Shown here: in pieces, positions 1-64,000 of the stretch
Numbering within the stretch: the first letter of the stretch is position 1
Layout: each line of letters opens with the position of its first letter
Assembly (NCBI RefSeq): GCF_030684315.1
Contig: NC_081360.1
Span: forward strand, 28,503,818-28,567,817
DNA: 64,000 nt
Source: Stegostoma tigrinum
Taxonomy: Eukaryota
Direction: 5' to 3'
The notes under the pieces: generated by a model
Told to the model about the DNA's origin: nothing
What the model saw: only the letters and a program-made list of their open reading frames with translations
Databases searched by the model: none
Translations under genes and position numbers: made by a program

Positions 1-546
1 ACAATGATGTTACCCGAAGGTTGCAGGAGCAGCAACTCATATTCCGCTTGGGAACCCTGCGGCCCAATAGTATCAATGTGGACTTCACAAGCTTCAAAAT
101 CTCTCCTCCCCCTACTGCATCCCAAAACCAGCCCAGCTCATTCCTGCCCCTCTAACCTTTCCTTCTTCCCACCTATCCCCTCCTCCCACCTCAAGCCCCA
201 CCCCATCTACCTGCTAACCTCATGCTGCCCTCTTGACCTGTCCATCCTCCATGGACTGACCTAACCCCTCACTAACTCCCAACCTACACTCACCTTTACT
301 GGCTCCATCTCCGCCTCTTTGACCTGCCTGTCTCCTCTCCGCCTATCTTCTATCCATGTTCTATCTGCCAACCCCTCTCTCCCTATTTATTTCAGAACTC
401 CCTTCTCCTCCCCCATTTTTGAAGAAGGGTCTAGGCCCAAAACGTCAGCCTTCCTACTCCTCTGATGCTGCTGGCCTGCTGTATTCATCCTGCTGTATAC
501 CTTGTTATCTCAGATTCTCCAGCATCTGCAGTTCCTACTATCTCTG
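1..546 (+). mobile_element. 3' end of a Penelope-like retroelement: GIY-YIG endonuclease C-terminus, pyrimidine-rich UTR, pseudo-LTR with decayed hammerhead motif
   Basis: Frame 3..155 reads NDVTRRLQEQQLIFRLGTLRPNSINVDFTSFKI...stop, matching the E..LI..LGTL.P.G.N ending of PLE endonucleases. ~419-446 TTGAAGAAGGGTCTAGGCCCAAAACGTC, then the terminal repeat found throughout the window. Confidence 0.8.
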
Positions 547-579
547 AAACGGTTTTAGAGATGGGCTGTGTGTGCAGTC

Positions 580-1110
580 AGAGTCTGCCTCTAGCTCCTG
601 TACAATATCAAAGTTTGAATTGTCTGGTTCAACCTGCAATAGAAAAGGTGGAGCTGATGTCAAAGGAAAGCATTTATTAACAGGAAGAGAAAAGAATGGC
701 TTTAGACTTCTCAGTTTTTATTTGGGGGAAATTTCTGCTCAAGATACTGGGTGTCAGACTAGCAGTCAAACAATTTGAGGATGGGGTGGTTAGGCAGAAC
801 TTGGAGCTGCCATCTCATGCAGAACCTGATGGATTTTCCAATGATGCTGCACAGGGGTAGGATAGGAGGGGTCAAGTTTAGATTTTTGGTGAAACCTAGA
901 GGTATAGGTATAAGTTTGGAAAGAGAAGTGAAACCCTTGGAGGGGATTCTGTGGCTACAGCTTGAAAGATAAGAGTGGAACCAGGGACGGACAGTCATAC
1001 CAAACTAGGCAGTAGTCAAAAAATGTTTGAGGAGGCTGTTGTTGTCAACCACCCAAGACAGAGTATAAACAATGTAGAGGAAGAGTGCAGCATTGTTCAG
1101 GATGCAACTT
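580..1110 (-). mobile_element. Degraded LINE fragment (probably L2-like)
   Basis: Decayed purine-rich + strand resembling antisense LINE ORF2; no intact frame. Confidence 0.4.
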
Positions 1111-1544
1111 TGGCTTGTTTCAAAAAAAATGCCTCCAATCACATTTTTTGGAAGAGTGTTATCTGTGAATCATTGATTTTGTATAGTACAGGGTTCAATT
1201 CTACTTTAAAGTATAGTTGTATACTTAACCTAATTTTAAGTATGTTTACTACCCATGTGCGCAAATTTAGTCTGATTTTCTAAAGCTTTAGTTCCAAGAT
1301 GAAGCTTTCCTATGCAGAAACACGGGCAAGATAAGCAGTTTGTAGGAAGTTGTTAAAATGATTGCTGGGCTGATTACTGTGTCCATTTCTCCTCTTCACG
1401 CTCCCAAAATTTTTCAGTCTTTGATAATACATCATAGAAGTTCACGAGAGCTGCCAAGGAAATGAGTAGCAGACTTTGATGCTACCCTTAGAAATTGGAA
1501 TTTGAGGTGCTGCAGAATTCTTTGGCACCAGATTTAAGTGGGAA

Positions 1545-1880
1545 TTTAAGAATATGAGAAATAGGAGAATGAGTAGGCCATATAACCTTCTAAGCCTGCT
1601 GTGTGTTCTTTGGATGATCGCTGTTCTTGGGCTTTAACTCCCTTTTCTTGTCTGTACTACTTGAGAAATCCAAAGTCTCAGTTCTTATGGTTAAGCATAT
1701 TGAACAATGAAGCATCTGCATTCTTCAGGAGTAGAGAATTTCAAAAATACACAATCCTTTGAATGAAGTGACTTTTCTTCGTCTCAATCATAAATGATTG
1801 CCACTTATCCTGAGCTTGCCCCCCCCCCCCCCCATTTTAGATTCATGAATCAATGTAAACAATCTCTGACTATCCTATTG
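1545..1880 (-). mobile_element. CR1 LINE 3' end fragment
   Basis: AGAAATAGGAG..GAGTAGGCCAT tail shared with 44750 and 55310 copies. Confidence 0.65.
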
Positions 1881-2123
1881 TGATGAAAGGTACGTAGTTT
1901 TATATAAAATAATTGTTTGAGTTTGGATTTTAAGCTAGTGGCATATGGGTCTGGTCTGTTTTTGCAAAGAAGTTCTAAAATTAATTAAATCAGTCATTTT
2001 GGAACCATGATTCAAACCAGTTTGTAAGGTAGCACATAACTGAGATCATCCTGAATGGCAAAAGGAGATTAGTTTATATTGTTGTGTTTTATGACAGGAG
2101 AAAAGAAACGCTAAGCATTACAA

Positions 2124-2260
2124 GCGGAGGCAATGGCCTAGTGGTATTATCAGTAGACCATTAATCCAGAGACCCAGATAACATTCTAGGGACGGCAGAT
2201 GGTGGAATTTGAATTCAATAAGTATCTGAAATTAAGAGTCTAATGATGACCGTGGATTCA
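2124..2260 (+). mobile_element. tRNA-headed 5' fragment of a non-LTR element
   Basis: TGGCCTAGTGG A-box-like start; GGCAGATGGTGGAATTTGAATTCAATAA shared with ~10654-10681. Confidence 0.55.
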
Positions 2261-2639
2261 CAAGCGCAAGGAGTATGCATCCCCTTCGGACCACAGCATG
2301 ACTGTGAAGGTGATTGTGGCCATGATTGTGTGTTTAGCTCATTCCTGAATAGAACAGGCAATATTGGCAACACTTCCCAGTGTGCTTTTCACTGGCACAT
2401 GGTGCATAGTGTAACTGCATTCCTCCTCGGGGAAACACAGAACAGCAACATTTATAAGTAGACATTTTTTTTATAACCCAAGTATGCATTTGTTAAACTA
2501 AATGTATTGGGATTCAGCTGTGCAACAAACAACTTCGTATTTATAACAATTTAAACATAATAGTAAGGCTCAAGGCACTTCACACAAATTATAAAACAAA
2601 AGCAACAACTGTACAGGGTATAGCGGAAGCACTCTTAAT

Positions 2640-3255
2640 GTTTTGGTCTCCTTTTTAGAGAGACGTATTTGCGTGGGAAGTCATTCAGCAAAGGTTCACT
2701 CATCGATTCTTGGAATAAGGGATTTGTCTTACAATTTAAAAATTGAGCAGCTTTGGCCATAATCTGTGAAGCTTAGAAAAAAGAGAGGCGATGTTATTGA
2801 AACATATGAGATTCTGAGAGAGGTTGGTTGATTAATTGTTGAGGAAAGGTTTCTTTTTGGGTGAGTTCAGAATGAGGAGATATATTTTCAAATGAACAGA
2901 TAGTAGGAACTGCCGATGCTGGAGTATCTGAGATAACAACTTGTTACACCTTGTTATTTCTCTTCTATTTTTCAAATGAAGTTGTCTCTCATTGAAGATG
3001 ATGATGAAGAGAAATTTTGTCTCTGAGGGTTGTTAGTGTTTGGAATTAGCTTCCTCAGAGAATGTTGATGATTGAGTCAATAAATATATTGAAAGTTGAG
3101 CTTGAGAGACTTTTGATTGACAAGGGTATTGAGGATGGACAGAAAAGTGGAATTGAGACCATCAGCAGATTAACCATTATCTTGTTGAAAAACAAGACAG
3201 TTTCAATAGATTGGGTGCCTGTATCTACTGCTGTTTCTAATGTTCTTGAGTTTAT
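2640..3255 (+). mobile_element. Degraded CR1 3' end, interrupted by a PLE-derived hairpin
   Basis: Decayed RGD.IETY.IL and ..RVV..WN motifs. Confidence 0.6.
2897..2968. mobile_element. Very short PLE terminal-repeat hairpin insertion
   Basis: AGATAGTAGGAACTGCCGATGCTGGAG.. then inverted CACCTTGTTAT; TSD TTTTCAAATGAA at 2885-2896 and 2969-2980. Confidence 0.75.
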
Positions 3256-5471
3256 GGTTTAAATTATGCAGTTTCAAAATGAACGGAGTAGATTGCCATC
3301 CTGTAATAAGGCAAGTTCATATTGTGAATGAAGGATTGTTGACCTTGCTGTATTTTTTTTTCAGTTTGCAAATACACAGTCCATGAAAGATGTGTTTCCA
3401 AAGAAATTGCATCATGCATAAGCACATACGTAAAATCCAAAAGGAATACTAATGTAAGTGCAATTTTGCCAAATATTTGCAGTGCATGCAGATGTGTTTT
3501 AAACTTCTGAATACTGTAATTCTGAAAATGGAATATTCGTTCATGTATTGGGACTTTTCTCAAAGCATACATTACAATCCCCATGATGAATACTTCTTCA
3601 GCTGTTGTACACAACTCGCCATTAACAAACCTTGAATGCTGATAATCACAATCTCTGTCACTTTTTCACTGGTTATACAAGATTTATTTGTAACTGTCTA
3701 GCATTTGCAAATTAGCTGTGCTATTAAAATCAGTGTTGTTTGAGCATATTTAATATGTATGCCGAGGAAATTATTTTTGGACAGGACCTTCAAAGTCTTA
3801 ACCATGAATCATAATATTTATTGACCTCTGTGGCTTTCAAGGCAGAAGAAAACATATGCAATTCAAAGTATGCTGCCTTTGTGTAGATGTGAGAAGTGGA
3901 AAGTGGTCAGCAAAATAGCATTGGCCCTGATCCCTGATCCCTGAGGCAATGGAAGCTCCTGGGAGCTGATTTATTTTGAAACCCTGAATCACAGATTCAC
4001 AACATTGGAGACCACAGTAGCTCTGTGGAAACCCTTGCTGACGATTCCCTGGTGACCCATCAGTGAGTAAATTTGGGTTGTTGACTCAATACTTGCTGTG
4101 TCTTTCATACTGATTTGTTGATAGTGTCCCTCACAGGGATAAAGCCTAACTGGTAGAAATGCAGTCCTTGCCATTAGAAGAAATGCCATCAAAGGTCATT
4201 AGCACCCCTGCACACTGTTCACTGTGACAATGTTTACCCTCTCTACTTCCTGACATTGTTGACTAACGACTTCTTCCTCCACACAGCTCTCAAAATTGCT
4301 TACCCTCCCACCCAACGCTGATCCACTGTTAAATGCTGCTCAGTTGTCCTAAATCAGACCTTAATAAATCCCTCCTGAACTTATGCTCCAAATCTTCTAC
4401 TTTACACTCATCTCTGACACTGCTCGAACCTCCCTGCACTCCACAAGCCTGCTGCTTCCTCTCCACACCACTCCACTCCACCGCAACCCCCATGCTCTGA
4501 TCATACCTCACCACCATTACCATGCCCCTAGGCATTTCCAACGCCACTGAATCAACTCCAACCTCCCCTTCTTGCCACCTTCCCCACCAGAATTGTGAGA
4601 AAGTGTTGAGCAGGGTCTGGAAGTGGTGACCAGTTTCAGAAATAAGGCAAATAATCAGGAGTACTGAGTAAAATGAGCCATGCAGGATAAGGACTGAGCA
4701 GTGTTGGAGTAATGGGTTGGATAATGGGCTTATTTAAAAAAGGGAAGTTCACTGCACTGAAGACAGAGCTCAAAGGTTTTGTCTTCAGCTCTTGATGTGA
4801 AAGAGGTCATGGGCTCTTTGGAATTGTGCCCAGCACTGGTCCTCTTGTCCTGTCTCATTGTTGGAATCAAGCTGAAGCTGGATTGTAACGTCCTAAGGCT
4901 CCATTGTTAAAATGGAAGGCTGTAGTTTCAGACAGGATTAACAGTGGTTACTCTCACTTCATCAATGGCCAAGAGATTCAGCCCATAGAAACTGCAAAGA
5001 AATAAGGGAAAGCCACCAGATGAGAGCAGTCACATCAGAAATGAAACTGCTGTCATTTTCAGAGAATTGCTCAAGAGGGTGAATGTTCAGTTTGAGATCA
5101 TGATCCCTACCCGAGGGCCCCCACACAACCCCACGTGGACTGATCGATGACAGACCATCTTGGATCTTTGAGCAACTCGAGGTTTTAAAATCAAATCAAG
5201 TACCACTGAAAGTGGTTGTGAATGACTCTTGAAAAGATAGTTGGACCAAAGATTAGCTTATGGTGATGCAATCATTCTGAAAATAATGCCACCTTTGCTT
5301 ATCTGTTGTCACACAATGTAATTTAGCTCCGTATAGAGAAGTTATTGATTTGGGATCTCTTAGTGTGTAATCTGAGTACCCTATTTGATTCATACAAATG
5401 AGCTAACTCTCTAACTAATTTGTCTTATCCATCCTTAAACGTCTTTGTCTAATCCTCTAACTCCTATCAAG

Positions 5472-5588
5472 GTTATGCAACATGTTTGGATGGAAGGAAA
5501 CTCTCCAACTAAGTGTGACCGATGCCGCAAGAGCATTAAATGTTTCCAGAGTCTCACCGGTCTCCATTGTGTTTGGTGCCAAATAACA
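5472..5588 (+). CDS. DGKG: Diacylglycerol kinase (type I, gamma-like) exon, C1b domain first half
   Basis: AAG|GTT...ACA|GTAAGT; 117 nt, phase 0-0; [39 protein letters not shown], the His/Cys pattern of a DGK C1 domain. Confidence 0.93.
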
Positions 5589-6229
5589 GTAAGTACTGAG
5601 GAAATAGCATGCATTTCTTTTCAAAGAATGCTCAAGAATTGCTGAGAAAATAAACGACATTTCACGAGCACTAGAGGGCAGGCTGGTTTCTCAGTGCAGG
5701 CAAAGATGCATTGCCAACTCCTGGTGAAATCTTAGTTAGAAGTGCAGACTTGGAACAGGAGTAGTCACGACCATAAAACAATTAATATTCTTTGTGATTG
5801 TTACTCTTTGCTGCATTAAGATTTTTCAAACTAACAGCATTTTCTATAAAATCCTGACAATTAAAATCAGTTCATTTTAAATGAAGGGAACATAATGATA
5901 CAGGTGATTCCATTTGTTCAGTTAAACTCGTATGTTAAAAGACATGGTTAAAACTGGTTCATTTGGTTTTGAACATTGTGCTGTTCATGAATGGTAAAAT
6001 AATGGCTCTTCAGCGTACAACTCTTCCTGGTGTTGCTGAGATTAATTTTGCCCAAATGCTGTTGCACTGGCCTTCAGTTTGTACTTGCCCATATGCATCC
6101 ATCTGGTGCTTCTACTGCGGTTCCCTTAACAGTAAAGTAAAAGTCCTCTGCATGATGTGGGAGATGAAGTGATGCCCCTTGCTGGCATCATATGAAATGT
6201 TTGCTCAGCATTACTGATCAGGTTTTAGT

Positions 6230-6368
6230 GACCTCGCCGCTCCTGACAAAAGGGGCTGTGCCTTAAAAAGCTTGTGTGCCTTCAAATAAACCAGTTGGAT
6301 TATAACCTGGTGTTGTATGACTTCTGACTTTGTCCATTCCAGTCCAACACTGGCACCTCCACATCATG
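6230..6368 (+). mobile_element. Terminal repeat of a further PLE-type family with decayed hammerhead-like motif
   Basis: CCTGACAAAAGGGGCTGTGCCTTAAAAAGCTTG followed by AATAAACC..TATAACCTGGTGTTG; recognised from memory of shark repeats. Confidence 0.5.
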
Positions 6369-6825
6369 CCCAGGGTTGGAGCATTTGAGCTATAGGGAGA
6401 GTCTGAGTAGGCTGGAGCTGTTTTCCCTGGTGCGTCGGAAGCTGAGGAGTGACCTTACAAAGGCTTATTAAATTATGACGGCCATGGATATGGTAAATGG
6501 CCATAGTATTTTGCCCGGGGTGGGGGGAGTCCAAAACTAGAGGGCATAGGTTTAAGATGAGATGGTAAAGATATGAAAAGGACCTAACGGGCAATGTTTT
6601 CATGCAAAGGAAGGTGCGTGTGTTGAATGAGGTGCCAGAGGAAGTGTTTGGGACAGGTACGATTGCAACACTTAAAAGGCATCTGGATGGGCATATGAAT
6701 GGAAATGGTTTACGGGGATATGGGCCAAATACTGGCAAATGAGGCTAGATTTAGAAAGGATATCTGGTCAGCATGGATGAGTTCAACCAAAGAGTCTCTC
6801 TCTGTGCTATATAGCTCTATGACTC
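6369..6825 (+). mobile_element. CR1 LINE 3' end
   Basis: LE.LSY.E.L..LELFSL..R.LRSDL motif; tail TCTGTGCTATATAGCTCTATGACTC. Confidence 0.8.
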
Positions 6826-7990
6826 AATTGCATCATAGCAATTAGGTACAAATTACATGGTATGATAAACGTTGTGATGAAGAATATGAGGAGACCTCGA
6901 TGGTTGGTCTTTCTCTTTGGAGATCCACGGCTGGTCTGCCACTCAAGTCCTTATGGTGTCATCATATTGGGTAGAGCTTATAGTACTCCTCGTCTTTGAT
7001 GACCAGACATGATGGAAAGGCACCAACAGGCTCTAAAAATTAAAGTTTTAAATTGGAGTAAAGCCAATTTTGAAAGTTCCTGCCAAATACTTTCAAAAGT
7101 TGATTGCAAGGGCTATTTACAGTTAAATGACTAATGCAAAGTGGAAGGCTTTCAAAAATGAGATAACAAGAGTTCAACGACAGTATGTTCCTGTTAGTGC
7201 AAAAGGCTAGGCTGGTGGGTATAGGGAATTCCGGATGACTAGAGAAATCGAGACTCTGGTCAAGAAATAAAAGGAGACATACGCTAGGTTTAGACAGCTG
7301 GGATTGAAAGAATCCCTCAAGGACAATTAGGGCAGTAGGAATACACATGAGGGAAATCAGGAGGGCAGAAAGAGGACCTGAGATAGATTTGGCAAATAGA
7401 GTTAAGGAGAATCCAAGGAGATCCTACAAATACATTAAGGGCAAAAGAGTAACTTGGAAGAGAATAGGCCCTCTTAAAGATCAACAAAGCTGTCTATGTG
7501 TGGAACCACCAGACAGAGACAAGATACTAAACAAGTATTTCGCGTCAGTATTTACTGTGGAGAAGGATATGGAAGCTAGAGAACTTGGGGAAATAAATTT
7601 TGATATTTTTAAAAATGTTTCTATTACAGAGGAGGAGGTCTAGACATCTTAAGATACATTAAGTTGGATAAATCCATGAGACCTGATTAGGGAAGTGATT
7701 GCTGGGCTCCTTGCTGAGATATTTGTATCATCGATAGCTGCAGGTGAGCTGTCGGAAGATTGTGGGTTGACTAATGCAGTGTCATTATTCAAGAAAGGTG
7801 GTAAGGAAAAGCCAGCGAGCTATAGACCAGTGAGCCTGACTTCAGTGGTGGGTTCTTGGAGGTATTCTTGAGGGATTGGATATACATGCATTTAGAAAAG
7901 GAAAGATTGACTAGGAATAGTCAACAGTGCTTTGTGTTTTGGAAATCGTGTCTCACTAACTTGACAAACTCTCACTAACTTAACAAAGTT

Positions 7991-8120
7991 TTTTCTGAAG
8001 AGGGGCCTCGACCCGAAACGTCAAACTTTCTGGCTCCTCTGATGCTGCTTGGCCTGCTGTTCATCCAGCTTCACACCGTATTATCTCAGATTCACCAGCA
8101 TTGGTAGTTCCTGCTCTATC
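7991..8120 (+). mobile_element. PLE terminal-repeat insertion inside the CR1
   Basis: Same repeat as 415-546; interrupts CR1 after SCLTNL. Confidence 0.8.
7995..8022 (+). ncRNA. Minimal hammerhead ribozyme motif with intact core (sense to DGK pre-mRNA)
   Basis: CUGAAGA-G-GGG(CCUCGA)CCC-GAAAC-GUC, with flanking UUU/AAA able to form helix I. Confidence 0.65.
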
Positions 8121-9225
8121 CACACGGTAGACTGGTTGGCAAGGTTAGACCACATGGAATCAGGGTAACCTAGCCAATTGGATACAAAATTGGCTTGAAG
8201 GTAGGAGACAGAGGGTAGTGGCGAAGGCTTGCATTTTGGACTGGAGGCCTCTGACCAGCAGTGTGCCACAAGGATCGGTGCTGGGTCCACTGCTATTCAT
8301 CATTTATATAAATGATTTGGATGTGAACGTAGGAGGTATGGTTAGTAAGTTTCCAGATGACACTAAAATTTTTGGTACAAGGACAATGAAGTATTTTTTC
8401 AAAGAGATTGTGGTCAATGGATCAACGGCTGAAAAATGGCAGAGGGAGGTCAGTCTAGATATATGCGGGTATTGCATTTTTGTACAACAGACGGGTAGAA
8501 ATTATATAATTAATTGCCGGGCTTTAGTTGGTGTCGTAGAGCAGAGAGACCTACGGTTTCAGGTACATTATTCTTTGAAGTTTGCATCACATAAAGACAG
8601 GGTTGTGAAAAAGATATTTAGAAAACTTGACTTCATTGCTGAATCCTTTGAGTATTGGAGTTAGGAAGCCAGGTTGAGGTTATATAGAACATTGGTGTGG
8701 CCTCTTCTGATTGTCCAGTTCTGGTTGCCCAGTTGAAGGGAGGACATTATTTCACTGGAAAGAGCTCAGAAGAGATTTACCAGGATGTTGCTGCCTAAGG
8801 AAGGTTTGAGTTATAAAGAAATGCTGGATAGACTGGGACTTTTTCCACTGGAGTGTAGGAGATGGAGAGATGACCTTATAAAAGTCTATAAAATCGTAAG
8901 GGTTATAGATAGGGTTAGTGGATGTGTCTTTTCCCTTGAATGGGGGATTTTAAGACTAGGAGCACATTTTTAAGATGAGGAGAGAGATTTAATAAAGACG
9001 TGAGGGGCAAATATTTTACTCAGAGGGCTGTTTGCATATGGAATGCACTTCCTGAGGCCATGGTTACATTGTTTAAAAGATGTTTGGATAAGTGCGTGAT
9101 TGAGTAAGATTTGAAGGGATATGGAGCAGTCAGGTGGGACTAGTTTAGTTTGGATTATATTCAACATGGTCTGATTGGAACAAAGGGTCTATTTCTGTGC
9201 TGTATGACTCTGTCTATGACTATGG

Positions 9226-10527
9226 CAATGATACCATAAATTGGTGCAGTGTACAGTGAAGAAGGTTACCTAAGAGTACAACGAGACCTTGATCCGATAG
9301 GCCAATGGGCCGAGGAGTGGCAGATGGGGTTTAACTTAGATAAATGGGAGGTGTTGCATCTTGGTAAGGCAAATCAGGACAGGACTTGAACAAAAACAGT
9401 AGTTGCTGGAAACATTCAGCAGGTCTGGCAGCATCTGTGAAGAAAAGTCAGAGTTAACATTTCAAGCCCAGTGACCCTTCGTCGGAGCTGATGGTAGCTA
9501 GGAAAATGTCAGTTTTTATGTAGAAGATAGGGAGGGGGAGGGACTAAGGAGTAAACGATAGATGGGGATAGAGCCCAAAGAGAGAGAAAAGCAGTTGGAC
9601 AGATGAAGGAATTGACTATGATCTGGCTAAGAGGGTGAACAGCTGTTAATGGTGATTGAGAGTGACTAACAATAGGTAGTGTGTAATAGCAGACTAGTAA
9701 GAACTGTCGATTCCCTGCTCCTCTTATGCTGCCTGGCCTGCTGTGTTCCTCCAGCTCCACACTGTTATATCTCATAACCAGGCCTAGTGTGTGGGTAGGG
9801 GTTTAGGACATGGGAGAGTTCACGCCCTAAAATTATGTTAATGGTAGGGCCCTGGGGAGTGTTGCCAAACCAAGAAACCATGAGTTCATAGTTCCTTAAA
9901 AGTGGATTTGCAGATACATGGGATGGTGAAGGCGGCGTTTGGCATGCTTGCTTTCGTTATTCAGTGCATTGAGCATAGGAAGCGAGAAGTCATTTTGGTT
10001 AGGCCTCTGTTGGAATACTGCATTCAATTCTGGTCTCCCTGCTATTGGAAAATTGTTGGGAAGCTTGAAAGGGTTCAGAAAGGGTTTACAAGGATGTTGC
10101 TGGGATTGGAGGATTTGAGATATAGGGTAAGAGTGAATATGCTGAGGCCATTTTCCCTGGAACGCAGGGGCTGACGGGTGATTTTAAAGAAGTTCCTAAA
10201 ATCATGAGGGGCATGGATAGGGTGAATGGCGAGCGTCTTTTTCTTGGGGTAGGGAAGTCCAAAATTAGAGGGGATAGGTTTCAAGGTGAGAGAGCAAAGA
10301 TTTAAAAGGGACCTGAGGGTAGTGTGTATCCAGAACGAGTTGCTAGAGGAAGTGGTGGAGGCCGGAACAATTACAGCATTTAAAAGCCATCCGGATGGGT
10401 ATATGAGGAGAAAGGATTTAGAGAGATATGGGCCACATGATGGCAAATGGGACTAAATCAGTTTAGGATAATTGATCAGCATGAGCAAGTTAGATCTGTT
10501 TCTGTGCTGTATAACTCTATGACTTTA
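9226..10527 (+). mobile_element. Second CR1 3' fragment, split by a PLE insertion
   Basis: LQRDLD..G.WA.EWQM.FN..K then resumes ~9836; ORF 9902-10174 RPLLEYCIQFWSP. Confidence 0.85.
9389..9835 (-). mobile_element. 3' end of a second PLE family, with a nested first-family fragment at ~9705-9773
   Basis: AAAACAG..GTTGCTGGAAA..CAGCAGGTCTGGCAGCATCTGTG repeat shared with 29074, 46501 and 59575; purine-rich UTR on +. Confidence 0.7.
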
Positions 10528-10569
10528 TCTAATACAACACATGGCTCTCTTCTGAGAGGTTTTGGGGAG

Positions 10570-11100
10570 GTGGAGGGCTGTTGGTGTTGTTGCCAAACTA
10601 TTAAGCCAGAAACTCAGCCAATGCACTGGAGACCCAGGTCCTACTTCTGCCATGGCAGATGGTGGAATTTGAATTCAATAATAAATAAAAAAAACTCGAA
10701 TTAAGAATCTACTAATGTCCATGAAATCATTATCAATTGTAGGATAAAACCCATCTGGGTCTTTAATGTCCTTTAGGGAAACAAATCTTTCACCCTCAAC
10801 TGGTCTGGCCTACATGTGATTCCAGACCCATAGCAAAGTGGTTGACTCTCAGTTGCCTAGCAAGCCACTCAGTTCTATCAATCACTATACTGCCTCCACA
10901 AAGAAGTGAAACCAGACAGACCACCTGGCATCAACCTAGGTACCGGAACAGACAATGGCAGAAACAGACGTATCAACCCTGCAGAGTCCTCCTTACTACT
11001 ATGTGGGGGCTCTTGCCAAATTTCTCAAGTGCAACTAAAGACAGACAATAAAAGCCAGAGATGCCCATGTCCTACAAGTGAATCTTAAAATAAAAGCAAC
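10570..11100 (+). mobile_element. 5' region of the tRNA-headed non-LTR family
   Basis: Shares sequence with 2124-2260 and runs into a decayed endonuclease start. Confidence 0.55.
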
Positions 11101-11720
11101 CAACGATGTTACAGATTGTGATTGAACACAATTCTGCTGCTGTTGATGGCCCCCAGCACTTCTGAATACTCTTGAGTCTTACTTTCCTAGAAAGTTTCAA
11201 AGCTCATCCAATTCAGCGCTGTGTTAGTACCAAGCAAGAAAATCGTGGGTAGACTTAATGTGAACGTGGGTCTTTGTCACCATAACGACTATGTGCAGTC
11301 ATTGGCACAATGACTGTGACAGTGACTCCTACCAAAATTGTCATGGATAGATGCAACATTTGCAGGTAGATTGATGAGGAAATGGTCCAGTACAATTTTC
11401 CTTCTTGATTCTCTCACTCCCCCTGCTGCAGGCCATTCTTGCAGCTACGTTGTTTAAGACTGACCGGCTCGATCAGTAGTGGTGTAGTTAAGTCATCGAA
11501 ATTCCCGAACTAGAGTACATTCTGTGTCCTTGCTGTGCTCAGTGCATTCTTGAAGACGTGTTTAACATTGGGATAAATCAGCAGAAGATTTCTTCGATTC
11601 TATTTGACCTGATGCCATGAGATTTCATTGGATCCACCATCAATGTTGAGGACTCCCAGAGCAACTGTCTCCTGTTTGTATAATACATTGCCAAACTATG
11701 TTGTGAGTCTGCCCTGTAAG
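11100..11720 (-). mobile_element. Degraded LINE endonuclease fragment
   Basis: Similar to 47000-47600. Confidence 0.5.
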
Positions 11721-11777
11721 TGGTAATGTTTCACACAATCATAATCTCAGAACCATACCTTACTGACAACCCATTGT

Positions 11778-11903
11778 GATGAAGTCACCAGGTTTGAAAC
11801 ACTAACTCTCCTTTCCTTCACACAGATGCTGTGAGACCTGTTTGAGTTTCTCCAGCAGTTTCTGTTTTTGACCCAGGTCTCTAGCAACTGTGGTTCTTTG
11901 ATT
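11778..11903 (+). mobile_element. Decayed PLE terminal repeat (second family)
   Basis: GATGAAGTCACCAGGTTTGAAACAC...CACAGATGCTG..AGACCTG..GAGTTTCTCCAGCA. Confidence 0.6.
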
Positions 11904-12434
11904 CATTTTATCTCTAGATCACTCAACAGCACAGTACAGCTGCACCCCCCCCCCTTCTCCTCCAAGATTTTTATCTTGTATTTGAATATTTTTGCTTTTG
12001 TTTGTGTGATTGTAAAGGTTTTTTTTGCTGATTTCTTCGATTTTGCACAAAGTTAAGAAATTCTATTGAGAAAATCACTTCTTAGATGTGGCACCTTTGG
12101 GAAAACTCCATTGTTTTTGCCATTAAGTGGACTTTTCAAAGTTTAATCAAAGTTCGCTGACCTTTTAGCCCAATAGTAGTGCCACGAAGTCTCTAATTTG
12201 CTTTAACCATAGTTAAAAATATCCCCACCCAGGCTTCTTTCTCCCCATAGGTAACATTTATACCTTGCATTTATTACATTTACGGCTGCCCGATCTCTCT
12301 GAGTCTCTGACTTTACAAATTAAAGAGGGTGACAAGTTTCACAATAATTCTGAACTCATTCACTTTGGTTTTGGAAAATTTGTAATTCTTCAGCTTGAGA
12401 ACTGTGAATCTTTACCTCCATTCTTGGTCTGTAA

Positions 12435-15400
12435 AGACTGTAAGACAATAAGACTTAGCTGCAGAATTAGGCCATTTGGTCCAACATCTCATAGAGGAGC
12501 TACACTCTGGTTCAATAAATTTCCACTCATCCCAGTTTTACAGTATCGTTCTGAGGCTGTGCCCATGGGACCTAGTCTCTCCTACTAATGAAACACTTTT
12601 CCACATCCAATCTATCCAGGCCTCTCAGTATTCTAAAAGTTTCAATCACATCACTCCTGATTCCTCCTAAATTCCATCAAATACAGACCCAGAATCCTCA
12701 GTTGCTCCTCATATAACCAGCCTCTCATCCATGGGATCATCCTTGTAAACCTCCTCTGGACCCCCTCCAAGACCAGTACATCTTTTCTTGGATAGAAAGT
12801 TAAAAGCTGCTCACAATGTTCCAAATGCGGTCTGATAAGACCCTTTTACAACCTCAGCAGTTCTCCTCTGCTCTTGTATTCCAGCCCTCTAGAACTCAAT
12901 GCCAACATTGTATTCGCCTTCCTAACTGCCACGTGAAATTATGAATATTAACCTTAAGAGAATACCGAACTAGGACTCCCAAGTCCCTTTATGCCTCAGA
13001 TCTCTCAAGCCTTTACCATTTAGGAAATAGTCTACACTTATTCTTCCTACCAAAGTGTATAACCTCACACTTTCCAACACTGTATTCCATCTTCTGTTTC
13101 TTTGCCTGTTCTCCTTACCTGTCCGTGTCCTTCTACAGACTCCTGCTTCCTCAAAACTACTTGTTCCTCCACCTATCTTTGTGTCATTTGCTTTCATTTC
13201 TTACATCCAGATCAGTAACGTGTAACAAGTAGTTGTGATCCCAACACTGATCCCTACCGAACTCCACTAGCCATCAGCTGCCATCCTGAAAAAGTTGCTC
13301 TTATCCCGTGGTCTGTCATCTAGCAGTCACCCAATCCTCTTTCCTAGCTAGTACCTTGCCGTTAATATAGTGGGTTTATTTAGCAGCCTCCTGTATGGCA
13401 CCTTGTCAAAAGTCTTCTAGAAATTTATAGATCACATCTACTCTCTGTCCTTTGTCTAACTTGCTCATTACCTCCTCAAAGAATTCTAACATTTTTCAGG
13501 GATGACCTCCCCTTGTTGAAGCATTATTTTACCATGTGCTTCTAAGTGCTCCACAATCTTATCCTTAATAATAAACTGTAAAATCTTGCAAATGACTGAG
13601 GTCAAGTTAACAGACCTACAGTTTCATATTTTCTGTATCCCACCCTTCTTAAACGGGGATGTTACATTAGCCATTTTGCAATTCTCTGAGATTCCAGTGA
13701 TTCTTGAAAAATCGCTACCAATGCCTCTACAATCTCCTCAGCTATGTCCTTTGCAATTCTGGGATGTAGTCCATCTGGTGCAGGTGATTTACCCAACTTC
13801 AAACCTTTCATCTTCCGCAGCACCATCTCCTTAGTGATATCCACTAAATTCACTTCTGCCTCAGACTCTTTTGAAGTTCTGGTTTGCTGCTGGTGAAATC
13901 TGATACAAAGCATCTGTTCAGTTTCTGATTACTGCTTGGAGGCCTGTACATAACTCACATCAGGGTCGTTTTCCTTTGCGGTTCCTTGTTTCTACCCATG
14001 CGGATTTTATAACTTTCAACCCTTTATCACTTCTTGCTATCAATTTAATGTAATTTCTTACTAACAAGGCAATCCCACCCCCTCTGTCCATTTGGTAGAG
14101 CATGTATTCTTGGATATTTAGTTCCCAGTCCTGAACCCTTTGCAGCCATAGATCATAGAACATAGAACATAGAAAAGTACAGCACAATACAGGCCCTTCG
14201 GCCCACGATGTTGTGCCGCGGAATAATCCTAATCCAAAAATAAAATAACTTAACCTACATTCCCCTCAATTCACTGCTGTCCATGTGCATGTCCAGCAGT
14301 CGCTTAAATGTCACTAATGACTCAGCTTCCATGACTACCACTAGTAAACTATTCCATGCGTTCACAACTCCCTGGGTGAAGAACCTCCCTCTGACATCTC
14401 CTCTCTACCTTCCTCCTAACACCTTAAAACTATGACCCCTCGTGTCAGTCAATCCTGCCCTGGGGAAAGGTCTCTGGCTATCGATTCTATCCATGCCTCT
14501 CATTACCTTGTACACCTCAATCAGGTCACCTCTCTTCCTCCTTCTCTCCAGAGAGAAAAGTCCAAGCTCAGTCAACCCCTCCTTGTAAGACAAGCCCTCC
14601 AGTCCAGGCAGCATCCTGGTAAACCTCCTTTGCACCCTCTCCAAAGCCTCCACATCTTTCCTATAATAGGGCGACCAGAACTGGACACAATATTCCAAGT
14701 GTGGTCTCACCAGGGTTTTGTAGAGCTGCAGCATAACCTCGCGGCTCTTAAACCCGATCCCCCTGTTAATGAAAGCCAAAACACCATATACTTTCTTAAC
14801 AACCTTATCCACCTGGGTGGCAACTTTGAGGGAGCTATGCACTTGAACACCAAGATCCCGCTGTTCTTCCACACTGCCGAGAATCCTGCCTTTAATCCTA
14901 TATTCAGCATTTTTAAGTTCGACCTTCCAAAATGCATCACTTTGCATTTATCCAGGTTGAACTCCATCTGCCATTTCTCAGCTCAGCTCTGCATTCTGTC
15001 AATGTCTCGCTGAAGCCTGCAATAGCCCTCGATACTATCAACGGCACCCCCAACCTTTGTGTCATCAGCAAACATACTAACCCACCCCTCAACCTCCTCA
15101 TCCAAGTCATTTATAAAAACTACAAAGAGCAGAGGCCCAAGAACAGAGCCCTGTGGGACACGACTCAGCACTGACCTCCAGGCAGAATACTTACCATCTA
15201 CAAGCACTCTCTGCCTCTTGCCAGCCAACCAATTCTGAATCCAGACAGCCAAATCACCCTGTATCCCATACCTCCTGACTTTATGAATGAGCCTGCCGTG
15301 GGGAACCTTATCAAATGCTTTGCTGAAGTCCATTAACACCACATCCACTGTTCGACCCTCGTCAACCTGTCTCGTGACTTCCTCAAAGAACTCAATAAGA

Positions 15401-17900
15401 TTGGTAAGGCATGACCTGCCCCCCTCAAAGCCATGCTGACTCCCTTTAATCATGCTATGTTTTTCCAAATAGTCATAAATCCTATCCCTCAGAATTCTTT
15501 CAAAACCTTGCTGACCACAGACGTAAGACTGACTGGTCTGTAGTTTCCAGGGATTTCCCTATTCCCTTTCTTGAAAAGAACAACAACATTTGCCTCCCTC
15601 CAATCTTCCAGTACGACTCCTGTGGAGAGTGAGGAAGCAAAGATCTTGAGCAGCGGCTTAGCAACCTCCTTTCACGCTTCCCTGAGCAACCTAGGATAAA
15701 TCTGGTCTGGCCCTGGGGACTTATCAATCTTAATGTTTGCCAAAATTTCCAGCACAGCAACTTCCTCAATCTCGATCTGTTCAAGCCTGTTTCCCTGCTC
15801 CTCAAAGTTCTCATTCACAACAAGGTCCCTTTCCTTAGTGAAAACCGAGGCAAGAAACTCATTTAGGCCTTCGCATATCTGCTCAGACTCCACGCACAAG
15901 TTCCGTACACTATCCCTGATCGGCCTTACCTTCTCCCTGCTCATTCTCTTATTCTTCACGTATGAGTAAAATGCCTTCGGGTTCTCCCTAATCACTCCTG
16001 CCAAGCCTTTCTTGTCTCCCCCTCCTGGCCCCCCTCAGTCCACTTTTGAGCTCCTTCCGAGCAAGCCTGTCATCCTCTGAAGCTGTGCTATACCAATGCT
16101 TCCTCCACCTTACGTAAACTGCCTTTTTCTGTTTGACAAGAAGCACCTCTGTACCCGTCATCCAAGGCTCCTTAATCTTACCCCTTCTTACCTGTCTCAG
16201 AGGAACAAATTTATGCATCACTCGCAACAATTGCTCCTAAAACAGCCTCCACATGTCTGTTGTGCTCTTTCTGTGGAACAATTGCTCCCAATCTGTACTT
16301 CCCAACTCCTGTCTGATAGCGTCATAGTTTCCTTTTCCCCAGTTAAATATCTTCCCCTGGTAACTGCTCCTATCCCTTTTCATGGCTATGGTAAATGTGA
16401 GGCTGTTGTGGTCACTGTCGCCAAAGTGTTCTCCCACCACGAGATCTGACACCTGTCCTGGCTCATTGCCGAGTACCAAATCCAAAATGGCCTCCCCCCT
16501 CATTAGCCTGTCCGCATACTAAGTAAGGAAACCCTCCTGAGCACACCTGACAAAAACAGCTCCATCCAAACCATCTTCACTAAGGAGGTTCCAATCAATA
16601 TTGGGAAAGTTGAAGTCACCCATAACAACAAACCTGCTACGTTTGCACTTTTCAACAATCTGCTGGCCTATGAGTTCTTCGATCTCCCTACTGCTATTTG
16701 GGGGTCTGTAGAAAACCTCCAATGAGGTGACTGCTCCCTTGCTGTTCCTAACTTCCACCCATACTGACTCAGTCAACAAACCTTCCTCGGCAACCTCAGA
16801 CCATACCACCTCAATAGACGAGCCCTCATCAAAAGTTCTTGCAGCCACCGTTATACTGTCCTTGACCAACAAAGCCACACCCCTCCCTCTTTTACCACTT
16901 TCCCTGACCTTAATGAAAGATCTAAACCCTGGAACCTGCAACATCCATTCCCCTGACCCTGCTCTATCCATGTCTCCGAAATGGCCACAACATCGAAGTC
17001 CCAGGTACCTATCCAAGCTGCAATCTCACCTGCCTTATTCCGGATACTCCTGACGTTAAAGTTGACACACTTCAACCCAGCTTGCTGTCTGCCAGCACAC
17101 TCCTGTGACAGTGAGGTCTTGTCCATGTCCTCCCTATGCTAATCCTCCTGTGTGCTAGGACTACACCTCAGTTTCCCATCCCCCTTCTGAGCTAGTTTAA
17201 ATCCACCTGAATAGCACTAGCAAATTTCCCACCAAGGATATTAGTGCCCCTCTGGTTCAAGTGGAGAGTGTCCTGTTTGTAGAGGTCCCACCTTCCCCAG
17301 AATAGGCCACAATTGTCCATGTACCTGAAGCCCTCCCTCTTGCACCATCCCTGCAGCCATGTGTTCAGCTGATATCTCTCCCTGCTCTTTGCCTCGCTAT
17401 CACATGGCACGGGTAACAAACCAGAGATAACCACTCTATTTGTTCTAGGTCTCAACTTCCACCCTAGCTCCCTGAAATCCTGCCTAACATCCCTATCACT
17501 CTTTCTACCTCTGTCATTGATGCCTATGTGGACCACGACTTGGGGCTGGTTCACCCTCTCCCTTCAGGACCCCAAAGACACGATCCGAGACATCACGGAC
17601 CACGCCTCTGTGATACCCACAAAACTGTACCTGCCAGTTTCAATCTGCATTTCAGCTCATTTACCTTGTTTCTTTCACTGTGCACATTTAAATACAACAC
17701 CCTCAGTCCTGCATTGATCATTCCCTTTCTCATAACTATCCCTGTATCTGCTGTGCATATAGTTAGATTCCTGACTCCTTCCATAGTCTTTTTTCTATTA
17801 CTTGTTCTGAAAGCTTTGATAACCAGTGCTAGGGCCTCCCCACTTTTAGCTTTTTCTGAGTTTGCAGTCAACAAACTCACCTCCCACACCAACCCATCTT
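12435..17900 (-). mobile_element. Older, internally deleted CR1 (12435-14149 and ~17598-17900) hosting a younger CR1
   Basis: ORFs 12970-13197, 13662-13913 (KSPAPDGLHPRI), 13960-14187 (GGGIALLV), 17593-17892 (LRVLYLNVHS); host sequence joins across the insertion (GCAGCCA..CCACGCCTCTG). Confidence 0.8.
14150..17597 (-). mobile_element. Near full-length young CR1 LINE: ORF1 C-terminal SGNH esterase-like domain and frameshifted ORF2 (APE+RT)
   Basis: 17554-17192 VVVHIGIND..VVISGLLP..DTLHLN..G; 17126-16237 APE (FNVRSI, ISETW, YRPP, GDFN, SDH); 16004-14405 RT (DFSKAFDKV, PQGSVLGP, FADD); (TTCTATG)n tail ~14150-14173. Confidence 0.95.
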
Positions 17901-20289
17901 ACAATACTATCTCTTGGGCATTCTTCTGCAATTGCATCATGTCTGCTAAGCCATGTAGTTGGTTTATTACTTTACCTGGAAGACCTATTAACCTACTGAA
18001 TTTGTTTCACAGAGGAACTTGCTAATGCATCATTCTTTAAATCTCGTGAATTCCCTTCATGGAACTCTGCTACTTTATTGACTTTGTTTTTCTTTTTTGC
18101 ATTATTGTGGATTTATAGAGCAGCTAATTTCTTCATGACCATGTCCTGAATCTGTGAATGTTGGTCATCCTATCTCAATGTTGGTTTCCATCCAGTCCTA
18201 TGCAACCCAACATCAATCTACGTAAGTGAATCTTGAATCTCAATGTGTGGATACATTGGTATTGAAGTATGTAAATACTTTATATCACCTTGTAGATGAG
18301 GAGGAACATCTTTATTTTCCCCCTAGTGGTAAATCATTCACATTCACACCCTCAGTCATGCTACTTGAGGTTTTCCACTGACTTAGTTCTCTAACTGGCG
18401 CTGATGATTTTACCTTGGAAGTTGAAGAATTGAAATGTAACTCTTGGATTTCTGTCTGTGCCTCATCTGGCATCAAATTCACATCTGCTATTACAATTTT
18501 TAACCGGACCATGTCAATGCCTGAAAAGTTTTATTTAAGGATTGATTGATTGTGCTCAAGTGGATTGTACTGCACATTCATTTCATCTGCAGCTTTTTGC
18601 AAATGTTGCTTGTTTTTGTCATCAGAAATTTTTTTCTTGATGATGGAAATAGGAAATGTTTCTCGCAACACTGTCTCGGCACAGATTTTCTACCCTGTTG
18701 ACCGTCTGAAACAATTCTTTAATGCTAACATAACAATCACAATGGTTCTGTCTTTTTGGGTTCTGCCATGAGTTTGGGATGCCCAATAAAATCATCTTTG
18801 GGTTGCTCCCTTGATTGTTCAAAATTTGTTTATTTTTGGACTAGAAACTTTCTGACTGGCTTGTGTTTGGCCAGACTTTTTTTCTTCTGACCTGTTTATT
18901 GCCTGTTGCAAGTTTTACTGCTTCTCTGCTACTTTAAAAATGTTGAGTTTGAGATGTGTGCATGCTCCAGAATATCGATGATGTTTGCATTTCCCCCGTC
19001 ACGTGTTGTCTGTGTTGTAGTGTTACTTGTAGCATACCTGTTATCTTTGAGTCATTTTACCTGAAACATGCACTTTCATCTCTATAAGCTGCAACGTTTG
19101 TTTCTTCACTCAATAAATGATCTGATAAGTCAGATACGCTCCTGATTTACACCTATAAATATCAGTTTAAAATTATTGAGTTGCCCATTGATGGAAATGA
19201 GTTCGGCCAAGATCGAACCAGTTGGATCATCCATTTCCCTTAGGAAGTAACTTAACGCAAGTAGCTCTACTACTTTATCATCTTTGTGAAAATAGCCATT
19301 TAACTTGTGGCTGCTCTGTACCTGTGTCCTATTTCTACACATGTTCTGGAAGTGACCTACATCACTGATAATGACTGGACTACTTTCTTAGCACGTGTTT
19401 TTGAACTGAATGGAATGTGTTGCACTTGTACATTCTTCCAGTTTTCTGCATCCAGGACAATCAGTGTTCTGCAAAGACAGGTCATCTTTGGGCTGAAATA
19501 AATCTGACAAAGAGACATCACTGATTTCAAACAGTTCCGTCTCTTGGGAATTCTCTTTTTAGTCTCAGTTCTCCACTAACCTGTAGAAATCATTCATTAA
19601 ATTACCACATGATTCCCCTCGGTGCTGAATTGTTCTGATAAAGCTTGAGCATGCAAGAATTTTACTTTTTCTCAAATTAAATGTATTGTAAAAGCTTGAC
19701 AAATTTCTTGAGAATTATCTGTGCCACCTTTTTATGTTTTGGCCATTGTCAGCTTTATCAACTTGACTTAGTATCTATTCACACTCTGGTGAAAATGTTG
19801 TTGCAAGCTCTTAGTATTCCTTTAAAATTTCTAGCCTTCTCAGCCTATCCTGTGCTTTGAATTTAAAAATTTCCCCTTGCCAGTGGAATTTTGTACTTTG
19901 CTCATGGACTGTTTGCTTCCTATCTGAATTTCTGATTGGGATTGCCCTTCCAGATCCTTGCTGCCCACAAGATATGCAGTTGGCTTTTCACTAATAATTA
20001 CTTATGCACTTTTCTTTCCAGATCTGAATTAAAGGCTTTACCATTAAGTGTTACTTCACCGTTGCTGGTCTTTCCACAGTGTATCTGCCTGCTGTTTGAC
20101 TGTACAGGTGCTGCAGCTGCCAGTTTTCCATACAAATAGTTCTTAAATCTGCAAATGTTCAATGCATCTGTATCCACTGGAATTCAGTGCAATTCTCACC
20201 ATGATACCTTTGCGATATTAGGCAATGATCCCCACCACTATTACAATGTTATCTGTGTTGTGACGCTATTGGTTCAAGTAGCAAGTTCG

Positions 20290-20796
20290 AAAGGTGCAGA
20301 TATGTAGGATATTTGAGCAATTACTGTATTATGGGTTGTATGAGATAGAGTCTGGTGTTGGTGTGGATCACTTGTGGATGAAGTAAATGCTTACGGTGGT
20401 GTGTAGGGTGTCAGTCACGCAGTCTGCTTTGGCCTACATAGTGTCAAGCATCCTAAATGTTGAAGTCACACTCTTCCCAGGCCACTGAAGACTATTCCAT
20501 CACACTCCTGATTTGAGTCTTCAACAATGATAGGTTGGCTTTGGGAATTGCATTGTAAGTGTACTGACTTGGGCTGCATTTGGGTGGCACCACCATGATG
20601 GCAGCAATTAAAGATGGGCAGTGGCTGTTGCCTTATTAACAATGTGCACTTCCAGAAAGCGGAACTTGTCACAGAATTACCCACCTTTTGACCTTCTCTT
20701 ACAGGCACCATGGTTGCATGGCTAGTGCAATTCAATTTTTGGTTGATGATGACTCTCAATATGTTTACAGAGGCTGATTCAGAAATGGTCATATTC
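20290..20796 (-). mobile_element. Degraded LINE 3' fragment (non-CR1-tail family)
   Basis: ORF 20466-20798 (NILRV.I.QKLN.TSH) homologous to 36000-36300 and 43650-43900. Confidence 0.55.
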
Positions 20797-20960
20797 AAAA
20801 GGACACACTTTGTCAGAATTTTTCATCTGGCCCTCATCAGGACATCACAAGAATACGAACGTTAATTGGGACAACATCTATTACTGTATGAGAAGAGAGT
20901 GTTGATTGGTTGGCAAGTGGACTCCAGTAGAGGTGTTGCAATGGATAAGACACCACTTAA
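20797..20960 (-). mobile_element. Hammerhead-motif repeat of another family
   Basis: Reverse strand GTCCTGATGAGGGCCAGATGAAAAATTCTGACAAAG; related + copy at 22122-22172. Confidence 0.45.
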
Positions 20961-21728
20961 ATGATCTGCTGTTTTTGACTGTTAATTGGCATTAATTTCT
21001 TCAGTAGACTACAGTACCATAGCTGGGATATTTCTGTATGCTGTGCTCATTCCTTCAATTGTTGTGAAGGGAATCTAATTGTCTGAAGAATATTATTTGT
21101 GATGCTGAAACCTTTGGGAACTTTTCACAACAATGACTGCAAACACTTCACTCTTGCCTTTTATCAATGATAAATTGGGCTCCTTCATCATTAAGGCTTG
21201 GGAAGGTTTTGGATTAGCCACTAGCTGCTAGATATTTGATTGTCTACCTCCATCCATGATATGGCATGACTGCCTAGCCTTAATCTAACCTGTTGGCTGT
21301 AGGATTGCTTTGCTGTTTCCGTTGAAAAACTTTTCACGCTGTAGCTGCAAAGCATTATCTACTGGAGTGACAATTTTTGATAAATAAGATGCTACTGTCC
21401 CTCTAAGAAGACATTATATTTTGTACAGATTTGAACAACGTTGAGTATGAGTTTGTGCTGGTGATGTGCCAGGTGCATAGGCGTATGTGCCTGTGACTAA
21501 CTATTTGAATGGAACAGCCTTCAGTTGCTCTTATAAGGCAGAGTATGGACTATACCTAACCAACCCAACCTTGCAAAATGTCTGCTATAGGTGTTGTTCA
21601 ATGAATGACAGCATTTGCTGAACAACACTGAGTATGCCAATAAGTTACACTAGAAACCATTTAAGATATTGGTTGAGCTTTATGTGGCTCAATCATGCTT
21701 GGTAGAGATGATGTACATTCATATGTAT

Positions 21729-21901
21729 CAGAGATAATAGGAACTGCAGATGCTGGAGAATCCAAGATAATGAAGTGTGAAGCTGGATGAACACAGCAGG
21801 CCAACCTCCTTCAGAGGGGTCGAGGCCCGAAACGTCAGCTTTTGTGCTCCTGAGATGTTGCTTGGCCTGCTGTGTTCATCCAGCTTCACACTTTATTATC
21901 C
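21729..21901. mobile_element. PLE terminal-repeat hairpin insertion
   Basis: Inverted arms; TSD TACATTCATATG at 21714-21725 and 21902-21913. Confidence 0.85.
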
Positions 21902-22389
21902 TACATTCATATGCAAGAGCCTGTTCTCTGTAAATGAAAAGAATTTGGTCAAACCTTGCATCTTTTTTAAATTATTCAGAATTTTGAAGAGACTTAAGTT
22001 CACCATTCTTTTCTTTATAACAATGTCATGGCCAAGGAGAGTTTGCTTGCCAACCAACCGACACCCCTTCCTCCTGTAATATAACTTGTGATCATATGAA
22101 ATTGGCATTGTTGCATTTCATAATTGATGAGTATAAGACGAGAAGCTTTGACAACACGTCTGTCTTTCCAGAAGTATCCAAATTCTATCTATCAAGTAAC
22201 GTTGGGATGTTTATTTTGTGGTGACTTTTATTGTTGCAGTTTGGCCAAAAGGTGCAATGACTGTGGTAACTGAAGGATGGTAATGCAGAAGTGAATAGGA
22301 CATTGATGTTGCAGTTTCTGACATTGCACTTCGGTTACAATATGTTGACAAGAGCTAAGGCTTCTGCATCATTTATCTATATTGCCCCT

Positions 22390-22650
22390 TACCTGTCTGA
22401 GTCACAGTCATTCAACCCAGACGCATCCAACTTAACATGATGGAGTGGCAGACTGTTGGGTTAAATGACCTAGTAGCTCACTCTTTCCATGATGCTTTGA
22501 AATGTCTGCATATAAGAATCCAGCTCTCAAACTCTCAAGCTGGAACTCCTTGATTTTCAGACACTTGTGACAGATGTGGTTGCTGGAATGACACTGCTCT
22601 CCACAAGCCTCCCACATGCTGCAGATGTGGACCACTTCCTGCACCCACAT
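22390..22650 (-). mobile_element. CR1 ORF1 N-terminal zinc-finger remnant
   Basis: HICSMWE...HICHKCL (ORF 22432-22650). Confidence 0.55.
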
Positions 22651-25069
22651 CCATCTAAACTTGTTTTATATATTTCATGAATAGTTGAAACCAATAAAGC
22701 AAAGTAAAAGAAGCAACCCCTTGCTTCTCTGTGCAAAATTTCCACATTGTTACGAATTCTAAATGTTTTATGTTCTAAATGTTGACCCTAAACTCAGTTT
22801 GGTTCAGCTATTATCTCATCAGAGTGCCCCACTTTTCTTAACTTCCAGACCTGTTTTTGATCTACTCAGTTAACATTGTACCCAGTGCCTCAGAAATACC
22901 CAATTTAGCACTCCTCATCACAGTGGAAAATGTCAGTACTCAAAGCGGTTCACTTTCACTCAGCATCCAATGCTAATTTACCTCCGTTCTGTCAGTACAG
23001 AGCCAAATATCTACCACAGCATTGTGCCACATTTGAGTGGATTTATGCCGTGAATTCTTGGTCACTAGCAACTGAGTGGAGGGCACACAAAATCTGCTCA
23101 AATTGAACCTTCACAAAGAGAAGACATTGGTTAGTTTGTTGTCATTCTCAGGATGAATATATGGTGTGGTAACTTACATTAACCCACAATTTTCAAAAAG
23201 GGCTTCCAGCATGCTTAGAAAATAAGACCTATCATTTCTCCAGTTCATCATATTTTGAGCCATAATGTGCAAGTTCAACATTCCTCTGCTGATTTTTAAA
23301 AAGTTGTTCTTCTGTGGTGAGGGAGCAGTATCAAAGAATTGAATCACACTTTTATGGTTCAGTTGCACATAGATACATAAGAAACAGTTTTAAAAGTCAT
23401 AGGGAATGCTGTCCAGTTTGCATCCTTCAAAACATTCGCTGGTTAGCATGACAGAATTTAGAAGAAGAACAGCAGAGGTTATATAAAGCTGAGCAGTAAA
23501 ATGAAAATAAAAATCTCCTCAGCTGTAGAAGGATGATTGAGAAACGTTGAGTTGGGGTTTTCATCATTTAAGTGGGAAAGGGTTAAATATTAGCAAAAGG
23601 AGATCTAAGAGCTGCCTTGTAATTCGATTGAAGTTAAATAGATTCAGCTATTTGTGCCAAGGGTGGTTCATGGAAACTGCAATCACCAGAGCATTAATTA
23701 TGTAGGAACTAGAGTTTGTTTTCTATATTTGTGGTCTTCAATATATCTCTTTGAAGTGTGATCTTTTAGTAAAACACTTATCATATCTCAGGTGTGTTCA
23801 CTCTTTCTGAAACATTGCTAAGGTAATATTTTTTAAAAAGTTAAATTGTCAACAGCTCGTAATAAATAATGTTTTCCGAATAAAACTTATTTTGTGACAA
23901 TAGACATATGTGACTAATTTAAATAAATCCTTTGTGTGTCATTGCTGTACATATGGTAAAATTTTAATTCAAGCTGACTCTAAATTCAAACTCAATCAAT
24001 TCTCCCAGTTTGTTTTAAATCATTAAATTATAAAGAAGACAGATATAGCATATATACTATAATTGTAAGACAATAATCAATATGTAGATGAAATTCAACT
24101 TAGAGAAAGCAACACTGTGCAAAGAGATCCTTCCAAAGTATATGTTTGTTTTTGCATAGTTTAGAATTACACTCATACAAAAACATGATTTCAGTACTAC
24201 CTTCTTCCCACAAACATTTTTGTCATCTATACATCCTGCCCCGTACTGTTGCAGTGTAATCTTAGTGGTGAGCTTCAGGCTACATGTAAGCATCCAAAGT
24301 GGATTGAAGTGCATTTCTAAGGTGAATCTTTTGTTCAGTCAACAAACATCTTGCTATGGAATCAATCTGAATGTTCAGACCTTAGATGAAGTCATGTAGA
24401 AATTTCAAGTTCCAATTTTTCCAAAGCTTTGCATGTAACATTAGTCTTTACTGTGCACCAGAAAATGACATGCGTACGCAAATTGGAGGAACTCAACTTT
24501 CCCATGAGTGATTTGCTACTCGTATACATGGCCTCATTCCTGCATTAAAGTTGCGTTCCATATAGTCCCACTGAGTGCTCCAGCTTTTCGTGAAGTACTT
24601 CCTGAATGACATGCGTTCTTTAGGTTTGTTTCTAACACCCGCTTGAGCAAGTGATGTACACATTTAAGTTTAATCGAACCAATACATTTCTGTGTTAGGA
24701 AAGGGGAGACGAGGAAATAGGCTCATTTTTAGACTTGTTCTTGTGAACTTGTTGACCAGAAGCCTGGAGGCCTGTGTTTATGCATGTATTTTACAGCCCA
24801 TGATGTGAAGAGGTAGGGTTAGTAGTTTAGTGTGTGCCAGAGACTATAGGACAGAAGTGTTAAACAGGGTGAGGGGCATTGAGGTGTACAACACTGGAGG
24901 CTTGAGAAACAGATGACATGGAGTGCTTGAAGAGGTTGAAATGCTGAGCTCACTTTGATAATTTGATGAAAATAATTTGCTCTGCAACCTTTACAGTGAC
25001 AACAGGGGGGTAAACAAAGGAAAAAGTAATGATTCTGTAGGATTTGAATTGGCCTTGGAAGAATTTATA

Positions 25070-25950
25070 ATCATTACAGACCTGTTGCATCGGTAGGCAA
25101 ATAGTAGGGGATCGAGACAGGCTGGGAGACTGGAGTTGATGTGGGCTATGACCAGCCTTCCGAAGTACTACTTCATAAATAAGGTCAGAGTCACTCGGCA
25201 GTAGTTATTAACGCAAATTGCATGTGCTTTCTTAGATTTGGGGATGACAGTGGTCTTCTTGAAGCAGCTGGGGACTTCAGCTTGTAGGAAGGAGAGGTTG
25301 AAGATGTCGGCGAATACCTCCACCAGTTGGTTTACACAGGATCTAAGTGCTCAGCTCAAGGACTCTGTCCGGGCCCATCACTTTCCTTGGCTTGATTCCA
25401 GGGAAGATAGATCTGATGTCTGTAGTGGTGACAGTGGTCACGGGTGTGTCGGGGCTATTGGGGCAGGTGACACACCACTGACATTCTGCTCAAACTGAGC
25501 ATAGAAAGCATTGAGCGCATCAGGGAGAGATGTTTCTTTGTCCATTATTTGCTGTACTTAATTTCGTATCTCATAATACTGTTTAGGCCTTGCCACAGGC
25601 GGCAGACGTCTGTTTGCTTGGTTTGTACTGCGAACTTGGTCTGGTACTGCCTCTAGACATCCCTGATGGCTTTGTAGAGGTCCTGTCTGGGTTATACGAC
25701 TTCAATTCTGCATGCCTGGCCCTCAGTAGGGACTGGATTTCCTGGTTTGTCCAAGGTTTCCGGTTGGGGACCACCTGGATTCACTTCATTGATACATAGT
25801 TCTCCATGCATGTGCTCATGAAGTCCCTGACGGTAGTGGCATGCTTGTCCAGGTTTTCTGCTGACTAATTGAATACGGTCCAGTCGGATTCCAAGCAGTC
25901 CCAGAGACAGTCTTGTGCTGCTTCAGACTAGCATTTGACTTCCTTTTGTG
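25070..25950 (-). mobile_element. Rex1/Babar-like LINE fragment
   Basis: PNRKPWTNQEIQSLL.AR (25583-25774) and antisense VPSCFKKTTVIP. Confidence 0.75.
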
Positions 25951-26585
25951 AAGAGTTCAGACATGCATATGCAATCATGAATATCAATAACTTGTATATA
26001 GTGGCTAAAGCCCATTCAGCAGTAATGTTTCTGAAAACAATCATGCTGTGTTAGCTAATTGAATGCAGTGTGAATTGATAACTGCATGGGCAATTCATGC
26101 AAAGAATTTTCTTTGGACAATTGGAGAAAGTAGTCCTTGCCAACTATTCCACGAGCAAAATCCCAAATTTCTGTGATAATCTTCCTGTTGGAGAAGAACT
26201 ACAATAACTTCAATTTTGTTTTGTTTAATTCTTTGAATGGAAGGACACTGGTTTTTGTTAATGCTGAGTTATCAGAGAAACTGTGTAAAGCGCTGAGCCA
26301 AGGCATTAGACCATTTGAGTTGGAGCCCAATTCAATAGGCTTGGCATATTGTAACAGAGGATGGCGGGGAATGGAAAGGCTAGCATGATGTGACAACATG
26401 GTGCTTTTTTCCGTCATTGCAATCAAACCCAAAAGCTCTTCCTTCATGGTTTAGTGGAATTATTTATAAAATTTCAGATTTTGAACAACTGATAGAAGAA
26501 TCAGGGGACTTGTATTTTAAATATTCACAATATTCTTGAGCATTCTGAGGAACAGGACAACGTAAATTGAGTGCTGAGTAATTAA

Positions 26586-26945
26586 GGGTCGCATGGTGGT
26601 TCAGTGGTTAGCGCTGCTACCACACGGTGCCAGGGACCCGGGTTTGATTCCAGCTTTGGGCAACTGTCTGGGTGGAATTTGCACATTCTCCCCATGTCTG
26701 CATGAATTTCCACAAGGTCTTCAGTTTCCTCCCACAGTCCAAGCATCTGCAGGTTAGCTGGATTAACCATGCTAAAAATTACCCAGTAGTGTTCAGAGAT
26801 GTGCAAGTAAGGTGGGTTGATTGTGGCAAAAATAAACATTCAGGGTTATGGGAATGGGGTAGGCCTGGGTGGGATGCTTTTTGAACGGTTAGTGATGACT
26901 CAATGGGCCAAATGGCCTCTTCCTGTACTGTAGTATTTCTGTGTT
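26586..26945 (+). mobile_element. tRNA-derived V-SINE (HE1-like)
   Basis: A box TGGTTCAGTGG, B box GGTTTGATTCC, V domain TTTGCACATTCTCCCC..TTTCCTCCCACAGTCCAA, CR1-like 3' tail. Confidence 0.85.
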
Positions 26946-27379
26946 TCTAATGGTAATGCAAATAGTCATGACAGATTTATTACCTATGATGGGTACGTGA
27001 GTGAATTACTTTCCAGATGGGAGCATTCACTGGGGAGATGCAAGGATTGTGGGAGGTGCCGGAGCAAACATTATCAGATTAAGTATTCAGAACGATGTCC
27101 AGGGCTTAACAGGATGGGATAAGCTTGTCATGAACCAAGCACTTCATGTAATTTTATTCCTTGAATTTGGCTTTGAGAATGCAATATTTTCGATAAAATA
27201 TTGAAGAAAGCTACTTATTATCTTATGCATAATATAATCTATAAATGAGCCAAGAATTATGATTCTTGACTCGAATTACATTAGAATCTGTGTTGCTATA
27301 TAACCCTCCATTGCCGATCCTTGAGTTTATCATTAGCTTCCACCTTGAGTTAGTTAAAGCTTATTGTTTTCCTCTACAG

Positions 27380-27478
27380 CTTCACAACAAATGTGCCTCA
27401 CATGTCAAGCCTGAATGTGATGGTGGCCAACTAAAAGACCACATTTTACTTCCCTCCTACATATGCCCTGTAGTTCTG
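27380..27478 (+). CDS. DGKG: Diacylglycerol kinase exon, C1b second half and extension
   Basis: Polypyrimidine tract+CAG|CTT...CTG|GTAAGA; 99 nt; [33 protein letters not shown]; in frame with previous exon. Confidence 0.93.
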
Positions 27479-27639
27479 GTAAGACATTTACCATTTAGAT
27501 TTTCTTGAAGAACGTCTGAGTATTTTAAGTGTAATTTTGCTTTACCTTCGTTTGAATTAAGCTTCTTGAATTCTTGTGTATAATTAACGTTGATTCGATT
27601 GAAATATTCAGATATCAGTGGGCAGTTTCTTACTTCAGC

Positions 27640-29610
27640 AGGGAACAAAGACATGCAGGTGCAAAAGCAGACTATCGATTAAATTGGCCAGATTTGGACA
27701 AGCAGCAGATAGTCTAAAAAAATTGGAGTTCAACAGGAAGCTAACCAGAATATAAAAGCAGATGGTGAGAGTTTCTGTCAATATGTAAAAGCTAAATAGC
27801 AAAGATTTTACAAAGTGGGAATTGATACTGTAGAAAGTGAGTCTGGAAAATTAACAGTGAAAAATAAGGTGATGGCAGGTGAATTGAACAGGCAGTCTGC
27901 TTCTATTTTCACTATACATTAGGGAAGTAACGTCTCAGCAACTATATAAATCAGGAAATAGAAGGAAAGGATGAATTCAGGAAAATTATGATCATCAGAG
28001 AAATGATACTGAATAAATTGTCGAGACTGCGGGCAGACTAGAGGACATAAATTTAAGGTGAGGAGCCAATAATTTAGAGGAGATATGAGAGAGGATTTGT
28101 TTTCACCAAGAATGTGGAATATATGGAATGTGCTGCCTTAGAGGGTGGTGGAGGCAAATACACTTGCAGCATTCGGAAAGTATGTGGATGCATGCTTAAA
28201 ATGTCAGGCCATAGTATGTAATGGACCAGCACAGGTAAATGGAGTTAATGTAGTTTTTTGTTAGTTGGTCAGCATGGATGTGCTGGACTGAAGGGTCTGT
28301 TTCTGTGCTGTTTGACTCTGCAACACATGCCCAGGTCCTAATGGACTCCAAATTAGGCTCTTGAAAGGCAATCAGGCCGAGTCAACTTGGTTTTGTGAGG
28401 GGAAATTATGGTTGACCAACCAGTTGGAGTTATCTGATAAGTGAATAAAGAGGAGTTAATCAGTACATTATACCTCAGCTTCCAAAGGCACTTGATAAAG
28501 TGTGACATCAAAAACATTAGTGGAAAGTTCAAGATTGTGCTGTGGCGTTTAGTATATTGGCATTGATAGAAGATTAACTTGCTAAGAGGAAGCAGGCTTA
28601 AATGGATCTTTCTCAGGCTAACAAGATGTAAGAAGTGGTGAGCCACAGGGATCAGAGCTGGGACTTCAGCTGCTATTAATTTATAACATGACTTGGATGA
28701 GGGGCAGAAGGTATAGTTGCCAAATTTGCCAACATCACAAGGAAAAATAAGGAAGTGCGCTATGAAAGGGGCAAAGGCATCTAGGAAAAGATGTAGAGAG
28801 TTAAATGAGTTGGCAAAATTCCAGCAAATGCGGTAAATTTGTAGGAAAATGAGCAATTGTTCATTTTTGGCAAAAGAATTACAGAGGGATATGGTGTCCT
28901 CGTACATGCATCATGAAAAATGTCAATTTATAGGTATAGTAAATGATTAGGACAGCTGATAGAATGTTATCATTTATTGCAAGGGGAATTGAATATAAAA
29001 GTAGTGAATATTACTTCAGTTTTACAGGGCACTGGTGAAACCACAACTGGAGAATTAGAGTACAATATTGATCGAAAACAAAGTTTCTGGAAAAGCTCAG
29101 CAGGTCTGGCAGCATCTGTGAAGGAGAAAACAGAGTTAACGTTTCGGGTCCGGTGACCCTTCCAATATTGATCACTTTATTTAAGGAAGATATAAACTCA
29201 ATGGAAGTTGTTTGGAGAAGGATTATCAGATTAATAATTGGAATGAATGGGCTGCCTTATGAGGAAAGGTTGAGCCAACAAAGCTGATATGCGCTGAAAC
29301 TGAGAGTAAAAATTTGCTTGATCAAAACATGCAAAATCCTGACAGACTAGATGGTGTGAGAACCTTTCCTTTTATGGTGAAACCTGGAGGCACCTTTTAA
29401 AGGGCTGCCCATTTAAAACACAGATTTTCTTTTCTTTCTCAGAAGGCCATGAATCTTTGGGAAATCCTTTCCTCATGAGATAGTAGAAACAGAGTTTCTG
29501 AATATTTTTAAGGGAGAGATGTATAGGTCCTTGTGAAGCAAGCAGGTAAAAGGTTACCAGGGTGGGCAGGAATTTGAATTTGAAGTTGCAATCAGATCAG
29601 ACATGATCTT
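27640..29610 (+). mobile_element. Degraded CR1 ORF2 with nested CR1 3' end (~28040-28320) and PLE insertion
   Basis: Decayed linker, RT and C-terminal motifs, many stops. Confidence 0.7.
29074..29162 (-). mobile_element. Second-family PLE terminal repeat truncated within the hammerhead
   Basis: ..GTTAACGTTTCGGGTCCGGTGACCCTTCC; TSD CAATATTGATC at 29063-29073 and 29163-29173. Confidence 0.85.
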
Positions 29611-29780
29611 CTAAAAAATTTGTTTCTGTCACTCAGGATTTTCACAGAATACAAGATGTCATTTATTTTTTCATTTCTGTCTTCTTAGTGCTTTGTGTTG
29701 TTAGAAATAAATTAGTTAATTAATCATCATATCTTCCTTTTAAACACTATATATTTCTTCCTGTGTATTTGTTTTTCGAA

Positions 29781-30010
29781 CAAACACAGAATGCTAGTGA
29801 AATTCAGCAGGTCTGGCATCATCCATGGAGAGAGAAACAGAGTTAATGCTTCAGGTCCGATATGACTCATCTTCAGACGATAAAAAGTCTTAGTGAACTC
29901 GCACCGTTACCTCTGTTTCTCTGTCCATGGATGTTGCTGGGCCTGCTGCGTTTCACCATTATTCTAAATTTGTTTCAGATTTCCAGCATTTGCAGTACTT
30001 GGCTTATATT
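29781..30010. mobile_element. Old PLE terminal-repeat hairpin (second-family related)
   Basis: Arms CAGCAGG..CATCCATGGA.AGAGAAACAGAG / CTCTGTTTCTCT.TCCATGGATG..CCTGCTG. Confidence 0.7.
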
Positions 30011-30475
30011 TGATTTCAGTTTAAGGTACAGTTTGGGTATTGCAGATAAATATGTATCTTGCCAAAAAACGACTCTTAAAAGTATAGAGTCTGTGGACAG
30101 GTTTGAATATTTTTGGCACTCTACAATAGATCTGTCTCAATTGCTTTATTTTGATCTATAGATCTCCAATAGTGCATTATTCAAGTAAATGGAGAAAACT
30201 GGCAAGAGCAGACCTTTTGCAAAGATGATAAAGCTATGTTTGATAAAAACCAGAAGAATTTGAAACATGTATCTTAAAAGTGGCAGGGATGATTGAACAG
30301 TTTACACATTCTGAAGTTTAAACTACAGACTGGAATGAAACAATTTTCTGCAAAATTCTAAATAAATGATCTTAATTCATTCTCGTACCACAAATGCCTA
30401 AAAAGTTCCAGGACATTTGCCTGGTGTGTCCAGCAAAATGTAGAGATGCTAGAACTGGACATGTTTAATTTTTCT

Positions 30476-30734
30476 AAGATAATAAAATGTGAGGCTGGAT
30501 GAACACAGCAGGCCCAGCAGCATCTCAGGAGCACAAAAGCTGACGTTTCGGGCCTAGACCCTTCATCTAGGCCCAAAACGTCAGCTTTTGTGCTCCTGAG
30601 ATGCTGCTGAGGATGAAGGGTCTAGGCCCGAAACGTCAGCTTTTGTGCTCCTGAGATGATGCTGGGCCTGCTGTGTTCATCCAGCCTCACATTTTATTAT
30701 CTTGAATTCACCAGCATCTGCAGTTCCCATTATC
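30476..30734. mobile_element. Young PLE terminal-repeat hairpin next to a DGK exon acceptor
   Basis: Near-perfect ~90-nt inverted arms plus a third partial copy in the loop; exact 17-bp TSD ACATGTTTAATTTTTCT at 30459-30475 and 30735-30751. Confidence 0.92.
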
Positions 30735-30772
30735 ACATGTTTAATTTTTCTGGTTGGTTTTCTGTTTTGAAG

Positions 30773-30889
30773 GATAGACAGCCCAATCAGAAAAAGGCTG
30801 AAAGTGATTCACTGACAACGACAAGTTCGGATGATAACAATCAAGCTTTTAAGCACAACTCGACAACAATAGATGGCCAAGGACTACAG
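30773..30889 (+). CDS. DGKG: Diacylglycerol kinase exon, C1-catalytic linker
   Basis: TTTTGAAG|GAT...CAG|GTATGT; 117 nt; DRQPNQKKAESDSLTTTSSDDNNQAFKHNSTTIDGQGLQ; ends in the DGQGLQ motif of type I DGKs. Confidence 0.88.
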
Positions 30890-31309
30890 GTATGTTGAAA
30901 AATCAAAATATTTAACTACCAATGATCCCCATGTATTGATTTGAAATACAAAGCAATTAATGTTTCTGTGACTGCTTGTGCAAGTGGGTTTGGACCTTTG
31001 AAATAGACTGCATGGCTTTGCATATGTTTAAATACTTAACTGACTGATAATAAAAGGAAAGAACAAAACTGGAACAAAGCTAACACTGATAGGTTAGGCA
31101 GGCTTACTCCCCAGTACTGCACAACTCCTAATGACCAGCAAATCCAATCACTCCGTTTGTCTTCCCTCCCTTCTGTTTTCCTCAACTTTTCCACTTTTAA
31201 AATGTATTTAGAAAATGCAAATCCCCAGAGCCAGTGATAACTTTCTCATTGTCTGAGTTTGAAGTATGTAGTCTTACCCCTTAGCCTGTAGAAGGGCGAA
31301 TTTTATTCA

Positions 31310-31630
31310 GTTATGTGAAATGGACATTGCTGGCTATGTATCTGCATTTATTGCCCACCCCTCATAGCCCTTGAGAAGATGGCAGTGAGCAACCTTCTTG
31401 AACTGCTGCAGCCCATTTGGTGTGGGTGCATCCACATTACCATCAGAGAGGGAGGTCAGGATTTTGCCCAGCAAAGAACAGCGATACATTTCTAAGTCAG
31501 GATGGTGAGTGGCACATAGGGTAACTTGTACATGATGGTGTTCACATGTATCTATTGCCCTTGTCCTTCTCTATGGTAGTGGTCGTGCATTTACAAGGTC
31601 CCATCTGAGAAGATCAAGTGAATTTCCACA
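31310..31630 (-). mobile_element. LINE 3' end (non-CR1-tail family)
   Basis: CATTTATTGCCC..CCCTTGAGAAG..CCTTCTTGAACTGCTGCA also at 35640 and 43190. Confidence 0.65.
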
Positions 31631-32079
31631 AATGGTGTGCTTTACATCTCCTCCGTTTTGTGCAACATTGTTTGTTTCTCTCCACAAATACATTAGGGGT
31701 TTCCCCTGAGGCTGCACTGGAAGAGTTTGGCCGCGTAGGAGTCTGGTTTGAGGAAAATGGTTCACCACCTTCCCCGTTGTACCCATCAGTGCCATGAAAG
31801 TGAAGTATTATGCTCCCCCACCAGACTGAATTCCAAGAGGAAAACTGAGGACTCTGAAAGAGTCCCCTTGCAGAATCCCATAATCATCCCCAATCTCTCT
31901 CTTCACCACCCAATCCTCTCTCTAACAATCACTGGTCCCAATATTGAGTACTTCATTGATCTTAGGTCAATAGTGTGTGCCCTGCAAACCATACGTCATA
32001 GTGTTGCAGGCTTGTTGGCCGCCAAGAAAAATTTCATTCCTTCCAGTGAAATACAGTGTACTGTCAGGGGTGAGGAACT

Positions 32080-33480
32080 GACTGGAATCTTTCATTAGGA
32101 ATGCAGTGAGTGAATGCTAGAACATGGGATGGCTGTCTACAGATTTGTGAAGTGAGGATCAGCCCTGGATATATTAGTTGAATTTTCAAGAGGTCACTAG
32201 CCTGATGGACAATGGAATATATGGGGATGTTGTCTTTGTGGACTTCCACGCAGCATTAGTAAACATTCCACAGAAGGATGTTAGGAAAAAAAGTTAAAAA
32301 GCACCTGATGAAAGTAACCTTGTGACATGAGTTGGTGTTTGGCTGATAGATGAAAGTGAAGAGTAAACATAAAGGAAATGTACACTGGCATTATGTGAGA
32401 GAGATAATGGGAACTGCAGATGCTGGAGAATTCGAGATAACAAAGTGTGGAGCTGGATGAACACAGCAGGTTGTGCTCCTAAGATGCTGCTTGGCCTGCT
32501 GTGTTCATCCAGCTCCACACTTTGTTACTGGTAGTATGCGTTGTTGCCAAGGGATCTATAGCAGTACATTATACTGATATTAATGCCTTGGATAAATTAT
32601 TTAAAATTGGTCAGTCCAAGTTCCCATAAAGTTAGTACATTTAGCACATTGTATGGGTAGGAACAGGAAATTACTAACTGTCAGTGGGAAAACTGTGACA
32701 GATAATGTTCAACATGAAGTGAAAGATCATCCACATTTGACAGCAATTTTGAATTACAGTGGAAATCTGTGAAGAGGGAAAGGGATTTGGGTGTCCAAAT
32801 CAATAAAGCACTGTATAGCTGCAAAGGATAATCCAAAAGACTAAGGGAATATTGACTTTTATCTGGGAGGCCTGGAAAAGAAAGAGAAGAGCTTGATGGT
32901 TATATTGTACGAAGCATTAGTTAGATACATTCAGTATATTGTAGTCAGTTTTAGGAGCTCCAGGAGAGATACATTGACCTTAGAGTACACAGAGACACCA
33001 GAATGAAGACTGGAAGATTTTAGATAACCAGGATAGGTTGCATGGTGTAAAGGAAGTGTTACAAATGGCATAACACATACATATCAATGTTTAAGTACCT
33101 TTACATATTCTTTAGAGACTTTATTCAACAAAAATTGTTCATTCTGGTCTGAAACTTCTGTTTGACACAGCATTAACAACCCATTGGGGATAGCATTTTA
33201 ATTTCCAGTATACGTTGTGAATATCTTGGCCTAAATTTAAAATATTGCTCCTTGTTCGAGACTCATGCAAACCAACACACAAGTCTCTCAGAGGGATGCT
33301 GAGCAAGCGGAGGAAATTGGGCTGGTTCCTACTCCATGATTTACACACAAGATTGAACCATACCAGATTAAGCAAGATGTGCCATGCAGTGGACAGATAA
33401 AACTGATGTTGTGATTCATGTCAGCTACAATCTCATTGAATTTTGGAGCAGGTTTATGGGGCTGAATGACTTAGCACTAC
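32080..33480 (+). mobile_element. Highly degraded CR1 RT and 3' end
   Basis: Decayed SCL.NL.EFF.EVT..D motif. Confidence 0.55.
32398..32526. mobile_element. PLE terminal-repeat hairpin lacking the ribozyme core
   Basis: Perfect arm TAACAAAGTGTGGAGCTGGATGAACACAGCAGG and its reverse complement; degenerate TSD ACTGGCATTATGTG / ACTGGTAGTATGCG. Confidence 0.85.
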
Positions 33481-33541
33481 TCCTACAGAGATAAAATAAA
33501 ACACTGACTTCTTGCCTCCGTCATCAACCTTCTTCTTAAAT

Positions 33542-33597
33542 GTGCTCCTGAGATGTTGCTTGGCCTGCTGTGTTCATCCAGCCTCACATTTTATTAT
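33542..33597 (+). mobile_element. Single-arm PLE terminal-repeat insertion
   Basis: TSD CTTCTTCTTAAAT at 33529-33541 and 33598-33610. Confidence 0.85.
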
Positions 33598-34369
33598 CTT
33601 CTTCTTAAATCTGTCTTCTCCACATTCCCTTTACCAAATTTAAGAAGCTTGTGAACTTCTTCAGCTACTCTTACACGCTCTACATCCCTGCTCAGAAATC
33701 ATCCCACCAAAGAGATCCACTTATGCACCAATGATCACAGTTCCAGTAAGCTGCTGATCACTTGGGTGTCCTTCCTGACCATCATTCCAGTGAGCTGAAT
33801 TGGTAAATGTCTAATCTGGTATTCTCCCTCTCCTTGTAAACAGTCATTACCACGTTCCTCCTTAAAGAAGAAACCTACTCTTAACCCCACTAGCCTCCCA
33901 ATCATGTTTCACTTTCTGCCATATCACTGAACTGACCCCAACCAACATCAAAAATTTCATACTAACTGAATGTGTTGCATTATTTATCCTTACCCTGTAT
34001 GGCTTGCCTGCAGTTTTGACATATTGACTACATCATCCTCGGCCAAAACTTCTCCACAGCTATCCATTTCAATGGTACTACTCTTTCTTTGCTCTGCTGT
34101 TAACTACCTGACCGAAGGCAAGATATCTCTAGCAACTGTTTACCACACCATTTGAAGTCCCCAGAGTATCCATTTATGAGTCCCTTCCTCTAACCTATCT
34201 ACATTCTGGTCCATTGTGTTTTGGGTTAAGTTGAAGGGGAAACTTTGGAAATATACTTCACAGACCCACTTGGTGAACAGAGCCTTCAGCAACAAACAAA
34301 TATATGGAACAAATCAGGAAGAGAGCAGCTAGTCCATCCATCCAGTCTTGCAATAAACCTGACGTATGA

Positions 34370-34806
34370 GAAGAGATGACTAGGCTGGGATTGTTTTCGC
34401 TAGAGTTCAGACAAATGAGGGGGGCTTTCATAGAAACTTTTAAAATTTTAATAGGACTACACAGGATAGGTGCAGGGAGGATATTCCCGATGGTGGGTGT
34501 GTCCAGAAACCAGGGTTCACAGTATGAGGATTCCGGATAGATAATTTAGGACAGAGATGAGGAGATGGTTCTTCACCCAAAGAATGGTGAGCCTTTGGAA
34601 TCCATTACCACAGGAAGTAGTTGGTGCCAAAACATTAAATGTATTCAAGACGCGACTAGATACAGCACTTGGGGTGAATGGGATCAGAGGTTATGGGGAA
34701 AAAGCAGGATTAGGCTATTGAGTTGGACAATCAGCCGTGATAGTGAGGAAAAGTAGAGCAGGCTCAAAGGGTCGATTAGCCGCCTCCTGCACCTGTCTTC
34801 TATGTT
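34370..34806 (+). mobile_element. CR1 3' end
   Basis: RLGLFSLEFRQMRG.FIETFKIL motif and CR1 3' UTR. Confidence 0.75.
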
Positions 34807-35634
34807 TCGCTGTCTCAAAGCAAAATTTAATAGAAAACAGTAGCACTGCAGTTGACAATGACAAATTTTTGACAAAAAAAAGCTCAACTAAAAGTTAGGG
34901 AAACAAATGATGATCTGTGATCAGGAAGTGCATGCCCTGCAGAAATTATGTTCACTTTTGGTGTCACCTCAGTCACTCGTTTTCAGACACTTTGTCAGTA
35001 ATGTTAGGTACACATACTCCAAGCACTGTAACTAAAATTTAACTTCCATGACAAAAAATATGCACTTAATGTTAAGTGAAATAGTTCATGTAAAATGGCA
35101 ATTACTATGTGCCTTTTTGGCATGGTATAGTTTGTAGTTTTGTCAACCTTCTATCCTGCAAAGGTAGAATGTCTCATTCAAACAATTTAACATTTGTTTT
35201 TACTGTAATGAAAAGATGCACCTGTAGTGAAAATGCGCTGCATGCATGTACAGTGTATAAACAACATTTCCACATTAGACATCTAAAATAATCTCTATTC
35301 CAATTATAAGCAGGGCAAAAGCATTGACTGTTTTATGTGTGGTTGTGCAATGCGCATAGATAATTATAAGGTTATTAAATATAGGTTGACAAACCAGTGA
35401 AAACAGATTGCAATGAAAAAATTCATGAGGCAGTTATATTTAGAAGTTTTTCATGCCTGTTTTGATGGCCTATATATATCTTGAGCAAACACTTTTAACA
35501 TATACCTGAGGCTTTCAAATGGTTGATTTGCATGAGTGAATTTTATTTATCTTATTCAAAAGCAATAAATAACACAGTTGTGACATAAGTACATTTGAAA
35601 TGAAAAATCTCTGCACTTTTATAAACAATTCACA

Positions 35635-37890
35635 GGAAGTGAATATTGCTGACTGGGCCAACATTTATTGCCCTTGAGAAGGTAGTGGTGACCTCGTTCT
35701 TGAACTGCTGCAATCCATTTATTGTAGGTACACTGCAAATGCACTTTAGAATGGGAATTCCAGGGTTTTGACACCAGGCAGTAAAGGAACAGCAATATAG
35801 TTCCAGTCAGGATGGTGTGTGGTTCAGAGAAGAACTTTCAGAAATTGCTATTCCCATATATCTGCTGCCCTTGTCCATTTAGATCTTGGTGGTTTGGAAG
35901 GTGCCATATGAGGAGTGTGCATGAGTTGTTACAACATATCTTGCTGCCACTATATGATAGTTGTGCAGGCAGCAAATGTTGAAGGTCTGAGATGGGTTAG
36001 CAACCAAGCAGGGTCCTGGTGTTCAAGCTTCGTCAGTATTGCTGGAACTGGACTCATGTAGGCAATTTGGAAATATTCCATCACATTCCAGGGGTGTGCT
36101 TTATAGATAATGGACGGGCTTTCAGGAGTTAGGAGATGGGTTACTTTTTGCAGGATTCCTCGACTTCAACCTGATGTAGGTACTGTAATAATTTGGCTAG
36201 CTCAGTTCAGTTTCTGGTTGATGGTAACACCCATGATGTTGAAGGGGTGGGGACCTTGAGTAATGGTAATGCCTCCAAATGTCAAAGTACAATGGATAGA
36301 TTCCCTCTTGTTGGAGATGATTTTTGCCGGTCACCTGTGTAGCATGAATGTTCCTTGTCATTTATGTTATGCAAATCTTGCTGTATTTGAACACAGACTG
36401 CTTCAGAGTCTCAGGAGTCTTGGATGGCCCTAAACGGTGTGCAGTTACCAATGATCATGACCAGTTCTGACTTTTATGATGGAGGGGATGCGATTAATGA
36501 AGCTGAAGACATTTGGGCTTGGGACCCCATTGTAGGTTTATAGGAATGATACCTGGACTTAAGAGGTCAAATTATGAAGAGTGCATGTACAAATTAGGCC
36601 TGTTTTCTTCAGAATTTTGAAGGCTGAGGGGTGATCTGATTGGAATCTTCAAGATATTAACAAGAAAAGACAGTAGCTAAAGATAAACTATTTCCACTGT
36701 TTAGGGATCCTAGAACAAGGGGGCATATTCTGAGATTTAGGGCCAGACAATTCAGGAGATATGTTCGGAAGCATTTCTACACATAAAGGGTAACGTATGT
36801 TTGGAATTCTCTTGCACAAATGGCTGTAAATGCTGGATCAGTTCTTCATTTTACATTTTTGCTAAGCAAAGATATTAAGGGATACGTGCTAAGGGCTACC
36901 GTATGGAGTTGGGCCACGCAGCAGCCAGGATCTCATTGAATGCTGGAACAGGCTCAAGGGCTGAATGGTCTATTACTGTTCCAATGTTCTTGTGATTTCC
37001 TGTTGTTGAGATGACTGACGTCCAACAATCATGTGTGTCTTTATTTGTGCAAGGTATGTCTCCAACCAGCAGAAAGTGTTCCACTAATTCCCATTGACCC
37101 TAGTTTGTCTCGGTGTCCTTGTGCCATTGTTAGTCAAATGCAGCCTTGATGTTAAGGACCGCCACACTCACTCCCCACCCCAGACTTGATTTCAGCATCA
37201 AGGATATAATGAGGTAAGTGCCAAGTGACCCTGGCAGAATCCAAACTGCCTGTAAGCAGGTTATTATTGAGCAAGTGCTGCTTGATAGCTCTGCCAATGA
37301 CAACTTTTGTTGCTTTAATTCTGATTGAATGTAAGTTTAAGGGGAGTAATTGGCTGGCCAGCAATTGTCTTGCATTCTGTGGACATACGTGGGCAATTTT
37401 CTGTTTTGCTGGGTAGATGCCAATGTTCTAACTAAATTGGAAAATCTTGGCTAGCAGCCTGGCTAGTTCTAAATCACGTGTTATCAGTACTATTTGCAGG
37501 AATGGTGTAAAATCCATACTCTTTGCAGTATTCGGCACCTCCAGCCATTTCTTGATATCACTTGCAGTAAATTGAATTGGATGAAGCTGACATCCATGAT
37601 GCTGAGGACCTCAGGAGGATGCCAAGATGGACCATCAACTCAACACTTCTGCTGAAAATAGATGCAAAATGCTTTTCCTTTTCACTGACGTACTGTGGTC
37701 ACTGCCCCTGTCCTCATCAATCCTGGTTGAATATGGGTACATTTGTTTAAATACTTTCAGAATTTGGTAGGGCAGCAGAGCTATGATCTGACCCAATGGC
37801 TGTAGATTGCTTAGCTTTATCTGTCACATGCTGCTTTTGCTGCTCAGTTGCCCCGCGTCGTGCCGTCAGCACGTTGGCACCTCATTTATT
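35635..37890 (-). mobile_element. Degraded LINE (non-CR1-tail family) with a + strand CR1 3' end nested at ~36530-36990
   Basis: Collinear decayed ORF2 (37152-37364 AIKQHLLNNNLLT); nested part reads LGLFSSEF.RLRGDLI. Confidence 0.65.
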
Positions 37891-38534
37891 GTGTAATACA
37901 TAAGGCAGCAAGTAATATATTGGGTAATTTGCTCTACTATTTACACTTTCATTATTCAAACAGTAGAAGTGCAACTGTTAGAAAACTACAGACGTTATTC
38001 ATCTTCTGTCCACCTAGAGGACGTTCATGATTTACTCATGACTTTTATAGAACTTTTATAGGAGTTTGGAACAAGTCCCTCATTCTACTTTTCATCATTG
38101 TTTCAGCTTATTGGTTGCATTAATAAATTTGTTAATATTTTGACCCAGAACAGAACTGCCCTCCTAGTCAGAAAATTGTAGCAGCATGGTCACACTAAGA
38201 TATAACTTGTGCTGGCTTTCTGATGTACATGAGCATCTTACTACATTGTTGAAGTTGTTCTTACCAGAACATTAACCTGCTTCTGCTGGTTTAGGTGCAG
38301 CGCAGTCAATAATTTGAAGAAAATTTGGGAGTTCTTCCAATGCTCTGAGATCAATGCCTTAATCGGTTACTAAAATCTGATTGTGTAACTTCATACTATG
38401 TAGGTGATCCTGTCTTGCACACAATAACTGCCTTATTATTTGCAGTACAGCAATGACTGTTCAAAGTAGTTCATCATAAAGGAAGGAAAAAATGTTTTGT
38501 ATTCCCAACAAGTTCTAAACCTTAAAGAATGAAC

Positions 38535-39365
38535 TGGACAAGCCATTTTACTGGAGCTACACTGGTAGGTCAGAGCCTGGGAATTCTGCAGCAAGTAACT
38601 CACCTGACTCCACAAAGCCAAAGCCTGTTTACCATCTACAAGGCACATGGCAGGAGTATAAGAGAATATTTTATATTTGCCTAAATAAGTATAGCCTTAA
38701 CAACATTCAAGGAGCTCAAGGATAAGGTGACAAAATGTGGAGCTGGATGAACACAACAGGCCAAGCAGCATCTCAGGAGCACAAAAGCTGACGTTTCAGG
38801 CCTAGACCCTTCTTCAGAGAGGCCTAGGCCTGAACGTCAGCTTTTGTGCTCCTGAGATGCTACTTGGCCTGCTGTGTTCATCCGGCTTCACACTTTGTTA
38901 TCTTGGATTCTCCAGCAGCTGCAGTTTCCATTATCAAGGATAAGGTGACCTGTTTGATTAGTACCCATCTGATACCTTCAACATTAATTCCCTCCACGAC
39001 CAACACAGTGGCTGCAATGTGTACTGTATACAAATATGCACTGCAGCATCTCAAACAGGCCCCTCTGACAGCGTGCTTCCAAATCTGTGACCTTGAACAC
39101 CAAAAGGACAAAATCAGCAGATTCCTGGAAAGACCACCATCTGCAAGTTCCCTTTCAGGCCCACAGGACCTTGTCATGGAATTTTATTGCTATTCCTATA
39201 GTATCAATGGTCTAAAGACCTGGAGGTTTCCATCTAACAGTATTATAGGTGTACCTGCACAAAATGGATTGCAATGATTCATTACTGCCACCTCCTTAGA
39301 GGTGATTAGGGCTAAGCATTTAATGCTGGCTTAGCCAGTTGTGCCCACATTCATGAATTAATAAA
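38535..39365 (+). mobile_element. LINE 3' end, split by a PLE hairpin
   Basis: GQSLGIL..TIYKA motif; 3' end GCCCACATTCATGAATTAATAAAA. Confidence 0.65.
38732..38935. mobile_element. PLE terminal-repeat hairpin insertion
   Basis: TSD TCAAGGATAAGGTGAC at 38716-38731 and 38934-38949; near-intact hammerhead on - strand 38790-38817. Confidence 0.9.
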
Positions 39366-40129
39366 ACAATAAGTTCAGAAGCTGTAGGCAGGAGCTTCCT
39401 TGTACCCGGTGAAGTAAGCACTTCACTGAACCAAAGTAAAAGTTTCATACTTTCTTGGAAGGTTGTATGTTAGTGTCATTTTGAGTACCTGAGCTAGTAT
39501 GTGCTATTTTGGATTACTCTGAATGCTGTACACTGATTTGAATAGGCACCTTAAGCTGTTACGATACATTGATCTCATCAGCAATGTTCTGTACACGTTG
39601 TACCACCTCTTGGGAGTGGAAACTTGATATTTTGTTCTATTAAATTTTGGCCTCTTACTTTTTGATCATATAACAACAGTGACATTGTTGTAAATTGGGA
39701 CTTACTGAAGAGGTGAAGTGCTGCATGTAGATACAAGTTAATTAATGTGTTTATGTAGTTGCTTATTGTAATTGTGGACATCAATGATAACTTGCTCTCT
39801 GCAATCCCTGAATGCTGTTTTTGTAATTTGCCTCGTTGTGATAAAATTAGATGCAATTACATAATTGTTCTGTGAACAGAATGGTTCCAGAACTGCAGGG
39901 GAAGAAGAAACCTCTTTGAGAGCAGTCACGCTTAAAAACTCTTCAGGATTGGTAAGACGGAATAAACATGAGAGTTAAAATCCCTAATGGAGACTACATT
40001 GAAAGTGGGCAGGAACAGCAAATCAAACCATTCTGATTCTATTATTTCTTAAGAATAAGAATTGGAAGGAAAGTCATCTTGTGTGCATTGACAAACATTT
40101 GAGTTTTATTGTTGTCTATCTGATGACTA

Positions 40130-40640
40130 TAGAATACATTCCTAGAACATTATAGCACAAAGGAGGTCATTTCGTCTATTAAACATACGCCAGCTTTTAC
40201 TGCCCAATTGCATCCTAGCTTTTTCCCCATAAACTTCTAAATTGGTAATATTTAAGTTTGTGTTCCATCCTCTCTTCAAAGTTCCAGTGAGAACTCATTC
40301 TACTGACCTTACAGATAGGGTGTTCTTGGCCATACTCATCCCCCAAAATGAAGGTATTTATTCTAAATAGCCTGCAGCTTTGTTGCCTTTTTTAACCATT
40401 GGCCTCTGGTTACAGACACACCTGTCAGAGAAGAGAGTTTCTCCTACTTCCACTATTAAAACCCCTCAACTTTGAATACTTTTATTGTGGTTCCCCTTAA
40501 TCTGCTTTGCCTAACAGAAAACACACCTAACTTCTCCAACCTCGCCACTTCAGCAATTTCTACGTTCCTATATCGTCATGATAAATCTCCTGCATGCACT
40601 CTAGAAGATCTTGACACCTTGCAAATGTATTGTCTCATGT
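40130..40640 (-). mobile_element. Degraded CR1 3' end
   Basis: TAGAA..ACAGCACA-type tail and decayed antisense ORF2 end. Confidence 0.5.
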
Positions 40641-41329
40641 AAATTATATGACGAAATTTTATAATGTAGAGGTGAGAGTCAACTTAATAAAAATGCCAGA
40701 CAAAACATGACATTTTTGCAAATATGATATTTTTCTCTTACTAGTGTAACTAGTTTTGTTTCCAATTTCAGTAAGACAGGCAAGTAACAATGACAGAAAT
40801 TATAAATGACTATTATTGCTATTTTCACCCATTTCAAAACTTTATCCTATTTGCAACTAAACATACAGAGTAGTTTGAATGGCACAAGGAAAATTTGTTA
40901 TCCAGCATTATACCCTACAGTTCATTTATGTGATTGTCATTGTATATTGTAGGCAGTTTGGACTATGGCCAAGATGTGTATTTTACACCAACGGTTTGAA
41001 TATGTTTACAACTTAAGAATGGCATAGGAAAAAGATGTCCATTTCATGAAATACTGGCACAGCACTGGAGAGGACGCATCTCACACTTGGCATGAGGTCC
41101 ACTTGAGTGAGACTAGTTTCCTAGCAGAAAGTATGAAAAGAGCTGCCAGTAGGATGTTCAGCATGTACGATGGGCGAAGGCATCAGGCAAAAACAAGATA
41201 AGCCTGAAGGTGAATGAAATGAGCGATGAGAGTAAAAGTTAAACCAAGACAGGGAGCAAGGATAATAGATAGTTCAGGAAGCAAATACATTTATAAACCA
41301 GATATATAAAATGACTGTTAAAATAACAT

Positions 41330-42530
41330 AAAATGAATAATTATGGAAGACAAATTAAACTGCCAGTACAGTATCTAAATAATATGGGGAACTGGATGTA
41401 ATAATCCATAGAAAGAGACCAAACATGCTGGAATAATGGTAATGTCAAATAAAGAGCATGACTGACAACTAAATGTTACAGATATTAGCATAGTCAGAAA
41501 GGATGGAGGGCTGGATTAGTTTAGGATTATGTTCAGCATGGACTGGTTGGATCAAAGGATCTGTTTCCGTGCTGTTTAACTCTATGACAGGGAATAGAAA
41601 ATGTTTGGGGGTAACTGCACAGAGTAAACACAACATCGTGACAGAAGATAAAAGTGACGTGTAATAGATGGTTAGAAACTGAATTTACATGGATTGAAAT
41701 AATAGATCAGGTATCTGTCATACTGAGCGAGAGTGTACATAGAAAATAGGGACAGGATTAGACCATTCAGCCCTTCGAGCCTGCACCACCATTCAATACG
41801 ATCATGGCTGATCATGCAGTTTCAGTATCTTACTCCCACTTTCTGTCCATACCCTTTGCCTTTAGTTGCACCGAATATCTCCAACTTCCTTTAGAATATA
41901 TCTAATGATCTGGTCCCAGAAGTTTTCTACAGTACTACAACATAGCTGAAAGACAAAAGATGATGGAGAAAGAAATATGTAAATAATCACCTGAAGTTAA
42001 TGAAGTACATGGAACAATAACCATATAGACAGATAACAAGAAGGAATGGAGCTCTGCATTGCTAACAGAATTCCTGTGTTACCCAATGTATAAAATCCAA
42101 GCATGTAAGGGAGCATTACTGTATCCAGTAATGGAAAATGAACTAAACAAATGAGAGAATAGCAGTAAATCCAAGCCATAGAAATCATAACACGGTCATT
42201 TAAAATAATGAGTGAGAAGGGCTTGAGTATTGAGTTGAACAAAGCTGGATCAGAATAGAAGTAGGGAAATAAACTATAAACATTCATTGAGTATAGAAAT
42301 AAAGTATTTTAAATCTTGATCAACAGAGTCCAGGAGAAAAATGTCCCAGTAAAGCAAGAAAAAAGTAGCTAATAATGAAACATCAGAGATGAACAAAGAA
42401 ATGAGCTGAATTAAGAATAAAGAAAGCATATGCTAAGTACAGCAGAAAAAGAGGAGAGCATGACAAAGTTTAGAAAAAAATGTTGGCAATCAAATCAAAA
42501 AGTAATTAGCAGTGAAAAACTTCAGAATTA
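41330..42530 (+). mobile_element. Ancient CR1 endonuclease/linker remnant with nested CR1 tails (~41510-41590 +, ~41737-41930 -)
   Basis: A-rich decayed ORF2; recognisable 3' UTR pieces. Confidence 0.5.
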
Positions 42531-42778
42531 AATTTTTGAAGAATAATTTTTAAAAATCTATATTGATCTATATATTTTGTTTAGCCAAACTACTCATTTA
42601 CCCTGTTTTTAAGGAGCGTGTTTGGGCTTGGCTTTATTTGGCAGGCATTGCCAACAACAAATAGAGGTTTGTAGGGCACTTGGAGAATGAGAGCACATGG
42701 TGCATGTGTGGATGCTAGTCATTGATGCTGATGGTCGCAAAGGGGTAGGGAATAAAAATAGTAAAAGGTAAGAGAGCA

Positions 42779-42881
42779 AATCTGAGATTTCTGAAGAAGG
42801 TTCTCGGCCCAAAACGTCGTCTTTCCTGCTCCTCTGCTGCTTGGCCTGTTGTGTTCATCCAGCTCAACACCTTGTAATCTC
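42779..42881 (+). mobile_element. PLE terminal repeat with mutated hammerhead
   Basis: CTGAAGAAGGTTCTCGGCCCAAAACGTC, preceded by a short inverted AATCTGAGAT. Confidence 0.75.
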
Positions 42882-43184
42882 ATTTAGGAAATTAAAGGTT
42901 TTTTTGTGATGATAAATGCTAAAAGTTTTGGTATATTTAAGGAAATAAACTATTCCTTAAATAATACTCAATGGATCATATGTAAATTTGCCTTACAACT
43001 CGAGAGAAAATCAATCGTAAATAGACTTTCACATTCAATGAGTCTAACCGCAACACTAAGTAAAATTTGATAAGATTTCTATTCATAATCCTGGCTTTTG
43101 TATACATGAACAACTTTTTGTAGCTTTTCCCGCAGAAGGATTTTTGCTTTTATTAAAGAATGAAAGAATAATTAGAATATTTTT

Positions 43185-43950
43185 TAATTCACTCATGGGG
43201 ACGTGGGCATCATTGGCTGGGCCAGTATTTATTTCCTCTCAGTAGCTGCCTTTGAAGGTGGCAGTGAGCTGTCGTCTTGAACCACAACAGTTCATTATAG
43301 GTAGACCCACAATGCTGTTAGTGAGGGTGATCCAGGGTTTTGAACCAATGACATTGAAGGGCCAACCACCTATTTCTAAGTCAGGATAGTGAGTGGCTTA
43401 GTGGAAAACTTACAGATGGTGGTGTTTCCATGTATCTGCTGCACTTGTCCTTCCAAATAAGATTGGCCATGGGGTTAGAAGGTACTGTCTTATGTAGTGT
43501 AGATTAATTTCTACTTGCATCCTGTAGTCAATAGTGGAGGGAGTAAGTATTTATCGATTGTGGTACAGTCAAGCTGGGCTACTTTATTCTGGATGCCGCC
43601 AAGCTGCTTGAGTTTCTTCAGATGATTGGTGAAGTATTCTGTCACACACCTGACTTATGTCTTACAGATGGTGGACAGGTTTTGGGGAGTCAGGAGGTAT
43701 GTTATTGCTGCAGGATTCCTAGCCTCTGACCATCTATTGTAAACCCTGTATTTATATGACTAGTCCAGTACTTGCTAATGTTAACCTCCAGGATGTTGAT
43801 AATACAGGATAGTAATGTCAAGAGGTAATGGTTGTAATCAGTCTTTTTAGATATGATCATTGTCTGACGCTTGTGTGGCACCAATGTTACTTACCACTTG
43901 TGAGCCCAAACTGGCTATTGTCCAGGTCTTACTGTATTTAGGCATGAACT
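43185..43950 (-). mobile_element. LINE 3' part (non-CR1-tail family), continuing at ~46320-47600
   Basis: ORF 43702-43884 homologous to 20466-20798. Confidence 0.65.
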
Positions 43951-46320
43951 TTCCCACCTGCTTCAAGAAGACCACTATCATCCCTGTACCTAAGAACGCA
44001 CGTGTAACGTACCTTAATGACTAGCGCCCAGTGGCTGTGATCTCAATAATCATGAAATGCTTCCAGAGGCTGGTTATGGCTCACATCAACTCCAGTCTCC
44101 CAGCCCAAATCAATCCCCTATAATTTGCCTACCAGCGTAACCTGTTCACAGCAGACGCCATATCCATATCCCTAGCCTTGCACTCATCCCTGGAACATCT
44201 CAACATCAAAGATACCTATGCCAGAGTCCTTTTTAACGACAGCTCCGCCTTAAACGCCACTATCCCCTCCAGACTAATCTCAAAACTGGGAGATCCTGGT
44301 CTCAGCTCCACCCTCTGCAACTGGATCCTCTGCTTCCTGATTCACAGGCCACAATCATTAAAGATAGGTAATTGCACCTCCTCCACAATGACACTCAACA
44401 CTGGAGCTCCCCAAGGATGCTTTCTCAGCCCCCACTATACTCCCTGTTCCCCTATGACTGTCTTGCCAAATTCTGAATGAACACCATGTGCTGTGTTTGC
44501 TGCTGATACCACTGTAGACGGATAGATATCTAACAACGATGATTCAAACTACAGAAGGGAGATAGAGGGCCTGGTGATATGGTACAATGAAAACAGTCTG
44601 TCTCTCAACATCAGCAAAACTAAAAGACTGTTCATTGACTTCAGAAAGGAGGAGAACATGCCCCTGTCTACATCAACACAACTGAGGTTGAGAGGGTGAT
44701 GAGCATCAAGTTTCTAGGAGTGATGATAACTGATAACCTGTCCTAGACTTAGACAATAGGTGCTGGAGTAGGCCATTTGGCCCTTCGAGCCAGCACCACC
44801 ATTCATTATGATCGTGGCTGATCATCCACAATCAGTATCCTGTTCCTGCCTTATCCCCACAACCCTTGATTCCACTATCTTTAAGAGCTCTGTCTATCTC
44901 TTCCTTGAAAGTATCCAGCGAGTTGGCCTCCACTGTCTTCTGGGGCAGAGCATTCCATAGATCCACCACTCTCTGGGTGAAGAAGTTTTTCCTCAACTCT
45001 GTTCTAAATGGCCTACCCCTTATGTTTAAACTGTGTCCTCTGGTTCTGGACTTACCCATCAGCGGAGACATGCTTCCTGCCTCCAGAATGTCCAATCCCT
45101 TAATAATCTTAGATGTCGCAATCAGATCCCCTCTCACCCTTCTAAACTCACATGTATACAAGCCCAGTCACTCCAATCTTTCAACATATGATAGTCCTGC
45201 CAATCCGGGAATTGATCTTGTGAACCTACACTGCACTCCCTCAATAGCAAGAATGTCCTTCCTCAAATTTGGAGACCAAAACTGCACTCAACACCCCCGG
45301 TGTGGTCTCAACAGGGCCCTGTACAGCTGCAGAAGGACCTCTTTGCTCCTATACTCAATTCCTCTTGTTATGAAGGCCAGCAAGCCATTAGCTTTCTTCA
45401 CTGCCTGCTGTACCTGCAAGCTTGCTGTCATTGACTGATATACAAGAACACCTAGATCTCATTGTACTCCCCTTTACCTAACTTGAGATAGTAATTTGCC
45501 TTCCTGTTCTTGCCACCAAGGTGGATAAACTCACATTTATCCACATTTTAACTGCATCTGCCATGCATCCGTCCACTCACCTAGCCAGTCCAAGTCACCC
45601 TGTATTCTCATAACATCCTCCTCACATTTCACACTGCCACCCAGCTTTGTGTCATCAGCAAATTTGCTAATATTACTTTTAATACCTTCATCTATGTCAT
45701 TAATGTACCACAGCCATGACTTACCACATAGATGTGACAGTCAATTCGGCACAACAACACCACCTCTTCCTCTGGCAGGCCAGGAAATTTGGCATGTCCA
45801 TAAGGTCCCTCACCAATTTCTACAGATGCACCATTGAAAGCACACTGTCTGGGTGCATAATAGCCCGTTATGGGAACTGCTCTGCACAGGACTGTAAAGA
45901 ACTACAGAAGGTGGTGTACATAGCCCAGACCATCATAGAAGCCAATCTTCCATCCATGGACTCCACTTAAATGGCCTGCTGCAGCAGAAAGGCTGCTAAA
46001 ATCATCAAAGATCCATCGTACTCCAGGAATGATCTTCTGCAACCTCTTCTGTCAGGCAGAAGATACAGAAACCCGAACACGTGCAGGAGCAGGTTCAGGA
46101 GCAGCTTCTTCCCACCCATTATCAGACTGACGAGTGGACTCTCTAGCCTCAAATAACTCTGATCTTGCTAATGTTGATCTCACCTAGCGCACGCCCTGTG
46201 CAATGTAACGTCTATGCCTCTTTCTAAGTGTTTTTGATCTGCACATGCTTTGCTCACTATGGTCTGCCTGCTGGCAAAGCTTTTCACTGTAGTTTGGTAC
46301 ATGTGACAATAATCAATCAA
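43951..46320 (+). mobile_element. Rex1/Babar-like LINE (RT to 3' tail), split by a CR1
   Basis: PTCFKKTTIIPVPK; LCNWIL.FL..RPQ..GAPQGC.LSP; FYRCTIES.L.GCI; (AATC)n tail. Confidence 0.88.
44750..45705 (-). mobile_element. CR1 3' kilobase nested in the Rex1 element
   Basis: ORF 44832-45161 RGDLI..KII.G..RTRGH..FFTQRVV.LWN.LP; antisense FADDTK ~45650. Confidence 0.92.
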
Positions 46321-46500
46321 TTTACTGCATTGTTATCTAGATGCTAGTATTGTAGGTGCACTTGAACACCTTGGTTAGAAGCATGTCAGTTTCTGGAGCA
46401 AACAACTTCATTGCCAAAATGTTGTCAGGACCCACAGCCTTTGCAGTTTTTACTGCCTCAAACAATTTTTGATATCATGCGGAGTAAATCTTATTGGCTG

Positions 46501-46597
46501 ACACAAACACAGAAATTGCTGGAAAAGCTCAGCAGATCTGTCGACATCTGTGAAGAGAGATTAGATTAACATTTCGGATCCGGTGACCCTTCTGCAG
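46501..46597 (-). mobile_element. Second-family PLE terminal repeat
   Basis: TSD ATTGGCTG at 46493-46500 and 46598-46605. Confidence 0.75.
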
Positions 46598-47257
46598 ATT
46601 GGCTGCAGCCTGGTACCCATGATGCTGAGAATCTCTGGAGGAGGCCAAGGTGGATCATCGACTCGGCACATCTGGCTGAAGAAGATTGTCGCAAATACTT
46701 CAGCTTTATGTTTTGCACTAATATGCTGACCACCGCGCCTCCTACACCCCCCCCCCACCCACCAACCTTTCAATGAGTTTGGGGGTTTTTGTCTCCTCCT
46801 GTAAGTGAGTTAGTTGTTCATCAGAATTCACGACGGAATGTGGCAGGATGGCAGAGTTTACACCTGATCTGCTGGCTGTGGAGTCTCTTTGCTCTGCCTG
46901 CCACTTTCCTGCTTATGCTGTCTAGCATGTAACTACTGTGTTGTTAGATGCCAGCCATAAGCTAATTCTGTTGACTCCGCATGATATCAAGAAATAGCTG
47001 CCAGGTTTGCTGAGTTTCTGATTTTTGATTTCCTGGCTTGATGGTCATGGCAGAGAGAGAAATATGCCGAGCCATGTGGCTGCAGATTGTACAGGTGTAT
47101 AATTCTGCCACAGCGCTTGACTCATGGAGCCTCATTGGACGCCCAGTCTTGAATTGCTGGATCTGTTTGGTTTATCTCATTTAGCACACTAATAATTCCA
47201 CAAAGCACAATAAATGGTATTATCAACAGGAAGATGTGGACTTTGTCCCCACAAGGA

Positions 47258-47339
47258 CAATACAGTGGTTACTCTTCCTAATATTGTCACAGATAGGGGT
47301 CAATGTGGTGGTTACCCTTCCTAATATTGTCACAGATAG
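47258..47339. repeat. Tandem duplication, period 43 nt
   Basis: GTGGTTAC(T/C)CTTCCTAATATTGTCACAGATAG twice. Confidence 0.85.
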
Positions 47340-49003
47340 ATGGATCTGCAGCAGGCAGATTGGTGAGGATGCATTACTTCCCTCTTGATTCCCTCACTAC
47401 CAGCCGCAGACCAGGCTGTGGTTCTGATGGGCATTCTGCACCTCCGTGCTTCCTTCAAGCAATGATTTGCATGTGAGAGTACTGATTCCTCAGCCGCGGG
47501 TTTGGCTGGTTATCGACAGAAGATTTTTGAGGTTCCCCTGCCCGTATTTGACTTGAAGCCATGAGACTTCATGAGATCTGGAGTTAGAACTCTCAGGTTA
47601 CGGATGTGACAATCAACAATTGTCATCAGTCAACATGGTACTTCTAATTCCATGTTTTTATTGAATTCAAAATGCTCTCCTATGGCTGCAGTCAAACTCC
47701 AGAACATTGACTGGGTGGCTAGAGAACAAGCTCAGCACAATACAATTACACCATTGCTTCCTTTCTTTGCAATAAAGTTCCTAATTTTATCACAAGTTTT
47801 TGAGGATTTTAGTAGTATTTTACAGACACATAAATTACAAAAGAGAACTCATATAGGGATAAAGGCCATTAAAGATTGCAAACCCTGCTCCTCAGTAATG
47901 ACACTGAAATGACCGTCTTGCTGGGCGAGATTTATATTGTGGGTAGTGATGTAACATGAAGACATCAAAAAAAAAGTTATTTAAGAATGGAAAAGCGGGA
48001 GATAATTAATAAACTCATCAAATATGGACAGCTTAGAAACACTGATCTGAATGGATTGTCTATTCAACCGTAGCAGAAGATCACATTTGAATGTTATAAA
48101 TGGGTTGCATCTATATATATGAAAAGAATGAAATAATTTGGGAAATGGAGTCGTCCAAGAGAGAAAAACATGACAAAATGTAAGCAGAGGTTGGCCCACA
48201 GAACGAGTATTTCTGGTTGACATTTTCAAGCATATGAAAGGGTTGATAGGTAGAATGTATTTCAAATTAAGGTGGAGAGTGGAACTAATATCCACAAATT
48301 TTTAAAAAAGTCACTCATAGTAGAATCAAGAATTCGTGAGAAAACTCTTCACTAGGAGAATGATGGCAATGTAAAACTTAGCACCAAGAAGTAATTGAGG
48401 CAACAAGCATCGATTCATTTATGGATGAGCACATAAGGACTCAGTCATAGAAGGGTTGCTGATGGAGTTAGATGCAGAAGTGTGGGAGGAGCTCGTGAGC
48501 AAGAACACTGGTTTGGACCTGGTGGACAGAATAACCTGTTTCTGTGTTGCAAGTGCCATGTTTTGCTTTGTTAGAGCTTGTACATAAGCCATATTTAGTG
48601 TTGAGTAAGAGCTACATTCATATCCTTTGTTGTTCAGCTTTACTGCCTATAATATAGTTTAGGAAATTTATGGAAAATATTGCACAATCACCTCTAACAA
48701 TTTGTGAATGCTGTGCATGCAAAAACATTGTCTTAGTGTGTTTTTAATATTTCAATTGCATTTATATTCAATGGCTTCGGTGATGGCGTATGGTTATAAT
48801 TATGATCAAAGAGCAGAATATCTTCTATGACTCAGTCAGCACTGGGATGGAGTCTCTAACCAGAGGTGGTTAATCACCACAAAAGATTATTATTTCTGTA
48901 AAAGTAGGTATAAATATACTTAAAGTTAATTGGTACTTGACAAACTGATACAATGCACGTTTGTTGTCAATAGTTTGTATTTATCAGGCTATTTTTTTTA
49001 CAG

Positions 49004-49077
49004 ATTACAACAGTGCCAGGAACACATCCACTTCTCGTGTTTGTGAATCCCAAAAGTGGTGGAAGGCAAGGTGAAAG
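49004..49077 (+). CDS. DGKG: Diacylglycerol kinase exon, start of catalytic domain
   Basis: TTTTTTTTACAG|ATT...GAAAG|GTAAAT; 74 nt, phase 0-2; [24 protein letters not shown](R). Confidence 0.95.
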
Positions 49078-49234
49078 GTAAATGAGAAAATGACGTTATC
49101 AGATCAGAAGAGACACTCATCTAGTATATTTTTATTTGTGGTACTTAATATCTGATGGCTTCTGTGAAGTATTTGAGAAGCAAGCAATAAATACAGCTGT
49201 AATTATGGACTACTTTAAACTGCATGTAGATTGG

Positions 49235-50850
49235 TCATAGATTTCAGCAAAGCAGATCAAAGGGATCAATTAAGAGTGGCAATGTAGAGTACAATGGAAA
49301 CTTCCAGGGAACTTACAGACAGATAGTAAAAGCCTCTTCAGGTATCGGAGGAGAAAAAGATCGATGTAAGGGATTTTTGACTTCAATCAGAAATAGGAGG
49401 AGTTATAATAGGAACCAAATTGATGACAGACCAATTAGATATATATTTTAGTTCTGTCTTCACAAAGGAAGGCACAAATAATGTCCCAAAAATGTTGTGG
49501 GATGTAACGTTTAGTGAAAAAGGAAGTGAAGGAAATCAGTATTAGCAGGGAAATGGTACTGGGGAAATTCTTGGGAATAATGACCAATCCAGTGTCATCC
49601 CAGAGTCATTAGGGAAGTGGTCTTGGTAGATGCATTCATGGTCATCTTTCAAGATTCTGTAGACTTCAGAGCAGTTCCTGTGGATTAGAGAGTGGCTATT
49701 GTAATCCCACTATTTAAAAAGGTCATTAGAAAATGGATTTATAGACCAGTAAACCTGTCATCAATATTTGGGAAAATGCTGGAGTCCATTCCAAATGATT
49801 TATAGCAAAACACTTGGAAAACAGTGACAGGATCAGACAGAGTCAGCATGGATTCCTGAAAGAGAAATCCTGCTGTAGCTAGTAGCATTAAGGGGAAGCC
49901 AGCAGATGTGGATAACTTAGACTTTCAGGCGGCTTTTGATAAGGCCCACGTAAGAGATCAGCATGTAAAAATTAAAGATCATGCGATTAGGGGTATTGTA
50001 CTGGAATGGCTAGAAAACTGGTTAGTAGACAGGATATGTAGGTATAAATGGGTTTTTATAAGATGGTGACTACTGGGGCACAGCAGAGATCAGTCCTTGG
50101 ACCCTGGCTATTCATAATACATAATAATGATTTGGATGAGGGAACTAAATGTAATATTTCCAGTTTTACAACGGCACAAAACTGAGTGGGAGGGTGAGCT
50201 GTGAGGAGAATGCAGAGTTGCTTTAGTGTGATTTGGACAAGCTGAGTGAGTAGGCAAGTAATTGACAGATGAAGTATAATGTAGATAAATGTGAGGTTAT
50301 CCTCTTTGGTAGCAGAAACAGAAGCCAAGTTATTATCTGTGTGGCAGTAGATCGGGAAAGGGAAAGATACAATGAGACCTGGGTGTCCTTGTAAGCATGC
50401 AGCTGGTCTGTTCTCTGGTTGGTCCTCAATCTCTTGATCCAGAAAACAATCCCATACACACTCCAGGATTTCCTTCCTGTTTGTATTGTTACTGATGGGT
50501 TTGCCAATATATATGCAGATTAAAGTCATTCATAAATACAGCAGTACCTTTATTGATTTATATCTATAGTTGCCAACTTAATGCCTTCCCCAACATTACC
50601 ACTACAGATTGGATGGCTGTATGCGACGCCATTATTGTTTTCTGAGCTTTGCTTATCTAAGCACTCCTATACAAATTCTACCTGCTCACTATTGCATTAA
50701 TTAACTCTTTTTAAATAGCAATGCTTTGCCCCCTCCTTTTCCTCTTGGCCTACCTTTCCTAAAAGCCAAATACCGTGGATGTTAAATTCCCAACCTTGAC
50801 TATTCTGCAGCCACATGTCAGTCATTCCAAACATGACCTACCCATTTATA
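49235..50850. mobile_element. Rearranged CR1: linker/RT on + (49235-50400), endonuclease on - (50401-50850)
   Basis: + strand QHGF.K.KSC, DF.AAFDK, INDLDEG; - strand EILECVWDCFLDQ.IEDQP. Confidence 0.75.
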
Positions 50851-51161
50851 TCCATTGCTAATCCTGAGCTCAGAATTTCCCTGCCTAAGCTTCTCTTCCT
50901 CTGTACCCCTCTTCTGCTCTTAGGATGTTCTGTAAAACCTATCTCTTTAACCCAGCTTTGTGCCTTTTGCTGTAATATCTCCTTCTGTGGCTCTGTATCA
51001 AATATTGTTTTATGGTACTCCTTTAAAGAGTTTTGGTGTCAATTTATTACATTAAAAGTGGTCTGTAAAAAGTTAGTATTATAACTGGGGTGAAAGAGAG
51101 ATTATAGTTAGGATGCAAAACGCTTTGTTTTCTGAAAATTGAAAAAAATATTATTTTTCAG

Positions 51162-51236
51162 AGTTCTCCGAAAATTTCAATATCTCCTGAACCCAAGACA
51201 GATTTATAACCTTGACAGGGGTGGACCTGTGCCAGG
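51162..51236 (+). CDS. DGKG: Diacylglycerol kinase catalytic-domain exon
   Basis: TTTTTCAG|AGTT...CCAGG|GTAAGT; 75 nt, phase 2-2; [24 protein letters not shown](G). Confidence 0.95.
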
Positions 51237-51863
51237 GTAAGTGATTGTGCAAGAGTACTTGAAACAGCGGATAATATGTATGCATTGTGGGTTTTTCTTG
51301 ATCATGGGGGAGTCAACTACTTCAGATCTTAAGAGCAAAAGAACTGTTAATACTAATAATCGGCCTCAAATCAACCGATTCCACATATAGCAGAGATTTA
51401 AATGTTTCTGAAAGACCTCTTTTAGTAGTGGGCGAGTACTGTGTTCATATTTTGATTGAAATTTCAAGAGGTTATTAAAAGATTATTTGTCTTGGAAATG
51501 ATAAGTGAGTGCTTGGTATAATACAGCAGTTGAGGATATACTCATTCATATTGAGCATTTGTGTGCAGTCATTAAATGTTTTAGATATACGAACTCTGCT
51601 CAAACCAGCTGCCTGCTTAATAATATCCACACCCTCCCCCCCCCACCCCATGCTGCAGTTGGATGAGCCCTTTGGCTGACTAAGGCAGTAAACCCTAACT
51701 ATAATCCCCCTCACCTCACTGAAGACTGCTCCCTTTTTTGACTTTCCGATATGGCTGTCGGTTGAAGGACATGCAGTGGATTTGTCACATAAGCTGTTGG
51801 CACATGCTGTGAATATGACATTGATGAAGAATGACACCATTCAGTGACAAGTCAACAACCTTC

Positions 51864-52095
51864 TGTAGTGATTGGAATAAGAGACAAGTAGATCTCGTTG
51901 ACCACGAGATCCTTGATTGGGGTTGTTAACCTGGGCCAATCAGAGAGCCCGTGCTGACAGATATAAGCAGGAGATTGAGACAGTCTCCTTGTTCTTGGAC
52001 TGGCGCTGAGCTGGCTGATCAGAGCCCATGTACTGTGCACATGTAAATAAAAGATGACTTAGTGCTATGATACTGGCCTCTGTGCAGTTATTTCA
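51864..52095 (+). mobile_element. Solo LTR (232 bp, Gypsy-like)
   Basis: TG...CA termini, CCAAT, TATAAG, AATAAA in order; flanks CCTTC / CCCTC. Confidence 0.75.
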
Positions 52096-52299
52096 CCCTC
52101 ACTGCCTCGCATAGTAACAAGCTGCCCATCTCTCTCTCTTTGCACTAAAAAACGATGCTAGCAACAGGGTCTGAATCCATCTCATCCAACCTCTTTGGAA
52201 TGCAAATATGGCAGGCAGGAGCCTATTTAAGGAAGACTGGTTTGTTAAATCAAGAGATTACCCACGTCTTCCATGAAAATGCATTGTTTATGGTCCCTA

Positions 52300-53450
52300 T
52301 GCAACCAAATGTATTGACCATTATAAGGTACTAAAAGACAAATAAAGTGAGAAAATTAAAATAACATGAGGTTATAGAAGTCAATAGAAATTACCAGAAA
52401 AACTAATACAACTAAAGGTTGGACAATGGTGGATGTATTGGTTTAGAACTTCCAGAATTCCTTGGATTCCAGAATATTTGGAAGTTTCTAAACCTATCAT
52501 TTCAGAAAGATCAGAGAGGGAATATAGGGAAATGTAGGCCAGTCAACTTGATACCTAGAGTGGGGAGAATTCCTGAATTTGTTTTTAAGGATGTAGTAAT
52601 AAGGACTTTGGAAAATCACTGTACGACGAGGTAGTGTCAACATTATTTTAGAGAAAGGTTAATTGTACTTTAAAAATTCATTAAAGGTTTTTGTAGTTCT
52701 AACCAACAGGCTAGATAGATAGAGATAGTGGGAACTGTCGATGCTGGAGAATCTGAGATAACACGGTGTGAAGATGGATGAACACAGCAGGCCACGCAGC
52801 ATCAGAGGAGCAGGAAAGCTGATGTTTTGAGTTGAGACCCTTCTTCAGAAAAATTTTTCCAGCTTCACATCGTGTTATGTTAGGCTAGATAGATGGATTT
52901 CCAGAATAGATTCAAATACATGCCAGACATTAGATTGTTGGATAATATTCAAGTTTGTGGAATTGAGGGTAGTGTATTAGAATGTACTGAGAATTGGTTT
53001 ACAGTGAGAACAGAAATAAACAGTTATTTTTGTTATTGGGAGTATAATTAGTAGAGTTATGAAAGGGTCAGTGCTTAGACTTCTACCATTTGCAATCTGT
53101 ATCAGTGAGTTAGATGAGAGGAATATTGTGGCTTTGTTGTTTCCTCTAAAGGCTAAAACCTCAGAATAAATTTTCAGGCTTTTAAGAATGAAATATAGAG
53201 AAAATTCTTTGATTTGAAGTTTGTGACTATTTGGAATTCTGTATTCAGGTGTGCTGCGAATGCTAAGTCAATGAATATATTCAGGACAGAAGTCTTTACA
53301 TTTTTGGGCACAAAGGAAATCAAAAGATGTGGAGATAGTGTGGGGGGAAGAAACAGATTGCTGTAGATGTTGAGCTGTGATGGTACTGAATGGCAGACCA
53401 GACTAGGTGGGCCATGTGACCAGTATGCTTTCTCCTATTTCTTATATCCT
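52300..53450 (+). mobile_element. Degraded CR1
   Basis: ORF 52419-52634 (GKCRPVNL) and CR1 3' UTR. Confidence 0.6.
52721..52881. mobile_element. PLE terminal-repeat asymmetric hairpin
   Basis: TSD AGGCTAGATAGAT at 52708-52720 and 52882-52894. Confidence 0.85.
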
Positions 53451-53844
53451 GGTTTTGGTTCCCTTATAAAATTCTGTGGTGTAGATGAATTTTCAAATGT
53501 GCAAAATCCTTAAATTATTCTGCCCTGCCTCATGTATTCAGTATTTCAGATGAGGAAAGGCTCCACAGTACCTTCCACACTGCGGAACAACTGTAGCTTA
53601 AAAGGAGTTAGTGAGAATTTTTCACTATTTCTGGCATTGTAGACCTTAAGCGTTACATTTTCCCAGAGTCCATTGCAATCAAGCCAGCTTCCACCATTGC
53701 AGGATTTCTGATTCTTGAAGCTGCTTGTAATACAGACTGAATCTGACATTGGCACAGAGGCCATTTATGATATGGTAAATACAGTTTACGAAATTCATTG
53801 CTGTGTTTTTTCACAAGTTTGCAGAACTCATCACATATATGAGA

Positions 53845-54090
53845 TGTAAGCCTTGGTTTAGCGATGCCACTATTAGCTCCGAGTCTAATGGTTGTGGGTC
53901 AAGATCTTGACAAATTATTTAGGCATTGCACAGATGTGCCAACTTTGAGATGAAGTGTTAAACCAAGACCTCACCTTCCCCCACGGTTGAATGTTAAAGC
54001 CTTCACATCCGTATTTTGAAGAAAACAGAAGAAATTCTAATTGATACCCTGGTCAATACTTATTCCTTTAGCAATTTGCACTGGAAAAAA
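53845..54090 (+). mobile_element. Deu-domain SINE remnant (SacSINE1/AmnSINE1-like)
   Basis: GATGAAGTGTTAAACCAAGACC..TATTTTGAAGAA..CCTGGTCAATACTTATTCC. Confidence 0.6.
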
Positions 54091-54110
54091 GAGCTTGTGT
54101 CCTTATCATA

Positions 54111-54453
54111 GATAACAAAGTGTGAAGCTGGATGAACACAGCAGGCCAAACAGCATCTCAGGAGCACAAAAGCTGACGTTTCGGGCCTAGACCCTTCATC
54201 AGAGAGGGCGATGGGTTGAGGGTTCTGAAATAAATAGAGAGAGAGGGGGAGGCAGACCGAAGATAGATAGAGGAGAAGATAGGTGGAGAGAGTTGCAGTG
54301 GGAGAGAGATTCCCTGAGGTTGGTCCGGAGGGAGGAGGGTAACTTCTTCAGGTTAGGCATCCCTGGAAGAGGCTTTGCAGTGAGGTTAAAATTGTGATCA
54401 GAGATCATGGGAACTGCAGATGCTGGAGAATCCAAGATAACAAAGTGTGAAGC
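54111..54453 (-). mobile_element. Internally deleted mini-PLE with direct terminal repeats
   Basis: GATAACAAAGTGTGAAGCT at both ends; contains internal segment, 3' UTR piece homologous to 330-415, and hammerhead. Confidence 0.8.
54175..54202 (-). ncRNA. Minimal hammerhead ribozyme motif with intact core
   Basis: CUGAUGA-A-GGG(UCUAGG)CCC-GAAAC-GUC; CU/AG helix I start. Confidence 0.7.
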
Positions 54454-55057
54454 TTTGCTTTTACTGAGGTCTTAATTTGCTGTCACAACTTCAAGTATTT
54501 GAGTGTCTGAAAAGTGTGTTGGTATACCCTAAGATCAGAAAAGGTGTTCTATCTATGCAGCTTCTTAAACATGAGCTGGAAAGATTATCCTGATGAGTTA
54601 GTCATCAATGTATTTAATTTGGAGCCAGAAAGACACAAAATTATTTGCAAAATTAGCTAAATATTTATAATTGCATTTATACCTAATCTGGTTCCTTTGG
54701 TGAAAAGTGTGAATTTGGGTGTTATTTTCAATGCAATGTTTGAGGCAGTAACAAAAGGTCATCTTCCTTCATCTATGCGAAAGACACTGTTAATCTTTTG
54801 CGTGTCCTCAAGGTTTCAGTTCAACGAAAGCGAAACCAACATGAAACCTATGAGAAGTAATCTTTGTCCATCCATAGATTAATTTTGCTAAAGTGAACTG
54901 GTATCATGGTCAGTGGCAGAGAGGGGACATTATTGGGCACAGAAAGGCCAGCATGTCAGTAACCTGACATGATCCTACTTTTACTGAGGGTACTTTGAAG
55001 ATGAGCAAACAGAAACCAACAGTGCTGTCGTGTCCGTAACTTGAATATATTAAAAGT

Positions 55058-55266
55058 GAAGAGATAATGGGAACTGCAGATGCCACAGAGTCCAAGATAA
55101 CAAAGTGTGAAGCTGGATGAACACAGCAGGCCAAGCAGCATCTCAGGAGCACAAAAGCTGATGTTTCAGACCTAGACCCCTCTGAAGGGTCTAGGCCCAA
55201 AACGTCAGCTTTTGTGCTCCTGAGATGCTGCTTGGCCTGCTGTGTTCATCCAGCTTCACACTTTGT
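55058..55266. mobile_element. PLE terminal-repeat hairpin insertion
   Basis: ~85-nt inverted arms meeting in the ribozyme; TSD TATATTAAAAGT at 55046-55057 and 55267-55278. Confidence 0.9.
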
Positions 55267-55309
55267 TATATTAAAAGTCAATACAGTTTCATTCATGCAA
55301 CTGTTAAAT

Positions 55310-55640
55310 GCATAACATAAGCATTAAGAGCAGGAGTAGCCTATTTGGTCCCTCGAATCTGCTGTGCCATTCAATAAGATCACGGCTGACCTGATTATGG
55401 CCTTAACTCTCTTTCCTTGCCTGCTTCGCAACTGCCACCAACCACCACCACTACTGCACATTTTTGACTCCTTTAGAGACCAAATTGCATATTTCAAATG
55501 ATCCAGTATCCACAGCTGTCTGGGGCAGAGAAATCCAATATTGATGACCCTCCTCCTCCTCCTCTGTCTTAACTGAGAGACCTGTTATTTTGACAATGTT
55601 TTCCTGAATTTTAGATTCCCTCAGAAGGGGAAACATTCTC
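55310..55640 (-). mobile_element. CR1 3' end
   Basis: GAGCAGGAGTAG.C.ATT..GCCATTCAATAAGATCA tail. Confidence 0.7.
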
Positions 55641-58600
55641 TTTTTCTTTAGTTTTCCCTATATTCTTCCATTTGTATTCCTTTATCTTGTTAGTTTTTCC
55701 TCCGAATACATTATTTCACACACTTTTCCAGATAGAATTCCATTCGCCCAGCATTCTGTCCACCTGTCTAGCCCATTGGTAGCTTCTGGCAGTCTGCACC
55801 ATTCTTTTGTACACCAATCTGAATTCTTTTTTCTTTTGCTAACTCCCTAATCATATTCAAGTCCTAATTATTAGTGTACAAGCTGACCCTCTGGTCCTGT
55901 ATCCAGGAAATAAAAGTGAAATTGAGGATAGAATTTTTTTTAATTAAAATAAGCTTTTATGAAGTAATAAGCTGAGATATTCATTAGCACAATATATCAC
56001 AAACAGTCAATGTGGTTTTATTCCATTAATATTCTGACTGCTGTACATACTTCTATTTTTTGTGAAGGTACAGTTGAGATTAATAAACTTGAATGAAAGG
56101 TATTAAATCCGAAATCCAGAATTCAAAAATGTACCCATGAAGTAATGTATTTGAAACATTTTTTAATATCCATGCAGTGACTTCATTAATAATTTTAAGA
56201 CCATTAATAGAAAACAACTATTTAAATTCACCCAGTCTTTGTAGTCAAAACTGTCTTGACAAAAAAATATTATTTTCATATTAAACTAGAGTCAGGCCAA
56301 GTTAATTAGGTTTATGACTTTTCCTGTACGATTTCTCTGTATCCTCAGTGTTTCTCTTGAAATCCTCAATCAAAAATCTACATTTATACCTATTTCCACA
56401 ATGTTTATTAGTACCTTGAATACAGCTTCAACATTGTGAAATACATCATCAATATTAACCTTCTTTGTATTTTCAGGGTTACTGACTGTGTTTTCTGTTT
56501 ATCGAAACATTAAATCTTTCGAGCTGGATTGCATTAGAAGTTATTCCTTGGTGATCTCCTGAGCTGTTTTATTTTCTGATGTTTTAAAGAAGTGTTTGAT
56601 TTTGTTGCCATAAGGAGGACATTTGGTAGGTCTGATAGCTCACGTAAGGGTGGCAGGCATATTTTACCATTTGTACAACACATGCTACTTCTTTCTTCCA
56701 ATTTCTTGCACCCCTATATCCATACAGCTCTGATCTGCCAATATTGCATTCTAACTCTGACTTAGCATTGCGATAAGGATCATAAACAAACACTTCCTTC
56801 AAACTGACGGTCTCTTATTTGCAACGCTGGTGGTGTCTGCATTCTGTCATTTCCTGTCAACTTCCCGTTGCCTTAATCTAGCCTCTTCAATATCCTTTTC
56901 TCTAATTGCAGCCTGTCAGTTTCTGTTGATTTCTGTTTTTGCTCTAATTCCATCTTCTTCCCAAATCTACGTATCTGTTACTTTCCCTTACTGAGCAATG
57001 ATAAGTTGCATTTCAGAATATAATCTAGAGGAACGAAACAGAATGTGAAAAAAAGAATTAAATGTGAAAGTCAGGATTTAGTACATAGGTTTGTAGTGTT
57101 GTTTCTCAGAATATACATTTCTAGTTATGTTTGGTTGAAACATTTGAGTTTTGCTGCCTGGGGTACCTTGGTTGCAAGATGCTTTGCTGGGAAGTCAAAG
57201 TCCCACCCCACCCACACTTTATTGGTGGGGCTACTTAGATGGCACCTCCCTTTCCAAATGCCCTTTGGTCCAAACTTGGTTGAGATCCCCCCCAATAACT
57301 TGAAGAGAATTTGCCAACAAAGAATAACAGGTATTTGACACGTCTATGTTTATAGAGATAAATTCCACAAAAACAAGAAACTGGAAATGGTCTTTCAGTT
57401 GTGAAAGAACATATCAAACATTACCCTAAGCTTCCTGTTAATTTGTCTGCTAGTCAATTTGTGTATCCTACGTGTCATTTTTCATGGGTTCGTAGAATTT
57501 TTCATGACTATCAAAAGCATTCCTAAAATTATATCAATTTCTATCAAGTTTGCTATTCCCAATGGCGGCATGTTTGTACCTTCTGCAAAAATAGAATTAA
57601 GTTTGGTAGTCAGAATACTAACTGAGTAAAACCATATTGGCTGTCTGTGATTCATCCTCATCTTTCTAAATGAAGATTATCCTGTCTCTGAGAAATTATT
57701 TCCAGTTATATTCCCATCAAGGTTACGTTGACTGAGGTCTAATTTTAATGATACAATGTTAGCCACTCGGTCTTTTGGCACCACATCTGGAGCCAGACTG
57801 ATTTGATAAGAGCCTTCACTTCTTTTTAACCTTTTGCTGTTATTGAACTAGAATACATTTAATTCAAGTGTATGGCTTTACCCTATTTTTAAAATTTTAC
57901 ACCTTTGCTTCCTCTCTCACTTCGTTCATTTCATCTAATGTCTCCCATTGTTCCTTGATTGCAGTAGCGATTTGATCCTTGTGGAAAAAGAGACATTTAT
58001 TAGGAACATCTTCCATTTCCACTCAAAGCTTAGAGTACTCTTAGAATCCCAGTACACTTTGTTCCGTTTGTTTTTGTGTTTATAAATGAAACCTCTAGGT
58101 TTTCCTCAGTTTTGCTTGCCATTATTTGATTACTGTTGAAAGCATTTTCCACTCTGAGGAAGCATAATACTCTGTCACTGAGAGCTCTAAATCCTGTCCA
58201 GCTGATGTCTCCACCCAGTAGACAATGATCGGAGTCTTTTAAATCCTTTCAAATAACTGGTGCAGAGCCTGTTTCTAGAATGGACTAGAAGGTGCTATTT
58301 TATATTACAGCACATTTTACATTGTAGTAGCTTTCAGCTGTGCAGATGAGACTGACCATGCTCCTGATGTCTGTGAATGAGCAGTGGTGGTACTGTAATG
58401 TTCTGTCTTGCAAAGATACTATGACAAAAGTGGGTGTCCTTTATAAAGGTGCAAAGGAGCGGTCTATAAACATATGAAATTCAGACAGAAAAGCGTCACC
58501 AGTCATTGAAATTGCATTTGAATTTGATAACCATTCGTGAATTATTCAGCCTAATCTGAAGTATGTGGTGAAGTAAGCATTGGTAAGGAATATCCATTTT

Positions 58601-59574
58601 TGTCTGTTATAATTTATATGCCCACTGCAATTAATCTGAATGCAAAAGTGAACGCTTGACAGCGTAAACAAACCCATGAAAAAACACATTCCCAGAGTAA
58701 AGTGCATTAAAACTGTTGCAGAAATAAAGAAGTAAAACTCTAATGGCTAACGTCAAACAGGTCATTAGAGAACTCTGCTTGATCAAGGCAGAATTCTGAT
58801 TTCCAGTGTGCACAGTTCATCTAGACAATCGACATGCTGTGGCAATCCCTTATTTGCATGTTAGGAATTGCAGTGCAGGACCACATTTAAAATATTTTCC
58901 ACTGGTCATGAGAACATTAGCATGACTTTATTTTTTGCACCATAGTCAGGAATTGACTGTGATTTGGGCACAGATCCATGAGCCTAATTCTTGAGGTTCA
59001 TTGATTTCCTGCAAGGCTTGTACACTGCTAGTATTGCTTTGCAAAGCTTACTTGTGTTTATTAATGTTCTCAATTCTCTGTTATATTTTGGCAAGGAGCA
59101 ATGTAATAAGAGGTGCGCATATGCTAAAACAAAGCCTGTGTTCTTCCTACATGTTAAGTATCTATCACTGCAGTTTAGGTTGTGAAATTTACATATATAT
59201 ATTTCAATCAAATTTATTTCTGAGTTTGGATTTTTGTACTTTGAACTAATAGCATATGCGTGCTCTGAGGGGCTAAAGGGTGTATCCGGTGATTAATTTG
59301 TAAGTATTTCTGCAGCCGTAATAGTCTTCTAAAACAGTTTGAGACAGAGCCTCCATAAACTAATGGATTTTTGTTTACACTGCAAATTAACAAAGTACAC
59401 AGGGTAGTGTAATTGACTTTATGGTGAGTGATTCTGGGTTTTTTTTTAAACTTAGAGGGCAACACCCACAACTTGGAGAGAAACCTTTCAGTTTTAGCTT
59501 GGGCGGAGTTCTGCAATGTTCTTAGCTAAAGATGGATGCAGAAAGTAATTGTTCCTATCATAGGAAGAGTATAC

Positions 59575-59782
59575 ATAAACAGAAGTTGCTGGAAAAGCAC
59601 AGCAGGTCTGACAGCATCTGTGAAGAGAAATCAGAGCTAACATTTCGGGTCCAGTGATGCTTCCTCAGATTGGACCTGAAACATTAACTGATTTCTCTTC
59701 ACAGATGCAGCCAGACCTGAGTTTTTCCAGCAAATCCTATTTTTGTCTCTGATTTACAGCGTCCAGAGTTCTTTTGGTTTTT
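59575..59782. mobile_element. Second-family PLE terminal-repeat hairpin
   Basis: Arms GCTGGAAAA..AGGTCTG..GCATCTGTGAAGAGAAATCAG and its inverse; junction at CTGAGGA core. Confidence 0.85.
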
Positions 59783-60314
59783 ATGGGAAGTATGTAGTTT
59801 ATGTTTGCTTTTTAAAAAAATTACCTCAGACTAAGCAGTCTATAATAGTTCCAGATTCGAGGTGTTTGAGTAAAATGCAGAAGGACTTATTTGAAGCAGT
59901 GAAAATTTTACATTTGGGTATATGAAGGTGCTGGCATAGGCTGAAAGATTGTCTGGACTGGGAGCTTTTATCACAGTTAGGCTAAACGTATTGAAATGAT
60001 AGAGGAAGCGATTCTCTGCAGTGTGAGGACTGCAACGAGTGTTTGTGGGATTGACTTGATTATATTTTTACTGTGTTTTGAAATGTTTTAAGTGTGTGCT
60101 CTTTATAAATATCTTTATTTATTCCACTGTTTCTGCATTTCTTTTCCATAATAAACTCCACTGTCAACCAAAATCTGCCATATTGCATGCTTATGTTGCA
60201 ATGAGCATCCGCCTCACTAAAACCAAAAATGAAGATCTTTCAAGCCAAAGTTCTGTCTGAGCTCTAGTTCATCGAATAATAGCATCAGTTGGTGTCATTA
60301 ATGGAATCCAAAAA

Positions 60315-60490
60315 GCCAAACCCTATACCTCTGTTGTTGAGGATATATGTTGCTTATTTTGAAATCCTTTTGTATGACCGATAGCCACAGGGAAGGTGCT
60401 GGAAGACTGGAGGTTCGCTAATGTGGTGCCACTATTTAAGAAAGGTGGTAAGGAAAAGTTAGCGAGCTATAGACCGGTGAGCCTGACATT
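60315..60490 (+). mobile_element. CR1 RT fragment
   Basis: EDWR.ANVVPLFKKGGKE..SYRPVSLT, similar to 7720-7845. Confidence 0.8.
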
Positions 60491-61414
60491 GAATCATCCA
60501 GATGGATTTAGCATGCAACATGTACTTTAAGTATTGTTCCTAAAGTATCTCACTGTTGAGATATAATATAATACAGGTAGAGTGTGTTGTTAGCTCAAAT
60601 TTGACAAACTGTGTTTGAAAATGTTATCATGATTGCACAGGGCCACTACAGTTCTTCAGTACAGATGTAAACTGCTGAGATCTCGTGTTCATACTATATA
60701 TTACTTGTAGAAATATTACAGTACAAGTGTACTAGTGACTATGATTGCATGACTGCCATGAATATTTTAATCATTTGCAGAACATCTTTTAAACAAACCT
60801 CAAGACACAATGCATCACTCAGCTGTGATTATTTGAAGCTCTTCTGGTTATTTTTCATAGCACATCTTGTAAAGATTGAGATAAAAGGGAAAAAAAAGAT
60901 ATGTAGGCCTTCACAGAATATGTTAAATGAGTCTTTGAACATCAACAATCCTTAAGACACTGCCTGGGCCCTGCAGAGAGTAAAGGGTTTGTTTTAATTG
61001 TCTTTCAAATGCCTTTTCTTTTGACTAAATCTGTGCTCATTTGTAAGACTGTGTTTCTGTAGAATTCTTTCGAACTGCATAAAGTCTGCCCACTATGATG
61101 TGTCCCTGGAGTCAATTCATTTCATTCCTTTAACCAAGTTGCATTTATATAAAATCTTTACCATGGTCAAATTTCATGAAGGCTGTTGATCAAATACTAA
61201 ATTGACTGAGATCCAATCAGCTAAAATTAAACCAAGCTAATTTTCTAATCTCTGGGAAACATTTATGTTTTGGTATTTATGGAGAATATATGAATTGTTA
61301 TTAATATTTGAGACATTAGTATGTATTCAAAATAATTTTTCATGTTCTGGATTGTTAGCATTCCATACTCAAAATCTTTATAACAGTGTAATAATTTGTG
61401 GGGTTTTTTTTTAG

Positions 61415-61500
61415 GTTAAACACCTTTCGTGACATACCTGATTTCCGAATCCTGGCGTGTGGAGGAGATGGGACTGTAGGATGGATCCTGGATTGTATTG
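61415..61500 (+). CDS. DGKG: Diacylglycerol kinase exon with ATP-binding GGDG motif
   Basis: TTTTTTTTTAG|GTTA...ATTG|GTATTT; 86 nt, phase 2-1; [28 protein letters not shown]. Confidence 0.95.
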
Positions 61501-61913
61501 GTATTTCCAATATACAGTAAAAGATTAATGTGAAATACTATTGTATTTTGTTTTTTTAATTCTATTTTTCACTCAAACTTCTCTTAACAGTGTAAAAACA
61601 ATGCTTTTGTTTAACCATAGTACATTTTGTCTGGCATATTAAGTAACATTGTTAATTGGCCATTTTTGAAACTACTTTGATACCCAGTACATTGTAAAGA
61701 CAGTACCACTCCGCATATGTAGCTCTAAACAGAGAAGCTAGTAGATGTTTCATTGTAAAAGTCTAAATGTGTATTTAGGATTCTCACTCATGTTATAGTT
61801 CGAGATAGTTGGTTTATAACCTGCCATTGTGGTGAAGAGCGGTCTATTTTTCAGCCTGCTCTTCCAGCTTTCAGTTTTACCTGAACTAAACCTATCTCTT
61901 GTCATTATTACAG

Positions 61914-62003
61914 ATAAAATCAATCTAGCAAAACACCCACCTGTAGCTGTATTACCATTGGGTACTGGAAATGATCTGGCTAGATGTCTGAGGTGGGGAG
62001 GAG
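61914..62003 (+). CDS. DGKG: Diacylglycerol kinase exon with LPLGTGNDL motif
   Basis: TTACAG|ATAAA...GGAG|GTAAGA; 90 nt, phase 1-1; (D)[44 protein letters not shown] and AVLPLG favour gamma over beta (recalled paralog sequences). Confidence 0.95.
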
Positions 62004-62250
62004 GTAAGAGTGAAACCCAATATCTACTGTAGATCCAATAAAATGTTTTGCCATTAAGCATGGTTCTGGTGGCTCTGGCTATGTAAACAAAATGTGTGGT
62101 CCAAACTTAAGCAAATGCGTTTCTCCAATTAAAAATTCCCAATAATGAAAATGCCTCTATTATTTTGCTCTAACAAGTAACAATCTATTCATATTGAGGA
62201 GTGTGCATTGCTGTTAAGGAGAGAGCTTGCTCCTTTCATGTTTTGCAAAC

Positions 62251-62396
62251 ATAACATATTGTGGAGCTGGAGGAACACAGAGGGCCAGTTAGCATCAGAG
62301 GAGGGAGAAGGCTGACGTATCGTGGTCAGGACCCTTCTTCCTCCTGTCCCACTGAGTTATGTCTGACTACAGCATCGACAATTCTTACTACCTCTG
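62251..62396. mobile_element. Old PLE terminal-repeat insertion with inverted end
   Basis: Decayed left arm through GACG..ACCCTTCTTC, then inverted tail. Confidence 0.6.
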
Positions 62397-62704
62397 AATG
62401 TTTTACATAAAGTTCTGTTTTGAACTTAAACTGCAATTCTTTGTGCTGCTCTGGGCAATTTCTAAAACAAAGTGTGCTGTAACATGGAATTTGGCTGGAG
62501 CCGTAGATTAGCTTAAGCCTCTACGTATGAATGGTTGTTGTGAGACCAAGGCTATTTGCTAATTTCCTTCAGTGTAGGTTTCTCCCCCCGGCCCTCCTCT
62601 TAACCTAACTTACTCCGCTGCACTCTGCAGTGCAGCCACCAGATTTTTACCTCACCCAGCTGGCTAAGTGCACAAGCTGCTCAACAAGGTCATTGGGGTC
62701 ATCA

Positions 62705-62852
62705 GCAAGGTCATTGGGGTCATTTAAGAGACTGCTGGACATGCATATGGTCACAGAAATTTGAGGGTGCATACATGCGGATTAATGGTCGGCACAACAT
62801 CGTGGGCTGAAGGGCCTGTTCTGTGCTGTACTGTTCTATGTTCTATGTTCTA
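62705..62852 (+). mobile_element. Short CR1 3' end related to the 14150 element
   Basis: GGCACAACATCGTGGGC..GAAGGGCCTG..(TTCTATG)n; 21-nt tandem duplication at 62681-62722. Confidence 0.85.
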
Positions 62853-63714
62853 ATACAAATAAGACCCAAATGTGAAAATAGTTCAGACCTCCAACTGTTT
62901 CTATTTGGTATGCAGCGGACTGAGGCTGTCCAATGGTAGCACCCACATTAATACTGACATTCGAATAATAGTTATGATGTGCTGGAAGCTCTTACTTGTC
63001 ACATATGCCTTTTAGGTTTTCTAAAAATATTATCTAGGTTACTCCAGGATGATGCTTATTTTTAACAGGCATATATAATGAAAGTAAATGGCTTGAATAT
63101 ATGGATCTGGTTTGCATCTGTACGCCTGAAAACAAATGTTTACATTGAAGTTTATTAAAACAGCATTTACTCTGTAATGTAACTGGGATCCTATGAGGAC
63201 AATTTCATCTGTACTGACTGTAATGAGATATTGTTGTTTATTCTCAAGGCTGTCAATTTAGTATTATATTAAAGAAGTGCTCCTTTGACAGAGTTGCTGA
63301 CTTTCACAATAGATTACTTTATTTGCTGCCTGACCGTTAATCTCATGGAAATGGTCACCTGTTCTTTGTGGAATCCACAAATTTGCATTGTGTTGAATTC
63401 ATTATCAGATGGGTTCTACAAAGAGTGAACAGTCTGTTTAACCAGAGCACCACCAGCACAGAAATCAAAGATGTATCCCATTGAATCAAAGTCCAATTTG
63501 AGTGCTCACCAAATATCCTATGGTAATGTTTGAAATAATTCTTTCTACAAATAATACCATCTTTACAACAAATTAACATGTATCACAAACACAGCTTGTG
63601 ATGTCTTGCTCTGCATAAATTTTCTTGTTGGATTCACCTACAAGAAAGGTATTTTGATATGAAATAGGTTGGAATGTTTTGAGGATGTGATCAAGTGACA
63701 GATACATTTTAAAG

Positions 63715-64000
63715 ATCTCTTATTCTTCAGTGCAGCACTGAGGGAATGCTGTGTTGTTGGAGGTATCATCTTTCAAATTTGACCTTAAACCGAAGCCTCA
63801 ACTGCCCTTGAATCATGTTCCATTCCACTTCTTAAAGAATAGCAGTAGAGTTCTCCTGGTGTCCTGTCAACATTTATTGCTCAAATAATATCACTGTAAA
63901 CAATTACTATTGTGACATCTCTGCTGCTGTGGGACATTGCTGTGTGAAAAACAGTTGCTGTGCTCGCTAATGTTACTACATTTCAAGAAATACATCATTG
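63715..64000 (+). mobile_element. Deu-domain SINE remnant
   Basis: CAGCACTGAGGGA.TGCTG..GGAGGT..TTAAACCGA..GAGTTCTCCTGGTGTCCTG.CAACATTTAT. Confidence 0.7.

Follow-up and report, generated by a model that had tools for sequence, protein, structure and literature searches.

The 64,000-nt stretch of Stegostoma tigrinum DNA analysed here (the window) carries 20 short insertions which, judged by their sequence, are dead terminal fragments of an autonomous Penelope-like element (PLE) that is of Neptune type by motif. We propose, with a probability of roughly 70%, that such end-fragments arise from internal initiation, with the RT beginning on its own RNA at +65 and +100 and likely running off a capped 5' end about 32 nt before the hammerhead cut. 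Signed positions are numbered throughout from the predicted hammerhead cut, 3' of GUC. The element type and its ribozyme were already known; what is added here is the sites and the junction record.

Self-BLAST and a profile search identified 27 terminal-repeat arms in the window, representing 19 events, and none in shuffled DNA; a 72-nt two-arm fragment at 2898-2969 is the 20th event. This agrees with a preliminary description of the window, which had listed about 20 insertions from PLE terminal repeats. The same description had reported the hammerhead as intact at 7995-8022 (+) and 54175-54202 (-) and near-intact at 38790-38817 (-). Exactly these three sites passed a descriptor comprising the core, a helix II of at least 3 bp, a palindromic helix III pair and a helix I of at least 2 bp, the third with G.U at 10.1-11.1. 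By our own count the core is whole or partial in 16 of the 20 events, so most copies do hold the motif or end within it, as had been suggested. Clear TSDs (11-17 bp) were present at 8 of the 20 events and weak ones (8-10 bp) at two, supporting independent insertion; a TSD was looked for and not found at the remaining ten.

The B-type copy 1-546 (+) is the 3' end of an element that begins about 135 nt to the left of the window. Its GIY-YIG C-terminus (3-131, 86% identical to aa 1022-1064 of the intact element below) bears out the link to this domain made earlier, and is followed by the 3' UTR, a TATA-like TATTTAT (384-390), a putative start at A415 and a broken hammerhead (419-446; C3>U, G12>A); the copy ends at +100 with a tail, and no TSD was found. 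Other B-type fragments are located at 7990-8115 (+; start near -31, the intact hammerhead 7995-8022 having helices I and II of 3 bp each, no TSD found), 42787-42882 (+; starting at -32 and preceded by a G, with G12>A; TSD not found), 52721-52872 (-; -31 to +100 plus a short inverted arm, core decayed, TSD of at least 13 bp) and 62250-62395 (from -26, with a decayed inverted arm and a weak 10-bp TSD). A further one, 9711-9777 (+; from +3, without core), stands head to head against an old C-type copy at 9388-9710 (-; -239 to +71, core decayed). The other C-type copies are 11771-11899 (+; core decayed, tail present), 29070-29163 (-; from about -26, 11-bp TSD), 46503-46598 (-; from -31, weak 8-bp TSD) and the two-arm insertion 59573-59784 (+69 and +107; core decayed, no TSD found), while 29778-30000 is an old, decayed, C-like two-arm insertion with an approximate right boundary.

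Two-arm insertions of subfamily A lie at 21725-21900 (head to head, +105 and +64; partial core, 12-bp TSD), 32400-32527 (+100 and +62; without core, no TSD found), 38724-38942 (16-bp TSD; containing the near-intact hammerhead, with the junction within the helix II palindrome) and 55060-55272 (+100 and +66; partial cores, 12-13-bp TSD). An A fragment at 33541-33600 (+) runs from +6 to +65 without a core and has a TSD of at least 12 bp. At 30473-30734 (A, 17-bp TSD) an inverted +65 arm precedes a sense arm ending near +97, within which the sequence jumps at +27, through an extra GAG, to rejoin at -26. The small insertion at 2898-2969 joins an inverted tail arm to a short arm, without a hammerhead, between 12-bp TSDs. 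The only retrozyme-like structure in the window is a single unit at 54110-54454 (-), in which a segment from +45 to +212, comprising the tail and the beginning of the ORF (Met at 54360), is joined via microhomology to -119. This unit contains a TATA-like word (54236-54230) and the intact hammerhead 54175-54202, whose helix I is 2 bp long; it stops at +65 and showed no TSD.

The terminal repeat lies immediately behind an RT/GIY-YIG ORF in 16 of 16 loci, which supports both the PLE origin proposed earlier and the attachment to such an ORF named as a check on it. One intact ORF of 1,096 aa is flanked by two hammerheads 3,684 nt apart. Its RVT_1 (E 2.9e-5) and GIY-YIG (E 0.0042) matches are both under the Pfam cut-off; DKG, YIDD and GIY-YIG words are visible on inspection, and its atlas neighbours are at 0.98. 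As in EN+ PLEs, a single ORF combines RT with a C-terminal GIY-YIG, the hammerhead lies inside the pLTR, and pLTRs, partial tandems, an inverted upstream copy, a 30-40-nt tail and a TSD are all found. The CX4CxxC linker between RT and EN fits the CX2-5CxxC of Neptune, which is missing from Penelope and Poseidon; Nematis also has a linker motif. Passages on EN+ PLEs of the Neptune clade (Craig et al. 2021, PMC8557442; Arkhipova et al. 2013, PMC3846280) likewise describe 5' truncation, partial tandems, an inverted upstream copy, a tail at one end and a TSD, and TATA plus initiator in a rotifer pLTR. Relative to the units in those passages, the tailed and untailed arms, shared stops and cap-like G are quantified here.

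Sampling of 109 10-kb stretches gave 279 events in 1.09 Mb, or 1 per 3.9 kb. The earlier figure of one copy per 3 kb thus stands as a density, but the window is typical of the genome and not a local swarm. Extrapolation from this sample gives about 8e5 events genome-wide, and the intact-core pattern has 110,894 matches, against about 4,000 in coelacanth and 9,000 in Xenopus in the portion of Cervera and de la Pena 2014 (PMC4209133) considered, which does not name sharks. The much larger axolotl genome has 126,247 motif copies, similar to the ~1e5 intact copies here.

Such abundance could point to an independent non-autonomous family, a ribozyme SINE or retrozyme with its own masters and hammerhead-processed RNA. 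Exact 30-mers (90,316) outnumber exact ORF-start 35-mers (1,255), the genome has tandem arrays of 320-340-nt units that reach nine laps, with one unit in the window, and part of a recent preprint (bioRxiv 10.64898/2026.07.22.740005) derives vertebrate retrozymes from PLEs. We nevertheless regard this as very improbable, since the short copies nest within the terminal part of the autonomous element and share its subfamily markers, no upstream TATA-like box accompanies copies that start at -32, and array junctions are mostly locus-specific. Nor is there excess conservation after insertion: decay of core and flank is 3.3% and 3.3% in A, and 5.9% and 6.6% in B, so the core of inserted copies is not conserved beyond its flanks. 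The very high abundance asserted in the preliminary description is upheld, but the distinct protein-free class is not supported: these are nested 3' ends, most without the upstream TATA-like box, whose core and flanks decay alike. The ribozyme would matter in the source elements and their RNA, not in scattered copies.

The 5' ends of 318 arms define a sharp edge, with 99 in -34..-26 (11 per nt) and 8 in -60..-39 (0.36 per nt). This edge is present in subfamilies A, B and C, and -29 was the top loose-end position in contigs from three public runs of one study. There was no 5'-end peak at +1 among the 318 arms; eight ended in -2..+3, partly due to an AGCT palindrome. A TATA-like word lies 30-31 nt upstream of the edge in all three subfamilies, and is in place in C, yet the upstream sequence of C is otherwise unrelated to that of A and B. 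On this sequence context the edge is likely the start of the element RNA. Against this count the Penelope of D. virilis, where the internal promoter is TATA-less and an intron ends at helix I, and the ordinary insertions, whose 5' ends showed no significant enrichment of a preceding G (9/25, p 0.21; 9/20, p 0.06).

Ordinary 5' truncation would instead make the edge a stall of RT at structure, the long hairpin or C-rich tract, and the inverted arm a product of fold-back self-priming of one cDNA. The predicted inactive hairpin does begin at -28, several pair junctions are symmetric or within the helix II palindrome, and sections of PMC3846280 propose self-priming at palindromes for PLE inverted junctions. 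However, the edge is equally found in C, which has neither the C tract nor that hairpin, stalling leaves the untemplated G described below unexplained, and fold-back needs the tailed arm to be longer, which it was in 31 pairs but not in 26, where it was shorter. We consider this explanation improbable.

Two fixed 3' ends, at +65 and about +100, are likely internal starts of RT. Head-to-head pairs combined one +65 arm with one +100 arm in 62 of 71 cases (p 4e-11); arm lengths in the 71 were long-long in 10, mixed in 2 and short-short in 59, and the two arms agreed at the diagnostic site +48 in 31 of 31 pairs. A common stop point was shared by partner arms, or by a second lap, in L258 (+1), L271 (+1), L259 (-33), L207 (-181) and L211 (-172), and further in L222/L223 (-96) and L228 (-113). 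These observations support copying of both arms from a single RNA. Insertions had TSDs of 15-17 bp.

Junctions at which the sequence passes from the ORF start back into the terminal repeat may record the ends of template RNAs. Fifty-three of 69 lay at -34..-25, with an untemplated G at 21 of these 53; where any untemplated base was present, 21 of 25 junctions ended in G. In the run contigs, G was the last base at each of the 12 joints listed for -32, -30 or -26; it was also the last base at one joint to +1, which weighs against reading +1 as a cut. A 5' untemplated G has been ascribed to the cap for L1 (PMC9341517), and by analogy the G at edge junctions is likely the cap. Eleven of the 69 junctions fell exactly at +1, none with an untemplated G, a share inflated by the 61-nt gap of the search patterns, which bounds the junction set; part of the tally was made by hand. 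One junction fell at +2, none at +3 or +4, and only two clear ones in -24..-1. Also weighing against cutting, a 3' end at -1 occurred in just 1 of 298 cores at the loci examined, and ordinary 5' ends have no peak at +1. From their position, the +1 junctions likely record in vivo ribozyme cutting of element RNA.

The motif itself is a minimal type I hammerhead, as described earlier. Column majorities of unselected A, B and C copies keep the CUGANGA and GAAA core and the NUH triplet, and the subfamilies differ within the core at N7 and H17 only, in line with the core conservation across families set earlier as a check. The extra nucleotide before G10.1, the G10.1-C11.1 pair and the loopless palindromic 15.2-16.2 are all present. 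These features, the pLTR location and mostly single truncated copies match the PLE hammerheads in the part of PMC4209133 considered here, but stems are shorter: helix I has 2 bp in A (37/42 intact copies) and mostly in B, both young subfamilies, and 4 bp in C, against 4-5 bp there, and helix II has 4 bp in A and B and 5 bp in C, against 7-8 bp. D. virilis Penelope likewise has a 2-bp helix I, so the A and B helix fits variant forms.

These short stems raise the alternative that the A/B motif is no longer a working ribozyme and is kept as a promoter, leader or RNA-dimerisation sequence, with +1 arising from a nuclease or from RT pausing at the hairpin base. The hammerhead fold is predicted to lie about 8 kcal/mol above an inactive hairpin spanning from -28, whose 3' base (+2) adjoins +1, so that stalling of RT there might look like cleavage. 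Two RNAs are predicted to pair through the palindromic helix II into an inactive duplex, most templates are uncut, and eight of nine Xenopus dimers were not cleaved in vitro. Against this stand the single-nucleotide precision of the +1 events, the 2.2-1.2 pair of helix I, which changes between U-A, U.G and C-G among subfamilies while the core varies just at N7 and H17, and the D. virilis precedent. We therefore judge loss of activity unlikely, though less so than stalling. Given the 2-bp helix I and the predicted hairpin, both missed in the preliminary description, the cleavage test on naked RNA proposed there could come out negative for a motif that is active in the cell.

Arrays elsewhere in the genome consist of tandem 320-340-nt units, a length within the 170-400 nt of retrozymes, but 19 of the 20 window events are not of this form. 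The units include the ORF start and make up a small minority of copies, and their mostly locus-specific junctions suggest repeated de novo birth. Non-LTR retrozymes, as outlined in parts of Cervera and de la Pena 2020 (PMC7229834) and Li, Clavereau and Pollet 2026, are similarly tandem, PLE-end derived and equipped with a type I hammerhead per unit; one chondrichthyan is positive in the portion of Li et al. concerned (mean 363 bp; bioRxiv 10.64898/2026.07.22.740005). Compared with those accounts, the ribozyme here is minimal rather than canonical, the units contain the ORF start, junctions are mostly locus-specific and arrays account for a small share of copies. For multi-lap arrays only, covalent RNA circles, formed by hammerhead cleavage of a two-ribozyme donor plus ligation and copied by rolling-circle RT, are a serious possibility, albeit the less probable one next to linear end-to-end jumps. 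Junctions are identical over up to nine laps and in both arms, three arrays (L204-L206) have one junction in common, and circles are the model in published passages (PMC4209133, PMC7229834). But ligation cannot yield the cap-type G junction found in two laps, and one lap pair (L249) differs at its junction. Both routes may operate.

In the proposed mechanism, a TATA/initiator promoter would start a capped RNA at the edge of helix I, and both nicked target strands would serve as cDNA primers on the same RNA molecule, at +65 and +100. RT would then run off at the cap, about 32 nt upstream of the cut, so carrying the uncut hammerhead along, and the two cDNAs would be joined head to head. Jumps of RT from the RNA 5' end to the 3' end would give mini-units and retrozyme-like arrays, and a minority of RNAs would already be hammerhead-cut, probably with protein or dimer assistance because helix I is 2 bp. 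A more complete reading, in which the PLE copies of this genome form a molecular fossil record that settles parts of the PLE cycle, has about an even chance of being right: transcription of capped RNA begins with the first hammerhead base, at a distance of 32 nt from the cut; the ribozyme, despite its 2-bp stem, is active in the germ line and cleaves the capped leader off a minority of RNAs; a single RT dimer primes twice on the same RNA (+65, +100), giving inverted copy and tail; and end-to-end jumps have made retrozyme arrays de novo thousands of times.

The closest parallel is PAc, the Poseidon element of Anolis carolinensis (Frangieh et al. 2024, PMC11167929), whose protein nicks and extends both strands from two internal start sites that define the tail, on uncut RNA, with a ribozyme that requires protein. 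The two elements share internal RT starts spaced by a 30-40-nt tail, extension of both strands and a mainly uncut template. They differ in that the ORF here begins about 135 nt after the cut site, whereas that of PAc begins in helix II, and in the CX4CxxC linker. The anole study found no RNA-seq reads with either end at the cut site, which weighs against cutting, whereas the DNA junctions here suggest in vivo cuts.

These results bear on the role of the hammerhead in EN+ PLEs, called unclear in a passage of PMC8557442, on the inverted copy with its one-sided tail, and on the birth of retrozymes. They offer exact coordinates (start -32, cut +1, RT starts +65 and +100) together with an intact young element. 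If correct, they would be evidence that a minimal PLE hammerhead whose helix I has 2 bp acts in vivo, and would trace a path by which retrozymes arise from PLEs.

Element positions are numbered relative to the hammerhead cut predicted to follow GUC or GUU, with +1 as the first base past the cut; C3 of the core is at -28 for subfamilies A and B, and at -30 for C. Self-BLAST and profiles built from the window copies detected 19 events with 27 arms in the window and none in shuffled DNA. Together with a twentieth event, a 72 nt two-arm fragment at 2898-2969, this bore out the approximately 20 insertions of the preliminary description. The three hammerhead sites it had listed, 7995-8022(+), 54175-54202(-) and 38790-38817(-), were exactly those that passed the descriptor, and sequence comparison confirmed a GIY-YIG C-terminus in the copy at 1-546. 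Many copies had also been said to carry independent TSDs; this stood for 8/20 events with clear TSDs, while TSDs were weak in 2/20 and not found in 10/20. For the genome background we requested 120 10-kb stretches at round coordinates. The 109 that existed, all on large contigs, contained 353 arms in 279 events (1 per 3.9 kb), extrapolating to approximately 8 × 10^5 events in the 3.2 Gb assembly. The window (contig C9, 28503818-28567817) is typical of the genome in repeat density. Genome-wide, the exact young 30-mer matched 90,316 times and a less strict pattern for the intact core 110,894 times, against 0 in the reversed controls. A further B-type terminal fragment (L021:8501-8610) lies approximately 1.4 kb left of the window.

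The window also contains, at 14405-17563 (-), a near-full element with RT, endonuclease and GDSL-esterase frames, whose domain order suggests a CR1-type LINE; further fragments include 6373-6824, 7722-9010, 9996-10524 and 44747-45707. Self-comparison identified other dispersed repeat families (31364-31569, 35667-35880, 39102-39273 and 43331-43453; 25092-25272 and 43953-44133; 11334-11421 and 47323-47401; 37576-37656 and 46600-46680). Short tandem repeats are present at 47243-47334, 62681-62723 and 7951-7987, the last immediately preceding the insertion at 7990.

Full-length elements were recovered by searching upstream of the repeats. The attachment of the repeats to PLEs was upheld in 16/16 loci, selected from matches to the GIY-YIG end for their long open frames, where the terminal repeat lies directly behind the ORF. 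At locus L200, an open frame of 1,096 aa is flanked by two hammerheads 3,684 nt apart. Its RVT_1 and GIY-YIG matches both fall below the Pfam cut-off, its atlas neighbours have the same domain make-up at 0.98, and searching PDB sequences with this intact ORF returned 0 matches. The ORF carries a CX4CxxC linker, which under the definition in PMC8557442 excludes Penelope/Poseidon, so that this motif points to a Neptune-type element. A variable tandem peptide repeat (ADGTPPT-like, approximately aa 245-305), N-terminal to the RT, alters ORF length among intact copies. The arms group by age, with A young, B older and C oldest (median identity to the reference copy 93, 83 and 78%). Of 318 sampled arms, 69 reach beyond 60 nt upstream, into the 3' UTR or ORF, which makes the short copies the shortest members of a single nested series. 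The distinct protein-free repeat class proposed in the preliminary description is thus an over-interpretation: the repeats are real but ordinary in kind. A fourth hammerhead family, D, is absent from the window but occurs elsewhere (L085:6618-6651, L100:6587-6620, L195:6281-6458, L171:2680-2713), with a helix II of 6 bp, a helix I of 3-5 bp and 3' ends near +43 and +80; like the anole Poseidon element, it has an ATG where helix II begins.

In A and B the 3' ends of the arms gather near +65 and +100, and in C near +69 and +105, a spacing that matches the 30-40-nt tail between the two RT start sites of the anole element. The 5' ends were assigned for 318/353 sampled arms (19 unassigned arms and 16 truncated by the end of a locus or of the reference were omitted); 99 fell in -34..-26, 10 in -38..-35, 8 in -60..-39 and 8 in -2..+3. 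Local alignment may shift an end by 1-3 nt. The left side of this edge is abrupt in A, B and C. A TATA-like word lies 30-31 nt upstream (TATTTAT in A and B, CATAAAA in C), and the edge itself carries initiator-like sequences. A splice-acceptor reading of the edge (in C, CAG|TT after a pyrimidine tract) was rejected, as no common exon was seen among the listed sequences upstream of copies ending there. For L201:3388-3430, many opposite-strand tail-to-tail joints between +65 and +100 were observed in the run contigs, suggesting that insertions occurred at the termini of copies already present.

Among head-to-head pairs, the +65/+100 combination occurred in 62/71, where approximately half were expected (p 4 × 10^-11), and arm lengths were coupled (10 long-long, 2 mixed, 59 short-short). 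Paired A arms differed at 4.5% of sites, against 8.4% in random pairs, and a 50:50 diagnostic site was concordant in 31/31 A pairs, a likeness to which time-structured subfamilies or gene conversion could contribute. The tailed arm was longer in 31 pairs and shorter in 26, a mix that simple fold-back of one cDNA would not permit. TSDs of at least 8 bp flanked 94/242 events and 6/240 controls, with a mode of 15-17 bp, and were present in 30/34 young two-arm events. Head-to-head junctions at +1 were set aside, being confounded by the AGCT palindrome.

Jump junctions occur in copies where the ORF start rejoins the terminal repeat. In the window, 54110-54454 is a unit whose ORF start (+212) is joined to the 3' UTR (-119) by microhomology. 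Units of this kind are frequent in copies that include the ORF start. A word from the +195..+209 region had 4,410 exact genome matches; of the first 30, 27 rejoin the terminal region, 2 continue into the ORF and 1 stops. Rejoining near -115 accounted for 590 matches with many different junctions, and arrays of up to 9 laps repeat a single junction common to both arms. Patterns for rejoining near the ribozyme gave 58 matches, or 55 events by hand tally after three duplicates were merged: 42 at -34..-25, 8 at +1, 1 at +2, 2 in -24..-1, 1 ambiguous and 1 at -53. A second pattern added 14 new events, confirmed by script, with 11 at -34..-30, 3 at +1 and 0 between. Approximately 1/6 of templates in the junction sample start at +1, a share inflated by the pattern window.

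The two junction classes differ in untemplated bases. An untemplated G was present in 21/53 edge junctions and in 0/11 at +1 (Fisher p 0.008), and G was the last untemplated base in 21/25 edge junctions having any; one such G-bearing junction lies in the window at approximately 30612. In L1, untemplated 5' G has been attributed to copying of the cap (PMC9341517). Before the 5' ends of ordinary insertions, the excess of untemplated G was not significant. Among the best-supported rows for the run contigs, which overlap between runs and possibly derive from the same individual, G is the final base in 12/12 of the joints listed at -32, -30 or -26. The four runs, all contig sets from a single study, may be the assembly's source and therefore serve as a consistency check rather than independent support. 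The prediction that neither additional laps nor partner arms would extend beyond the same 5' end held in 15/15 loci of the second-pattern set, with a possible exception at locus L259 in what may be a second adjacent insertion; several laps and partner arms halt at an identical base.

Judged from the junction sequences, templates starting at +1 are probably ribozyme products (probability approximately 0.8). The main rival is that RT stalling at the hairpin base explains the +1 junctions. Against reading the two junction classes as cap and cleavage ends, one run-contig joint to +1 ends in G and only 1/298 cores has a 3' end at -1. At L202:8015-8146, a 3' end falling precisely on the cut site (-1) is joined to approximately -42, the lone possible 5' cleavage-product end.

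Across A, B and C, majority letters from copies unselected for the core keep all conserved core positions, with changes only at N7 (U, A, G) and H17 (C, C, U). Helix II in A has 4 bp and a palindromic loop; in C it has 5 bp. Helix I consists in A of the pairs U-A and C-G (exact context in 35/49 long copies) and in B of U-A together with either U.G or a second U-A, whereas C has 4 bp. Compared with the typical minimal form the helices are shorter; the D. virilis helix I is 2 bp (PMC4209133). Helix pairs beat 500/500 shuffles for percent paired and all slid registers in a 26-row alignment, whose rows were pattern-picked and where related sequences can score so without structure. As alignment A1 was chosen by core pattern, its invariant core columns are circular and helix pair counts alone were used; family D rows were additionally picked for helix I. 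After insertion the core was not protected relative to its flanks (A, 33/991 core and 218/6,661 flank differences; B, 43/730 and 324/4,931), and selection on inserted ribozymes was rejected when apparent within-family core conservation vanished on removal of subfamily-polymorphic columns. Folding predictions favour an inactive hairpin with the core paired to the cut site; the hammerhead fold lies above it by approximately 8 kcal/mol in A and by 14 in the 7995 copy. A homodimer is likewise predicted to be inactive. Even when dimeric, minimal hammerheads of metazoans show poor cleavage (PMC4209133), and the anole ribozyme cleaves only in the presence of its protein (PMC11167929). An Rfam search gave 13 matches at E<=10, with 0 to hammerhead families, the minimal form falling below the Rfam models. 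The fold-back insertion at 30539-30640 matched MIR6136 (45.8 bits, gathering 99), whose consensus resembles an inverted hammerhead half-core and may derive from a PLE fold-back.

The copies have fixed 3' ends and an abrupt 5' edge, pair +65 with +100 arms, share stop points and show two junction classes. We propose that the capped RNA begins at the helix I edge, and that the PLE protein may bind near the RNA 5' end, nick both target strands approximately 16 bp apart and prime twice on one RNA molecule. Most cDNAs would run off the cap after 95-135 nt; such run-off would yield the swarm of short copies and would in most cases leave the hammerhead either complete or shortened from the 5' side. 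For long copies, read-through or unit-length RNA would be needed. All structural elements are already described: PLE hammerheads (PMC4209133) and the tail with inverted copy (PMC8557442, PMC3846280), TATA plus initiator in a rotifer pLTR, and PLE-derived retrozymes, one chondrichthyan included (bioRxiv 10.64898/2026.07.22.740005). A literature search covering few subscription journals found no published accounts of shark PLE hammerheads, nor the cap-G edge, +1 junction peak or one-RNA pairing in print. These repeats lead to evidence, specific enough to test, on how PLEs replicate and on the activity of their ribozyme.

Follow-up and report, generated by a model that had tools for sequence, protein, structure and literature searches.

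Head-to-head insertions of a Penelope-like element

The window analyzed here is a stretch of 64,000 nucleotides of the Stegostoma tigrinum genome (contig NC_081360.1, positions 28,503,818 to 28,567,817, forward strand). Ten copies within it consist of 5′-truncated arms of a Penelope-like retrotransposon joined head-to-head, in which one arm reaches a site termed S (terminus ..TT(G/A)TTATC) and the other a site termed L, located 33 to 36 nt beyond S in family 1. The outward-facing element 3′ ends and the long/short asymmetry of the arms, both described in the first-pass annotation, were seen in 10 of the 10 listed copies. These are given below without strand, together with two stranded copies that end at S.

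2897..2968, family-1 head-to-head copy: long arm antisense, 2898-2939; short arm sense, tiny, about 2946-2957 (by eye); 12-nt duplication, 2885-2896 / 2969-2980
21726..21901, family-1 copy: left, long arm to −38; right, short arm to −86; 12-nt duplication, 21714-21725 / 21902-21913
29779..30010, family-2 copy: left, short arm; right, long arm; weak duplication
30476..30734, family-1 copy: left, short arm, 30476-30567; additional sense piece, 30566-30608; right, long arm, 30612-30734; 17-nt duplication, 30459-30475 / 30735-30751
32398..32527, family-1 copy: left, long arm to −34; right, short arm to −58; duplication decayed
33542..33600, plus strand, single-arm copy ending at S: 13-nt duplication
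38732..38933, family-1 copy: left, short arm; right, long arm; 16-nt duplication, 38716-38731 / 38934-38949
52721..52881, older family-1 copy: left, long arm to −92; short sense arm, about 52858-52878 (by eye); 13-nt duplication, 52708-52720 / 52882-52894
54110..54454, minus strand, one-direction partial tandem ending at S: an internal deletion joins the tail and ORF start to the 3′ UTR; hammerhead core intact, 54175-54202
55061..55266, family-1 copy: left, long arm; right, short arm, each to about −86; 15-nt duplication, 55046-55060 / 55267-55281
59573..59784, family-2 copy: left, short arm; right, long arm; duplication looked for, none found
62248..62397, decayed copy: left, short arm, 75% to the reference; right, long arm, decayed (by eye); weak duplication

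Target duplications were exact or had 1 mismatch at 6 of the 10 copies (12 to 17 nt), were weak at 29781, 32398, and 62251, and were not found at 59575. The second arms at 2897, 52721, and 62251 are tiny or decayed; BLAST did not find them, and they were read by eye. Two copies are missing from contigs of other organisms: in that of organism B, 30426 and 30735 are separated by 31 nt and the 30476 copy is lacking, and in that of organism C, 32387 is joined to 32529, without the 32398 copy.

Natural copies of the element carry a single ORF with a reverse transcriptase (DKG motif and YIDD core), and 678 codons are open in L258 and L259. Pfam RVT_1 matched a fragment at E 1.1e-5, under its curated cut-off, and the endonuclease motif visible downstream of the reverse transcriptase matched GIY-YIG at E 0.015, also under the cut-off. 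Pseudo-LTR partial tandems and inverted 5′-truncated copies are present, as in endonuclease-bearing Penelope-like elements, which are also matched by the tail (33 to 36 nt in family 1, about 40 nt in family 2) and the variable duplication. Judged by its sequence, the C-X4-C-X2-C linker of natural copies fits the CX2-5CXXC linker that precedes the endonuclease in Neptune- and Nematis-clade elements, as given in the available text of PMC8557442. For the protein N-terminus, only three homologues were found outside, all from carpet sharks. Hammerhead core motifs in the pseudo-LTR predict a ribozyme, and an Rfam search of the window returned no hammerhead family match. The Rfam matches in the window were microRNA-like hairpins only.

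Long and short arms pair near-obligately

In an unselected sample of 1.464 Mb, 100 head-to-head clusters comprised 74 long+short, 3 long+long, and 5 short+short copies, plus 18 in which an end could not be called. Every one of the 58 copies of this sample that had a target duplication and both ends callable was long+short, for which independence would give a probability of 0.5^58, and copies selected solely on inner-arm markers added another 55 of 55. The counts exclude duplications shorter than 10 nt and two of the three C14 segmental-repeat copies. Genome-wide, long+long patterns numbered 1,055 against 27,077 long+any patterns, where about 11,100 would be expected after correction for marker decay (73/113 versus 89/113). 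Tails per hairpin came to 0.80 over 57,337 hairpins, or 0.94 once corrected (68/80). Among 15 long+long loci inspected, none proved to be a long+long copy bounded by a duplication, and 6 of them (L196, L198, L201, L202, L208, and L209) are compound copies with outer ends at S and L. The first-pass observation of neither long+long nor short+short copies does not hold as an absolute, given the 1,055 patterns and a few short+short copies without a duplication (e.g., L244). Family 2, annotated as sharing the asymmetry, does follow the rule with its longer tail; its reference was built by competitive assignment and seeded by two window copies, which fit by construction. Overall, the pairing rule is real and near-obligate. 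Single-arm copies are also common, making up 117 of 220 clusters in the unselected sample.

A tail of 30 to 40 bp on one inverted end is already in print for endonuclease-bearing Penelope-like elements (available text of PMC3846280 and PMC8557442). Those accounts treat the tail as optional, attributing it to resolution by the endonuclease, and explain the head-to-head arrangement by self-priming on an antisense template; in S. tigrinum, by contrast, exactly one arm bears the tail near-obligately, across about 57,000 hairpins of one family and with a check in a second. Nothing we found in the open-licence literature describes near-obligate long+short pairing, a one-RNA reading, or the insertion of Penelope elements by twin priming.

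Inner ends and junctions

The earlier description of arms meeting near the ribozyme applies to 34 of the 58 copies; in the rest, an arm enters the ORF, by as much as 3.5 kb. Arms that are short in extent end mainly at the ribozyme 5′ edge (84 of 182 ends at −96 to −83) rather than at the GUC cut (8 of 182 at −63). The suggestion that cDNAs stall near the ribozyme fits less well than run-off at the RNA 5′ end, as long copies containing the ORF start (L252 and L257) also begin at −93. Copy ends thus indicate that the hammerhead 5′ edge, at about −95, is likely the RNA start. The hammerhead cut site is modestly over-used as a copy end (3,699 ends versus 761 and 980 at two neighbors), in part through palindrome folds.

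Central junctions are diverse, with at most 2 copies sharing one among 91 not selected on their junction (11 of 102 copies were left out of this test). Junctions shared across loci had been proposed as the sign of a few master hairpins spreading as a MITE-like unit, and their diversity refutes such spread. One junction does recur at 19 loci, which were chosen because they resemble the 30476 copy, but it bears the tail on either arm (9 versus 10); moreover, duplication length varies and the two ends are unequal. Master hairpins are almost certainly not the source of these insertions, and the copies fall outside the MITE class, with its equal terminal inverted repeats, fixed duplication length, and shared interior.

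Ideas in the accessible parts of PMC3846280 and PMC8557442 suggest an intermediate in the form of a self-primed or folded-back hairpin, resolved by endonuclease cuts staggered by 33 nt. A staggered cut of the stem would likewise yield strict long+short copies, and some junctions are palindromic, such as an AGCT fold in 22 pairs among the 100 rows listed. Fold-back would, however, fix which arm is longer, when either arm can be, by up to kilobases, and a cDNA primed at S would yield short+short copies. Inverted microhomology of at least 2 nt occurs in just 7 of 71 young junctions, most of which are blunt or carry 1 to 14 extra nt, and the tail boundaries seen in vitro are start sites on the sense RNA (PMC11167929, as far as its text was available). 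Arm polarity in both directions largely refutes this route, which we rate highly improbable. Microhomology at junctions is about 2 nt, versus 0.7 to 0.9 under the null; it was rejected as a mark of priming, as the unprimed 5′ junctions of single arms have as much (1.9 versus 2.1).

Both arms appear to derive from one RNA

Length class was concordant between the arms in 47 of 48 simple pairs and, within one subfamily, in 19 of 19, where 9.3 discordant pairs were expected; 11 complex copies of 113 were left out of this test, and two further length-discordant cases lay among 10 complex copies. At most diagnostic non-CpG sites, 1 to 6 pairs were discordant per 41 to 96, near the 4.3% background, compared with 8 to 47 expected. 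Rare variants common to both arms numbered 36, versus 3.7 after permutation, and 24 long-arm pairs had a median closeness rank of 4%. The same private deletion occurs in both arms of three copies (C3:37778, L209, and L227).

This sharing of length class, variants, and private deletions favors one RNA over a pair of RNAs joined through a dimeric hammerhead, a possibility raised in the first-pass annotation. Two RNAs, one per cDNA and possibly hammerhead-paired, would need some asymmetry to set S versus L, since a symmetric pair should give no ground to bar long+long and short+short copies, and they sit poorly with a cap near −96 common to both arms. Ribozyme cleavage is also dispensable in vitro, where ribozyme mutants insert normally (PMC11167929, available text). 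Several observations nevertheless count for two RNAs or against one. Within the young subfamily, the two arms disagree at the −37 variant in 6 of 52 pairs, which exceeds what mutation should give, although free pairing would predict about 17; discordance is likewise raised at sites −14 (11/96) and −48 (9/67), and two or three clearly mixed haplotype pairs exist among about 100. In 28 of 102 pairs, moreover, it is the long arm that extends further 5′. Template jumps (L252 and L257) mean that second templates do participate. The hammerhead core also has a short self-complementary stem, which we take to be that of dimer-type hammerheads. Shared variants could alternatively reflect gene conversion or two RNAs from one source locus. 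We judge two templates unlikely.

Probable priming at two fixed sites

Outer arm ends are confined to narrow windows, about −8 to +7 for S and +30 to +43 for L. Target duplications are 10 to 19 nt long (median, 14 nt), and flank bias is alike at both of their edges, with A at −7 (67% and 62%) and at −3 (51% and 48%) over a background of 28%. Together with unshared junctions and the start sites of the anole enzyme in vitro (PMC11167929, available text), the narrow windows and equal bias support two-ended priming from a pair of defined sites. We also checked whether long arms halt on collision at S; no such stop was evident in the 100 of 1,147 matches listed, read by eye, where about 26 long arms stopped at +10 to +1, 22 at 0 to −10, 17 at −11 to −20, and 19 at −21 to −30. 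Without a sharp stop at S, a one-RNA model requires efficient strand displacement, which separate templates would not need for free read-through. Folding of the S-L region was not unusually stable (z, −0.07).

One RNA might also be used sequentially and without a dimer, if the first nick primed at S, the hybrid masked S, and the second nick was left only L. Such an order is compatible with all one-template data, occlusion accounts for the exclusion of short+short copies, and short arms more often reach further 5′ (54 pairs versus 28 in which the long arm does, of 102). Single arms, however, end at L nearly as often as at S (17 versus 24), so that each L-only copy would have lost an S cDNA. The narrow range of duplication lengths also argues against a sequential order, as does the anole enzyme, which cuts both strands and is a predicted dimer (PMC11167929, in part). 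We consider this order distinctly unlikely.

We favor, with modest confidence, a reading in which both 3′ overhangs of a staggered target cut prime reverse transcription on one RNA, one at S and one at L. A protein dimer would position the RNA, with one reverse transcriptase per site, and the L-primed enzyme would pass S and displace the S-primed cDNA. Priming in the RNA 5′ repeat would give short hairpins capped at the RNA start, at about −95, and priming in the 3′ repeat would give long ones. The two cDNA 3′ ends may then be linked by end-joining or a template jump, and loss of one cDNA would leave a single-arm copy.

LINE-1 twin priming, reportedly described by Ostertag and Kazazian in 2001, likewise has both target 3′ ends priming on one RNA, giving a head-to-head inversion with a target duplication. 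In LINE-1 insertions, the second primer uses a variable internal site, and the arms are not known to overlap. In S. tigrinum, unlike LINE-1, both sites are fixed and lie 33 to 40 nt from each other, the two arms are copied from a common sequence, and head-to-head insertions make up about half of all copies; with overlapping arms, two fixed ends, and long arms that read through S, assignment to the LINE-1-type class was rejected.

The closest biochemical comparison is the anole Poseidon element PAc, for which the available text of PMC11167929 describes a pair of internal start sites delimiting the tail in vitro, cutting and extension of both target strands, and no strand preference of the start site. 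Its strands were sequenced separately, and that text does not report whether the sites are coupled within a single target. The S. tigrinum element differs from PAc in its linker, apparently of Neptune/Nematis type (CX4CXXC), and in its junction microhomology. In Drosophila virilis, a 34-bp repeat and an internal start are described, the start not being mapped to the ribozyme in the available part of PMC2377424.

Implications

The mechanism behind inverted, tailed Penelope-like insertions is called undefined in the available text of PMC8557442. The pairing rule connects two published but unlinked findings, a tail on one side and a pair of start sites in vitro, in one testable model, and it argues against the published self-priming explanation. 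More tentatively, Penelope-like elements could normally insert by coupled two-ended priming. In this view, a dimer would cut the strands about 12 to 14 nt apart and begin a pair of cDNAs on one RNA, each at its own fixed site, so that the tail would correspond to the spacing of the active sites along that RNA. A single intermediate, without a classical second-strand step, would then yield the single-arm, inverted, and tandem forms alike. Short hairpins number at least 57,337 genome-wide and exact arm matches at least 212,389, and the hairpin copies are a large source of DNA palindromes and of potential double-stranded RNA in the S. tigrinum genome.

Landmarks of the element

By its motifs, the element appears to be Penelope-like and of the Neptune/Nematis type, and homologues of its ORF start outside this genome came from carpet sharks only. 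A whale-shark protein annotated as acid-phosphatase-like (P0001) contains the element's N-terminal region at 87% identity, probably because the gene model has taken in part of the transposon. Positions below are relative to the short arm terminus, S (0); copy depth mapped on the reference was halved directly past S and collapsed beyond the long terminus, L.

About +33 to +40: L, the S-to-L segment being the tail
-91: start of the hammerhead core
Between -64 and -63: predicted hammerhead cut
Window 8149-8664 and 14405-16034: decayed LINE reverse-transcriptase fragments, recognized by motifs, which we take to be CR1/L2-type

Pairing of long and short arms

All ten head-to-head copies noted in the window by the first-pass annotation indeed joined a long to a short arm (long+short), the second arm being identified by eye in three; the copies at 30476 and 32398 were confirmed as insertions, as contigs of two other organisms, one per site, run straight across without them. 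A 1.464-Mb sample that included the window and was not picked for these repeats held 220 clusters (100 head-to-head, 117 single-direction, and 3 tail-to-tail). Head-to-head clusters comprised 74 long+short, 3 long+long, and 5 short+short, with 18 having an uncallable end; the absence of like-ended copies was therefore not absolute for clusters at large but held for copies with a target duplication and both ends callable, which were long+short in 58 of 58 cases. Among the long+long clusters, the first was two nested insertions, the second united arms of 94% and 78% identity, and the third had neither duplication nor explanation. Further duplication-bounded copies, chosen on inner markers alone, were all long+short (55/55). 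In family 2, whose tail is ~40 nt, a tally by eye of 30 distinct pairs put 22 in the long+short class, none in the long+long class, and 1 in the short+short class; of the rest, 1 was ambiguous and 6 could not be called.

Across the 3.2-Gb genome, exact patterns recovered 57,337 short hairpins bearing 45,748 tails, or 0.94 tails per hairpin once decay is corrected for. Long+long patterns were infrequent, numbering 1,055 against 27,077 long+any, where ~11,100 would be expected under independence. Among the first 15 of these loci, none was a long+long copy with a bounding duplication; six were compound copies ending in S on one side and L on the other, one paired L with a shortened end, three had inverted-duplicated flanks, and five were placed in no class. 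At locus L208 (1297-1770), the S arm runs past the RNA start into an inverted copy of ~95 nt of right flank plus the long arm, a structure that reads as a jump onto target DNA; such jumps may underlie the apparent long+long loci with inverted flanks (L200, L205, and L206).

Arm ends and central junctions

No junction was common to more than two of 91 copies picked without regard to it, and of 71 young junctions only 7 had microhomology of at least 2 nt, the majority being blunt or having short inserts. One recurrent junction, found at 19 look-alike loci, had the tail on one arm in 9 and on the other in 10. Nothing here matched the outcomes, among them spread as a MITE-like unit, that the first-pass annotation had named as counting against its reading. 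Arm ends were concentrated at -96 to -83 (84 of 182); since long copies including the ORF start also begin there, the proposed stalling near the ribozyme is better read as probable run-off at the RNA start.

Genome-wide, 3,699 arms ended at the hammerhead cut site, versus 761 and 980 at neighbouring positions. Perfect folds at an AGCT palindrome made up 44 of the first 100 cut-site matches listed, and without them the excess, judged from those matches, was about two- to threefold; cut-site ends are a minor class, for which cleavage may or may not be the source. By extrapolation from 22 pairs in 100 matches, ~800 hairpins fold exactly at AGCT just past the cut site, as could result if two cDNAs reached the end of a cleaved RNA and then annealed, or from palindrome-driven joining. 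Three-armed copies (L002, L003, and window 30566-30608) carry an extra 40- to 50-nt ribozyme-spanning piece between the arms.

Internally deleted partial tandems occur at window 54110-54454, at L196, L201, L207, L209, and L227, and in G000:C3 blocks 37778 and 42878. All retain the element to about +140 to +190 past S (65 to 110 nt of ORF), where the sequence skips to the 3' UTR, and the retained stretch may mark a region past the start sites that the protein must bind. L252 and L257 extend as far as -93, where they switch to a position inside the ORF, forming tandems built by template jumps. G000:C14:30033000-30089000 (L186-L195) is a ~24- to 25-kb tandem segmental repeat with identical insertions in each of three copies.

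Priming and template

Target duplications measured 10 to 19 nt (median, 14; n = 113), and both edges were alike in their bias for A at -7 and -3, as expected if the two strands are cut in the same way by one nuclease. At S and L, microhomology was ~2 nt, above the null, but unprimed 5' junctions had just as much, and it was dropped as evidence of priming. Two-ended priming, as first proposed, is instead well supported by both ends lying at fixed positions and by the agreement of these with the start sites used in vitro (PMC11167929).

The further suggestion of two RNAs held by a dimeric hammerhead was not supported. Paired arms agreed in length class in 47 of 48 simple pairs, also within one subfamily (two more discordant copies were among 10 complex ones), and their diagnostic variants mostly agreed, at mutation background. 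In 24 of 24 long-arm pairs the arms were closer to each other than to the median other arm, and three copies had a private deletion in both arms. This likeness could also arise from two RNAs of one source or from gene conversion, and long arms passing through S without a clear stop, a variant discordant in 6 of 52 pairs, and the occurrence of template jumps all count against one RNA. Two equivalent RNAs, however, would give no account of the exclusion of long+long and short+short, which would follow from one RNA, each repeat of which has a single S and a single L, with one cDNA primed at each. A dimer on one RNA is, we infer, the best reading. Fold-back was rejected, as either arm can be the longer (short arm, 54; long arm, 28).

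A tail on one of the inverted ends had already been published (PMC3846280, PMC8557442), and PMC11167929 had described two start sites, with both strands extended and a dimer predicted; no statement of near-obligate pairing or of twin priming on one RNA was found in the open-licence literature. Overall, we conclude that the pairing rule is real, general, and sharply quantified within a known family.
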